Counted from the stretch's first letter, positions 1-50,082 are shown. The stretch is DNA of 50,082 bases from Solirubrobacterales bacterium (GCA_035558955.1 DATMBX010000046.1:1-50082); one strand, 5' to 3'. The notes: generated from the sequence alone by a model not told the origin. Translations and numbers: made by a program.

Positions 1-857
1 AGATCCCCGAGATTCCCCCCCTGGTGGAGCTGGCGCTGGAGCGCGGCGTCATCCTGCGCGAGCCCAGCGGCGCCCTCCTCTACGAGACCGGCGACGAGAG
101 CTACCCGCACCTGCCGCTCAGCCGCACCGACGGCTTCCCCACCCACCACCTGCGAGTCGTCGTCACCTGGCACACGATGATGCGCGACGAGCGCGGCTCC
201 GAGTTGGTCCATCTCTCCGGCGACGAGTGGCGCGCCAACGTCGTCCACGTCGAGAAGCTGCTGCGGAGGCTGGAGCCCGGCGTCCCGGTCCTGCCCAGCC
301 GGCATCTGATGCACGGGATGGTGACCGGAGAGAGCGGCGAGCTCAGCTCCGGCAAGGGCGAGGCGCTCTTGATCGACGACCTTCTCGACGAGCTCGCCGC
401 CCACCCGCAGGTGACGGCGGCGGCGCAGGAGGGAGAGGAGCGTCGCTGCGCCCCGGACGACCTCGTCGCGATCGCGCTCTTCGGCTTCTGCCTCGACCGC
501 CCGCTGGTGAAAAGGCTCGCCTGGGCGCCGACCGACGTCCTCCTCAACCCCGACATCAACATCGGCTGGCGGATCGCGCTGGCCTGGTCGAAGGCATGGG
601 ATCCGGCCAACGACGCCGGCGAGAACACTCCCGAGGGCGATGCCGATTACCGCTTCGCCGTCCTCCAGTCCCAGCTCCACCGCCGCATGCTCGCCCCCGC
701 GGTCGAGGCGCTGGACCTGCTCAAGTTCGTTCGCTTCCTCGGCCACCTCAGCACCTGGTACCTCGACGCCTCTGCCGACCCACGCGTCGGCCGCGCGATG
801 CGCGCCACGCTCGCCGCCGGCATGTCCGCCGCCGGCCTGCTGCGTAACCGACATTGA
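1..857 (+). CDS. Arginyl-tRNA-synthetase-like protein, C-terminal (DALR/anticodon-binding-like) part; the 5' end lies outside the window
   Basis: The frame is open from the window edge (phase of nt 3) to TGA 855-857, with high GC3. The helical C-terminal region (LLIDDLLDEL, VAIALFGFCLDR, INIGWRIALAWSKA, RATLAAGMSAAGLL) resembles the ArgRS anticodon-binding domain by eye. Its residues are non-canonical, so it looks like a paralogue rather than the housekeeping enzyme. Confidence 0.4.
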   Translation, partial: IPEIPPLVELALERGVILREPSGALLYETGDESYPHLPLSRTDGFPTHHLRVVVTWHTMMRDERGSELVHLSGDEWRANVVHVEKLLRRLEPGVPVLPSRHLMHGMVTGESGELSSGKGEALLIDDLLDELAAHPQVTAAAQEGEERRCAPDDLVAIALFGFCLDRPLVKRLAWAPTDVLLNPDINIGWRIALAWSKAWDPANDAGENTPEGDADYRFAVLQSQLHRRMLAPAVEALDLLKFVRFLGHLSTWYLDASADPRVGRAMRATLAAGMSAAGLLRNRH

Positions 858-889
858 CCACACCAGCGTGGGGTAAATGTCGGTTACGC
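842..889 (+). terminator. Stem-loop spanning the stop codon of the first gene (14-bp perfect stem, no T-tract)
   Basis: GCGTAACCGACATT (842-855) is the exact reverse complement of AATGTCGGTTACGC (876-889). An inner CCAC/GTGG pair sits in the 20-nt loop. The region is locally less GC-rich than its flanks. Confidence 0.45.
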
Positions 890-914
890 GTCAGATTCCC
901 GCCTGGCTAGGCTT

Positions 915-1658
915 GTGACGAGCATGAGCGAACGAGCCGCCCACCTCAACGAGACGGACAACTACGGCCCCGCCTTCATGCGTGTCGCCGCGGCGCTCGG
1001 CGAATACGACTCGACCCAGGAGGATGCCGCCGCCGCGATCGAGCTGCTCGGCCTGGCGCCGGGGGCGCGGGTGCTCGATGCAGGCTGCGGTTTCGGCCGC
1101 TTTACCGCCGCGATGGCCGAGCAGGGCTGCGAGACGATCGGCGTCGATATCTCCCCCGCCGCGATCGCCGAGGCCGAGCGGCGCTGCCCCGGTCCCACCT
1201 ACCTCGTCGCCGACCTGACCGAGCCGCTGCCCGAGGGCGTCGGCCCGTTCGACGCGCTGCTCAGCATGTACTCCAGCTACGGCTACGGCGCCACGGTCGA
1301 GGAGGACGAGGCGATGCTGCGCGCATTCCGCCGGGCGCTGAAGCCCGGCGGGCGGCTGCTGATGCAGCTCTCCGACCTCGAGCGCTCCCGCTTCCGGCTC
1401 AGAACAGACGAGGGCGTCGTCATCCGCGAGACCAATGGCGTCACCGAGACCCTCGACGTCGACTTCTCGACCGGCATGCTCCACGTCAGATACGAGCTGG
1501 GCGACGACGTTGTCGACTCGCGAATCCGCATGTACGAGGCGGAGGACCTGGAGAAGATGGTCATCGAAGCCGGCTTCCACCACGTCGAGCGCTACGGCGA
1601 CCTCACCGGCGCCCCCAAGCGCCCCAAAGACCGCCTAGTCCTAATCGCAACGGCATGA
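915..1658 (+). CDS. Class I SAM-dependent methyltransferase
   Basis: 247-aa ORF with the motif I sequence VLDAGCGFGRF, followed by GVDISP and LLSMYSS segments typical of the Rossmann-type methyltransferase fold. Confidence 0.85.
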   Translation: MTSMSERAAHLNETDNYGPAFMRVAAALGEYDSTQEDAAAAIELLGLAPGARVLDAGCGFGRFTAAMAEQGCETIGVDISPAAIAEAERRCPGPTYLVADLTEPLPEGVGPFDALLSMYSSYGYGATVEEDEAMLRAFRRALKPGGRLLMQLSDLERSRFRLRTDEGVVIRETNGVTETLDVDFSTGMLHVRYELGDDVVDSRIRMYEAEDLEKMVIEAGFHHVERYGDLTGAPKRPKDRLVLIATA

Positions 1659-2974
1659 CCCCCGCCGATTCTCAACCCCATCCCTCAGGTGCAACGTTTT
1701 ATCCCCCTAATACGGGGACAAAACGTTGCACCGCGGTGGTGGTGGACGCCTACTCCACCGGGGCTAGATTGGCGCCTCGATTTGCCGCGGCCGGCCTGCG
1801 CTGCGTCCACGTGCAGAGCAGGCCCGACATGCCCGACTTCTACCTGCGCTCCTTCCGCCCCGAGGACTTCGCCGAGAACATCGTCCACGAGGGCGACCTC
1901 GAGGCGACCGCGGCGCGTGTCGCGGCGCACGATCCCGCCTTCGTCGTCGTCGGCTCCGAGCCCGGCGTCCTCCTCTCCGACGCGCTCAGCGAGCGCCTCG
2001 GGCTCCCCTCGAACGGGACCGGGCTGAGTCAGGCTCGACGCGACAAGCACGAGATGGCCGGCGCCCTGCGTGCCGCCGGCCTGCGCGCGGTCGAGGAACT
2101 GAAGACCGGCGACGCCGCCGAAGCCGCGGCCTGGGCGCGGGAGCGCGGCGAGTGGCCGGTAATCGTCAAGCCGCTCGACAGCGCCGGCACCGACAGCGTC
2201 GCCCTCTGCGAGGACCCGGCCGCGATCGAGGCCGCCTTCGCCGCGACCCTCGGCCGCCCCAACGCCCTGCTCGGCGCCAACCGCGAGCTGCTCGTGCAGG
2301 AGTTCCTCCAGGGCACCCAGCTCTTCTGCAACTCGATCAGCTGGGACGGCGTCCACCACATCTCCGAGATCTGGCGGGACACCAAGCGCCGCGTTGCCGG
2401 CAACCTCGTCTACGACTTCGAGGACCTCCTTCCCCGCAACGGCGAGCAGCAGGACCAGGTCGCCCCATACGTGGAGCAGGTGCTGGGCGCGCTGGGGGTC
2501 CGCTTCGGCCCCGCCCACACTGAGGTGATGCTGACCGCCGACGGGCCGGTGCTGGTCGAGTCCGGGGCGCGCATGCACGGCTCCGTCCGCGACGACGTGA
2601 TCGACCGCTGCACGCCCAGCCACCCGACAGTCGTCGCCGAGGCCTACCTCGACCCCGCCTCGGTCGCCCGGCGCGCCGCGCGGCCCTACGAGCTGGCGGC
2701 CCGCTCGCGCTGCGTGATGCTGATCTCCCAGCACGAGGGGAGAATCGTCTCCGCTGAGGGCATGCAAGGGGTCGAGGCGCTGCCCAGCTTCGCCGGCTCG
2801 ATTGCCGTCTCCCAGCCCGGCGAGATGTTGGAGCGCACCGTCGACCTCTTCTCCTGCCCGGGGATGATCTACCTCGTCGATCCCGACATCGAACGGCTGC
2901 GCGCCGACTACGAGCGCCTCCGCGAGCTGGAGGCCGACGGCCTCTTCGAGCTCGAAGAGTTGGTCGCCTCTTAG
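1655..2974 (+). CDS. ATP-grasp domain protein (amino-acid/carboxylate ligase-like)
   Basis: 439-aa ORF with ATP-grasp hallmarks (WPVIVKPLDSAGTDSV, LLVQEFLQGTQ, GPAHTEVMLT). The ATG at 1655 overlaps the methyltransferase stop (ATGA). In-frame GTG codons at 1736-1744, directly after the 1688-1732 hairpin, are equally plausible starts. Confidence 0.8.
   Translation: MTPADSQPHPSGATFYPPNTGTKRCTAVVVDAYSTGARLAPRFAAAGLRCVHVQSRPDMPDFYLRSFRPEDFAENIVHEGDLEATAARVAAHDPAFVVVGSEPGVLLSDALSERLGLPSNGTGLSQARRDKHEMAGALRAAGLRAVEELKTGDAAEAAAWARERGEWPVIVKPLDSAGTDSVALCEDPAAIEAAFAATLGRPNALLGANRELLVQEFLQGTQLFCNSISWDGVHHISEIWRDTKRRVAGNLVYDFEDLLPRNGEQQDQVAPYVEQVLGALGVRFGPAHTEVMLTADGPVLVESGARMHGSVRDDVIDRCTPSHPTVVAEAYLDPASVARRAARPYELAARSRCVMLISQHEGRIVSAEGMQGVEALPSFAGSIAVSQPGEMLERTVDLFSCPGMIYLVDPDIERLRADYERLRELEADGLFELEELVAS
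1688..1732 (+). terminator. Two-tier stem-loop at the methyltransferase/ATP-grasp junction (putative intercistronic terminator or attenuator)
   Basis: GGTGCAACGTTTT (1688-1700) pairs perfectly with AAAACGTTGCACC (1720-1732). The inner stem is TCCCC/GGGGA around the loop CTAATAC. This is a low-GC pocket in which codon third positions become A/T-rich. Confidence 0.4.
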
Positions 2975-2977
2975 GGC

Positions 2978-4300
2978 TTAGGCGTAGGCCAGCGCCGTCG
3001 GGACGTTGCCGGCGGCGCCGTTGCGCAGCGCGTCGACCACGCGCCTGGCCCCGCTCTCGCGCTCCCAGGAATGCCGCTCCAGGAAGCTCTCGACGCTCGC
3101 GGCATCGGGCGCGGCGATCACCTCTGCCGCGAGAGCCTTTGCCAGGGCCTCGAGCCCCGCCTGGACGCCGTCGGCATCGAAGTGGATGCGGGCGTCCTCG
3201 TCTACGGTCACGTAGCCGCCCTGCTCGAGGAAGCTCAACTCGATGAAAGCGGCGCCCGCATCGCCCCACAGCCACGGGCCCCGTCGCACGTATTGGAGCA
3301 TCTCGGCCATCACGATCGCCGCCACGTCCTCACGGGTCGCATCGGCGGCCTCGAGCCACTCCGGAGTCATCGACATCAGCCCACCGAAGGTATCGGCGAT
3401 CGCCTCATCCAGCGCGTAGTAGGCCTCGGGCTCCTTCAGGTCCTCGGGCTTGACCTTGCCGGCGCCGGGAAGCGTCACCGCGTGGGCGATGTCATGGCCG
3501 CGAAGCCACATCACCAGCACCTCGGCCGCGTCGACGCCATCGCTCGGGCGCGGTCCGACCAGCATCGCCTCGCCCAGGCGGCGACCGATCTTCTCGTAGC
3601 GCAACGCGTAGGCGTTGCGGAAGAGGATCGTCTTCTTCTCCGCGTCGGGGTCGCTGATGTCCTCATCCTCGGGGAGGAAATAGGCGAAGTGCTTGGGGAA
3701 GGTGTTGGCCTCGCCGCCGCAGGCGATCAGGTCGCAGATCTGCATCGGGTACATCCCCCGCACGTCGAGCCCCTCGAGGCCGAGTCTCTCGCCGACGGCG
3801 GAGAGCGCTGCCTTGGCGCCGGCATCGGTCTTTGAGATCAGCCGATCGCCCTTCTCATGGCGCGTCGCGGCAATCACGCTGTGCAGCGGCGTCCGGGTCT
3901 TCGGCCGCCAGGTCCCCATCGGCCCGCAGATCACGGTGAGCGGCTGCGGGTCGGGGTGGGCGGCCTCGCGACGGGCGACCGCCTCGCGCGACGTGCCGTT
4001 GACCAGCGCATCGGCCCTCAGGCGCATCGTCTCCGCAGCCTCCGGCGTCACCTCGTCGGCGGCGGCGATCTCGTTCAGAAGCTTCGCCGAGGCGGCGGCG
4101 ATCCCACGCGCGGCCTCTTCGTCGGCGGCGCTGCCGTCGGCCGCCTGCAGGCCGTTCATCGCATCGCCGAGCTGCGCCAGGCGACGCAGCTTCGGCACCA
4201 ACGGCGCGATCTCCTCAGGCACGTTCGGGGACAGCTCGGCGTATTCCACCGTGTGCGTATCCCCTGCAGGCCACAGGACCGGACTCCCTAGCTCGGTCAT
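2978..4300 (-). CDS. Hypothetical protein (~440 aa), no family recognised
   Basis: High GC3 and coherent protein-like composition from MTELGSPVLW onward (ATG at 4298-4300). The ORF-track extension to 4534 is Ser/Arg/Gly-rich junk and would overlap the divergent gene. Confidence 0.6.
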   Translation of the reverse strand: MTELGSPVLWPAGDTHTVEYAELSPNVPEEIAPLVPKLRRLAQLGDAMNGLQAADGSAADEEAARGIAAASAKLLNEIAAADEVTPEAAETMRLRADALVNGTSREAVARREAAHPDPQPLTVICGPMGTWRPKTRTPLHSVIAATRHEKGDRLISKTDAGAKAALSAVGERLGLEGLDVRGMYPMQICDLIACGGEANTFPKHFAYFLPEDEDISDPDAEKKTILFRNAYALRYEKIGRRLGEAMLVGPRPSDGVDAAEVLVMWLRGHDIAHAVTLPGAGKVKPEDLKEPEAYYALDEAIADTFGGLMSMTPEWLEAADATREDVAAIVMAEMLQYVRRGPWLWGDAGAAFIELSFLEQGGYVTVDEDARIHFDADGVQAGLEALAKALAAEVIAAPDAASVESFLERHSWERESGARRVVDALRNGAAGNVPTALAYA

Positions 4301-4319
4301 CGCAAGAAAGAATAGAGAC

Positions 4320-5021
<702 letters not shown>

Positions 5022-5588
5022 CTAACCGCGGTGGGGGCGGTCCGGGTACAGCTCGTCGATCGTGACCAGGGCGCGGTAGGGGGCGCCGGCCGCGGCTTCG
5101 ATTCGCTCGGCGCCGCCGGCCAGGCGGTCGACGACGGCGAGGACGCCGGCTATCTCCAGACCTTCCTCGCGGATGCGCTCGATCGCGTTGGCGGTGGAGC
5201 CGCCGCTGGTGACCGTGTCCTCTATGACCAGCACGCGGTCGCCGGGCTGCACCGGACCCTCGACCCAGCGTTGCAGGCCGTGCTCCTTGCGCTGTCCGCG
5301 GACGAAGAAGCCGACCAGGCCCTCGCCCTCCGGCACCGCGATAGCCGCGCAGGCGGGGGGGATCGCCGCCGTCGCCGGTCCGCCAACCGCGGTCGCTCCC
5401 GCCTCCACCGCGGCCGCGGCGATCAGCTCTCCGGCGGCGCGGAAGCCCGCGGGCCGCAACAGCGCCCGGCGCGCGTCGACGTAGTACTGGGCGGTGACAC
5501 CACTGGCAAGCGTCACCTCGCCGATGATCAGCGAGTGCTCGCGCAGCTCGGCGAGCAGCATCTCCTTGGCGGCGGCGAGGTCAGGCAC
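5022..5588 (-). CDS. pyrE: Orotate phosphoribosyltransferase
   Basis: PRPP-binding motif VLVIEDTVTSGGS, plus the N-terminal GEVTLASGVTAQYYVD segment typical of OPRTase. The ORF is open to 5642. GTG 5586-5588 (VPDLAAAKEMLL...) gives the usual ~188-aa length, and ATG 5559-5561 is another candidate start. Confidence 0.85.
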   Translation of the reverse strand: MPDLAAAKEMLLAELREHSLIIGEVTLASGVTAQYYVDARRALLRPAGFRAAGELIAAAAVEAGATAVGGPATAAIPPACAAIAVPEGEGLVGFFVRGQRKEHGLQRWVEGPVQPGDRVLVIEDTVTSGGSTANAIERIREEGLEIAGVLAVVDRLAGGAERIEAAAGAPYRALVTIDELYPDRPHRG

Positions 5589-5626
5589 GGGGCTGATCCT
5601 AGGCGTTGCCGAAACGGCACGGAGAA

Positions 5627-5676
5627 TTGACGAAGATGGCACGATCTGCTTACATCACTTCACAGGTGGTGATGTA
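5627..5676 (+). promoter_or_regulatory. Putative vapBC promoter with an overlapping inverted-repeat operator
   Basis: TTGACG (5627-5632) is followed 17-18 nt later by TTACAT/TACATC. An 8-bp inverted repeat, TACATCAC (5651-5658) / GTGATGTA (5669-5676), ends 12 nt before the vapB ATG. The region is low in GC. Confidence 0.35.
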
Positions 5677-5687
5677 GCTTGGCACGC

Positions 5688-5951
5688 ATGAAGCGACTGC
5701 AAATTTCGATCGAGCCTGAACTGGACATCGCGGTTGGACGCCGCGCGGACGCAGAAGGGCTCTCGAAGGCGGAGGTGATCAGGCGTTGCGTGCGAGAGAA
5801 GATCAGACCATTGCCACCGATAGAGGAAGATCCGTTCTTCAGATTGATCGGATCGGTCCCCGGAGAGCCGGACGACAGCAGGACCATCGACGAGGTCGTC
5901 TACAAGTTGTGGAAGGACCCCTACAACAGCCCGGAGCCGGACAGCGGTTGA
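5688..5951 (+). CDS. vapB: Ribbon-helix-helix (CopG/VapB-type) antitoxin
   Basis: N-terminus MKRLQISIEPELDIAVGRRADAEGLSKAEVIRRCV follows the RHH pattern. The stop TGA 5949-5951 overlaps the PIN gene start (TTGA). An alternative TTG start lies at 5679. Confidence 0.7.
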   Translation: MKRLQISIEPELDIAVGRRADAEGLSKAEVIRRCVREKIRPLPPIEEDPFFRLIGSVPGEPDDSRTIDEVVYKLWKDPYNSPEPDSG

Positions 5952-6349
5952 TCTTCATTGACAGCTCATTCTTCATCGCTCTATTGAGCGAAAGAGGGAC
6001 GCGACATGAAATCGCTCATCAACTGTTCAATGAAGTCGCCGTCGGACCACTGGTTACAACAAATCTCATTCGCGGCGAAACTTGGACTTGGCTCCGTCGT
6101 AAGCGCTGGCACGCGATGGCCGTCGAGTTCCTCGACAGTATTGGGGGGCCAAGGCGCCACATCAGAGTCGACCGGGTTTCTGAGGAACAGGAGGACGAGG
6201 CACTGGACTGGCTACGCCGACACGACGAGCGTGAGTTCTCCTTCGTTGACGCGACCAGCTTCGCCTACATGCGCGCCCGCCGGATAACCGACGTCCTCGC
6301 CTTCGACGGCGACTTCGCCGCCGCCGGCTTCAACGAGCTGCGTCCCTAG
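5948..6349 (+). CDS. vapC: PIN-domain toxin (VapC-type ribonuclease)
   Basis: Starts LIFIDSSFFIALL (TTG 5948). The conserved acidic positions are present (D in IFID, E in the EEQEDEAL region, D in FVDATSF, D in FDGDF). It overlaps the antitoxin gene by 4 nt. Confidence 0.75.
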   Translation: MIFIDSSFFIALLSERGTRHEIAHQLFNEVAVGPLVTTNLIRGETWTWLRRKRWHAMAVEFLDSIGGPRRHIRVDRVSEEQEDEALDWLRRHDEREFSFVDATSFAYMRARRITDVLAFDGDFAAAGFNELRP

Positions 6350-7302
6350 AAGACGAAGACGTCCTCGCCGTAGAAGATGCGGTTGAAGATCTCCGGCTGG
6401 TCGGCGATGAAAGTGCGTACGCATCCGTGGCTGGCGGGGTAGTTGGGGACGGACTCGTAGCCGTGCACCGCGTAGCCGCCGTAGAAGTAGAACGAGTAGT
6501 ACATGCCGTGCGAGTTGTAGCCGGGCTCGGTCCTGATGAATGTGTAGTGGCCTGTGACCGTGGGGGTGGAGGACTTGCCGGAGGAGACCGGGTAGATCGC
6601 GAACGGCTTGTCGCCGTCGGCGAAGACCATCACCTGCTTGGAGAGCGACACCTCGACGTGCTCACCCGAGCCCGGGTGGCGGACCCTGTAGGCGCCGCGA
6701 CTGGAGAAGACTCTCTTGACCAGGCCCTTGCCGGCCTTGTAGCTGCGGTTCATCCCGTTGACTTTGCGGTAGGCCAGGACGCCGCGGGCGGTCTTGCCGC
6801 CGAAGCAGCGGCCGTCGTTGGCGATGTAGCCCATCTTCCGCATCGCCTTCTTGAAGCCGGTGACAACCGGGCCACACTCCCCCTGGCTCAAGCCGGGGAA
6901 ACTGACCCGCCAGCTCTTGCGCACTGTGCTGTCGGCGCCGAGTGCGACGGTCGCCGCGGGGCTGGCGCTGGCGGCGTACTTGCCTCCCTTGGTTATGCGG
7001 ATCGCGGAGCGAAATGTCCCAGCCCCGCCCTTGCCCTTGCGCACGGGGGCAGATTTCGAATACAACCGCTTGCCGTCGTGAAAGAAGGTGACTCTGACCC
7101 GCTGCCCGGCGACAAACGGCGACACCGTGCCGGCAACGGGAACCGTGCTCATGATCCGCGCCTTGCCCCCGTGCAGGTGCCCGATCCGGATCTTCACGGT
7201 CGCCTCAGGCGGCCCTCTGGGCGCAGGCGTAGCTGCCGAAGCGTGCGCAGGGACCGTCGCGAGGGCGGCGGCGATCAGTGAGAGGGCGAAGCGACGATTC
7301 AC
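6346..7302 (-). CDS. Secreted L,D-transpeptidase (YkuD domain) with a peptidoglycan-binding-like domain
   Basis: Signal peptide MNRRFALSLIAAALATVPAHASA. PG-binding-like segment GPVVTGFKKAMRKMGY...ARGVLAYRKVNGM. Catalytic motif YPASHGCVR near the C-terminus. Confidence 0.85.
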   Translation of the reverse strand: MNRRFALSLIAAALATVPAHASAATPAPRGPPEATVKIRIGHLHGGKARIMSTVPVAGTVSPFVAGQRVRVTFFHDGKRLYSKSAPVRKGKGGAGTFRSAIRITKGGKYAASASPAATVALGADSTVRKSWRVSFPGLSQGECGPVVTGFKKAMRKMGYIANDGRCFGGKTARGVLAYRKVNGMNRSYKAGKGLVKRVFSSRGAYRVRHPGSGEHVEVSLSKQVMVFADGDKPFAIYPVSSGKSSTPTVTGHYTFIRTEPGYNSHGMYYSFYFYGGYAVHGYESVPNYPASHGCVRTFIADQPEIFNRIFYGEDVFVF

Positions 7303-7333
7303 AGGGCGGGATTGTTACCGATAGCCCGGCGTT

Positions 7334-7376
7334 CCACTGCGACTTATCCTCGATATACGAGGAAAAGTCGCAGTGG
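7334..7376 (-). terminator. Two-tier stem-loop 5 nt downstream of the CPBP gene stop (terminator without a U-tract)
   Basis: CCACTGCGACTT (7334-7345) pairs with AAGTCGCAGTGG (7365-7376). The inner stem is TCCTCG/CGAGGA around the loop ATATA, giving 18 paired positions with one A-A mismatch. Confidence 0.5.
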
Positions 7377-7381
7377 AAGCT

Positions 7382-8071
7382 CTACTGCGCCAGGAGGGCG
7401 ACCGAGTTGTTCATCGCGTGGAGGATGATTCCGGGGACGATCGAGCCGGTCTTCTCGTAGAGCAGCGCTAGGACGAAACCGAAGGCGATCAGCGGCGGAA
7501 CGGCGCTAACGCCGGTCGCCGCGTGCAGGCCGCCGAAGACGATGGCGCTGAGCAGGGCGGCGGCGAGACGCGGAAAGCGCTCGCGCAGCCCGCCGAAGAG
7601 CATTCCCCGGAAGCAGACCTCCTCGCTGACGGAGGCGGCAATGACGATCAGCAGGATCTGGACGGGCACCGCGCCAAAGCTCTCGGCGATGTCCTCCTGC
7701 TCGGGCTGGCCGATCAGCAGCGAGTAGAAGAAGGCAAAGAGGAGGTAGGCCCCGACCGCCGCCGCCATCCACTTCGCCGCCGAAGGCCGGAACCCCCGCA
7801 CCCCCAGCCGCCGCAATGCCTCGCCGATCGTCGCCGCCCCGCGGCGCGCCGCGATCAGCATCGGCACCATCAGGAACCCGACCGCTGTAGCCAGCTGCAC
7901 GAAAGCGTTAGCTCCCGAGCTCAACTCCCCGTTTTCCGGCTGCTCGAAAATCACCGCCGGAACCCCCAGCACGACCCCCGTCCCAATAGCCAGAAGCACT
8001 CCAAGCACGGCGGCGGCCGGACCCCAATTGGAGTACGGAAAGCCGGGCTTTGCGGGTACGGTGGCCTCCAT
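7382..8071 (-). CDS. CPBP-family (CAAX/Abi) intramembrane metalloprotease
   Basis: Motifs SEEVCFRG (EExxxR), FGGLH and HAMNN in a multi-TM protein. The likely start is ATG 8069-8071 (MEATVPAKPG...). The ORF-track extension to 8248 is Arg/Lys-rich and antisense to the next gene. Confidence 0.75.
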   Translation of the reverse strand: MEATVPAKPGFPYSNWGPAAAVLGVLLAIGTGVVLGVPAVIFEQPENGELSSGANAFVQLATAVGFLMVPMLIAARRGAATIGEALRRLGVRGFRPSAAKWMAAAVGAYLLFAFFYSLLIGQPEQEDIAESFGAVPVQILLIVIAASVSEEVCFRGMLFGGLRERFPRLAAALLSAIVFGGLHAATGVSAVPPLIAFGFVLALLYEKTGSIVPGIILHAMNNSVALLAQ

Positions 8072-8486
8072 GTCGCCGGCAGTCTCACAGGTATCCCGGT
8101 CCACGAAGACCCGCCTTCGCTTCCTGCGCCGCCTGCTCTTCCTGGTCGCCTTTCTGGTCGTCGTGGCGATCGCGCTGAGCCAGTTCACCGAGCTGAAGCG
8201 CTTGGCGACCGGCATCCTCGCCTCGACCGCGGTGCTGGCGGCGATCATCGGATTCGCGGCTCAGCACACGATCGGCAACATGGTCGCCGGCGTCCAACTG
8301 GCCGTCTCCCAGCCGATCAAAATCGGCGACCGCATCGAGTTCGAGGAGGTCGACGGCCGGGTGACCGACATCACCCTCTCCTACACCTACGTCGACCCGG
8401 GAGACGACAGCACCATCGTCATCCCCAATCAACTCCTGGTCGATGGCATCATTCGCAACCGCTCGACCGGCGATACGCAGGGCTGA
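8070..8486 (+). CDS. Small mechanosensitive-channel (MscS) family protein
   Basis: Pore helix plus beta-domain signature ...AAIIGFAAQHTIGNMVAGVQLAVSQPIKIGDRIEFEEVDGRVTDITLSYTYV. The candidate ATG at 8070 shares a CATG with the divergent CPBP start, so the start is uncertain. Confidence 0.65.
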   Translation: MSPAVSQVSRSTKTRLRFLRRLLFLVAFLVVVAIALSQFTELKRLATGILASTAVLAAIIGFAAQHTIGNMVAGVQLAVSQPIKIGDRIEFEEVDGRVTDITLSYTYVDPGDDSTIVIPNQLLVDGIIRNRSTGDTQG

Positions 8487-8516
8487 GCAGGACCGGCGCC
8501 GAAGTACCCTTTTCCC

Positions 8517-10706
8517 ATGACGCAGCGCAATCGCCGACGTCACAGGCGCCGCGGAGGCGCCCCCAGCAAGGTCCTCTTCGTCGTCGCCGGCGTGGTCGGC
8601 GTGCTTGCGGCGATCGCGATCGGCGTCACTTCCTGGGTGTTGGACGTGGCCGCCAAGGCTCCTCCTCTCTCCGACTGTCGCCCGATCGAGCGCGGCGGCA
8701 ACTCGATCCTCTTCGCCGGCGACGGCAGCCGCCTCGGCTACATCGCCTCCGACGAGGCGCGCACGCCGGTCTCCGTCGCGCGCGTCCCGGAGGACCTCAA
8801 GTACGCCACCGTGGCGATCGAGGACGAGCGCTTCTTCGAGCACGACGGCATCGACTACGAGGGCGGCATCCGCGCGCTGATCGAGAACGTCGAGGCCGGC
8901 AAGATCGTCCAGGGCGGCTCGACGATCACGATGCAGCTGATGCGCAACCTCTGCATCACCGACCCCCAGCGCAACCTCGAGCGCAAGATCCAGGAGGCCC
9001 AGCTGGCGCTGGAGTACGAGAAAAAGTTCTCCAAGCAGGCGATCCTCGGCAAATACCTCAACACCGCCTCCTACGGGACGATCAACGGCTCGACCGCGGT
9101 CGGCGTGCAGGCGGCCTCGCGGATCTTCTTCTCCAGACCGGTCTGGGAGCTGACCCTGGAGCAGGCGGCGCTGCTGGCCGGGCTGCCGCAGGCGCCGTCG
9201 GACTACAACCCGATCCTCAACCCGAAGGGGGCGCTGGCCCGCCGCAACGAAGTCCTCTCCAGCATGGCGAAGCTGGGGTACATCTCCCGCGAGCGCGCGT
9301 TGGAGGGACAGCAGCGCGGCCTCGGGCTGAAGCTCTCCGACACCTACTTCGACCGGGAGCAGCCCTACTTCTTCGACTACGTCGAGGACAAATTGATCGA
9401 GGAGTACGGGGTGAACACTGTGCGCAAGGGCGGGCTGCGGGTCTTCACCACGGTCGACCCGGCGTTGCAGGACGTGGGGCTGGAGGCGATGCGATCGGCC
9501 CTCCCCTATTCGACCGACCCCTCCGCGGCGCTGGTCTCGATCGACCCCGCCACCGGCCACATCGAGGCGATGGTCTCCAGCTCCAACTACGACACGAGCC
9601 AGTTCAACCTCGCCGCGCAGGGACACCGCCAGCCCGGGTCGACCTTCAAGACCTTCGTCCTGGCGACCGCGATCAAGCAAGGGATCGACCCCTACTCGAC
9701 CTACTACACCTCTAGACCGCTGAACCTGGACCTGCCCGAATGGGGGCACTGGGAGGTGGCGACCGCGGACGAGGGCTACCAGGGCACGATCAACCTGCAG
9801 CAGGCGACGGTGGCCTCCGACAACACCGTGTTCGCCCAGCTCGACCTCGACGTCGGGCCCGACAACGTTGCCGAGACGGCGAAGTCGATGGGGATCACGA
9901 CCCAGCTGGACGGGATCCCGGCGGAGGGAATCGGCGGCCTGCGAATCGGCGTCTCGCCGCTGGAGATGTCGAGCGCCTACGCGACGCTCGCCGCCGGTGG
10001 AATCCGGCGCAACCCGATCGCGATCCGGCGGGTGGAGTTCCCGACCGGGCGGATCGACCATCCCGAGCAGGCGGACCCCGCGCGGGTGCTGCCCGAGGCG
10101 GTTGCCTATGAGGTGACCCAGCTCCTGCAGGACAACATCACCGGCGGCACCGGCACCGCCGCCTACACCGGCTGCTACGGCCAAGCGGGGAAGACGGGAA
10201 CGACCGACAACTACACCGATGCCTGGTTCGCGGGCTACCAGCCCAACCTGGCGACTGCGGTCTGGGTCGGCTACCCGCAGTCCAACGACATCGAGATGAC
10301 CAGCGTGCACGGCACGACGGTGTTCGGCGGAACCTTCCCGGCGATGATCTGGAATTCGCTGTATGCGAACGGGGGCGTGCCGTGCGAGGAGTTCGAGGCG
10401 CCGGAGACGCCGATCTCCTGGGCGCCGTACTACGGCGAGTTCACCCAGTCCGGGCCGAGCGAAGACACGTTCTCCGAGGAGGAGAGCGATGTCGATATGG
10501 AGGAGAGAGGAAGAGGGAGAGAGCCCGGCCAGGACGCCGTCGGCGGCTATGACCCCGACGCCTACGCTCCCGGAGCAGGGCAGGAGCCCACGACATCCGA
10601 TCCAGCGCCTTCTCCCACCCCGAGCCCCTCGCCGTCCGGCGGAGGCGGCAGCGCCGGAGTCGGGGGAGGGACAGCCGCAGGCGGCGGCATCGGCGCCCCC
10701 GGTTAG
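8517..10706 (+). CDS. Class A penicillin-binding protein (glycosyltransferase GT51 + transpeptidase)
   Basis: N-terminal TM anchor. GT51 motifs EDERFFEHDGID and GGSTITMQL. Transpeptidase motifs STFK, SDN and KTGT. Pro/Ser/Gly-rich C-terminal tail. Confidence 0.9.
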   Translation: MTQRNRRRHRRRGGAPSKVLFVVAGVVGVLAAIAIGVTSWVLDVAAKAPPLSDCRPIERGGNSILFAGDGSRLGYIASDEARTPVSVARVPEDLKYATVAIEDERFFEHDGIDYEGGIRALIENVEAGKIVQGGSTITMQLMRNLCITDPQRNLERKIQEAQLALEYEKKFSKQAILGKYLNTASYGTINGSTAVGVQAASRIFFSRPVWELTLEQAALLAGLPQAPSDYNPILNPKGALARRNEVLSSMAKLGYISRERALEGQQRGLGLKLSDTYFDREQPYFFDYVEDKLIEEYGVNTVRKGGLRVFTTVDPALQDVGLEAMRSALPYSTDPSAALVSIDPATGHIEAMVSSSNYDTSQFNLAAQGHRQPGSTFKTFVLATAIKQGIDPYSTYYTSRPLNLDLPEWGHWEVATADEGYQGTINLQQATVASDNTVFAQLDLDVGPDNVAETAKSMGITTQLDGIPAEGIGGLRIGVSPLEMSSAYATLAAGGIRRNPIAIRRVEFPTGRIDHPEQADPARVLPEAVAYEVTQLLQDNITGGTGTAAYTGCYGQAGKTGTTDNYTDAWFAGYQPNLATAVWVGYPQSNDIEMTSVHGTTVFGGTFPAMIWNSLYANGGVPCEEFEAPETPISWAPYYGEFTQSGPSEDTFSEEESDVDMEERGRGREPGQDAVGGYDPDAYAPGAGQEPTTSDPAPSPTPSPSPSGGGGSAGVGGGTAAGGGIGAPG

Positions 10707-10715
10707 ATCGCGGAC

Positions 10716-11855
10716 TTGAGCCCGAGCCTGGCCTACGCCCTGATGTGGGTGGGGTTCGCCGCCTACCTCGGTGTGCTGGCGGCGGCGCCCCGGCTGGGAC
10801 GGGGGTTTGTATGGGGAGCGATCGCAGTTGCGGTCGCAGCCTTCGCCGTCGCCCCGGTCCTCCTCTCCCACGATGTCTACAGCTACGTCGACTATGCCCG
10901 TCTCGGTGTCGTCCACGGGCTCGATCCCTACGTCCACCCACCGTCCGCGGCGCCAGCCGACCCCGCGTTCGCCCGAGTCGCCTGGCCGGACACGACCAGC
11001 GCCTACGGCCCCCTCTTCACCCTGGTCACCTACCCGCTGTCGTGGCTGCCGGTGGATGTGGCGGTCGCCGCGCTGAAGGCCCTTGCCGCGGCCTCCGTGC
11101 TGGGCCTGGCAGCCCTCGTCGCCCGCCTCGCCCCCGCGCGCGGCGTAGATCCGCTGCGGGCCGCCGCCTTCGTCGCCCTCAACCCCCTGGTCCTGGTCCA
11201 CGTCGTCGGCGGCGCGCACAACGACGGCCTTGCGATGCTGCTCGCGATGGCGGGAGTGGCCGCGATCCTGGTCGCCCGCGAGTACTCCGGCGCCGCCGCG
11301 CTCGTCGCGGCAGGTGCCGTGAAGGCCTCGACACTGGTGGTCTTCCCCTTCGCGTTCCTCGCCACCTTCCGGCGAAACTCTTGCCTGCACGCGTTTGACA
11401 GCTATGACATGCCAAACGCGTGCAGGTCGAAGCGATTATTGGCCGGGGGCGCCGTGGCGTTGGCTGCGATCGCGGCGCTCGGATACACCACCTTCGGCTG
11501 GGATTGGCTGGGCTCGATCGGCCTGGCGGGAGAGAACCAGTCCCGCACCAGCTACATGAGCATCCCGATCACCACCGCCCGCCTCACGGGCATCGACCCC
11601 AACGCGATCCGCGTCGCGGCCCTCGTCCTCTACGCCGCCTTCGTCACCTACCTGCTGGTCCGAACCTGGCGCGGCGCCGACTGGATCGAAGCAGCCGCCT
11701 GGGCAAGCCTCGCCCTCCTCCTAGCCACCTCCTGGCTCCTCCCCTGGTACCTCATTTGGACTCTTCCCTTGATCGCGCTTTCAAGGAACCACAAGCTCCA
11801 AATCCTGGTCCTGACCCTCACGGCCTACCAGCTTGGCGCCCGCATCCCGCTCTGA
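10716..11855 (+). CDS. Polytopic membrane glycosyltransferase, GT87/DUF2029-like (polyprenol-phosphate-mannose-dependent mannosyltransferase family)
   Basis: 379-aa multi-TM ORF (TTG start) with the N-terminal loop motif HDVYSYVDYARLGVVHGLDPY typical of this family. It sits directly downstream of the PBP gene and carries an in-frame palindromic low-GC insert (see findings). Confidence 0.55.
   Translation: MSPSLAYALMWVGFAAYLGVLAAAPRLGRGFVWGAIAVAVAAFAVAPVLLSHDVYSYVDYARLGVVHGLDPYVHPPSAAPADPAFARVAWPDTTSAYGPLFTLVTYPLSWLPVDVAVAALKALAAASVLGLAALVARLAPARGVDPLRAAAFVALNPLVLVHVVGGAHNDGLAMLLAMAGVAAILVAREYSGAAALVAAGAVKASTLVVFPFAFLATFRRNSCLHAFDSYDMPNACRSKRLLAGGAVALAAIAALGYTTFGWDWLGSIGLAGENQSRTSYMSIPITTARLTGIDPNAIRVAALVLYAAFVTYLLVRTWRGADWIEAAAWASLALLLATSWLLPWYLIWTLPLIALSRNHKLQILVLTLTAYQLGARIPL
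11384..11426. repeat. Perfect 14-bp inverted repeat with a 15-nt AT-rich loop, embedded in frame in the GT87-like CDS
   Basis: CCTGCACGCGTTTG (11384-11397) and CAAACGCGTGCAGG (11413-11426) are exact reverse complements. The surrounding ~70 nt are visibly less GC-rich than the rest of the gene. Confidence 0.7.
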
Positions 11856-11902
11856 GCAAACACTCGGCGGAAGGGCCTCCATATCTCGCGGAGCGTTCGC
11901 AA

Positions 11903-12020
11903 GGGCGAAGAGGATGTCCCCCGAACCGACGGATACTCAGAGCGGCCGGCCGGATGCGACCGAACCTAGTCTGCGGCTTGTGCCGGCCGCGAGTCGGGGC
12001 GGGGGACATCCTCTTCGCCC
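11903..12020. repeat. Nested inverted repeats between convergent genes: a 21-bp perfect outer stem and a 9-bp inner stem (candidate bidirectional terminator or small IR-bounded element)
   Basis: 11903-11923 (GGGCGAAGAGGATGTCCCCCG) is the exact reverse complement of 12000-12020. The inner pair is GCGGCCGGC (11942-11950) / GCCGGCCGC (11982-11990). The right arm lies inside the 3' end of the 11966-13057 CDS. Confidence 0.6.
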
Positions 12021-13057
12021 CTCTCTGCGGCCTCCTCCTCGGGAGACGGGTGGATCACGCCAGTCGGGATCGACCATCCCTCACGTTTGCCCAACGCAGT
12101 CACGGCACCGACATAGAAGACCTCCACCACGGTCATCACCCCACGAACCGCAATCGCGATCAGCGACCCGATCGCAAAGCTGTTGGCGGGAACCGCGGCC
12201 TTGACCGCCCAGGCAAAGGCGGCGTCGCGGATGCCGAGGCCCGCCGGTGCGACCAGCGTGACCAGCGCGGCGACATAGCCGACCGCCTGCGCCGAGCCGA
12301 CGATCAGCGCGTCGCGGAAGGGGATCGTGGTGACGGAGCGCGCCACGCAGTAGACGCCGAGGCCGACCACCACCCAGATCACCGCGTAGAAGGCCAGCAT
12401 CGTCAACACCCCGCGCATCGGCATCACCGCCGGCAGCGACTCGCGCCCGAAGGCGCGCAGCACTCGGTTGGCGAGCGGGCCGAAGACCCGGGGGCTGAGG
12501 ACGACGAGGCCGACCGGGACGACCAGGAGCACCGCCCAGCGCAGCGGCTGCCCCTGTAGGTCGGGATGGCTGATGAAGAAGTAGGAGGCTACGGCCACGG
12601 CCGCGGTGGCGGAAAGCGCCTGCTCGTAGACGATGCTGGCGATCGTCGTTCGCCGCGGCACTCCCACTCGCTCGGCGAGCAGCACCCTGCCCAATATGTA
12701 GAGGACGCTGCCCGGCACGTAGCGCGCGAGAAGCGGCTGGCCCCATGCGACCTGGGCGCGGCCGACGCCGATGCGGTAGCCGAGGAAGCGCAGGATCACG
12801 TCCCAGGCCCCGGCGCTGAGCCCGTAGAAGCAGAGCAGGAGGGCGACGGCCGGGACCAGCCACACCCCGTGGAAATGGACCCCCTTGTCCTTGATCTCGC
12901 TCCACTGGTTGACGACCGTGAGGACGAGGAAGCCGAAGATGACGACGGCGAGGCCGAGCTGGAGCGCCAGCCGCACGCGCTTGCTGCGCGGCGGGCGGGA
13001 GCCGACCTTGGCCCCAGCCTCTCCGATGCGGTGCAGAAGTGGTTGGCGCTGCTCCAC
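11966..13057 (-). CDS. UPF0104 / lysylphosphatidylglycerol-synthase-like transmembrane-domain (flippase-like) protein
   Basis: 363-aa polytopic protein. Its N-terminal basic stretch, followed by LQLGLAVVIFGFLVL..., and the ARYVPGSVLYILGR motif resemble this family. Confidence 0.65.
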   Translation of the reverse strand: MEQRQPLLHRIGEAGAKVGSRPPRSKRVRLALQLGLAVVIFGFLVLTVVNQWSEIKDKGVHFHGVWLVPAVALLLCFYGLSAGAWDVILRFLGYRIGVGRAQVAWGQPLLARYVPGSVLYILGRVLLAERVGVPRRTTIASIVYEQALSATAAVAVASYFFISHPDLQGQPLRWAVLLVVPVGLVVLSPRVFGPLANRVLRAFGRESLPAVMPMRGVLTMLAFYAVIWVVVGLGVYCVARSVTTIPFRDALIVGSAQAVGYVAALVTLVAPAGLGIRDAAFAWAVKAAVPANSFAIGSLIAIAVRGVMTVVEVFYVGAVTALGKREGWSIPTGVIHPSPEEEAAERGEEDVPRPDSRPAQAAD

Positions 13058-13084
13058 GAGCGACTCACCCTAGACAATGGGGGC

Positions 13085-14053
13085 ATGGGCGAGTTCGAAC
13101 TGCTGGCGCGCATTCGGGAGCGGCTACCCCCGGCGGTGCCGCGGGTGCGGGTCGGGATGGGCGACGACGCCGCCGTCACCGTGCCCGGCGGGGCCACCGC
13201 CACCTCCGTCGACGCCATCGTCGACGGAGTCCACTTCCGCCGCGACCGCTGCACGCCGGCCCAGGTCGGCCACAAGGCGCTCGCCACGGCGCTATCCGAC
13301 CTGGCGGCGATGGGAGCGGAAGCCGGGGAGGCCTACGTCGTGCTCGGCGTCCCGCACGGAATGAGCGAGGAAGAGTGCATCGAGCTGCTCGACGGGATCG
13401 TGACGCTCGCGGAGCGGACCGGAACGGCTCTGGCCGGCGGCGACGTCACCCGCGCCCCGGCGCTCACGGTCGCGATGACCGTGGTCGGCCACGCGGCGAG
13501 CGCAGAGGAGTTCGTCACCCGCGCCGGCGCGCGGCCGGGAGATGCCCTTGTCCTCACCGGAGAGCTCGGCGCGGCGGCGGCGGGACTGCTCCTCCTCGAG
13601 CAGCCCGAGCTGGCCTCCGCCGTCAGCGCGGAGACCGCCGAGCGGCTGCGCGAGCGCCAGCTCGAGCCGAACCCCCGCCTCGGCGCCGGCCGCGCCCTTG
13701 CGCGGGCCGGCGCGACCGCGATGATCGACCTCAGCGACGGCCTCGGCGCCGACGCCGGCCACGTCGCAGCCGAAAGCAAGGTGGGACTGCGAATCGACGG
13801 GGCCGCGGTCCCGCTGGCAAACGGGGTTGCCGAGATCGCGAAGGCCGCGGGGCTGGACCCCCTGACGATGGCGGCCGGCGGTGGCGAGGACTACGAATTG
13901 CTGGCGGCGATGCCCCCGGAGCGACTGCCCGCCGCGACCGCGATGGAGACGACGCTGACGACCGTCGGCGAGGTCGTCGAGGGAGCGGGAGTCGAGGTCA
14001 GGCGGCCTGGCGGCCCGGCACTGGAGCCGTCGGGGTTCGACCAGCTGCGCTGA
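13085..14053 (+). CDS. thiL: Thiamine-monophosphate kinase
   Basis: MGEFELLARIRERL...GMGDDAAV...DAIVDGVHF... matches the AIR-synthase-like ThiL N-terminus, and DLSDGL occurs in the C-terminal half. The ATG is at 13085. The ORF-track extension from 12566 is antisense to the neighbouring gene. Confidence 0.85.
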   Translation: MGEFELLARIRERLPPAVPRVRVGMGDDAAVTVPGGATATSVDAIVDGVHFRRDRCTPAQVGHKALATALSDLAAMGAEAGEAYVVLGVPHGMSEEECIELLDGIVTLAERTGTALAGGDVTRAPALTVAMTVVGHAASAEEFVTRAGARPGDALVLTGELGAAAAGLLLLEQPELASAVSAETAERLRERQLEPNPRLGAGRALARAGATAMIDLSDGLGADAGHVAAESKVGLRIDGAAVPLANGVAEIAKAAGLDPLTMAAGGGEDYELLAAMPPERLPAATAMETTLTTVGEVVEGAGVEVRRPGGPALEPSGFDQLR

Positions 14054-14253
14054 GCGGCCGCGGCCCGTGCAGCAACAGCTCGCGCACGCCGCGCCGCTGC
14101 AGCATCGCCTCGGCGACCCTGGAGGGCTCCGGCCTGTACTGGCCGGTCTCGACAAGAACTTTCAGCTGCTGCGACTGCATGGCTCTCATATCGACCGGCA
14201 GTCCGAGATCCTTAGTTCTGGGTACTAGCACATGCGTCCAATATCCTTTGTGC

Positions 14254-14949
14254 ATGCCTAACGGGTCCGCGCGGATTCTCCTGGTCGACGACGAGCAGTC
14301 GATCCAGACGCTGCTCAGTTACCCGCTGCGCAAGGACGGCTACCACGTCACCTCCGCCCAAGACGGCAGCGAGGCGCTACAGCGCTTCACCGAAGCGCGC
14401 TTCGACCTGGTCATCCTCGACCTGATGCTGCCGAAGCTGGACGGCGTCGAGGTCTGCCGCCGGCTCCGCTCCCGCAGTCAGGTGCCGATCATCATGCTGA
14501 CCGCGAAAGGCAGTGAGACCGACAAGGTGGCCGGGCTCGAAGTGGGCGCCGACGACTACATCACCAAGCCGTTCTCGATGCGCGAGTTCCGCAGCCGGGT
14601 CAAGGCCGCGCTGCGCCGCAGCCGCATGGTCGGCGAGCTGCCCAGAGAGGAGGCGATCGAGAGCGGCGAATTGAAGATCGACTTCGGCCGCCGGCTGGTG
14701 ACGCTGGACGGCGAAGCGGTGAAGGTCACCTACGTCGAGTTCGAGATCCTCGGCGCGCTGGCTCGCACCCCCGGCCGCGTGCTCAGTCGCGAGACCCTGC
14801 TGGAGCACGTCTGGGGGGACTCCGAGTACCGCGACCCGCGCACCGTCGACGTCCACATCCGCCACCTGCGAGAGAAGCTGGAGGCCGACCCCAAGAATCC
14901 CGAGTACCTCTTTACGGTGCGCGGCGTCGGCTACCGGTTCAAAGAATGA
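14254..14949 (+). CDS. OmpR/PhoB-family response regulator
   Basis: Receiver domain (ILLVDDE, DLVILDLMLPKLDG, LTAK) plus a winged-helix output domain (VEFEILGAL..., RTVDVHIRHLREKL, TVRGVGYRF). ATG at 14254. Confidence 0.9.
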   Translation: MPNGSARILLVDDEQSIQTLLSYPLRKDGYHVTSAQDGSEALQRFTEARFDLVILDLMLPKLDGVEVCRRLRSRSQVPIIMLTAKGSETDKVAGLEVGADDYITKPFSMREFRSRVKAALRRSRMVGELPREEAIESGELKIDFGRRLVTLDGEAVKVTYVEFEILGALARTPGRVLSRETLLEHVWGDSEYRDPRTVDVHIRHLREKLEADPKNPEYLFTVRGVGYRFKE

Positions 14950-16007
14950 GAAATCTTCGCCTAACGCCCCTCGGCAGCATGATCACCACGGTCTCGTTGG
15001 CAATCGGGGCCGGCACGTCCCTCGTCATCTACGCCTATGTCGCCCTGATCGGCGGCGACTCCGAAGCGAAGCACGAAGTTCTCGTCGGCGGCCTGATCGC
15101 CCTCTTCCTCGCCCTGGCCATCGGCTTCTACTTCGCGCAGCTGGTGGCGATCCGGATAAGGCGGCTGCAGGATGCGGCGCGCGAGGTCGCCGACGGAAAC
15201 TTCGAGACCCGCATCCCGGTCGACTCCGGGGGTCAGCTGGGCCAACTCGCTCGCACCTTCAACGAGATGCAGCGCCGGCTGGCCGAGCTGGACAACGCGC
15301 GCAAGCAGTTCATCGCCAACGCCTCCCATGAGCTGCGCACTCCTATCTTCAGCCTCGGCGGCTTCGTCGAACTGCTCGAGGACGAGGACCCCAGCCCCGA
15401 GGAGAGGGCCGAGTTCGTGCGCACCATGCGCCAGCAGATCGACCGGCTCACCAAGCTGACCACGGACCTGCTCGATCTCTCTCAGCTGGACGCCGGCGAG
15501 TTCGTGATGGCGTCGCAAAGCGTCGACCTGGGCCGGCTCGCCCGCGAGGTGGTGCGGGAGTTCGGGCCGCGGGCCGACCGCCACGGCTCCCGTCTGGAAC
15601 TGCGAACCCCCGATCGCCCCGCCGTTGCCGTCGCCGATCCGGATCGCGTGCGGCAGATCGTGCGTATCCTGCTCGACAATGCCATCGCCCACACCCCAGA
15701 GGGCACCAAGGTAACCGTGACCACCTACTCCGCCAACCGCCGCGCCGCACTCACCGTCTCCGACGAGGGACGGGGCATCCCCCAGCGCGTCCAGGGACGG
15801 ATCTTCGAACGCTTCTACACCGCGGACTCGGCGGGAGGATCGGGACTGGGACTGGCGATCGCGCGCGAGCTGGCGCAGCGAATGGACGGCGGCATCGCGA
15901 TCTCCTCCAGCAAGCGCTTCACCGCCTTCACCCTGGACCTGCCGCCCGCCGGCGATCCGACTCCCGCCCCCCGCCACCTTGCCGCGCCGGTCGAGGCGAG
16001 CGCGTGA
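14946..16007 (+). CDS. Sensor histidine kinase (two TM segments with a very short external loop, HAMP, HisKA, HATPase_c)
   Basis: H-box ASHELRTPIF, N-box LLDNAIAHTP, G-boxes DEGRGI and GGSGLGLAI. There is a 4-nt ATGA overlap with the response regulator gene. Confidence 0.9.
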   Translation: MRNLRLTPLGSMITTVSLAIGAGTSLVIYAYVALIGGDSEAKHEVLVGGLIALFLALAIGFYFAQLVAIRIRRLQDAAREVADGNFETRIPVDSGGQLGQLARTFNEMQRRLAELDNARKQFIANASHELRTPIFSLGGFVELLEDEDPSPEERAEFVRTMRQQIDRLTKLTTDLLDLSQLDAGEFVMASQSVDLGRLAREVVREFGPRADRHGSRLELRTPDRPAVAVADPDRVRQIVRILLDNAIAHTPEGTKVTVTTYSANRRAALTVSDEGRGIPQRVQGRIFERFYTADSAGGSGLGLAIARELAQRMDGGIAISSSKRFTAFTLDLPPAGDPTPAPRHLAAPVEASA

Positions 16008-17182
16008 GGGCCCGCGCGGCCGCCACCTCGGCGCTGCTGGCGCTGGCGCTGCTCTCCGGCTGTGGGTCGAACGGGGAGAACTCCGCCGAGACATCCACGA
16101 CGACAACGTCGCCGCCCCCGCCGCCCCGGGTGGTCGTCCAGACCTCCGAGGACGGCTTCAACGCCGCCAGGGTCTACAGAGAGGCGGCGCCCGGCGTGGT
16201 CACGATCCGCTCGATCTTCGGCGCCGAGGAGGCCGACAGCTCCGACCCCTTCGGCGGGCCAAGCGCCGCCGAAGGCTCCGGCTTCGTCCTCGACTCCAGC
16301 GGTCACATCGTCACCAACGCCCACGTCGTAACCGACGGCGGCGCCGGGCGCAAGGCCGCGAGCGCTGTCTTCGTCGAGTTCCCCGACCGCAACATCGTTC
16401 CCGCCGAGATCGTCGGGTTCGACCCCTTCGCCGACGTCGCCCTGCTGAAGGTCTCCCCCAACGGATTCGACCTGCATCCACTGGAGCTGGGCGACGACAG
16501 CGAGTTGGTGGTCGGGCAGCCGGTGGCGGCGATCGGCAGCCCCTTCGGCGAGCAGCAGTCGCTCTCGGTCGGGATCGTCTCCGCGACCAACCGCTCGGTC
16601 AAATCGCTGACTGAGTTCCAGATCGAGGGGGCGATCCAGACCGACGCCTCGATCAACCCCGGCAACTCCGGCGGGCCGCTGCTGGACGCCGGCGCTCGCG
16701 TGATCGGCATCAACCAGCAGATCGAGACCAGCTCCGGCGCCAACGACGGCGTCGGCTTCGCGGTCCCGGTTTCGGCGGTCAAGCGCTCGGTCGCTCAGCT
16801 CAAAGAGGACGGCAAGGTCGAGTACGCCTACATCGGCGTCTCCAGCCAGGCCCTCTACCCGCAGCTGGCCAGGCGGCTCGGCCTCGACACCGAGTTCGGC
16901 GGGCTGATCGCGGAGGTCGTCTCCGACGGACCCGCCGATCGCGCCGGCCTGCGCGGCAGCGACGAAAGAGTGCGCTTCCAGGCCGGCGCCTACGAGACCG
17001 GCGGCGACGTGATCCTCTCGGTCAACGGCCGTGAGGTGGTCCTCCCCGACGACCTCGCTCGCTTCATCTCCTCCTACCGGCCGGGGGAGGAAGTGACGCT
17101 GAAAGTCCTGCGCGCGAGCGGCGAGGTCGAGGACGTGCAGGTGACGCTGGGCAAGCGGCCGTCCGCCGTGCCAAGCGGCTGA
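16004..17182 (+). CDS. HtrA/DegP-family trypsin-like serine protease with a PDZ domain (lipobox-like signal peptide)
   Basis: LLALALLSGCGS lipobox-like signal. Catalytic His (TNAHVV), Asp (DVALLK) and Ser (GNSGGPLL). C-terminal PDZ-like region. The start overlaps the kinase gene stop (GTGA). Confidence 0.85.
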   Translation: MRARAAATSALLALALLSGCGSNGENSAETSTTTTSPPPPPRVVVQTSEDGFNAARVYREAAPGVVTIRSIFGAEEADSSDPFGGPSAAEGSGFVLDSSGHIVTNAHVVTDGGAGRKAASAVFVEFPDRNIVPAEIVGFDPFADVALLKVSPNGFDLHPLELGDDSELVVGQPVAAIGSPFGEQQSLSVGIVSATNRSVKSLTEFQIEGAIQTDASINPGNSGGPLLDAGARVIGINQQIETSSGANDGVGFAVPVSAVKRSVAQLKEDGKVEYAYIGVSSQALYPQLARRLGLDTEFGGLIAEVVSDGPADRAGLRGSDERVRFQAGAYETGGDVILSVNGREVVLPDDLARFISSYRPGEEVTLKVLRASGEVEDVQVTLGKRPSAVPSG

Positions 17183-17218
17183 TCCGCCCCGCGCCGCCCG
17201 GACCTGTAGAAATCGCGA

Positions 17219-18457
17219 ATGCTTCAGGAAGTCCCCCTTGGCCAGAAGTCGCTGGCCGACTACACCCACATCGCCGGCAAAGAGCTGAGCGAGCGGATTC
17301 GCGAGCTGGCGGAGCCGCTGAAAGGCCAGCGCGTATTGCACGTCAGCGCGACCGCGTTCGGCGGCGGAGTGTCGGAGATCCTCTACACGATCGTGCCGCT
17401 GATGCGCGATGCCGGGATCGATGCCCACTGGAATGTGATCTTCGGCAAGGAGGAGTTCTTCAATGCGACGAAGCTCCTCCACAACTCCCTGCAGGGGGCC
17501 GAGGAGACGCTCAGCGAGGAGCAGTGGGAGCTGTTCGACGAGATCAACGCGATGAACGCCGAGGGGCTGAAGGACGAGTGGGACACGGTGATCGTCCACG
17601 ATCCGCAGCCGGTCGGCCTGCGCCGCGGCGCGGCGGAGAAAGCGCGCAACTGGATCTGGCGCTGCCACATCGACGTCTCCGAGCCGAACCCGGCGCCGAT
17701 CGCCCGATTGCAGCCGCTGATCGAGGAGTACGACGCGACCGTCTGGCACATGCCCGCCTACGTGCCGGCGGGGGTGAACGGGCACGACGGCGTCAACATC
17801 ATCCCGCCGGCGATCGATCCGCTCTCACCGAAGAACATGGCCTTCTCGCCCGAGGACGCCTCGTTCGTCTGCAAACAGTTCGGGATCGACGTCGACCGGC
17901 CGCTGATCACCCAGGTCTCCCGCTTCGACCCCTGGAAGGACCCGATGGGGGTGATCGACGCCTACCGCGAGGTGACCGAGGAGATCCCGGAGGTGCAGCT
18001 GGCGCTGGTCGGCTCGATGGCCACCGACGACCCCGAGGGCTGGGACTTCTTCCAGCAGACCTTCGAGTACGCCGACGGCGATCCCGACATCAAGATTCTC
18101 AACAACCTCAACAACGTCGGGGCGATCGAGGTCAACGCCTTCCAGTCGCAGTCCGACGTCTGCCTGCAGAAGTCGATCCGCGAGGGATTCGGCCTGACCG
18201 TCACCGAGGCGCTCTGGAAGGGGCGCCCGACCGTGGCCGGCAACGTCGGCGGCATTCCCCTGCAGATCGAAGACGGGGTGAGCGGCTACCTGGTGGACTC
18301 TCCGTCCACCTGCGCGCAGCGCTGCCTGGAGATCCTGCGGGATCCGGGGCTGGGCAAGCAGCTGGGGCGCCACGGCAAGGAACACGCCCGGCGTGAGTTC
18401 CTCTCGCCTCGCCTGTTGCGCGACTGGCTCGAGTTGTTCACAGAATTGGACTCATAG
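17219..18457 (+). CDS. treT: Trehalose synthase, TreT-type (GT4 NDP-glucose:glucose glucosyltransferase)
   Basis: The N-terminus (SLADYTHIAG...IRELAEPLKG...HVSATAFGGGVSEILYTIVPLMRDAGIDAHWNVI...FFNATKLLHNSLQG) follows the archaeal/bacterial TreT pattern as I remember it. The C-terminal half has a GT-B fold. Confidence 0.7.
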   Translation: MLQEVPLGQKSLADYTHIAGKELSERIRELAEPLKGQRVLHVSATAFGGGVSEILYTIVPLMRDAGIDAHWNVIFGKEEFFNATKLLHNSLQGAEETLSEEQWELFDEINAMNAEGLKDEWDTVIVHDPQPVGLRRGAAEKARNWIWRCHIDVSEPNPAPIARLQPLIEEYDATVWHMPAYVPAGVNGHDGVNIIPPAIDPLSPKNMAFSPEDASFVCKQFGIDVDRPLITQVSRFDPWKDPMGVIDAYREVTEEIPEVQLALVGSMATDDPEGWDFFQQTFEYADGDPDIKILNNLNNVGAIEVNAFQSQSDVCLQKSIREGFGLTVTEALWKGRPTVAGNVGGIPLQIEDGVSGYLVDSPSTCAQRCLEILRDPGLGKQLGRHGKEHARREFLSPRLLRDWLELFTELDS

Positions 18458-18486
18458 TCCTGAGCGGTGCGGGTAGGCTGGGCAGG

Positions 18487-19950
18487 ATGCCCGACTCCGA
18501 TCCGTTGATCATCGTCTCCAATCGCGGTCCGGCGCAGTTCGAGCGCGACGAGTCGGGAGAGCGCACGGTGCGGCGTGGTGGTGGTGGGCTCGTAACGGCG
18601 CTGTCGGGGCTGGTCTCGCACCGCGACGCGCTCTGGATCGCCTCGGCGATGACCGACGAAGACGTCGCCGTCTCGGAGGAGAAGGGCGGGCCGGTCGAGC
18701 TGTCGATCGACGGGATCGACTACAGCGTGATGCTGGTCGGCAGCGACGCCGACGCCTACAACCAGTTCTACAACGTGATCGCCAACCCGATCCTCTGGTT
18801 CATCCAGCACTACCTCTGGGACCTCTCCAACGCGCCGGACATCCGCCAGGAGGAGCTGGACGCCTGGGACTACGGCTACCAGGCAGTCAACCGCGACATC
18901 GCGCTGGCGGTGCTGCGGCAGATAGAGGGGCGGGAGCGGCCGCTGGTGATGCTCCACGACTACCACCTCTATACCGCGCCGGGAATGATCCGCGAGGAAC
19001 GCCCCGACGCCTTCCTCCACCACTTCGTCCACATTCCCTGGTCCCAGCCGGACAGCTGGCGCATCCTGCCGGGCCGAATCCGCGAGGCGATCTACCGCGG
19101 CATGCTCGCCAACGACATCATCGGCTTTCACACGCACGCCTACTGCATCAACTTCCTGCGCTGCTGCGACGAGCTGCTGGAGTGTGAGGTCGACTACGAC
19201 CGGGGGATCGTCCGGCATGCGGGCGGCCAGACCATCGCCCGCGCCTACCCGCTCTCGATCGACGCCGAGCGGCTGCGGCGAGCGGCCGAGTCGCCGGAGG
19301 TGGCCGAGGCCGAGCGCGAGGTCCTGGAGCGCCGGCGCAAGCACCTGATCATCCGCGTGGACCGTGCCGACCTCTCCAAGAACGTGCTGCGCGGCTTCAC
19401 CGCCTTCGACACCTTCCTCACTCAGCACCCCGAGTTCCGCGAAGAGGTGACGTTCATCGCCCATCTGCAACCTTCGCGGCAGGACGTCCCCGAATACGCC
19501 GAGTACCTGGAGCGAATCGAGGCCCTCGTCGCCGTCGTCAACCACCGCCACGGCACCACCGACTGGATGCCGATCGACCTCAAGATCTATGAGAACTTCC
19601 ACGACGCCGTCGCTCGCTACAAGCACTTCGACCTGCTGATGGTCAACTCGCTCTTCGACGGGATGAACCTGGTCGCCAAGGAGGCGCCGGCGGTGAACAC
19701 CCGCAACGGCGTGCTGATGCTCTCCGAGAACACCGGGTCGCACGAGGAGCTCTCCGATTGCGCCCTGAGCGTCAACCCGTTCGACATCCAGGAGCAGTCC
19801 GACACGATCTACCGAGCCCTGACCATGGACCCCGAAGAACGTCGGGTCCGCGCCGAGCATCTGAAAGAGCTTGTCTTCTCCCGGAATCCTGGGGATTGGG
19901 TCGATGCCCAACTGGCGGACATCGCGGAGTTGCGCGAAGCGGTTGCATAG
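18487..19950 (+). CDS. otsA: Alpha,alpha-trehalose-phosphate synthase (GT20)
   Basis: LIIVSNRGP, GGGLVTAL, NPILWFIQHYLW, HDYHL, HIPWSQP, VDRADLSKN and DGMNLVAKE motifs all match OtsA. Confidence 0.85.
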   Translation: MPDSDPLIIVSNRGPAQFERDESGERTVRRGGGGLVTALSGLVSHRDALWIASAMTDEDVAVSEEKGGPVELSIDGIDYSVMLVGSDADAYNQFYNVIANPILWFIQHYLWDLSNAPDIRQEELDAWDYGYQAVNRDIALAVLRQIEGRERPLVMLHDYHLYTAPGMIREERPDAFLHHFVHIPWSQPDSWRILPGRIREAIYRGMLANDIIGFHTHAYCINFLRCCDELLECEVDYDRGIVRHAGGQTIARAYPLSIDAERLRRAAESPEVAEAEREVLERRRKHLIIRVDRADLSKNVLRGFTAFDTFLTQHPEFREEVTFIAHLQPSRQDVPEYAEYLERIEALVAVVNHRHGTTDWMPIDLKIYENFHDAVARYKHFDLLMVNSLFDGMNLVAKEAPAVNTRNGVLMLSENTGSHEELSDCALSVNPFDIQEQSDTIYRALTMDPEERRVRAEHLKELVFSRNPGDWVDAQLADIAELREAVA

Positions 19951-19951
19951 G

Positions 19952-19980
19952 GGGAGGTCAGGAGACCCTCCTGACCTCCC
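19952..19980 (+). terminator. GC-rich hairpin immediately after the otsA stop
   Basis: GGGAGGTCAGGAG (19952-19964) and CTCCTGACCTCCC (19968-19980) form a 13-bp perfect stem with a 3-nt loop. It starts 2 nt after TAG 19948-19950. There is no clear T-tract. Confidence 0.55.
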
Positions 19981-20030
19981 TAATCCCAAGCGCCTGGGGA
20001 GAAACTCCGCAGGTGACAGCTTGAAGCTGT

Positions 20031-20426
20031 ATGGGTTCGGTACGGATTCGGTGGCAATTGGCCGGGAAGGTGCTCGGCATCGTTGTTTTGAGCTTGTTTG
20101 GACTGCAAGCGCTCCCCTCGCTGTTGAAGCCTCCCGAGCCACCGCCGTTGGCGGATGACATCGGGCTGCCGCGACCTCAGAAGCCGGTTCCCTTACCTGC
20201 CCCTTCCCCGAAAGCGCTTCAGTCGAAGAAACCGACGAGAAAGCCGCCGCGGCCCAAACCCCTTCCCGCACGCAAACACCACCGCCCAAAGCCACCTCCC
20301 CCGCCCGCACCACCGGAAGCTCCAGCCCCGGCGACTCCTCCGGCGACGCCGGCGCCCACACCTCCGCCAGCTCCAATCCCCGCGGCGCCGCCGTCCGACG
20401 GCTCGTTGGAGTTTGCCCCGCACTAG
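20031..20426 (+). CDS. Membrane-anchored proline-rich protein (hypothetical)
   Basis: One N-terminal TM segment (VLGIVVLSLFGLQAL) followed by about 100 aa of Pro/Lys/Ala-rich sequence. It is the only sensible frame in this interval, but the low-complexity composition makes the coding call weak. Confidence 0.4.
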   Translation: MGSVRIRWQLAGKVLGIVVLSLFGLQALPSLLKPPEPPPLADDIGLPRPQKPVPLPAPSPKALQSKKPTRKPPRPKPLPARKHHRPKPPPPPAPPEAPAPATPPATPAPTPPPAPIPAAPPSDGSLEFAPH

Positions 20427-20444
20427 CTATAGTCCCTCGCCGTT

Positions 20445-20876
20445 TTGGCAGCCCCACGCGAATATGAGTTGGTCTTGATGCTTGACCCCGGCCTCCCGGA
20501 GACCGAGCGGGCGAAGCTTGGGCAGGAGGTTAGAGGCCAGATCGAGGCCGGCGGCACGCTGAAGACCGAGAACAACTGGGGCCTGCGGAAGATGGCCTAC
20601 GAGATCCGGCAACGGACCGAGGCCGACTACCGCTGGTACCGCTTCGAGGCGCCGGCCGAGCTGCTCGACTCGCTGGACCACAACCTGAAGATCGCCGACG
20701 GCGTGCTGCGCTTCCGCATCTTCAAGGTCGATCCCGACGCGCCCTCGATCGTCCCGCCGGCCGCCGGTGCCTCCAGCCCCGCGCCGCGCGAGCCCGAGCG
20801 CGAGCCCGCTTCCGTTCCAAGCGCCCCCAGCGGCGGCGAGGAACCGAGCGAAGCGCCTACCGACGCCGCCGAGTAG
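20445..20876 (+). CDS. rpsF: 30S ribosomal protein S6 (with a Pro/Ala/Glu-rich C-terminal tail)
   Basis: REYELVLMLDP...NWGLRKMAYEI...ADYRWYRFEA...LRFRIFKV is the canonical S6 core. TTG start at 20445. Confidence 0.9.
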   Translation: MAAPREYELVLMLDPGLPETERAKLGQEVRGQIEAGGTLKTENNWGLRKMAYEIRQRTEADYRWYRFEAPAELLDSLDHNLKIADGVLRFRIFKVDPDAPSIVPPAAGASSPAPREPEREPASVPSAPSGGEEPSEAPTDAAE

Positions 20877-20974
20877 CGCTTAGCGCCGCTCTTTCCGGGA
20901 AATCCCTCCGCGCGGGGGAAGAGATCGCTCCGGTCGCGCTCTTAGACTGGGGTCCAGATAACGAATTCAGAGGA

Positions 20975-21460
20975 GTGAGAGCCTTGGCAGCTTCAAACGT
21001 AAACGTGGTGGTCATCACCGGGAACTTGACCCGCGACCCAGAGCTGCGGCATACGCCCGGCGGAACGGCCGTGTGCGACCTGCGGGTGGCGGTCAACAGC
21101 AGCCGCAAAAACGCGCAGGGCGATTGGGAGGACAAGCCCAACTTCTTCGACGTTGCGGTCTGGGGCGGGCAGGGCGAGAACTGCGCCAACTACCTCTCCA
21201 AGGGCCGCCCGGTGGCAATCGAGGGGCGCCTCGACTGGCGCGAGTGGGAGGCCAGAGACGGCAGCAAGCGCCAAGCCGTGCAGATCATCGCCAAATCGGT
21301 CCAGTTCCTCGGCTCGCGGGACGGCTCCGGCGGGGGAGGAGGCGGCAACGGCAACGGCGGCTTCAGCCCCGGCAGCGACACGCCGGCCGACACCTCGGAC
21401 TTCGAGGGGGCTGGGGTCGGAAGCGATGGCGGCGGCTCCGACGACGACATTCCGTTCTAG
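20975..21460 (+). CDS. ssb: Single-stranded DNA-binding protein
   Basis: OB-fold (NVVVITGNLTRDPELRHTPGG...FFDVAVWG...AENCANYLSKGRPVAIEGRL), a Gly-rich linker and the acidic tip DDDIPF. The start could be the TTG a few codons downstream. Confidence 0.9.
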   Translation: MRALAASNVNVVVITGNLTRDPELRHTPGGTAVCDLRVAVNSSRKNAQGDWEDKPNFFDVAVWGGQGENCANYLSKGRPVAIEGRLDWREWEARDGSKRQAVQIIAKSVQFLGSRDGSGGGGGGNGNGGFSPGSDTPADTSDFEGAGVGSDGGGSDDDIPF

Positions 21461-21484
21461 GTAAGCTCCAGCCGCTGGTTTTCT

Positions 21485-21507
21485 GTCGCCCGGCATGTCC
21501 GGGCGAC
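21485..21507 (+). other. Small hairpin between ssb and rpsR
   Basis: GTCGCCCGG (21485-21493) pairs with CCGGGCGAC (21499-21507) around the loop CATGT. The ATG of the ORF-track S18 start lies in the loop. Confidence 0.35.
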
Positions 21508-21527
21508 TTCTACGTAAGGAACCGAAA

Positions 21528-21791
21528 GTGGCAAGGACACGAGACGCAGGCCAATCAGACCGCCGGGGACGCCGCGGACAGGAGCGGGTGCGACCGCGCA
21601 AATACACGCGGATCAACGTCGACACGGTCGACTACAAGGACCTCAACCTGTTGCGGCGCTTCCTCTCCGACAAGGGGAAGACGCGCGGCCGTCGCGTCAC
21701 CGGCCTCTCGCGCAAGCATCAGCGCCAGCTCTCGGTGGCGGTGAAGCGCGCCCGCGAGATCGCCCTGCTGCCCTACGTCGGAGAGCGCTGA
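21528..21791 (+). CDS. rpsR: 30S ribosomal protein S18
   Basis: [50 protein letters not shown] is the canonical S18 sequence. GTG 21528 is preceded by AAGGA and gives ~87 aa. The ORF is open from ATG 21495. Confidence 0.9.
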
Positions 21792-21792
21792 G

Positions 21793-22245
21793 ATGGCGCA
21801 GGCGATCCTGCTCCAGGACGTAAAGGACCTCGGTGAGCGCGGCGAGGCGATCGACGTCTCCCCCGGCTACCTTCGCAACTATCTGGTGCCCCGCAAGCTG
21901 GCGCAGCCGGCGACCGCGGGTGCGCTGGAGGAAGCGAAGCGGCGCCATGAGGCGGCGGTAAAGGCGGAGAAAGCCCGTGCCGAGCGTGAGGTAGCGGCCG
22001 CCGGCCTGCTGTCGAAGACCGTCTTGACGATCCACCAGCGGGCCGGAGAGGACGGCAAGCTGTTCGGCTCGGTCGGCCCGAAGGAGATCGCCGACGCGAT
22101 CCGCGAGGCCCGCGACCTTCGCATCGACCGCCGCAGGATCCGCCTCGAGACGCCGATCCGCGAGATCGGCACCCACATGGTGGAGATCGAGCTCGCCGAC
22201 GGCACCGTCGTCTCCGTAAAGACGATCGTCAGCGAAGAGAAGTAG
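21793..22245 (+). CDS. rplI: 50S ribosomal protein L9
   Basis: MAQAILLQDVKDLGERGEAIDVSPGYLRNYLVPRKLA is the canonical L9 N-domain, followed by a long helix and the C-domain. Confidence 0.9.
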   Translation: MAQAILLQDVKDLGERGEAIDVSPGYLRNYLVPRKLAQPATAGALEEAKRRHEAAVKAEKARAEREVAAAGLLSKTVLTIHQRAGEDGKLFGSVGPKEIADAIREARDLRIDRRRIRLETPIREIGTHMVEIELADGTVVSVKTIVSEEK

Positions 22246-22251
22246 CCCGAC

Positions 22252-22980
22252 CTACTCGCCGACCGCGCGCGCTTGGATGCGGCGGTCGGGGCCGAATAGC
22301 GGCAGCGGGTCGCCACAGATCTCCACCAGGCGGGAAACCGTGCGAGGGCCGATCTGCTCCTCCAGCTCCTGCTGGCCGAGATTGGTCGTGACCAGCATCG
22401 ACCGCTGCGCCTCGTAGCGCTCGTTGACCAGCGCGTAGAGCTGCTCCAGCACCCAGTCGCTGCGCTTCTCGGCGCCGAGGTCGTCGATGTGGAGCAGGTC
22501 GACCGAGGTGAGCCGCTCGAAGAAGGCGAGGTAGGAATCGCCGCCGGGCTCGGAGTCGTAGGTGCGCCGGATGCGCGCCAGCAGCTTCGGCAGCGAGTAG
22601 ATCGCGACCGAGCGGGTCGCCTGCAGCGCCGCCTTGGAGACCAGCATCGCCAGCGTCGTCTTGCCGGTGCCCGTGTCCCCCATCAACCAGAGGCCGCGGC
22701 CGGCGTCGAGATTCGCCTCCAGATCCTCGACCCAGCTCCGCACTACCCGGACCACCATCGGCTCGATCTCCGTGACGGGAGGGCGGTCGAAGGAGACGCC
22801 GCGGAACTTGGGCGGGATCACCGATGCGACGCCTTTGCTGCGCCCCCGGCGCAGCCGCTGTTCCCGGCACTCGCAGGGTCGCGCCACGTCTTCGGGGCCG
22901 AGGATCCAGCCGGAGCCGTCGCAGACGCCGAGGGGGCAAGTCTGCTCGCGGAACGGCACGCTGCGCGCGACTGCAGGCAC
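22252..22980 (-). CDS. DnaC/DnaI/IstB-like AAA+ ATPase with an N-terminal Cys-rich (zinc-ribbon-like) segment; putative helicase loader
   Basis: Walker A GDTGTGKTTLA and Walker B LLHIDDLG, with the TTN (sensor) region LVTTNL. The N-terminal segment is CPLGVCDGSG...CEC. The GTG start shares one nucleotide with the dnaB stop (TAGTG). Confidence 0.7.
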   Translation of the reverse strand: MPAVARSVPFREQTCPLGVCDGSGWILGPEDVARPCECREQRLRRGRSKGVASVIPPKFRGVSFDRPPVTEIEPMVVRVVRSWVEDLEANLDAGRGLWLMGDTGTGKTTLAMLVSKAALQATRSVAIYSLPKLLARIRRTYDSEPGGDSYLAFFERLTSVDLLHIDDLGAEKRSDWVLEQLYALVNERYEAQRSMLVTTNLGQQELEEQIGPRTVSRLVEICGDPLPLFGPDRRIQARAVGE

Positions 22981-24404
22981 TAGAACTCAGGCCCCGCCGA
23001 CGCCGCCTCTTCGAACGGCGGTTCCTCGCCCGCGGGCTGCTCGACAGGGCGATCCTGCCCGCTGTAATCGGCGAACTTCGGGAAGCGGTCGAGGAACACG
23101 AGTTTCGGCGAGCCGATCGGCCCGTTCCGGTGCTTGGCGATGATCACGTCGGCCAACCCGTCCGGCTCATCGTCAGGATCGCGGTAGTAGTCCTCTCGGT
23201 AGAGGAAGGCGACGAGATCCGCGTCCTGCTCGATGGATCCCGATTCGCGTAGGTCGGAGAGCATCGGCTTTGGCGGGTGGCGCTGCTCAGGAGCGCGGGA
23301 AAGCTGGGAGATCGCCAGAACTGGGACCTCCAGCTCGCGGGCGAGGATCTTCAGGCCGCGGCTCATCTGCCCCACCTGCTCGACCCGGTTTGCGCGCGGG
23401 TCGTCGGCGCGCATCAACTGGAGGTAGTCGACGATCACCAGCCCGAGACCTCCCCTGTCCTGCTCTTGCGCATGCAGGCGCCGCGCCTTCGCCCGCAGGT
23501 CGAGAAGACCGAGGTCGGAGGAGTCGTCGAACCAGAGCGGCGCCTCCTCCAGCTCGTTGCAGGCGCGCACCACCTTCGGCCAGTCTTTCTGAGAAACCTG
23601 GCCCTTTCGCAGCTTGTCCCCGGAGATCCGCGCCCGGCAGGCGATGAATCGCTGCGCCAGCTCCACTTCGGACATCTCCAGCGAGAAGAACGCAACCGGC
23701 AGCTGCCGCTTGACAGCCACGTTCTCGGCGATATTCGCGACAAGTCCCGACTTTCCCATGGCCGGGCGTGCGGCGACGATGATCAAGTTGCCGGGCTGGA
23801 AACCGCCGGTGACCGCGTCTATGTCCCTGAATCCGGAGGGGGTTCCGGTCAGTTCGGTCTCGCCGGTGGAGAGCTTTTCGAGGCGATCCACTTCGTCATG
23901 GAGAACCTCGGAGAGCCGACGGAAGTCGCTTGCCTGCTCTTTGTGGGCGACGTCGAAGAGGAGCTTCTCGGCGCGCTCGGAGAGCTCGCGCGGGGCGCCG
24001 TCGCGCTCGTGAACCCAGCCCTGTATCTGCTGGCCGGCGCCGAGGAGGCGGCGCAGCAGCGAGTTCTGCTGGACGATCTCCGCGTAGTGCTTGGCGTTGC
24101 CCGCGGCGGGGACCTTGGCGGCCAGCTCGGAGACGTAGTGCTTGCCCCCCGCCTCCTCGATCTGGTTGCGCTGGGTCAGCGCCTCGCTGACGCTCAACTC
24201 GTCGACCGGCTTCGAGTCGGCGTAGAGGTCGTGGACGCAGGCGAAGATGGCGCGGTGCTTGTCGAGGTAGAAGTCCTCGGCATTCAGCTTCACCTCGTCG
24301 ATGACGCGGGTCAGCGCCGGCTCGGCGACCAGCATCGCCCCCAGCACGGACTCCTCGGCCTCGATGTTCTGGGGCGGAACGTTGGCTGTGGGTGCTTGTG
24401 CCAT
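22980..24404 (-). CDS. dnaB: Replicative DNA helicase DnaB (no intein)
   Basis: PPQNIEAEESVLGAML at the N-terminus, Walker A ARPAMGKS, Walker B IVDYLQLM and SQLSR; 474 aa. Confidence 0.95.
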   Translation of the reverse strand: MAQAPTANVPPQNIEAEESVLGAMLVAEPALTRVIDEVKLNAEDFYLDKHRAIFACVHDLYADSKPVDELSVSEALTQRNQIEEAGGKHYVSELAAKVPAAGNAKHYAEIVQQNSLLRRLLGAGQQIQGWVHERDGAPRELSERAEKLLFDVAHKEQASDFRRLSEVLHDEVDRLEKLSTGETELTGTPSGFRDIDAVTGGFQPGNLIIVAARPAMGKSGLVANIAENVAVKRQLPVAFFSLEMSEVELAQRFIACRARISGDKLRKGQVSQKDWPKVVRACNELEEAPLWFDDSSDLGLLDLRAKARRLHAQEQDRGGLGLVIVDYLQLMRADDPRANRVEQVGQMSRGLKILARELEVPVLAISQLSRAPEQRHPPKPMLSDLRESGSIEQDADLVAFLYREDYYRDPDDEPDGLADVIIAKHRNGPIGSPKLVFLDRFPKFADYSGQDRPVEQPAGEEPPFEEAASAGPEF

Positions 24405-24509
24405 CTATCTCAGTGTCCGGATTCCTCCGGCGGAATCGGAGTCAGGCAACGAAACCACATGGCGCGTCACGGAGGGCGCGCCTAACCCCGTTTTTGCGTC
24501 ACCTTTGTG

Positions 24510-26644
<2,135 letters not shown>

Positions 26645-26676
26645 GCGGACCGGTGACTTAGGCGGCTGGAGGGCAT

Positions 26677-26720
26677 GAGAAAGGCGGCCCCCCAGCCGCC
26701 TTTCTCGTTCCCCTTTTTTC
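26677..26720 (+). terminator. Intrinsic terminator after purA
   Basis: GAGAAAGGCGGC (26677-26688) and GCCGCCTTTCTC (26695-26706) form a 12-bp perfect stem. It is followed by GTTCCCCTTTTTTCC, which contains a run of six T. It sits between convergent genes. Confidence 0.6.
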
Positions 26721-26784
26721 CTGACCGAATAACCGTGGTCCTGTGTTGAACCAGTCCTGAGTGAAGCTGAAAGGGCTCCCTGGC

Positions 26785-27552
26785 TTAGCCCTTCTGAGTG
26801 CAGGGCACGACGACGCTGCCCTTGACCTTTGTCCCGTCGGAGAATGACGACTCCGCCTGGGCGTAGAAGCGGCCGGTGGCGCAGCTGGCCAGCAGGTAGC
26901 TCTGCTTTCTGCCCTTGTAGGTGAATTTGCGATCGACCGTGAAGTCGTAAGAAAGCACCGAGCCGCTGCCACCGGCGATCGTCGGAACCGTGGCAATCGA
27001 CCGCAGGCCGAATTTTCCGCTGCGCCGTCTGGTGATTCTCACCGTGGTGACGATCGCGGTCGGGGTCGGCACGGCGACGTAGGCGTGAATGAACAGCGTT
27101 GTGGTGCCACCCTTGACGCCGCCGTTGAAGAAGACCAGCGGGCCGGTTGCATTGAACGGATTCGAGTCGGGGAAGGCGACTCTGACCGTCGTGCTGCCTC
27201 TACCGACGATCGCCTTGGAGCAGGCTTTTTTCGCATTGACGTGACTCTGCGCCTGGAGTCTGCCGGAGGTGCAGACGGGCAGGCCCTTGGCGTTGACGGT
27301 TCCGTACTTGTCGGTGTCGACGACAACGGTTCTCAGCGCCGGCGGATGCCCCCCGTCGACGGCGGCGATGGTGCCGTTGATGTCGAGGGCGATCGGCGCC
27401 AGTCTGTTCTTCGGCAACGCTTTCGGCGTGACCTTGCCCTCATAGGTCAAGATCATGTTCCCCGTCCGGACCGTGACCTTCGCGGCGCTGGCGATCCCGG
27501 CGACGGCCAGCATGGCGCCCAGAGCGAGTATCCAAATCAAGTGCTTGCGCAT
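26785..27552 (-). CDS. Secreted four-cysteine protein, paralogue 1 of an unassigned family
   Basis: Signal peptide MRKHLIWILALGAMLAVAGIASA, with AAGGAG upstream of the ATG. It shares motifs with the 37466-38251, 41666-42427 and 42552-43331 genes (GLPVC, C..AIVGRG, FFNG, IAGG.G, YKGRKQSY..A.C, F.DGT, C-terminal C). Confidence 0.7.
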   Translation of the reverse strand: MRKHLIWILALGAMLAVAGIASAAKVTVRTGNMILTYEGKVTPKALPKNRLAPIALDINGTIAAVDGGHPPALRTVVVDTDKYGTVNAKGLPVCTSGRLQAQSHVNAKKACSKAIVGRGSTTVRVAFPDSNPFNATGPLVFFNGGVKGGTTTLFIHAYVAVPTPTAIVTTVRITRRRSGKFGLRSIATVPTIAGGSGSVLSYDFTVDRKFTYKGRKQSYLLASCATGRFYAQAESSFSDGTKVKGSVVVPCTQKG

Positions 27553-27709
27553 GTCCCTATATCTCTCCTTTGCGACCGGCCCCGTTCAGGTGCCCCGGCC
27601 GTCGAAAGCCTTGGTCTAACCCTCCACCGGCAAAAGTACCAGCATCCGTGATCGATGAACCCGGCGATTCACAGAAAAGAGCGGCTTAACAAGCGCGAAA
27701 CCTTTGGAA

Positions 27710-28477
27710 TCACGCCGTTTCCAGCGGCGGGAGGTCGCCGGTTCCGTTCAGAATCGCCCTTCGCACCTTCTCCCGCTCCGCCGCGGCCCCTTCGGCCCCG
27801 AGGAACGGCAGGGTGATCCAGAACATCAGGTCGGGAAGGCGGCTGGGCAGGCGAGCCGCGGCGCCGTGCAGGATCTCGCTGTAGAGAAGCTCGTTGATGC
27901 CGCCGGCGATCGAGAGCGCGGTGATGCTCGGCAGCTCGACCGAGGTCTCCGCCCGGCCCGCGTCGAGAAAGCCGCTGAACTGTCGCAGCGCCGCGTCGCG
28001 CCTGGCGAGGGCCTTGGGGCCCGCGGCGAGCACTTCGACGATCGCGAAGCGTGCCTCGTCGGGGTGTTCGGCCAGGTGTCTGAGCAGGGCCTCCAGCCCG
28101 GCGGCGACTCGATCCGCCCAAGGGGCGCCCGGCTTCGACTCGAAGCCCCCAGCGGTGTCGCCCAGGAGGTTCCCGAGCAGCACGTCGTAGGCGGCGAGGA
28201 AGCAGTCCTCCTTGCTCGAGAACAACTCGTAGAAAGTCTTCCGCGATACCCCGGCGACGCTGATCACGTCGACCACGCGAGTCTCCGGATAGCCGCGCTC
28301 GGAGACGACTTCGATCATCGCCTGGTGGATGCGATTGCGCTGCGATTCGGTGACCGCCTCGCGGGGCAATCCGTGCCGCCCCCGGGGTAGCTGCTCACTC
28401 AACCTGGATGCGCGTCTACCGGAAGCCACATCAAAAACTGTAGAGCAGAAAGCCAAAAATCTCGACCGCCTGCCCAC
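27710..28477 (-). CDS. TetR-family transcriptional regulator
   Basis: HTH region RNRIHQAMIEVVSERGYPETRVVDVISVAGVSRKTFYELFSSKEDCFLAAYD. The start is ambiguous (GTG 28477, GTG 28429 or TTG 28402). Confidence 0.8.
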   Translation of the reverse strand: MGRRSRFLAFCSTVFDVASGRRASRLSEQLPRGRHGLPREAVTESQRNRIHQAMIEVVSERGYPETRVVDVISVAGVSRKTFYELFSSKEDCFLAAYDVLLGNLLGDTAGGFESKPGAPWADRVAAGLEALLRHLAEHPDEARFAIVEVLAAGPKALARRDAALRQFSGFLDAGRAETSVELPSITALSIAGGINELLYSEILHGAAARLPSRLPDLMFWITLPFLGAEGAAAEREKVRRAILNGTGDLPPLETA

Positions 28478-28502
28478 CGCGCCGGGCGGGGAAACAGCCG
28501 GT

Positions 28503-30050
28503 TTACTGACCTTCTTGGGGGAAGACCTGCTGGTAGGTGGTCGGAGCGCCCGATTTGCCGATCGGCGCGAATGGGGCCTGCTGGACGCAGCCGGGGGCCG
28601 GAATCCCGCTGGAGCTGTCCTGGCTGCCGAAGGCGAACTGCTTGAGACGCTCGAAGAAGTTGGTGGCCTGATCTACATCGCCGTCGGTGCGGGCGTTGAA
28701 GTCCGGGTCGTTGGGCGTGTTGGGGTCGAGCGTGGCGACGATCCCCGAGCTGCACTGACGGGTCTCGAAGCTGGGCAGCCCGGCGGCGAGACCTCTGGCG
28801 GCCCCGGGCTGGCTGTAGGCGCTGGCCCGGTTGACGGTGAGCCGATTGGGGTAGGCGGCGAGGGAATCGGGGCCGAGCATCGCCAGCGAGCGCAGATAGT
28901 GGACCTGATCTTCTGTGGGGGTGGGGGCGACAGCGTTGAAGGTCGCGGCGACGTTGGCCATCACCCCGGTGATCTCGCGTCTGTAGAGGTTGAGGCCGGA
29001 GAGGAGTGGGTTGAGGTTGCGCAGGAACGGGTCCAGGGCGCGCAGAAGCGGCGGGAAGTCGTCGCGGAAGAGCTTGCGCAGGGCCGGGAAGGCGCGAGGC
29101 GAGCGGGCGATGACGGGGGCGAAGCCCTCGAAGAAGCCCTTCGCCTGCGGCGCGAAGCGGGAGAAGGCGATCAGGGTCGGCGACAGCTCCTCGGCCGCGG
29201 GGGTGAGCTGGCGGAAGAGCGGGTCTGCGTTGAGGGAGAAGGACTCGAGCCGCCTCAGGGTCAGCCTCGACTCGTCGAGGAAGGTCGGGAAGGCGCGGAA
29301 GAGCGCTTCGATGTCGCGGTTGCGCGCCGCGGCGGTGGTGAAGACGGTGTTGGAGCTCTGAATCAGGTCGTCCAGCTCGTCGTTGCGACCGCGGAAGGCG
29401 CGGAAGGTCACCTCGCCGTTGCGGAAGAGCTGGCGGACGGCGAGCCGTTGGGTGTCGAGCACGCGAAAGAGGCGGTCGAAGGTGGCGAAAGTGGGCTCGA
29501 ACTCTCCGAAGACATTGGAGAAGTCTCCTCCGCGGCCCTGGATCGCGACCGCCGCGTCCTGCATCCAGGTGCGGAAGGCGGCCTGCGTCTCGGGATCGAA
29601 GGTGCGGAAGATCTCGTCGAGCTGGACCGACTCGGCGACGTTGGCTGCGGCGAGGGAGCCTCCGTCGGGAAGCATCTCCCTGTCGCTGCTGGACGGGGTC
29701 AGCTCGACGTAGGTCTCGCCGAGCAGGGTCTTTGTGCGGAGGATGGCGCGCGTCTCGCGCGGGATCGGCGCGTACTGGTCGAGGATGTCGATCGTCGCCA
29801 GTGCCAGTTCCCCGTCGGGCGAGAGGCCGATGCTCTTGACTTTGCCGACCGAGACGCCGGAGATCCGCACGTCTGACTGCTCGGCGAGCTGGGTCGCCTC
29901 GGCGAAGGGCACTTTGATCTCGTAGGTCTTGGCGCGGAACGGCGTCGGCCCGCCGAAGGTGATCCAGAGGAAGAGCAGGATCCCGAAGCACGACAGGGCG
30001 AAGCCCGCAATGACGATGAGTTGTCCTGTGCTGGGGGCTTGCTTGTTCAT
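28503..30050 (-). CDS. Mce/MlaD-family protein (6th of 6)
   Basis: N-terminal TM helix, then an MlaD domain (YEIKVPFAEATQLAEQSDVRISGVSVGKVKSI...AILRTKTLLGETYVELTP) and a long helical C-terminal region. Confidence 0.85.
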   Translation of the reverse strand: MNKQAPSTGQLIVIAGFALSCFGILLFLWITFGGPTPFRAKTYEIKVPFAEATQLAEQSDVRISGVSVGKVKSIGLSPDGELALATIDILDQYAPIPRETRAILRTKTLLGETYVELTPSSSDREMLPDGGSLAAANVAESVQLDEIFRTFDPETQAAFRTWMQDAAVAIQGRGGDFSNVFGEFEPTFATFDRLFRVLDTQRLAVRQLFRNGEVTFRAFRGRNDELDDLIQSSNTVFTTAAARNRDIEALFRAFPTFLDESRLTLRRLESFSLNADPLFRQLTPAAEELSPTLIAFSRFAPQAKGFFEGFAPVIARSPRAFPALRKLFRDDFPPLLRALDPFLRNLNPLLSGLNLYRREITGVMANVAATFNAVAPTPTEDQVHYLRSLAMLGPDSLAAYPNRLTVNRASAYSQPGAARGLAAGLPSFETRQCSSGIVATLDPNTPNDPDFNARTDGDVDQATNFFERLKQFAFGSQDSSSGIPAPGCVQQAPFAPIGKSGAPTTYQQVFPQEGQ

Positions 30051-30051
30051 C

Positions 30052-31461
30052 TCATCTGGCGTAGGTCGGGCCGCAGCCGCCGTCTGGCAGCTCCGGAGGG
30101 GGTGCGATGTCGGGCAGGTCTCTGGCGGTGGGGATGTTGCCCGCCTGCAGGACGGTTCTCAGAAAGGGTCGGGCGCCGGAGAAGCCTCTGGCGAGGATGG
30201 TGCCGTTACAACTGAGCAGAACCAGGGCCCTGCGCACGGGACCGCCGGCGTCCTGCACGTAGTTGGCGGTGACGTTGTGATTGAGCCAGGGCACGTAGAA
30301 GAGGAAGCTCTCCTTGCCCTTCGGCTTGTAGGCGAGGGTGTTGAAGAGCGCGTTGAGCCCCCCCAAGGAGTTGCCGAAGCCCCGCACGGACTTCTCGAAG
30401 TCGGAGGAGCCCTGGCTGAGGTGGGTGAGGACCGGGCGGATCTGGCGGGTGAAGGGGCGGATCTGGTCGCGGATCGGCGCCGTCGTCTCGCGGAAGAAGC
30501 GCGCGGTGGCGTCGAAGGCCGGGCCGAGTGCCTGGGCCTGAGGGATCAGCTTGATCAGGGCCGGCCGCGCGGCGGTGGAGAAGCGATCGGAGCTGGCGAG
30601 GCCCTCGCGGGCGACCCGCAGGGTCGAGGGCAGCTCGACCAGCGACTCCTGCAGCGAAGCCTGCACGGCGGCGAAATCGCCGAGGGCGTCTTTGGAGGAG
30701 GTGACGAAGCGCTCGATCTGGGAGTCGCGGCGCGCCAGTTCGGTGGTGAGCAGGCCGAAGTTGTGGATCACGTCGGCGAGGGCGATACGTCGCTTCGCCA
30801 CCTCGCGGTTGAGGTCGGCGATGTAGTGGGAGAAGGGCTGGAGGCGGCGGAAGGCGGAGGAAAGCTGGCGCCCGCGGCCGCCGATCCCCTGGGCGCCGCC
30901 GGCGAGCAGCAGCTGCAGGTACTGGCGGGTGTCGCCGTCCAGGGTGGCAAGGAAGGCCTCGAAGTTGACGTTCGGCTGGGTCCGGGAAAGTGGGATGTTG
31001 GCGCCGTCCTCGATGTGGCCGGGAGCGGTGCCGGGATCGACCTCGACGATCATGTCGTTGAGGTTCGTTTTCGGCCGCAACAGCAAGGTGGCGTCGGGGT
31101 GGATCAGCTCCAGGTATCTGGGCTCGATGTCGAGGCCGACCACGGCGTGGCCGTCCTCGAGGTCGACCGAGGTGACCTTGCCGACCTGGATGCCGGCGAT
31201 GTCCACCGCCTGGCCCTGACCGGGCGTGACCGCCTGCGCGGTTGAGAACTCACCGGTGATGTGGGCGAAGTCCTGTCCGACGAAGGGCGCCCACGCCGGC
31301 AGCGAGGCTTTCTGCTGGGTGAAGATCCACAGCATCATCGTGATGCCCGCGATGGCGAGGATGACGATCGCGAGCGTGTCTTTGCTGCGCCCGCGCGATT
31401 GGCGGGCAAGCGAAGCGCGAAGGTGCTGCCATCTGCTCACGCCGGGCTCCCTCTCGGTCAT
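30052..31461 (-). CDS. Mce/MlaD-family protein (5th of 6)
   Basis: TM helix plus MlaD domain (VDIAGIQVGKVTSVDLEDGHAVVGLDIEP...LLLRPKTNLNDMIVEVDPG). It ends 1 nt before the next mce gene starts. Confidence 0.85.
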   Translation of the reverse strand: MTEREPGVSRWQHLRASLARQSRGRSKDTLAIVILAIAGITMMLWIFTQQKASLPAWAPFVGQDFAHITGEFSTAQAVTPGQGQAVDIAGIQVGKVTSVDLEDGHAVVGLDIEPRYLELIHPDATLLLRPKTNLNDMIVEVDPGTAPGHIEDGANIPLSRTQPNVNFEAFLATLDGDTRQYLQLLLAGGAQGIGGRGRQLSSAFRRLQPFSHYIADLNREVAKRRIALADVIHNFGLLTTELARRDSQIERFVTSSKDALGDFAAVQASLQESLVELPSTLRVAREGLASSDRFSTAARPALIKLIPQAQALGPAFDATARFFRETTAPIRDQIRPFTRQIRPVLTHLSQGSSDFEKSVRGFGNSLGGLNALFNTLAYKPKGKESFLFYVPWLNHNVTANYVQDAGGPVRRALVLLSCNGTILARGFSGARPFLRTVLQAGNIPTARDLPDIAPPPELPDGGCGPTYAR

Positions 31462-32960
31462 GGGACCACCGCCGGGTCGGCTGGGCCGGGCTGGCCCAGA
31501 GGGCCGTTGACGTCAGGGACGGGCTGCTTGTAGCAGCGCGCGCCGGGCTTCTTCGGCGGCCTGCCGCCGAGCTGCGGCTGGACGCCGAGCGGGGCCTCGA
31601 TCGTGTTGGAGAAGAAAGCCTTATCCGTGACGAGATTGCCGTCGGGGCTGGGCGTCTGGACCAGCTGCGGGCCGCCGCCGATCTGGGTGCGGAGGTAGGG
31701 GCCGTTGCCGTCGAAGTTCTGGCTCTCGCCGGCGAAATTGACGAGGGCGTAGAAGAACTCGCGCGAGCTGGGCCCGGTGCTGAAAGCGTCGTTGATCGTC
31801 TGGTCGCCGGTCGGTACCAGCACCCGGCTGCTGCAGAGGCTGAGCTGGTTTAGCTGGGGCAGGGCATTCGCCTTGCCCGCCTGGGCGGCGCCGGCGAGGC
31901 CCGGCGTCGACTTGGCCAGCAGCCTGGCCGTTCCCCCCGCTTCCTTGCCGGAGAGCAGCGGGCGAGCCTGGCGCAGCCAGGGGCCGGAAGCGGCGATCAG
32001 GTCCGGCAGCTGCTCGATGGCCGGCGTCATCTCGATCGCGTAGGCGCGCAGCGGCGGCAGGGTGCGGTTGAGGCTGACCATCGAGGCGCGGGTGGTCTGC
32101 AGGAAGGGGGCGAAACGGTTGATCGTGACCGCGAGATTGGCCGACTGGGCGGCGAGCGCGCCGGTGAAGGTATTGAAGTTGACGATCAGCCCCTGCAGGT
32201 CTGCCTCGCTGTGGGCGAAGGCGGCGAAGGCGCGGCCGGCGCTGGCCACGAGCCGGGGAAGATCGTCGGGTTGGGTGCCGAGGAAGGCGTTGGTCACCTG
32301 GGCGCTGTAACGGCCGGCGGGACCGCCGTATTTGAAGGCGCCGTTGAGCGCCTCGGCGGCCGTCTTGCCCCTCACCTCGGGCTCCTGGCTGACGTCCTCA
32401 GCCGCGGTCGGCTCATGCGTGAGGGCGGTGCCGTAGCTCTGCAGGAAGCGGGCGAGGTCGGCGCGGACGGGCGCCTGCAGCGCGGTGATCACCTCGTCGA
32501 GCTGGACCGAGGTGGAGGTATGGCTGACCGGAATGGTGTCGCCGCTGTCCATCTCCGGCGCGCTGGGGCTGCCGGGGTCGAGGTCGATGAAGAAATTCCC
32601 CTCGAGGAAGATCCGCGGGCGGATCTGGGCGAAGGCGTCGGTGTGAATCGGCCGGCCCGGATCGCTGACGGTGAAGGTGACCTCGGTTGCGTTGCCGTCG
32701 CGACCGACCTCGGTGACCTGGCCGACGTCGACTCCGGCGATCCGGATCGGCGATTTGGTCGCGATGTTGACGCCGTTGGCGAAGGTCGCCTTGAGCTGGT
32801 AGCCGCGGCTGGTGAAGGGGACGTGTTTGGTGAAGGCGAGGTATGGGCCGAGGGTGAAGACGATCAGGAAGAGGACCGCGATCGCGGCGTTGCTGGGCCG
32901 CCATCTGATGCGGCCGGTCGGCTGCTGGGCCCTGATGTCGCGCTCCGGCAGCCGGCTCAT
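31458..32960 (-). CDS. Mce/MlaD-family protein (4th of 6)
   Basis: TM helix plus MlaD domain (YQLKATFANGVNIATKSPIRIAGVDVGQVTEV...QIRPRIFLEGNFFIDLDPG). 4-nt overlaps with both neighbouring genes. Confidence 0.85.
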   Translation of the reverse strand: MSRLPERDIRAQQPTGRIRWRPSNAAIAVLFLIVFTLGPYLAFTKHVPFTSRGYQLKATFANGVNIATKSPIRIAGVDVGQVTEVGRDGNATEVTFTVSDPGRPIHTDAFAQIRPRIFLEGNFFIDLDPGSPSAPEMDSGDTIPVSHTSTSVQLDEVITALQAPVRADLARFLQSYGTALTHEPTAAEDVSQEPEVRGKTAAEALNGAFKYGGPAGRYSAQVTNAFLGTQPDDLPRLVASAGRAFAAFAHSEADLQGLIVNFNTFTGALAAQSANLAVTINRFAPFLQTTRASMVSLNRTLPPLRAYAIEMTPAIEQLPDLIAASGPWLRQARPLLSGKEAGGTARLLAKSTPGLAGAAQAGKANALPQLNQLSLCSSRVLVPTGDQTINDAFSTGPSSREFFYALVNFAGESQNFDGNGPYLRTQIGGGPQLVQTPSPDGNLVTDKAFFSNTIEAPLGVQPQLGGRPPKKPGARCYKQPVPDVNGPLGQPGPADPAVVP

Positions 32961-34366
32961 CCGGACTCGTTTCTGGTCGTCGTTCCCCAGTGATCGGCGG
33001 CGTTGCCGATCACTGTCTGTCCGCGCGCGTACTTCTCATTTCCGGCTTCACAGATCTTGGGCTGCCCAGGAGAGGCGGTGTACGGGTAGGGATTGAAGTG
33101 GAGGTGGTTGGCTCGCTCGGGGCCGTTGGCGGGAGCGGAGGCGGGTGAGCCCTCGTTGTTGGCGCCGGTGGTAGGCACGAGGGAGATGAAGTTGAGCCAG
33201 TTTCCCGAGCCGTTGCCCTCGCTGGTCGCATTGGCGACGTTCTTGAAGGCGAGGGTGAGGTAGTTGCAGGTGGCCTGTGCTGGGGCGATGAACTTGATTC
33301 CCGGCTCCAGCGTCTTGTTGAAGTCGATCAGGAGGTCGAGCCCGTTGAAGACGCCTGGGGAGGACTGAAAGGCGAGCAGGGCGTCGGCGGTGGGGACGAG
33401 CTGATCGTTGAAGACCGGCGAGGCGTTCAGCACCGGGATACCGGCGCGCAGCGCGGCGGCGATCGTCGGCGAGGTGTCGGCGAGAGCCTTGGTGCCGGGC
33501 CGCAATGCGGTGAAGAACTCGGCGGAGTGGTCGAGGAAGGGCCGGATCACGGGGAACGTCTCGATCGCCGTCTGCTCGGTGGGCGGGCTTTTGACGATCG
33601 TCTCCTGGATGAACGGCCGGGCGACGCGGGCGAAGGCGGCGAAGGTGACGTCGAGGCCGACGAAGAGGCTGGCCTGGGCCTCGGCGACGGGAGCGACGAC
33701 TGCGTTCAGCGCCCCCAGCGCTCTCCAGAACTCGCCGAACCGGGTCGAAGGGGCGGCGAGGTCGGCGAGCACCGGCTGGGAGCTCTCGACCAGGTCGCGC
33801 AGGGCGCCGAAGGCCGCGTTCAGCTGCGGGCCGCGGCCGGCGAGCGCGTTGCCGAACCCGGCCTGGTTCTGGCGGATCGCGGTCCGCGTCTCCTCGTCGA
33901 ACATGCTGAAGAACTCGTCGATGTCGATCGGCTCCGGCCTGGCGGCGGCGAGCGGGATCGTGTCGCCGGGGGCGAAGCCCTCGCTGGAATCGCCGGGGGT
34001 GAGCTGCACGTATTTGAGCCCGAGCGCCGATTTGGGACGGATCATCAGGGTCGAGTCGATCGGCAGCGGCTCCACCTTCTGGTCGAGGCGCAGGTCCAGC
34101 TCCGCGGCGACGCGGCCGTCGCCGAGCTGGACCGGCTTGACCCCGCGGACGATGCCGACCCGGTTGCCGCCGATCCGGATCTCGTTGTTCCTGACCAAAG
34201 CGTCGCCGTCGGGGACCAGCGCCTTGAGGTTGTAGGTGGAGACGAACGGCAGGCCGTTGTTGGCGTTGTAGGCGAGGAAGACGGCGACGATGACGACGAG
34301 CACGGTGACCGCCCCGACCAGGACCGGGCTGCTCGCGACTCCCTGGATTCCGCTGCGATTCCTCAT
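32957..34366 (-). CDS. Mce/MlaD-family protein (3rd of 6)
   Basis: TM helix plus MlaD domain (YNLKALVPDGDALVRNNEIRIGGNRVGIVRGV...MIRPKSALGLKYVQLTPG). 4-nt overlaps with both neighbouring genes. Confidence 0.85.
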   Translation of the reverse strand: MRNRSGIQGVASSPVLVGAVTVLVVIVAVFLAYNANNGLPFVSTYNLKALVPDGDALVRNNEIRIGGNRVGIVRGVKPVQLGDGRVAAELDLRLDQKVEPLPIDSTLMIRPKSALGLKYVQLTPGDSSEGFAPGDTIPLAAARPEPIDIDEFFSMFDEETRTAIRQNQAGFGNALAGRGPQLNAAFGALRDLVESSQPVLADLAAPSTRFGEFWRALGALNAVVAPVAEAQASLFVGLDVTFAAFARVARPFIQETIVKSPPTEQTAIETFPVIRPFLDHSAEFFTALRPGTKALADTSPTIAAALRAGIPVLNASPVFNDQLVPTADALLAFQSSPGVFNGLDLLIDFNKTLEPGIKFIAPAQATCNYLTLAFKNVANATSEGNGSGNWLNFISLVPTTGANNEGSPASAPANGPERANHLHFNPYPYTASPGQPKICEAGNEKYARGQTVIGNAADHWGTTTRNESG

Positions 34367-35880
34367 GGACCCAGGAGGTAGTCGAGGAGGGCGCGTTGGG
34401 GAGTCGGCGGCGGCGCGACCCTGGTGCCCCCACCGCCAAGCTGCTGCCCCTGGCCGAGACCTGGAGCCGGGGCGGACGGCACGGGGCTGAGGCTGCTCGC
34501 GGCGTCGGGGTCGAAGGTGGTGCCGCCGGCCTGCTCGCCGAGTTCCTCTTTCATTAGCTCGTACAACTCAGCCGTGCTCACTATGGAGGACTCTCGTGCG
34601 CCAGGGCCGTTGAAATTGGATTGGCATTCGCCCTGAACGACGACCGTATAGTCAAGACAGTTGGTGAGGCGCACCGCGCCACGAGCGAAATGGCCGTACT
34701 GGTCGAAGCCGTTGAGGGTGGCGGTCGTGTTGTAGATCAGGTCAGCGAGGCCGTTCCAGCCGCCGGTCTTCTTGGCGCTGACGAGGAACTTGGCGAGCTT
34801 GCTGGTCGGGGTGACGCCGGTGCGGGCGAGGTCGCGGGACTTCTTCACGATCGGGTCCGCGGCGCGGAACTTGGGGCCGGCGACCTCGCCGACGTCGCCG
34901 AGCGACTTGAGGGCGACGGTCGAAGCCCTGGAGAAGGGGGCAAGGAGGCGCGTCGCCTCGGTGAAGGCGGGGGTCGCCCGGTCGAAGTCGGAGAAGACCG
35001 GCGCGCCGGCGTCGGAGAACGCTTTGAGGCTGACCATCGTGGCGCGGAACTCACGCAGGAACTCGGGGAACTTGCGGAACGACTCCTGCAGCTGCTCGCC
35101 TTTCTCGGCGCTGGCCTGGGCGGCGGCGCCGGCGTTGCTGAAGAAGCCGGCGACGTGCTCCCTCTCGCGGGCGAGCGGTCGCAGGATCGCGTCCGAATCG
35201 GCGGCGAGCTGGGCGAGCTGCACCCGCTGGTCGCGAAGTTTGCCGAGGATGCGGTCGACGTCGCGCAGAACCGGGTTGGCGCGCTTGACGACCTCCTCGA
35301 TGTCGTCCCCACGCCCGGCCAGCCCGGCCCCCAACTCGTTGAAGATGATGCGGAAGCGCTGCGCGTAGGGCAGGCTCTGGATGTTGTTGATCAGATCGGG
35401 GTCGACGCTGGTGCTGTTGTTCTCCACGGGCAGGAGGTACTGGCCGGCGCCGGGCTGGCCGTCTGGGATCTCCTCCAGCGGCGGCGCCGGGGGCGTGCCG
35501 GGGGCGCGGGGCAGCGTCGGACGGCAGTCGACGAACTTCTCGCCGATCAGCGACTGCGGGCGGATAAGGCAGCTTCCGTCGCTGCGAAAGTCCTGGAAGC
35601 CGGGGTCGGTGATCTTCATCACGATCACCGCTTTGCCCGGGTAGGGCTTGAACTCGCCGTCCTCGTAGCTGGCCAGCTCGCCGGGCATCGTCACGCCGAC
35701 CTCTTCGATCTCGCCGACGTTGGCGCCGGCGACGCGGACCTCCTCGCCTTTGACCATGAAGCCGCCGCTGTCGAAGATCGCGCGGACGGTGTAGCCGCCG
35801 TCCCCCCCGCCGCCTGAGGCGAGCAGGACGACGGCCACCACCGCGGCGACGACCCCGGCTGCGATCAGCCCTTTCTTCAT
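34363..35880 (-). CDS. Mce/MlaD-family protein (2nd of 6)
   Basis: TM helix plus MlaD domain (YTVRAIFDSGGFMVKGEEVRVAGANVGEIEEV...LIRPQSLIGEKFVDCRP). 4-nt overlaps with both neighbouring genes. Confidence 0.85.
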   Translation of the reverse strand: MKKGLIAAGVVAAVVAVVLLASGGGGDGGYTVRAIFDSGGFMVKGEEVRVAGANVGEIEEVGVTMPGELASYEDGEFKPYPGKAVIVMKITDPGFQDFRSDGSCLIRPQSLIGEKFVDCRPTLPRAPGTPPAPPLEEIPDGQPGAGQYLLPVENNSTSVDPDLINNIQSLPYAQRFRIIFNELGAGLAGRGDDIEEVVKRANPVLRDVDRILGKLRDQRVQLAQLAADSDAILRPLAREREHVAGFFSNAGAAAQASAEKGEQLQESFRKFPEFLREFRATMVSLKAFSDAGAPVFSDFDRATPAFTEATRLLAPFSRASTVALKSLGDVGEVAGPKFRAADPIVKKSRDLARTGVTPTSKLAKFLVSAKKTGGWNGLADLIYNTTATLNGFDQYGHFARGAVRLTNCLDYTVVVQGECQSNFNGPGARESSIVSTAELYELMKEELGEQAGGTTFDPDAASSLSPVPSAPAPGLGQGQQLGGGGTRVAPPPTPQRALLDYLLGP

Positions 35881-37277
35881 GGTCCGGGGGGCACGTCGGC
35901 CGGGTCGCAGGTGGACGAGGGAGCGCCGCCGGCGATCGGCGGGTCGACGAACGGATTGGAGCCGTCGGGCGCCGGCTGGGTGGCGCCACCCGGGCAGCGG
36001 CGGAAGGTCTGGGGCGGGTTGAAGGCGTCGTACTGCTGGCTGGTGGGAATCGGGTCGAGGACCCCGGTGCCGGAGTTGTAGGAGAAAAGGTTGAGGTCGG
36101 ACGGCTGGACGCGAATGTAATGACCGTTGGCGTCGTAGTAGGCCGCTACCTGGCCGAGCTTGGCGAAGCCGTTGAAGATGTCCGGCGTGTAGGCGCGGAA
36201 GAGGTCGAGGGTCGGCTGGAAGTCGGCGATCGCCTGCTCGGCGTGCGGGAAGGCGGTGGAGGTGCGGTCCTGCACGGTGGGGAGGATCGCGAAGAGCTCG
36301 CCGGTGTCGTTGTGCGGGCCCGGCCGGCGCATGGTCAGGCGCAGGTTCTTGAAGACCGGGACCGCTTTGGAGAGAACCGGGCGGAGGTCGGCGAGGAACG
36401 GCGCCAGGTCCTTGGTCGCCGGCTTGGCGGCGTCGACGAAGGTGTCGAGATCGTCGAGCGCGGCGCGGAGGTTGACGAAGGTGGTGTTGGTCTGCCGGAA
36501 GACCGGGGGCAGCAGATGCAGGGTGCGGCTGAAGGCGGCGTTCTGGCTGGCGATCGCGCCGAAGGCGGCGTTGGCGTTGGCGATCGCGCTGGAGAGCTCC
36601 TCGCCGCGCGAGGCGATCGCCGTCGCCAGTTTGCTGGAGCTGACCACGAAGCGCTCGAACAGCCGCTGGTCGGAGTTGAGCTCGCCGAAGAAGGCGCGGG
36701 CGCGATTGAGGCCGGGAGCGAAGTATTTGAAGGTCTGGCTCGCCTCGGGCCCGCGGTCCACGTAGATGCCCGCGTTGCCCTTGATGAAATCGCTGAGGCC
36801 CCTCCGCACCGGCGCCGGGAAGGTGTTGAAGAGCTGGTCGATGTCGATCGGGGTCGTGGTGTCGGCGAGCCCGAGGGTTCCGCCGTCTTCCAGCGGCGGG
36901 TTGCTGTTGGGGCCGGGGCTGACGGAGACGTAGTGGTTGGCGACGCCGGAGAGGGAGGTTGCGCGAACGATCGCCGTCGTCCCCTCGTGCAACTGCTGCT
37001 CGACGGTGACGTTGACCTGGGCGAGGTTTTCATCGGTCAGCTCGATGCTGTCCACGGTGCCGACCGCCTGGCCGCCGATCAGTACCTGGTTGCCTTTGAC
37101 GAGCTGGCTGGCGTTCTGGAAGAGGAGGGCGTACTTGTGGCTGCCGTTGCCGCCGAAGACGATGTAGGCGAGGGCCAGAACCACCAGGGCGAGAGCCGCG
37201 ATCGCCGCGATTCGGGCGGGGGCGATTCTCCGGCCGGACGCCGGACTTCTCTCCTCGCCTAAGGGATTGGCAGCCAC
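35877..37277 (-). CDS. Mce/MlaD-family protein (1st of 6)
   Basis: GTG start, TM helix (IAAIAALALVVLALAYIVF) and MlaD domain (YALLFQNASQLVKGNQVLIGGQAVGTVDSIEL...IVRATSLSGVANHYVSVSPG). Confidence 0.85.
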   Translation of the reverse strand: MAANPLGEERSPASGRRIAPARIAAIAALALVVLALAYIVFGGNGSHKYALLFQNASQLVKGNQVLIGGQAVGTVDSIELTDENLAQVNVTVEQQLHEGTTAIVRATSLSGVANHYVSVSPGPNSNPPLEDGGTLGLADTTTPIDIDQLFNTFPAPVRRGLSDFIKGNAGIYVDRGPEASQTFKYFAPGLNRARAFFGELNSDQRLFERFVVSSSKLATAIASRGEELSSAIANANAAFGAIASQNAAFSRTLHLLPPVFRQTNTTFVNLRAALDDLDTFVDAAKPATKDLAPFLADLRPVLSKAVPVFKNLRLTMRRPGPHNDTGELFAILPTVQDRTSTAFPHAEQAIADFQPTLDLFRAYTPDIFNGFAKLGQVAAYYDANGHYIRVQPSDLNLFSYNSGTGVLDPIPTSQQYDAFNPPQTFRRCPGGATQPAPDGSNPFVDPPIAGGAPSSTCDPADVPPGP

Positions 37278-37465
37278 AAGTCGTCGCTTACCGTCCTCCG
37301 GCCTCCAACCCGGGTGGAAACGGCGAGCGAATCGTATCCGAGGCGTCCCCGGGCAAGCGCGTGCCCAGGCGGGACTTAACTGGAATTCAACGCGCTACTC
37401 TGAGGGTGCGGATCGGTTATGGAACCGGGAGGCGCTTTGGCAAATCGAACGGAGGAGTGAAGCCA

Positions 37466-38251
37466 ATGCGCAAACGTCTGAGCTTGACCCTTGCCCTGGT
37501 GGTAGGTGTAGCCGGCGCGGTCGTCGCCTCGACCGCGCTCGCAAAGTGGGGCCCGACGGTTACCGGGTCCGATGGCAACACCCATGCGATCAACGTTCAG
37601 GTCGCTCCAAAGAAGCTTTCTAAATCCAAACCGACCCCCGCCACCCTGAAAGTGGCGACGAGAACGGGCACGACGACTGCCCCCAACGGCATCCCCTCTC
37701 CAGCCGTGAGGGCGGTGGTCGACTTCGACAGAAACCTGAAGCTGTTCACAAAAGGCCTGTCGACCTGCAGCGCCGACAGACTCCAGAACGTCTCGACCGA
37801 CGCTGCTATCGCGGCTTGCGGCAAAGCGAGAATCGGAAGCGGAGCCGCTACGGCCTTGCTCGCCGTCGGCGCCCAGGTCTTCACGCAGAACCAGACGATC
37901 ACGGCCTTCAACGGCGTGCCCCAGGGAGGCAAGCCCTCGGTCCTGCTGCATACCTACGGGACCTCCCCGGTCCAGGTGACGCTGGTGCTGAACGGCGTGA
38001 TCAGCAACTACAACAAACAGGGCTTCGGCCCGCGGCTGGACATCGACATCCCGCTTATCGCGGGCGGCACCGGAGCCCTGACGTCCTTCTCTGCCTCGAT
38101 CAACAGGAAGTTCAACTACAAAGGCAAGAAGCGCAGCTTCGTCACCGCGATGTGTAGAAAGTCGCCGCTGAGAGCCCGCGGCGCCTTCACCTTCAAAGAC
38201 GGGGTGACATTGACGTCGCCCTCGACCCACGCCTGTACAAAGAAGAAATAA
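37466..38251 (+). CDS. Secreted four-cysteine protein, paralogue 2
   Basis: The ATG at 37466 is preceded by GGAGGA. Signal peptide MRKRLSLTLALVVGVAGAVVASTALA. Family motifs VVDFDR, GLSTC, C..ARIGSG, AFNG, IAGGTG, YKGKKRSF..A.C, FTFKDGV and a C-terminal C. Confidence 0.7.
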   Translation: MRKRLSLTLALVVGVAGAVVASTALAKWGPTVTGSDGNTHAINVQVAPKKLSKSKPTPATLKVATRTGTTTAPNGIPSPAVRAVVDFDRNLKLFTKGLSTCSADRLQNVSTDAAIAACGKARIGSGAATALLAVGAQVFTQNQTITAFNGVPQGGKPSVLLHTYGTSPVQVTLVLNGVISNYNKQGFGPRLDIDIPLIAGGTGALTSFSASINRKFNYKGKKRSFVTAMCRKSPLRARGAFTFKDGVTLTSPSTHACTKKK

Positions 38252-38254
38252 CGC

Positions 38255-41200
38255 TCAGACGTTGACTTTGGGCATAGCCCGATCCAGGCGTCTGGGTAGC
38301 CACCAGACCCTGTTGCCCACGAGCAGCATCAGCGCCGGCAGGAGGACGATGCGGACGACCGTGGCGTCCAGCAGCACCGCGATGGTCAGCCCAACGCCGA
38401 GTTGGCTGACCGTCGCGATCGGCGCGCCCGCAAAGGCGACGAAGACGGCCATCATGATCGCCGCGGCGCCGGTGATCACCCGCGCGGTTTTCTCCAACCC
38501 GAACTCGATCGCGGCGGCGTTGTCTCCGTATTGATCGAAGTGCTCCCGCATCCGCACCAACAGGAAGACGGCGTAGTCGATCGAGAGGCCGAAGACGACG
38601 CCGAAGATCATCGTCGCGCCGACCGCATCCACGTATTCCCGCCCGCCCAACGGCCAACCCTCCGGCACGTAGCCGAGCAGGGTGAGGATGCCGAAGGCGA
38701 CGCCGACCGTGGCCAGGTTGAGGCCGACCGCGATCGCGGCAAGCGGCAGGGCGCGAAGGACGAGGACCAGAACGAGGAAGGTGGCCAGGGTGATAGCCGC
38801 GACGACAAGTGGGAATCGATCCCTGGCTACGCGGCTGTAGGTATTGAGAGTCGGCGGCCCGCCGGCGACGCCCGCTTCGACGCCCGCTTCCCGGCCCAGC
38901 GCCGCGGCGTCAGATTCGAGGCGTCTGTTCATCGCGATCGAACCGTCGGTGTTGAAGGTGTAGCGCGAGATCACAAGCAGGGTCGCCGCCTGGCCGCCGT
39001 TGTCGAGGTCGATCGCGCGGGTTGCTTGCTCACGCAGTGCCGGTGAGGCCCCGTCGAGGGCCGAGAGGACGAAGTAGCCTGAGTCGAAGAGGCCAGGCGT
39101 GGAGCGCCGGACGCGGTCGGTCTGCCGTGTCAGGTTGTCTCCGGTGGAGACGATGCGGACGGTGGCGCGTCGCAACCCGGACTGCAATGGGTAGGAGCGA
39201 ACGTAGGCCCGGGCCAGGTTCTCCTGAAGCGCGGAGGTCCCTTCGCCGAGCTGGGCGATCCCGCCGGCGAGGGCGGTGGCCGCCGTAGCGGCGCGCAGGA
39301 GCTGGTCGTTGAGGTCGCCGGACACCGCGGCGAATCTGGCGGCGCCGGCGGCCAGCCTTCTCCCCGCCGATTGGATCTGGTTGAGCCCGTCGGAGAGTTG
39401 TATCGCCGTCGAGGAAAGCCGGTTGAGGCTGCCGATCGCCGTTACCAGCCAGCCGGTGACCTGCTCGGCCTCCTCGGCATCGTCGCTGAGTCGCTCTTGG
39501 AGCGCCGTCAACTCCGCCGGCAGGCCGGCGTAGCCCTCCGCGTAAGGCTGGCCGGTGGCGGGGTTGGTTCCGCTGATCGCCGCCATGGCTTGGCGCACCG
39601 CGGTAAGAGCGGCATCGTAATTGGGATCGGTTTTGCCGACGGTCATGCCGTCCAGCTGTTGAAGGGCCGTTCTCAGCTGGGCTTCGGCATCCTGGGCGGG
39701 CGCGATCAGCTGTGGCAGCTTCGAATGAGCGTCCTGGTTGAGGGATTTCTGCAGATTGCGCGAGCGCCGCAGGGCGTTGTGTCTGAGATTGGGGATCAGG
39801 TCGCGAATGCCGATCTTGAGAACGAGCCCGCCAAGCGCGGCCCGTCGCTCGGCGGCGGCAAGCTGGCGGGTGACATCGGCAAAGCGATCGACGGCGGCAA
39901 CGGTGCGCCCGATGCCCTCTCCCGCATCGGAGAGGCCCTCGGCAAGCAGGACGGCGCCGTCTTCGGCCTGCCCGGTGCCGTCGTCCAGCAGCCCGGCGCC
40001 GGCAGCCGCCTGCGAAAGGCCGTTGCGAAGCAGAGCGACGCCACCAGTTATGCGACCCAGGACTCTGCCCAGCCTGCCGACGCCGGCCAGAGGGCCGCTT
40101 TCGCCTGAAGCGAGCAGCCCGTTGCCGAATCTGCGCAGCGGAGCGACCGCTCTCGAGACCTGACCGGGCCCGACAACTGCAAGGACGCCGGGATAGTCGG
40201 CGATCCGTCTCTGCCAGCGATCGAGGGCGTCGAGGCGATCCGAATCGGTGATCGCACCCTCGTCGGTGGCGGCGACGATCACGAAGGGAGCGTCGTAACC
40301 GGGGCCGATCGCGTCCGTGATCAGCTCGTAGTCCTTGCGAATGGGATCGTCTGTAGGAAGCTGGCCGGGGCTGAGCGGGCCGGTTCTGAGGGCCAGCGCG
40401 GGCGCGGCGAGGAAGAGCACCACGGCGCCGATCAATGCCGCGACAGGAGCGGGGCGGCGGAGGGCGGCGTGGACGACGGTCATCAGGCGAGAGCGACCGT
40501 TCGCCGCTGCGCCGATCCGCCAGCGATCCAGGTTCGGGCCGAGCAGAGTGAGGACGGCGGGCGCGGCGACGACCCCGACGACCACGCTGAGGGCGACGAC
40601 CAGCGCCACGGTCGCCGCCAATGACACGAGCAGGGCGCCCGGGACGACGAACATCGCCACGATCATCGAGAGCATCAGGGTGCTGCCGGCGAAAACCGTC
40701 GTGCGGCCGGCTGTGCCGCGCGTCGCGGCTGCGGCTGTGAGCGGATCGGCGCCGGCAGCCAATTCCTCGCGGAAGCGCGAGACCATCAGCAGCGCATAGT
40801 CGACGCCCAGCGCCAAGCCCATCATCGTGCAGACGGTGAGGGCGAAGGCATCGATGTCGAACCAGTTCGTCAGGATGACCAGCAGGCCGCGGGAGCTGAA
40901 CACCGTGATCGCACCGAAGGCAAGGGGGATCATTGCCGCGATCGGCGATCGGAAGACGAGCAGCAGGACGACCAGGAGGATCGGCAGCGCGATCAGCTCG
41001 GCGCGCTCGCTGGCGCTGATCGATTCGTCCTGTATCTGGCGAGATATCGTCGCGAAGCCGGTCTGGGTGGCGGTGACCGGCGGGTGGACCGTCTCCTCCA
41101 GGGTGCTGTTCAGGTAGGGAACCGTCTCCTTGACGGCCTCGGCGACCGGGACGTGGAAGTCGACGATGATCAGCGCTCGTCGGGGCCCTGGCCTCAAGCG

Positions 41201-41578
41201 GCCGACGGAGCCCCGATCCCACGGGGACAGCGTCGTCACGCGCGGGTTCTCACGGCGCAGGGTGCGGATCAGCTCCGGTCCTTGGCGATCGATCGCCGCC
41301 GCCGGTCCCTGCAGGAGAATCGGGAAGGTGGCGCTGTCGCCGAAGTGCTCTCGCAGCAGCTCGTTGGCGCGCGAGGCCGAGGTGCCGGAGATGTCCAGCG
41401 TGGTCGGGCTCAGTTTCTCGTCGAGGCCGAGCCCCAGAACGCCCAGGAAGACGACGACGATGCCGGACAGCACCAGGACCCGCCGCGGATGCCGCAACAT
41501 CGAGGAGTGGCGCCGCTCGCCGTCTTCGCCGGCACGCGCGCGCTCCTTCCCCTCCCTGCTCCTCCTCAGCGACGGCAC
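38255..41578 (-). CDS. MMPL-family (RND superfamily) membrane transporter with an enlarged second extracytoplasmic domain
   Basis: Two 6-TM bundles with MMPL signatures (GVDYALLMVSRFREE and GLSIDYAVFLLVRMREH) and the N-terminal motif LREHFGDS. The start is either 41578 or ATG 41500 (MLRHPRR). Confidence 0.85.
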   Translation of the reverse strand: MPSLRRSREGKERARAGEDGERRHSSMLRHPRRVLVLSGIVVVFLGVLGLGLDEKLSPTTLDISGTSASRANELLREHFGDSATFPILLQGPAAAIDRQGPELIRTLRRENPRVTTLSPWDRGSVGRLRPGPRRALIIVDFHVPVAEAVKETVPYLNSTLEETVHPPVTATQTGFATISRQIQDESISASERAELIALPILLVVLLLVFRSPIAAMIPLAFGAITVFSSRGLLVILTNWFDIDAFALTVCTMMGLALGVDYALLMVSRFREELAAGADPLTAAAATRGTAGRTTVFAGSTLMLSMIVAMFVVPGALLVSLAATVALVVALSVVVGVVAAPAVLTLLGPNLDRWRIGAAANGRSRLMTVVHAALRRPAPVAALIGAVVLFLAAPALALRTGPLSPGQLPTDDPIRKDYELITDAIGPGYDAPFVIVAATDEGAITDSDRLDALDRWQRRIADYPGVLAVVGPGQVSRAVAPLRRFGNGLLASGESGPLAGVGRLGRVLGRITGGVALLRNGLSQAAAGAGLLDDGTGQAEDGAVLLAEGLSDAGEGIGRTVAAVDRFADVTRQLAAAERRAALGGLVLKIGIRDLIPNLRHNALRRSRNLQKSLNQDAHSKLPQLIAPAQDAEAQLRTALQQLDGMTVGKTDPNYDAALTAVRQAMAAISGTNPATGQPYAEGYAGLPAELTALQERLSDDAEEAEQVTGWLVTAIGSLNRLSSTAIQLSDGLNQIQSAGRRLAAGAARFAAVSGDLNDQLLRAATAATALAGGIAQLGEGTSALQENLARAYVRSYPLQSGLRRATVRIVSTGDNLTRQTDRVRRSTPGLFDSGYFVLSALDGASPALREQATRAIDLDNGGQAATLLVISRYTFNTDGSIAMNRRLESDAAALGREAGVEAGVAGGPPTLNTYSRVARDRFPLVVAAITLATFLVLVLVLRALPLAAIAVGLNLATVGVAFGILTLLGYVPEGWPLGGREYVDAVGATMIFGVVFGLSIDYAVFLLVRMREHFDQYGDNAAAIEFGLEKTARVITGAAAIMMAVFVAFAGAPIATVSQLGVGLTIAVLLDATVVRIVLLPALMLLVGNRVWWLPRRLDRAMPKVNV

Positions 41579-41665
41579 GCGTGTAGTTTGGCGGTCAGCC
41601 GGACGGAGAGCGTTCGAAGATGTGGAAGGCTTTGTTAAGCCGTCCGCCGGGTGACGGCGTGGAGA

Positions 41666-42427
41666 CTAGCGCCGGATCGAGCAGGTTCTCGCAAAGGTGC
41701 CGCTGAGGCGGGTGCCGTCTCTGAAGGTGAACGTGCCGAATGCCTGCAGGCGACCGTTCTCGCAGCGGGCGTTGACGTAGCTCAGCTTCTTCCCTTTGTA
41801 GGTCCATCTGCGCTCGACTCTGATCGAGCCGGATTTCGGAATGCCGTAGCCGCCGGCGATTCTCGGGATCTCCGTCTCGACGCGATAGCCGTAGAGGCCT
41901 TTGCGGATTCTTCTGATCTCGATCGGGACGATGAAGGTCGTCGGACCACCCACCTCGAGATAGGCGTGGGCGAAGAGCGTCGGGTTGCCGCTCTTACGCG
42001 GGCCGTTGAAGAGGGTGATCGGCGAAGACGCCGGGATCGGGTTCTGGTCGGGGAACTTGACTATCGCCGTGCCGCGACCCTTGCCGACGATCGCGTCACG
42101 ACAGTTGGCTCGGGCGCGCGGGACGTCGGTCGCGATCAATCTTCCTCTCGTGCAGACCTGAAGCCCGCGCGTCTCGACGTGACCGTGCCGGTCGAAGTCG
42201 AAGATGATTCTGTGCAGAACCGGTGGCAACTCACCGGAGATGGTCGAGATTCTGCCGCCGCCGTGGATCTCGATCGGAGCGTCTCTGTCGCGAGGCAACG
42301 ACCTCGGGCTGAAGCCCCCGTCGCCGATGATCAGGATGTCGCCGGCCCGCAGCCGGAGGGCGCTCGCGGTGCCCACCAACGCGAACAGCGCCAGCAGCAC
42401 TCCCACCAAGATCGTCCCCTTGCGCAC
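41666..42427 (-). CDS. Secreted four-cysteine protein, paralogue 3
   Basis: The GTG start is preceded by GGAGGAGG. Signal peptide ...VGVLLALFALVGTASA. Family motifs IFDFDR, GLQVC, C.DAIVGKG, LFNG, IAGGYG, YKGKKLSY..A.C, FTFRDGT and a C-terminal C. It lies upstream of, and on the same strand as, the MMPL gene. Confidence 0.7.
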   Translation of the reverse strand: MRKGTILVGVLLALFALVGTASALRLRAGDILIIGDGGFSPRSLPRDRDAPIEIHGGGRISTISGELPPVLHRIIFDFDRHGHVETRGLQVCTRGRLIATDVPRARANCRDAIVGKGRGTAIVKFPDQNPIPASSPITLFNGPRKSGNPTLFAHAYLEVGGPTTFIVPIEIRRIRKGLYGYRVETEIPRIAGGYGIPKSGSIRVERRWTYKGKKLSYVNARCENGRLQAFGTFTFRDGTRLSGTFARTCSIRR

Positions 42428-42551
42428 AGCGATCCCCTCCTCCGCTTTGAACTACCTGGAGGCATGATAGGGCTCAGGCCAAGCAGGGGGTTAAGCGGGC
42501 AAGAAGCAGCCGGCCCATGGCACGCGGGGCGCTAGCCTGAGTCCCGGAGGA

Positions 42552-43331
42552 ATGAAGACGACGGCGACAAGCCTGCTGATGGCGATCGCGCTCTGCGCGA
42601 TCGCGGCGCTGCCGATCGCCGGGGCGAACGGCGCGCTGGTGCAGATCGGGGATCTGGTCCTGGAAGCGGACGGGGGGTTCACGCCGCAAAAGCTCCCGCG
42701 AAGGACGTTTGCCCCGATCGATTTCAAGGGCCACGCGGATCTCTCGACCCGAAGCGGCGCGATGCCGCCGGCGCTGCAACAGGCTGTGATCGACTTCGAC
42801 CGCGATGGGCGGATGAGCACGGGTGGGCTGCCAAGTTGCTCTCCCGATCGAGTCGCGGACGCAAGCCCGGAGGTGGCGCGGCAGGCCTGCGCCGCCGCGA
42901 TCGTCGGCACCGGGCGCATAGGGGCTGTGGTCGCCTTGGCGGGCCAACCTCCGGAAGCCACCGGCTCACTGCTGACACTGTTCAACGGGCCACCCCAAGA
43001 CGGCCACGCGACCGTCGTCGCTCATGCCCAGATCACCAACCCCGTACTGCGGACCTTCGCGATCCTTATCCCCGTCGAGCGCCGGCGCGGGCGCTTCCGC
43101 TACCGGGCGACGCTGAACGTCCCGCCGATCGTTCCCGAGGGCATCGGCACAGGCGCCCTCACTCACGTCGACGCCAAGATCGGCCGCCGCTATAGGGCCA
43201 ACGGCAAGCGCCGCAGCTACGTTTCCGCCCGCTGCAGCGACAACGTCCTCGAGACCCACGGCCGCTTCACCTTCAACGACGGCACCGTGATCGACGGCTC
43301 TGTGATGAAGGGCTGCTTCGCCCTGCGGTAG
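42552..43331 (+). CDS. Secreted four-cysteine protein, paralogue 4
   Basis: Signal peptide ...LLMAIALCAIAALPIAGANG. Family motifs VIDFDR, GLPSC, C.AAIVGTG, LFNG, GKRRSY..A.C, FTFNDGT and a C-terminal C. It is divergent from paralogue 3. Confidence 0.7.
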   Translation: MKTTATSLLMAIALCAIAALPIAGANGALVQIGDLVLEADGGFTPQKLPRRTFAPIDFKGHADLSTRSGAMPPALQQAVIDFDRDGRMSTGGLPSCSPDRVADASPEVARQACAAAIVGTGRIGAVVALAGQPPEATGSLLTLFNGPPQDGHATVVAHAQITNPVLRTFAILIPVERRRGRFRYRATLNVPPIVPEGIGTGALTHVDAKIGRRYRANGKRRSYVSARCSDNVLETHGRFTFNDGTVIDGSVMKGCFALR

Positions 43332-43362
43332 CCGGCGCCAGCTTTCTATAATTGTCGGCCTC

Positions 43363-43435
43363 GGGCCGTTAGCTCAGTTGGTAGAGCAGGAGACTCTTAA
43401 TCTCAAGGTCGAAGGTTCGAACCCTTCACGGCCCA
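43363..43435 (+). tRNA. tRNA-Lys (anticodon CTT)
   Basis: Cloverleaf read by hand: acceptor GGGCCGT/ACGGCCC, D-arm GCTC-AGTTGGTA-GAGC, anticodon loop CTCTTAA, T-arm GAAGG-TTCGAAC-CCTTC, discriminator A. CCA is not encoded. Confidence 0.9.
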
Positions 43436-43464
43436 TCGCAGCCGGGTTGCCGCCTCTTCGCGAT

Positions 43465-43506
43465 TAGACGATTAATCGTCTATACGAATAGACGTATGAT
43501 CGTCTA
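43465..43506. repeat. Two adjacent TAGACG-N6-CGTCTA inverted repeats in an AT-rich spacer (operator-like or bidirectional terminator-like)
   Basis: TAGACGATTAATCGTCTA (43465-43482) is an 18-bp perfect palindrome. TAGACGTATGATCGTCTA (43489-43506) has perfect 6-bp arms. The second repeat overlaps the stop codon of the 43504-44295 gene. Confidence 0.6.
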
Positions 43507-44295
43507 GGGCGTGGCCCCGGAGAGGCCGCCTAGGGGGTTCTGGAGTTGCTCTTTGCCCTGGCCTCTGTTGAATCTGGCGAGCAGGGCCTGCTGTCTCTGG
43601 AATCTCTTCGCCTGTCTGCGAATGTCGGCCAGTTGGCTCTCGACGCTTTTGCGCTGGGCTCTGGAGGTGGCGAGGGCCGCCGCCTGCTTGGCGACCTTGT
43701 CGCCCTCCGCGAACTTGAAGGCGTAGTAGTCGTAGATCGCCAGGGTGCTGACGGTGCCGAGGTTGGGGCGGGAGTCGGCGACGATCTGCTGGGCCTCGGC
43801 CGCGGCTCTCACATCGGCCTCAACCTCGGCGCCGGTCGTCGCCGTCTGGGCGAGGCTGAACAGCGCGGTCGCCGCCAGCTGGGCGCCCGATGGGCTGGGC
43901 TCCTCGGCCGCCCGCAGGTAGCGGTCCCAGGCGTCCGCGGCCTGCAGGTACTCCTGGCGCGCCTCCGGGGTGACGGTCGCCTGGCCGGTCGCCGGGTCGA
44001 TCTCCGAAAGGGAGTTGCCGGCGCTGATCCGCGTCCGGGTGAGGGCGAGGAGCAGCGCCTCGTCGTTGGGATTTCTCCTCAACTTGCGCTCGATCGCGGC
44101 CGCTTGGTCGTCGAGCGCGTCGGCGGCGCTCTCGGCGGCGTCCTGCTGGGAGAAGAGATCGCCGACGCTGAACGGCCCGACGACGAGCAGGAGGCTGGCC
44201 GCCATGATCAGCGCGAGCAAGCCGTAGACGACCTGGACGACGCGTTTGCGCCGGCCGCTGGTGTCGAAGACCATCCGACGCTCGCCATCTGCCAT
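43504..44295 (-). CDS. Membrane-anchored helical protein, unknown function (last gene of the tatA-tatC string)
   Basis: N-terminal TM helix (VVQVVYGLLALIMAASLLLVV) followed by an Ala/Glu/Gln-rich helical domain. It starts 8 nt after the tatC stop, on the same strand. Confidence 0.55.
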   Translation of the reverse strand: MADGERRMVFDTSGRRKRVVQVVYGLLALIMAASLLLVVGPFSVGDLFSQQDAAESAADALDDQAAAIERKLRRNPNDEALLLALTRTRISAGNSLSEIDPATGQATVTPEARQEYLQAADAWDRYLRAAEEPSPSGAQLAATALFSLAQTATTGAEVEADVRAAAEAQQIVADSRPNLGTVSTLAIYDYYAFKFAEGDKVAKQAAALATSRAQRKSVESQLADIRRQAKRFQRQQALLARFNRGQGKEQLQNPLGGLSGATP

Positions 44296-44302
44296 CCCTA
44301 AA

Positions 44303-45076
44303 TCAGCGCTCCTGAGTCGAGGGCTCCGCGATTCCTCCCGCCGCCTTCGGCGATCCGAAGGCGCGAGCGAGCAAGATACTCAACTCGTAGAGGACGAGCA
44401 GGGGGACCATCTCGATCAGCATCGTGACCGGGTCGATGCCGGGGAGCATCGCGGCCAGCACCGCGATCGCCAGGTAGGCGTAGCGGCGATTGGCGGTGAG
44501 CTGGGCGACCGAGACGATGCCGAGACGGGTGACGGCGAGGATCGCCAGCGGCAGCTGGAAGACGACGCCCCCGGCGAGCAGGGTCATGGCGAAGAAGCCG
44601 TAGTAGTCGCGAGCGCGAACCTGGACGTTGAACTGGCTGTCGTTGAAGTTGAGCAGGAAGTTGACCGCCGCCGGCATGACGATGAAGTAGGCGAAGGCGA
44701 CGCCGGCGAGGAAGAGGACCGGGGCCATCAGCAAGATCGGCATGATCACCCGGCGCTCGGAGGCGCTGAAGGCGGGCAGGACGTAGGCATACGCCTGGTA
44801 GAGGAGGATCGGCAGGGAGAGGATCAGCGCGCCGTAGACCGCGACCGTCAGGGTCGTGGTGAAGGGCTCGGTGACGCCGAAGGTGAGCAACTCCTCGTGA
44901 TCGGATGGAAGTGGGCCGGAGGCGATCTCCAGCAGCAGGTGGTTCTGCCAGAGGCAGAAGGCGAGGGCGACGACGAGGACCGCGATCGAGACGAGGATCC
45001 GGTTGCGAAGCTCGTCGAGGTGCTCTACGAGGGTGAGGCGATCCTCATGGGAGACCGCCTTGAGACGGCGGGCCAT
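44303..45076 (-). CDS. tatC: Twin-arginine translocase subunit TatC
   Basis: LTLVEHLDELRNRIL at the N-terminus and a six-TM pattern (...FTTTLTVA..., LPAFSASERR, FLAGVAFAYF, LIEMVPLLVLYELSI). Confidence 0.9.
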   Translation of the reverse strand: MARRLKAVSHEDRLTLVEHLDELRNRILVSIAVLVVALAFCLWQNHLLLEIASGPLPSDHEELLTFGVTEPFTTTLTVAVYGALILSLPILLYQAYAYVLPAFSASERRVIMPILLMAPVLFLAGVAFAYFIVMPAAVNFLLNFNDSQFNVQVRARDYYGFFAMTLLAGGVVFQLPLAILAVTRLGIVSVAQLTANRRYAYLAIAVLAAMLPGIDPVTMLIEMVPLLVLYELSILLARAFGSPKAAGGIAEPSTQER

Positions 45077-45084
45077 TCCGCGCC

Positions 45085-45327
45085 TCAGGTCCGCTTGTGG
45101 CCGACCGTCTCGCCTTTGCCGGCCCGGTCGTCCGCTTCGTCGCCGGCGCCGATCTCCTGCGGGGGCTGCTTTTCCTCGTCGTCGTGACGGCCGGAGATGG
45201 AGCCGCGGAACTCACGGATCCCTTTGCCCAGGGAGCGGCCCAACTCGGGCAGGCGCTTCGGCCCGAACACCACGAGGGCGATGATCAGGACGATGACGAT
45301 CTCCAGGGGACCGATGTTTCCGGGCAT
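45085..45327 (-). CDS. tatA: Twin-arginine translocase subunit TatA/E
   Basis: GPLEIVIVLIIALVVFGPKRLPELGRSLGKGIREFR is the canonical TatA TM segment plus amphipathic helix. Confidence 0.9.
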   Translation of the reverse strand: MPGNIGPLEIVIVLIIALVVFGPKRLPELGRSLGKGIREFRGSISGRHDDEEKQPPQEIGAGDEADDRAGKGETVGHKRT

Positions 45328-45373
45328 CGACCCATGGTAACGGTCGCGGGGCGCCTACCCGGTTCTGGGATTT

Positions 45374-45399
45374 TTCGGAAATCTTCGGATTACTGCGGA
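45374..45399. promoter_or_regulatory. Three helically phased hexamer repeats in the tatA / zinc-ribbon-gene divergent intergenic region
   Basis: TTCGGA (45374-45379), TTCGGA (45384-45389) and TGCGGA (45394-45399) are spaced exactly 10 bp apart in a low-GC stretch. Confidence 0.3.
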
Positions 45400-45434
45400 T
45401 GGAGTGGCCCTCTCGTGGGTTCGATAAGTGAGCC

Positions 45435-45764
45435 ATGCGACAAGCTCACAACCAGACCGAGACCTCCACCGGGCTGCATGTGTGCCCGGAGTGCAGATCG
45501 CGGCTGGTGCAGCCGACGCGCTGGGAGCAGACGGCGGAGCGGAACCACTGGCGCTTGTGGCGGCGATGCCCCGAGTGCGGCTGGAAATGCGACGGCGTCT
45601 ACGGCGAGCGCGAGATCGACGACTTCGACGAGGAACTGGACCTCGGCACGCAGGCGATTGCCGACGTCCTCAAAGCACTCGAGCGGGAGAGCATGCAGAA
45701 CGTGGTCGAGTCATTTGCCATGGCGCTGCAGGCCGACCTGATCGGCGCCGACGACTTCTCATAA
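45435..45764 (+). CDS. Small zinc-ribbon protein (two CPEC motifs), unknown function
   Basis: 109 aa, with CPEC-x26-CPEC followed by an acidic helical tail and reasonable GC3. Confidence 0.5.
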   Translation: MRQAHNQTETSTGLHVCPECRSRLVQPTRWEQTAERNHWRLWRRCPECGWKCDGVYGEREIDDFDEELDLGTQAIADVLKALERESMQNVVESFAMALQADLIGADDFS

Positions 45765-45793
45765 ATTCCGCCGATGTGCCCGCCATATGCGGG

Positions 45794-46756
45794 TTAGGAA
45801 TACCTTTGGACGACGCCATCGGCAACGAGACCCAAGAGGTGTCTCTGCTCGGGGTCGAAGGCCGGGGAGTCGAGCAGCTCTTTGGCGTCGGCGACCATCT
45901 CCAGAGCGCGGGAGCGGACTCTGTCGAGGGCGCCGGTGGCGGCGATGCGGTCGCAGAGGGCTTCGGCCGAGGCAGGGTCGAGGGAGCGAAGGTCCACCGC
46001 GAGCTCGGGGTTGGTCGCAAAGGCTTCGATCGCGGGCAGGGTCACGGTGCCGTCGAGCAGGTCGGTGCCGCGCGCCTTGCCGGTTCGCTCGGGCGGCCCA
46101 CTGACGTCGAGCACGTCGTCGAGAAGCTGAAACGCAAGCCCGACGCGCGCGCCGAAGTCTCCCAGCGCTTCCTCGTCCCGTCCCATCAGGCAGGCGCACT
46201 CGAAGAGCGTCCCCGTCTTCAGGCGGCAGCGCTCCAAGTAGCGCTCTTCGGAGATCGTGACGTCGAACGCGTCGTGGCGCTGGGCCAACTCGCCGCGGGC
46301 GAGAGCGGTCGATGCCTTGGCCAGCAGCGCGACGGAGCGCCCGTCGCCGGACTCGGCGAGCAGGGCGAAGGCGCGGGAGAAGAGCAGGTCGCCGGTCGAG
46401 ACCGCGTGAGCGCGCCCGGAGGTGGCGGCCACGGTGGGCTTTCCACGCCGCAACGGAGCGTCGTCGAGCACGTCGTCGTGGACGAGCGTCGCCATATGGA
46501 CCAGCTCGACCGCGGCGGCGGCGCGCACCGCCGCCGCCTCTCCCTCCGGACCGGCGCAGAGCAGGACCAGCAACGGCCGCAGGCGCTTGCCCCCGGCGGC
46601 AAGCGTCGCGCCGGCGTCCGCGGCGAGCATTTCTCCGTGACCCGCGCTCGCCTCTCTCAGCAAGGTCTCCACCTCCCCCAGCCGAGCCGGGAGCCAACGG
46701 CTGGAAGCATCGAGAACGGCGGTGACCGGCGGAGGGACGGCGGAGGGACGCGTCAC
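45794..46756 (-). CDS. Polyprenyl diphosphate synthase (trans-isoprenyl, menaquinone side-chain type)
   Basis: First DDxxD motif LVHDDVLDD and second motif FQLLDDVLD, with GKRLRP upstream. There is a 4-nt overlap with the menG gene stop. Confidence 0.85.
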   Translation of the reverse strand: MTRPSAVPPPVTAVLDASSRWLPARLGEVETLLREASAGHGEMLAADAGATLAAGGKRLRPLLVLLCAGPEGEAAAVRAAAAVELVHMATLVHDDVLDDAPLRRGKPTVAATSGRAHAVSTGDLLFSRAFALLAESGDGRSVALLAKASTALARGELAQRHDAFDVTISEERYLERCRLKTGTLFECACLMGRDEEALGDFGARVGLAFQLLDDVLDVSGPPERTGKARGTDLLDGTVTLPAIEAFATNPELAVDLRSLDPASAEALCDRIAATGALDRVRSRALEMVADAKELLDSPAFDPEQRHLLGLVADGVVQRYS

Positions 46757-47436
46757 GCCTTGACGCCGCTGTGGATCGCGATGATCCCCCCGGCCAGGAC
46801 TGTGTAGCGGATGCTCTTCAACCCGGCCGCGTCCATCTTGGCCGCGAGGTTGTGCGGGTCGGGAAAGCTGCGCACGGACTCGGGCAGGTAGGAGTAGGCG
46901 GCGGAGTCCCCCGCGAGGGCGCCCAGGACAGGGACCAAGCGATCGAACCAGAGCGAGTAGAAGGTCGAGAGCGGTGGCCGGACGGGCTGGGTGATCTCGA
47001 GGATGACGAGGCGGCCGCCGGGCGAGAGGACGCGGATCATCTCGCGAAGGCCGCCGTCGAGGTCCGCCAGGTTGCGAACGCCGAAGCCGACCGTGACGGC
47101 GTCGAAGCGCCCCTCGTCATAGGGAAGCTGCAGCGCGTCGGCCCACTCGAAGCGCACGCCCTCGACGCCGTGCTCGCTCGCCTTCTCCCGCGCCAGGTCC
47201 AACATCGGCTCGGAGAAGTCGCAGCCGACCACGCGGCCGCCGGGAGCGACCCGCCGGGCCAGCTCCAGGGCGAGGTCGCCGGTGCCGCAGCAGACATCGA
47301 GGGCCGCATCGCCGGGGCGCAGCTCGGCACGGTCGGCGGCGCGCTCGCGCCAGCGGTGGTGCATCCCCGCCGTCATCACCGAGTTCATCGCGTCGTAGCG
47401 ACCGGCGATGCGGTCGAACATGCGGTTGACCTGCAC
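46753..47436 (-). CDS. menG: Demethylmenaquinone / ubiquinone-family methyltransferase (UbiE/MenG)
   Basis: V..MFDRIAGRYDAMNSVMTAGMHHRWR signature, SAM motif LDVCCGTGD, and FGVRN. Confidence 0.9.
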   Translation of the reverse strand: MQVNRMFDRIAGRYDAMNSVMTAGMHHRWRERAADRAELRPGDAALDVCCGTGDLALELARRVAPGGRVVGCDFSEPMLDLAREKASEHGVEGVRFEWADALQLPYDEGRFDAVTVGFGVRNLADLDGGLREMIRVLSPGGRLVILEITQPVRPPLSTFYSLWFDRLVPVLGALAGDSAAYSYLPESVRSFPDPHNLAAKMDAAGLKSIRYTVLAGGIIAIHSGVKA

Positions 47437-47470
47437 CGCGAACTGGGCCGAATCCCGCGAGGGAGTCGAT

Positions 47471-48172
47471 CTAGTCGAGCGAGGCGAGGAAATTGGCGAG
47501 CTCGTCGAGCTTCTGGGGCGGAAGGTCGCGATAGGAAGGCATGATGCCAGGCCCGATCTCCACCGAGCGGACGATCGCCGCGCGCGGCACCCGTTGGGCG
47601 ATGTGGGTCAGGTCCGGGCCGGGCCCGTGGTTGCCGTTTTCGCCGATGTTGTGGCAGGCGAGGCAGCCTGCCGAGGCGGCGACCTCCTTGCCGGCCTCGT
47701 ACTGCGGCGCAACCTCCATCTCGATCTCGGTCGGCGAGCCGGCGACTGCGCCGAGATAGGTGAGGTAGGCCATCGCGACGATGGTGAGGGCGCCGGCGGT
47801 GGTGGCGATCGGGCGGCGGGCGGGGTTGCGCTCCGGCCCGCGGTCGTAGAAGGGCAGGAGGAGGAGCAGGACCATGCAGATGGTCGGGATGCCGATCGTC
47901 GCGATCGGAACCAGCTCGGGCGGTTTGATCACCCGCAGCACCTCGAAGAGGAAGAAGAAGTACCACTCGGGCCGCGGCACGTATGTGGTCGACGTCGGGT
48001 CGGCCTTCGGGCCCTGCTCGGCGCCGAGGACGATCGACATCGCGACGATCACGGCGACGACGATCAGCGCCATCGTCGAGTCCTTCATCACCGCGTAGGG
48101 GAAGAAGGGCTTGCCCTTCTTCTTCAGTACCTCGTACTCCTCGAGGTATGCCTGCTTGTCGGCCGGCTTCAT
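47471..48172 (-). CDS. qcrC: Menaquinol-cytochrome c reductase cytochrome b/c subunit (subunit-IV-like domain fused to a monohaem cytochrome c), Bacillus QcrC type
   Basis: PRPEWYFFFLFEVLR (subunit IV/PetD-like PEWY region), three TM helices and a C-terminal CLACH haem-c motif. The ATG at 48172 overlaps the qcrB stop (ATGA). Confidence 0.8.
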   Translation of the reverse strand: MKPADKQAYLEEYEVLKKKGKPFFPYAVMKDSTMALIVVAVIVAMSIVLGAEQGPKADPTSTTYVPRPEWYFFFLFEVLRVIKPPELVPIATIGIPTICMVLLLLLPFYDRGPERNPARRPIATTAGALTIVAMAYLTYLGAVAGSPTEIEMEVAPQYEAGKEVAASAGCLACHNIGENGNHGPGPDLTHIAQRVPRAAIVRSVEIGPGIMPSYRDLPPQKLDELANFLASLD

Positions 48173-49056
48173 CGGGAAGAGGCTCCGTTGCCCTCGGTCC
48201 CGGCGTCGAGCCGCGACACGGGGGCGGCGACCTTGGGCCTCTCCGCCCTGACCCACGGCGGCGCCGTGGTGCCGAGCTTGACCACGAGGTACAGGTGGGC
48301 GCCGATCAGCGCGATCAGCGCGCCGGGGATGAGCAGCATGTGGATCGCGTAGAAGCGCGACAGCGTCGTCGCCCCCAGCTCAGGGCCGGCGCGCAGGAAG
48401 TCGCTCAGGTACGGGCCGACGATCGGGCCGGTCCCGTTGATGTTGATGCCGACGATCGAAGCCCAGAAGGAGCGCTGGTCGAACGGCAGCAGGTAGCCGG
48501 TGAAGGCCATCGTCATGGTCAGGATCAGCAGCACGACCCCGATCACCCAGTTCAGCTCCCGCGGGTACTTGTAGGCGCCGAAGAAGAAGACGCGGCCCAT
48601 GTGGAGGAAGATCAGGATCACCATCACGCTGGAGCCCCATTTGTGCATCCCGTGCACGAACGAGCCGAGGAAGACGTCGTTGTTGATGTGGGAGATCGAG
48701 GCGTACGCCTGGGTGGTCGAAGGCACGTAGAACATCGCCAGGAAGACGCCGGTGACGGCCTGCGAGATGAAGGCGAAGAGGGTGGCGGAGCCGAGCGTGT
48801 AGAACCAGTTGGTCCCCTTCGGCACTTTGCGGAACAGCATCCCGGTGAGGAAGCCGCTGGCGGCGGTGCGCTGGTCGAGCCAGGCGACGACGTCGACGCC
48901 GGCGTCTTTCGCCTGCTCGGCGACTCTCTGCACGTCGCTGGGCCGCTCCGGCGGGGATTCCTTGAGGTCGGCGGGGGCCTGCCCCTTGGCTGCTGCGCTG
49001 CCCGGCTTCGCCGGTTTGCGGAGGGGCGGGGGAATGATCGAGTCGGGAATCTTCAT
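48169..49056 (-). CDS. qcrB: Cytochrome b6-type subunit of the menaquinol-cytochrome c reductase
   Basis: Short (4-helix) cytochrome b: FYTLGSATLFAFISQAVTGVFLAMFY, HKWGSSVMVILIFLHMGRVFF, AFTGYLLPFDQRSFWA, RFYAIHMLLIPGALIALIGAHL (haem-ligand histidines). Confidence 0.85.
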   Translation of the reverse strand: MKIPDSIIPPPLRKPAKPGSAAAKGQAPADLKESPPERPSDVQRVAEQAKDAGVDVVAWLDQRTAASGFLTGMLFRKVPKGTNWFYTLGSATLFAFISQAVTGVFLAMFYVPSTTQAYASISHINNDVFLGSFVHGMHKWGSSVMVILIFLHMGRVFFFGAYKYPRELNWVIGVVLLILTMTMAFTGYLLPFDQRSFWASIVGININGTGPIVGPYLSDFLRAGPELGATTLSRFYAIHMLLIPGALIALIGAHLYLVVKLGTTAPPWVRAERPKVAAPVSRLDAGTEGNGASSR

Positions 49057-49064
49057 CGCCTAGC

Positions 49065-49763
49065 TCAACCGCTCGGGGGTGGGAAGGTGGACGGGCGCGG
49101 GGGGTAGAGGTATTCCCAGATCCCGCCGGTGAACTCGCCGGGATCGCGGGCGCGGACCGGCTCCATCTGCGAGGTGACGCTGAAGCGGGGCCCGACCTCT
49201 ACCTGGCCGTTGCGGATGCGGGTCTGGAACTGGTCGAGCGGGCGGACCGGCGGGCCGCCGAGCACTTTGCCGACGAAGTCGTAGACGCCGCCGTGACAGG
49301 GGCAGATGAAGTTGCCGGCGGCTTCGACGAAGCGGACCGGACAGCCGAGGTGGGCGCAGCGGTTGGAGACCGCGATGATCTCGTTCGGGTTCTCGCCCAA
49401 CTCCTTGGAGCCCTTGCGGACGTAGGCGGTGGTCTTGCCGGCGTCGCCGATCCCCTCGGTCTCGGTGAAGACGACCTGCCGGTAGGTGTCCGGAACGAAG
49501 TCGTCGACCGGGCCGACCGCCTCCCAACGCTCCTTGCCGCGATGGAAGATCGGCGCCACCGCAAAGCCGACCGCGGGCAGAACGATCGCGGCACCGGCGA
49601 CGCCGCCGAGTCCCTGCGCCGCGACGGTGAAGGCGCGACGGCGGGTCATCGACTCGCCCTCGAAATATCCAGGGGGGTCGGGCTTGGCCCGCTCAGGGGG
49701 GGTCGCCTCGACCCCGTTCGGTTTCTCGACTTGATCGGCCACGGTGCGACAGGTGCAGGGCAC
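49065..49763 (-). CDS. qcrA: Rieske 2Fe-2S subunit of the menaquinol-cytochrome c reductase
   Basis: CAHLGCPV and CPCHGGVY cluster-binding boxes, and a Tat-like RRRAFTV signal-anchor. The start is uncertain (the ORF is open to 49763; MTRRRAF is an internal candidate). Confidence 0.85.
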   Translation of the reverse strand: MPCTCRTVADQVEKPNGVEATPPERAKPDPPGYFEGESMTRRRAFTVAAQGLGGVAGAAIVLPAVGFAVAPIFHRGKERWEAVGPVDDFVPDTYRQVVFTETEGIGDAGKTTAYVRKGSKELGENPNEIIAVSNRCAHLGCPVRFVEAAGNFICPCHGGVYDFVGKVLGGPPVRPLDQFQTRIRNGQVEVGPRFSVTSQMEPVRARDPGEFTGGIWEYLYPPRPSTFPPPSG

Positions 49764-49865
49764 TGGAGTTTATTGCCTCGGCGACGGCGACTGCCGCCCG
49801 GCTGCTTTGTGTAGTACTTGTTAATGAGCTCGGGCGGCTCTTCCGGCTGGTATACAAAGACTCCC

Positions 49866-50082
49866 GTGTCTTCAGGGGCGCCGAGGGGTAGGGATCAGAA
49901 GGGGCCGCGCACGCCCCTGTCGCTGCGACGACCGCGCGCCATGCTCGCGGCGGCTTTCCTCGCAATCGTCGTCCTTGCGGTGCTCGCCCGGGGGGTCGAG
50001 GACAAGCTGAGGCCCAGCTCGCTCAGCATCCCCGGCACCGAGTCCTCGCGCGGCAACGATCTGCTCAAAGAGCATTTCGGAG
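49866..50082 (+). CDS. N-terminal fragment of a second MMPL-family transporter (runs off the window)
   Basis: My translation ...RRPRAMLAAAFLAIVVLAVLARGVEDKLRPSSLSIPGTESSRGNDLLKEHFG parallels the N-terminus of the 38255-41578 MMPL (RHPRRVLVLSGIVVVFLGVLGLGLDEKLSPTTLDISGTSASRANELLREHFG). In-frame start candidates are ATG 49824, GTG 49866 and ATG 49941. Confidence 0.55.
   Translation, partial: MSSGAPRGRDQKGPRTPLSLRRPRAMLAAAFLAIVVLAVLARGVEDKLRPSSLSIPGTESSRGNDLLKEHFG

Follow-up and report, generated by a model that had tools for sequence, protein, structure and literature searches.

In a 50,082-nt stretch of DNA from a Solirubrobacterales bacterium (GCA_035558955.1 DATMBX010000046.1:1-50082), which we call the window, four related genes lie around a set of six mce genes and a gene for an MMPL transporter. 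This raises the question of what the four proteins are, and whether their placement reflects a role with the transporters. Each gene encodes a predicted exported protein with four cysteines. The first, par1 (26785..27552, minus strand, 255 aa), closes a string of mce genes, tetR and par1. par2 (37466..38251, plus strand, 261 aa) has mceA divergent from it on one side and the MMPL gene convergent on the other. par3 (41666..42427, minus strand, 253 aa, with a GTG start) immediately precedes the MMPL gene and shares its strand, and par4 (42552..43331, plus strand, 259 aa) is divergent from par3. An earlier, sequence-only reading had proposed these four ORFs and considered them paralogous. All four are present as proposed, and they are true paralogues, with pairwise identities of 31-41% and E values of 1e-29 to 1e-66 (BLASTP and tblastn). 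The same searches found no fifth copy in the window.

The surrounding genes are positioned and oriented as that reading described. The six consecutive MlaD-domain genes mceA-F (28503..37277, minus strand) encode proteins of 466-515 aa, and all six match Pfam MlaD. A gene for a TetR-family regulator (27710..28477, minus strand; Pfam TetR_N, E 4e-9) lies between mceF and par1, 25 nt after the former and 157 nt before the latter. Between par1 and the convergent purA is a hairpin with a 14-bp stem (26675..26708), likely a two-way terminator closing the minus-strand unit. At the other end of the hexad the divergent spacer between mceA and par2 is 188 nt (37278-37465), and the stop codons of par2 and the MMPL gene are 3 nt apart. 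The latter (38255..41578, minus strand; Pfam MMPL, E 1.6e-57) has a probable ATG start at 41500, and the distance from par3 is 87 nt to the GTG start or 165 nt to that ATG. A spacer of 124 nt separates par3 and par4. A tRNA-Lys gene and then AT-rich perfect palindromes adjoin par4.

The canonical actinobacterial Mce operon has the order yrbEAB-mceABCDEF and works with MceG (PMC1810536, PMC13492129). The window shares the six consecutive MlaD-domain genes with it, but in place of the two yrbE genes upstream of mceA there is the MMPL gene, which lies 121-126 nt from mceA in three related loci (L090-92). No yrbE/MlaE-type gene, and no ABC ATPase match reaching the Pfam cut-off, was found in the window ORFs scanned, and precomputed Pfam assignments place no PF02405 gene within 10 kb in L090-92, L095 and L096. 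The MMPL-family RND protein itself matches generic MMPL/HAE models only. It carries an insert of ~425 aa in its second extracytoplasmic region, and MmpL3 structures align only to about residues 159-327 and 865-1079.

The four-way alignment of the paralogues has 38 invariant columns. These include the four cysteines noted earlier, each present in 95-100% of 131 diverse family members. The proteins are probably stabilized by two local disulfides, for which we deduce the pairs C91-C108 and C221-C248 (par3 numbering). The last cysteine is close to the C-terminus as proposed, at exactly 4 residues in all four proteins instead of the 3-7 suggested. Two of the proposed motifs require amendment. Y-[KR]-x-x-G-[KR][KR]-x-S describes par4, but the other three have Y-K-G-[KR]-K-x-S-[YF]; F-[TS]-F-x-DG is present in three of the paralogues but not in the fourth. 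par4 has a fifth cysteine, within its signal peptide. The other positions conserved in at least 85% of the 131 members are mostly glycine and proline, plus a few alanines and one position each for Leu, Asp, Phe, Asn and Ser. Since conservation is limited in this way, a scaffold or binding protein fits better than an enzyme. Family-wide conservation reaches 94% at Asn141, in the FNG motif, and 86% at Asp79, and one His and one Asp are invariant inside the two best-sampled orthologous groups.

Each N-terminus has a basic n-region, a hydrophobic core and a small-x-small site (ASA/AK, ALA/KW, ASA/LR and AGA/NG in par1 to par4). In a heuristic scan all four proteins, and 341 of 366 relatives, have Sec-type (type I) signal peptides. 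The scan found neither a twin-arginine motif nor, past the signal peptide, any further hydrophobic segment in par1-par4. A lipobox ([LVI][ASTVI][GAS]C) at the end of the signal peptide is absent from all four and occurs in 4 of the 366 relatives. By these heuristics the proteins look exported and not lipidated, as the sequence-only reading had supposed. The mature proteins are of ~230 aa and strongly basic, with pI about 10-11, and a pI above 8.5 is found for 99% of family members.

The family is undescribed and restricted to the Solirubrobacterales, which are soil Actinomycetota; it comprises 2,465 clusters at 50% identity, and all named sources are Solirubrobacterales or relatives. It had been said to belong to no named domain, and every search agreed. 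The four proteins gave no match above curated cut-offs in Pfam and NCBIfam, nor did 86 family members against Pfam-A (hmmscan), and the best E value in a profile search of the PDB was 0.1. AlphaFold2 models of par3 (pLDDT 90.2) and par2 (pLDDT 88.2) are all-beta, each with 17 strands and one or two short helices, bearing out the earlier suggestion of a beta-rich fold. Foldseek comparison of both models with the PDB and BFVD found nothing at E <= 0.001; normalized to the query, the highest TM score was 0.34. The weak matches are to Ig-like adhesin/pilin, arrestin and transglutaminase beta-sandwiches, with neprosin and transglutaminase at TM <= 0.21. No lipid-binding fold was recognized among the Foldseek matches, the best of which in the PDB have TM <= 0.34. 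A 613-aa NHL-repeat protein, whose gene sits in an operon for very large uncharacterized proteins, has the domain too, as its C-terminal module.

The arrangement around the transporter genes recurs in related genomes. Eleven MMPL-Mce clusters include the MMPL end (the window, L001, L002, L056, L065, L071, L090-92, L095 and L096), and in every one of them par3-like family genes abut the MMPL gene; L087 and L088 add the mceF end. Gene order in the cluster is conserved, while family genes vary in orientation and in number, from one to three per end. Each of par1, par2, par3 and par4 corresponds to a position-specific clade that holds its own slot across genomes, and these orthologous groups can still be followed at identities of only about 50%. 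par1-like genes follow tetR at the mceF end in L087, L088 and L090 and lie at the same end in L091 and L092; a unit of tetR followed by a family gene is found in L087, L088, L090, L056 and L038, which represent several independent contexts. par2 is confined to some lineages, with orthologues in the same slot in L002, L056, L071, L095 and L096. The par4 clade is present beside the MMPL-adjacent copy in L001, L002, L065, L071, L090-92, L095 and L096, and L056 has a second family gene in that position. L090-92 were retrieved via mceA and not via the family, and in all three there are pairs of family genes at both ends. In L095 and L096 the outer flanks differ from the window's and lack tatC, yet both loci keep a core of the mce hexad, par2, the MMPL gene and three family genes. 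The earlier view that the positions are not random is thereby upheld: because family genes abut MMPL in 11 of 11 clusters, even where the outer flanks differ, their placement around MMPL is not due to chance.

A second setting provides tight operons. Nine more species have, in a P450/TetR context, a par3-like gene immediately upstream of an MMPL gene that belongs to the same subfamily, and the spacer measures 1-24 nt in the three of them that were checked. Family genes from these loci form one clade, and so do the MMPL genes; the pair has therefore travelled together.

A rare hexamer is common to the upstream regions of family genes and MMPL. CTTAAC occurs four times in the 50,082 bp, each time beside a paralogue. 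One copy (27685..27690, plus strand) is in the tetR-par1 spacer, and its context AAAAGAGCGGCTTAACA is conserved in L087, L088 and L091. Another (37375..37380, plus strand) is 91 nt upstream of par2; it is kept upstream of the par2 orthologues of L002, L071, L095 and L096, and in genomes that lack par2 (L065 and L090-92) the hexamer persists between MMPL and mceA. The third (41634..41639, minus strand) lies between par3 and MMPL, 134 nt upstream of the MMPL ATG. CTTAAC precedes the MMPL gene in 7 genomes, and it does so together with a downstream CAAACTAC(C/A)... context in L001, L002, L091, L092, L095 and L096. The last (42490..42495, minus strand) is at the center of the par3/par4 spacer and is followed by TATCAT, the ribosome-binding site GGAGGAGG and the GTG start of par3. 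This conforms to a family-wide pattern, CTTAAC-N20-21-TATCNT-N~30-GGGAGG-start. In 1.74 Mb of related loci 40 of the 84 copies of CTTAAC fall within 220 nt upstream of a family gene, in regions that make up 2.3% of the sequence. Those copies are biased in orientation and most frequent at 60-80 nt from the start codon. Of all hexamers, CTTAAC ranks first for enrichment in a set of 136 non-redundant upstream windows (21 observed, 0.91 expected).

We tentatively favor the idea, as the best of the readings though somewhat short of even odds, that the family are accessory proteins of MMPL, analogous and not homologous to MmpS, Mam and LpqN. The sequence-only reading had advanced such a role, and the positions, the operon-like adjacency to MMPL and the common CTTAAC speak for it; most sampled members lie away from MMPL and mce genes, which speaks against. 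The orthologous groups of the window copies are a fixed part of a conserved envelope cluster consisting of family genes, MMPL, mceA-F, and further family genes with tetR. On this proposal the proteins would be exported by the Sec route and, since they have neither a lipid nor a membrane anchor, might be held by their positive charge at the anionic surface of the membrane or wall. There they could act as accessory or adaptor subunits outside the membrane, or as carriers that deliver a hydrophobic substrate to the MMPL (RND) transporter or receive one from it; the Mce hexad might be a partner too. Expression would be from promoters with the CTTAAC element, present also upstream of MMPL, with TetR-family regulators alongside. 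Retention by charge, physical contact with MMPL or Mce proteins and a lipid substrate are all things that we infer. The lack of an anchor and of a recognized lipid-binding fold counts against an accessory role, as does the unlinked majority of sampled genes.

Comparison with known partners defines the analogy. As a precedent, the genes for MmpS adaptors share operons with those for MmpL4 and MmpL5 (PMC12122801, PMC12501195), and par3 and the nine further loci resemble them in position only, having a gene directly upstream of MMPL on the same strand. The extracytoplasmic part of MmpS is likewise beta-rich, and the MMPL partner has a large extra extracytoplasmic insert like those of MmpL4 and MmpL5 (PMC12122801, PMC12501195). 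Yet MmpS proteins have about 140 aa and an uncleaved N-terminal membrane anchor, whereas par1-par4 have 253-261 aa (~230 aa when mature) and a cleavable-looking signal peptide with a conserved small-x-small site. The family also differs from MmpS in having many copies per genome, the majority of which do not lie near MMPL genes. There was no match to PF05423 (MmpS) even at E <= 1 when the four proteins and 86 family members were searched against Pfam-A by hmmscan, and no MmpS chain was among the listed best 50 Foldseek matches of either model.

A second precedent is given by the Mam proteins, encoded at the flanks of mce operons, and by orphan Omam copies, which act on Mce systems although their genes lie elsewhere (PMC1810536, PMC13492129). 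Like these, the four-cysteine proteins are encoded next to mce hexads, typically as pairs whose first and second members form separate clades; a sizeable fraction occurs as isolated pairs elsewhere, and they are lineage-specific and fast-diverging. However, in Mas proteins a membrane helix lies 140-180 aa before the C-terminus and an alpha4-beta4 domain comes after it (PMC1810536), while our family is all-beta with a signal peptide and no further hydrophobic segment, and is tied more tightly to MMPL than to mce. The Mam/Mas-like tie to Mce that had been suggested is weak. par1 is downstream of and co-directional with mceF, with tetR between, but the copies there in L087, L088 and L090-92 are convergent with mce; in most genomes the mceF-end copies run against mce and are transcribed from tetR. 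A third group, LpqN/LpqT/Mtc28 and LprG/LppX, consists of paralogous, exported, beta-rich proteins to which a part in moving lipids to or from MmpL-type exporters is ascribed. The four-cysteine proteins are also a paralogous, exported, beta-rich family, but most members of that third group are lipobox lipoproteins, and here a lipobox is all but absent (4 of 366 relatives) and neither a Pfam match nor a PDB fold match was found.

We sampled 151 family genes in 80 loci, a set biased to par3-like genes and in which orthologous loci are non-independent observations. Another family gene is adjacent to 93 of the 151 (62%), and 16 (11%) abut an MMPL gene. MMPL lies within 10 kb of 24% and mce within 10 kb of 10%. 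About three quarters are in tandem arrays or alone, with neither gene within that distance; 35 of the 151 have none of the scored features nearby (another family gene, MMPL, mce or tetR). Numerous scattered paralogues had been named as evidence that would weigh against a transporter link, and most sampled genes are indeed unlinked, although fixed slots at MMPL recur. Copies 57-68% identical to par3 are found in unrelated neighborhoods, beside housekeeping or other unrelated genes, so closeness to MMPL is not needed for the family to persist. Unlinked tandem arrays of 2-3 copies with position-specific clades dominate the sample, and it is at these that the promoter-like CTTAAC is commonest. It is possible, if on the unlikely side, that the family are general envelope or surface proteins, basic, wall-associated beta-sandwiches of structural or adhesive function, scattered under one regulon, with the MMPL-Mce cluster one settled locus and no direct partnership with the transporter. 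The size of the family, the high pI of nearly all members, conserved residues that are structural only, the weak Ig-like, arrestin and transglutaminase matches and the domain at the end of the NHL-repeat protein all agree with this. It leaves unexplained the 1-24 nt spacing before MMPL, the abutment in 11 of 11 clusters despite inversions, changes in copy number and differing outer flanks, and the rare CTTAAC upstream of MMPL.

Inherited gene order must also be considered. Synteny in many loci outlasts the cluster, reaching ubiE, a polyprenyl synthase gene, tatA/tatC and purA, and because the conserved order runs into such housekeeping genes (tatC, ubiE, purA) part of it may be plain inherited synteny. 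The stretch from tatC to purA could be a stable part of the chromosome in this clade, with intergenic hot spots that collect a fast-duplicating family. The variation from 1 to 3 copies per end and the presence of par2 in some lineages only would fit repeated local duplication and loss, and the tRNA-Lys gene and palindromes next to par4 would suit a hot spot. We consider this explanation unlikely, given that L095 and L096 keep the core with different outer flanks, that the nine further loci sit in another neighborhood altogether and that slot-specific groups persist to about 50% identity. Secreted effectors, that is antimicrobial or toxin-like proteins or hydrolases with the adjoining MMPL giving self-protection or being unrelated, are very improbable: the proteins are small, basic, secreted, multi-copy and probably disulfide-bonded, with the conserved Asn141 and the group-invariant His and Asp, but beyond Asn141 and Asp79 no polar catalytic-type residue reaches 85% family-wide, no enzyme or toxin family is matched in Pfam or NCBIfam, no immunity-like partner gene was seen, and the neprosin and transglutaminase resemblances are weak.

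The accessory-protein proposal has a more ambitious form, which we regard as doubtful. Here a proton-driven MMPL (RND) transporter, with its long extracytoplasmic insert, would take the place of YrbE/MceG as the partner of a heterohexameric Mce set. The two would make up an undescribed composite envelope machine of the Solirubrobacterales, with the basic four-cysteine proteins as its dedicated soluble subunits, co-regulated through CTTAAC. If this were true, MMPL would be a new class of MCE membrane partner beside MlaE/YrbE, PqiA and LetA, and the four-cysteine family would be a new fold of transporter accessory protein.

MMPL and Mce systems are the main routes of lipid export and import in the actinobacterial envelope, and their accessory proteins are poorly understood. 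The Solirubrobacterales are an abundant soil lineage that has barely been studied. The four genes par1 (26785-27552, minus strand), par2 (37466-38251, plus), par3 (41666-42427, minus) and par4 (42552-43331, plus) are open reading frames at exactly the positions assigned in the sequence-only reading. They are also paralogous as it proposed, with pairwise identities of 31-41% over nearly the full length (E 1e-29 to 1e-66). No fifth paralogue was found in the window by tblastn. Alignment of the four reveals 38 invariant columns, including four cysteines. Once 131 diverse relatives are aligned, the cysteines prove to be kept at 95-100%, and the other positions conserved at 85% or above are mostly glycine or proline, with a few alanines and a single leucine, aspartate, phenylalanine, asparagine and serine. 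The motifs first aligned by eye are essentially correct, but two were written too strictly.

Export was examined by a heuristic scan rather than SignalP. Each of the four N-termini combines a basic n-region with a strongly hydrophobic core and a small-x-small site, and the same scan found no lipobox, twin-arginine motif or later hydrophobic segment, so that all four proteins appear to have the signal peptides without lipobox expected earlier. The same pattern is present in 341 of 366 relatives, with a lipobox in just 4. Tat export was set aside because the RR motif is absent despite the presence of tatC nearby, and anchoring as a lipoprotein or by sortase because there is neither a lipobox nor an LPXTG motif. 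The mature proteins have pI values of 9.9-10.9, and pI exceeds 8.5 in 99% of the 366 relatives. Such positive charge could keep the proteins at the envelope.

The proteins could not be placed in any family from sequence alone, and that remains the case after searches of Pfam, NCBIfam, PDB sequences and Foldseek. No Pfam-A or NCBIfam model matched par1-par4, and no Pfam model was matched by a consistent fraction of 86 aligned family members; the sole recurring match, to Phage_OMP, is weak (5 of 86 members, best E 0.0025) and we take it as noise. Nothing significant was found when the family profile was compared with PDB sequences, where the best match was inhibin with E 0.1. AlphaFold2 models calculated with the family alignment are all-beta for both par3 (pLDDT 90.2, pTM 0.85) and par2 (pLDDT 88.2, pTM 0.82). 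They share the same order of approximately 17 strands, with a short helical segment between the first two cysteines. The two confident models agree with the beta-rich fold suggested earlier. Foldseek searches with the two models against the PDB and with one against BFVD gave no match at E <= 0.001, and the absence of a known fold refers to these two libraries. The best TM-score normalized to the query was 0.34, and the weak resemblances are to generic beta-sandwiches and barrels (TTHA1873, arrestin-like, MSCRAMM and nitrobindin). Judging by the cysteine spacing and the modeled secondary structure, there may be two local disulfides, one joining C91 to C108 around the helix and the other C221 to C248 across the last hairpin. 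Internal duplication of two homologous two-cysteine halves was dropped, given E 0.21 when the N- and C-terminal halves were compared with hhalign.

The family is a large one: at E <= 1e-3 a profile of the four paralogues detects 2,465 clusters (50% identity), and at E <= 1e-30 it detects 599. All named relatives come from metagenome-assembled genomes of Solirubrobacterales or Conexibacteraceae. Literature on TTHA1873, on Solirubrobacter and MmpL, and on mce operons and MmpL contained nothing bearing on the family, which is undescribed in the libraries searched. Five members of 463-503 aa (P0245, P0266, P0291, P0333 and P0334) have two matched stretches each, and look like tandem two-copy fusions that mirror the tandem gene arrays described below. 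In the 613-aa protein P0390 (locus L093, 8001-9842) the family domain forms the C-terminal 230 aa, with traces of NHL repeats in the N-terminal part. Its gene belongs to a series of very large, uncharacterized genes read in one direction (1362, 1097, 582, 939, 613 and 683 aa), and the large genes around it have no Pfam match.

The window has a G+C content of 68%. Read along the plus strand, the order is purA, a hairpin, par1 (minus), tetR (minus), six mce genes (minus), par2 (plus), the MMPL gene (minus), par3 (minus) and par4 (plus), followed by tRNA-Lys, a conserved gene of no assigned family, tatC, ubiE and the cytochrome bc genes. The hairpin (26675-26708) has a G+C-rich 14-bp stem with T-runs on both sides; located between the convergent purA and par1 genes, it is probably a two-way terminator. 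Immediately after par4, the tRNA-Lys(CTT) lies within 43363-43494 together with two overlapping, perfect AT-rich palindromes, TAGACGATTAATCGTCTA (43465-43482) and CGTCTATACGAATAGACG (43477-43494), a possible site of integration or of protein binding. The product of the conserved gene (43504-44295, minus) is 263 aa long, has a single membrane helix at its N-terminus and an extended Ala-rich region, and matches nothing in Pfam or NCBIfam. Most syntenic loci keep this gene between the family genes and tatC (L001, L002, L056, L065, L071 and L090-92). An Rfam scan of the whole window found nothing beyond two tRNAs, and a sigma-70 consensus scan of 26.5-44.4 kb found no promoter. The upstream half of the window (6346-19950) is dense in envelope-biogenesis genes, including those for a YkuD L,D-transpeptidase, a CAAX protease, a class A PBP, a GT87 glycosyltransferase and a lysyl-PG-synthase-like membrane protein, with a TreT-like gene beside the OtsA (GT20) trehalose-synthesis gene.

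The MMPL gene (38255-41578, minus, with the probable ATG start at 41500) encodes a protein of approximately 1,081 aa that matches generic MMPL/HAE models only. Its transmembrane halves resemble MmpL3 (E 5e-51), and its second extracytoplasmic region contains an insert of approximately 425 aa (residues ~440-865) that is rich in Ala, Leu, Gly and Gln and that MmpL3 structures lack. By analogy with the coiled coil of MmpL4/MmpL5, this may form an extracytoplasmic helical stalk. All six mce genes (28503-37277, minus) encode an MlaD domain. No yrbE (MlaE-type) permease gene was found among the window ORFs scanned, nor, in five related loci for which Pfam matches were precomputed, within 10 kb. ABC_tran is matched just once in the window, weakly (E 0.002, below the Pfam cut-off), by an IstB-like ATPase ORF. 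In the canonical Mce operon yrbEAB lies upstream of mceA-F (PMC1810536); here that slot is held by the MMPL gene. The combination of a yrbE-less hexad with MMPL occurs at 28503-41578 in the window, at 5100-10097 in L065 and at about 6600-18850 in L090-L092. In L090-92 the MMPL gene is co-directional with mceA and 121-126 nt from it, and in the lineage of the window par2 has been inserted between the two on the opposite strand. A 2026 review of Mce systems nowhere mentions MmpL (PMC13492129).

We retrieved 80 loci with a par3-group profile, and scanned them with a family HMM and the Mce, MMPL, TetR and TatC proteins of the window. Among 151 family genes, 93 have another family gene as neighbor, forming tandem arrays of two or three. 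An MMPL gene is adjacent to 16, and 35 have no scored feature (another family gene, MMPL, mce or tetR) nearby. An MMPL gene lies within 10 kb of 36 of the 151, and an mce gene within 10 kb of 15. The neighbors of the arrays are unrelated genes, such as those for methyltransferases, short-chain dehydrogenases and FtsH. The scattering that would count against a transporter link is therefore partly observed, with most sampled family genes lying away from transporters. This is what would be expected of a broad family of basic proteins of the envelope or cell surface, some copies of which merely happen to lie at the MMPL-Mce locus. We consider that explanation the main rival and, given the conserved placement at MMPL, somewhat less likely than a transporter role. 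In a neighbor-joining tree of 163 family genes the genomic context tracks clade. Members of the par2 clade lie between mceA and the MMPL gene in every case, and those of the par4 and true par3 clades lie beside the MMPL gene in every case. The par1 clade is mostly at the mceF end, and the tandem-array genes form separate clades, one per array position.

The same placement is seen in loci retrieved by other routes. L090-92 were retrieved via mceA orthologues, so that the family played no part in their selection. In all three, two family genes are divergent from the MMPL gene, with mceA-F downstream of it, and two or three family genes are convergent with mceF, followed by tetR in L090. L095 and L096, retrieved via par2 orthologues, contain the mce hexad, par2, MMPL and three family genes; their outer flanks differ from those of the window and tatC is absent. 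A metagenome scan with par1 gave five loci, and in two metagenome contigs purA and tetR are followed by two or three family genes and then mce genes. L087 and L088 add the mceF end of the cluster. Overall, family genes abut MMPL in all 11 clusters where the MMPL end is visible (the window included), while copy number, orientation and the presence of par2 vary. Inherited synteny or a duplication hot spot could also give rise to such clusters, and the varying copy number would fit repeated local duplication and loss. With outer flanks that differ between clusters this is unlikely, and ranks below both a transporter role and a general envelope family. A secreted effector or enzyme would likewise carry an export signal, yet is very improbable, and again less likely than those two; the enzyme reading was dropped because, across the wider family, only Asn141, Asp79 and Ser216 are both polar and at least 85% conserved, with no recognizable catalytic set.

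In nine other species an MMPL gene of the same subfamily has a par3-like gene directly upstream. Where this was examined, at three of the loci, the gap is 1-24 nt and a TetR gene lies before or opposite the pair, with a P450 gene nearby in two. Each of the two partners, MMPL and family gene, forms one clade across these loci, and the pair has therefore stayed together. There are no mce genes within 10 kb of any of the nine, and thus the link between the family and MMPL is more general than that between MMPL and Mce.

Comparison of the four intergenic regions beside the paralogues revealed the hexamer CTTAAC (GTTAAG on the other strand), which was noticed post hoc. The 50,082-bp window contains only four copies (27685-27690, 37375-37380, 41634-41639 and 42490-42495), one in each paralogue-flanking region (634 bp in total). 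It is also rare in related loci, where 1.74 Mb contain 84 copies; 40 of these fall within 220 nt upstream of a family gene, a zone that makes up 2.3% of the sequence. The many loci that carry it include L006 (about 9085) and L022 (about 9020). An unbiased ranking of all hexamers, independent of how CTTAAC was found, places it first upstream of family genes, with 21 observed against 0.91 expected in 136 non-redundant windows, followed by neighbors that overlap it. The orientation is the same in 35 of 42 gene-motif pairs, and the distances to the start codon peak sharply at 60-80 nt. Aligned contexts read CTTAAC-N20-21-TATCNT, approximately 30 nt, GGGAGG and the start codon, a pattern that looks like a promoter. 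In seven genomes CTTAAC also precedes the MMPL gene by ~131-134 nt, set in another conserved context. Further copies lie in the mceA-proximal spacer, with or without par2, and at the tetR/par1 junction. The family genes might thus be co-regulated with the MMPL gene. CTTAAC was not seen before the tight family-MMPL operons or solitary family copies, so that only part of the family is marked by it. Separately, six loci share a conserved element AGGGGTTCCACTTAACTTTTTCGG...CCGAAAAAGTACAAGACGTTCCACCCCTACCGG with obvious self-complementarity that is unrelated to the family genes (L009 about 4835-4950, L013 about 6965, L018 about 6905, L043 about 6310, L056 about 19767 on the minus strand and L068 about 6290); it may be a structured RNA or a terminator.

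The proposal that the four proteins serve the transporters thus stands in part, supported by the conserved placement at MMPL but weakened by the majority of family genes found elsewhere. Judged from gene context, our tentative preference is that the four proteins of the window act as exported accessory subunits or substrate hand-off proteins of MMPL, and possibly of the Mce hexad. On this view their functional analogues would be MmpS, the LpqN/LprG-type carriers or the Mam/Omam proteins. Mam/Omam offer a close parallel, since their genes too are paired, fall into position-specific clades and have orphan copies at other sites (PMC1810536), and MmpS genes lie upstream of mmpL in operons (PMC12122801, PMC12501195). 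Membership in any of these families was rejected, as their defining features of sequence, topology and fold were sought and are lacking.

The analysis yields a confidently modeled protein family, related by neither sequence nor fold to anything in the libraries searched, and comparative evidence that connects some of its members with an MMPL transporter. New leads are the conserved order of family genes, MMPL, Mce hexad and family genes, the CTTAAC element and the yrbE-less Mce hexad. A family-specific CTTAAC cis-element would let the regulon be defined, and the absence of yrbE from the conserved MMPL-mceA-F arrangement prompts one to ask how these Mce proteins are energized.
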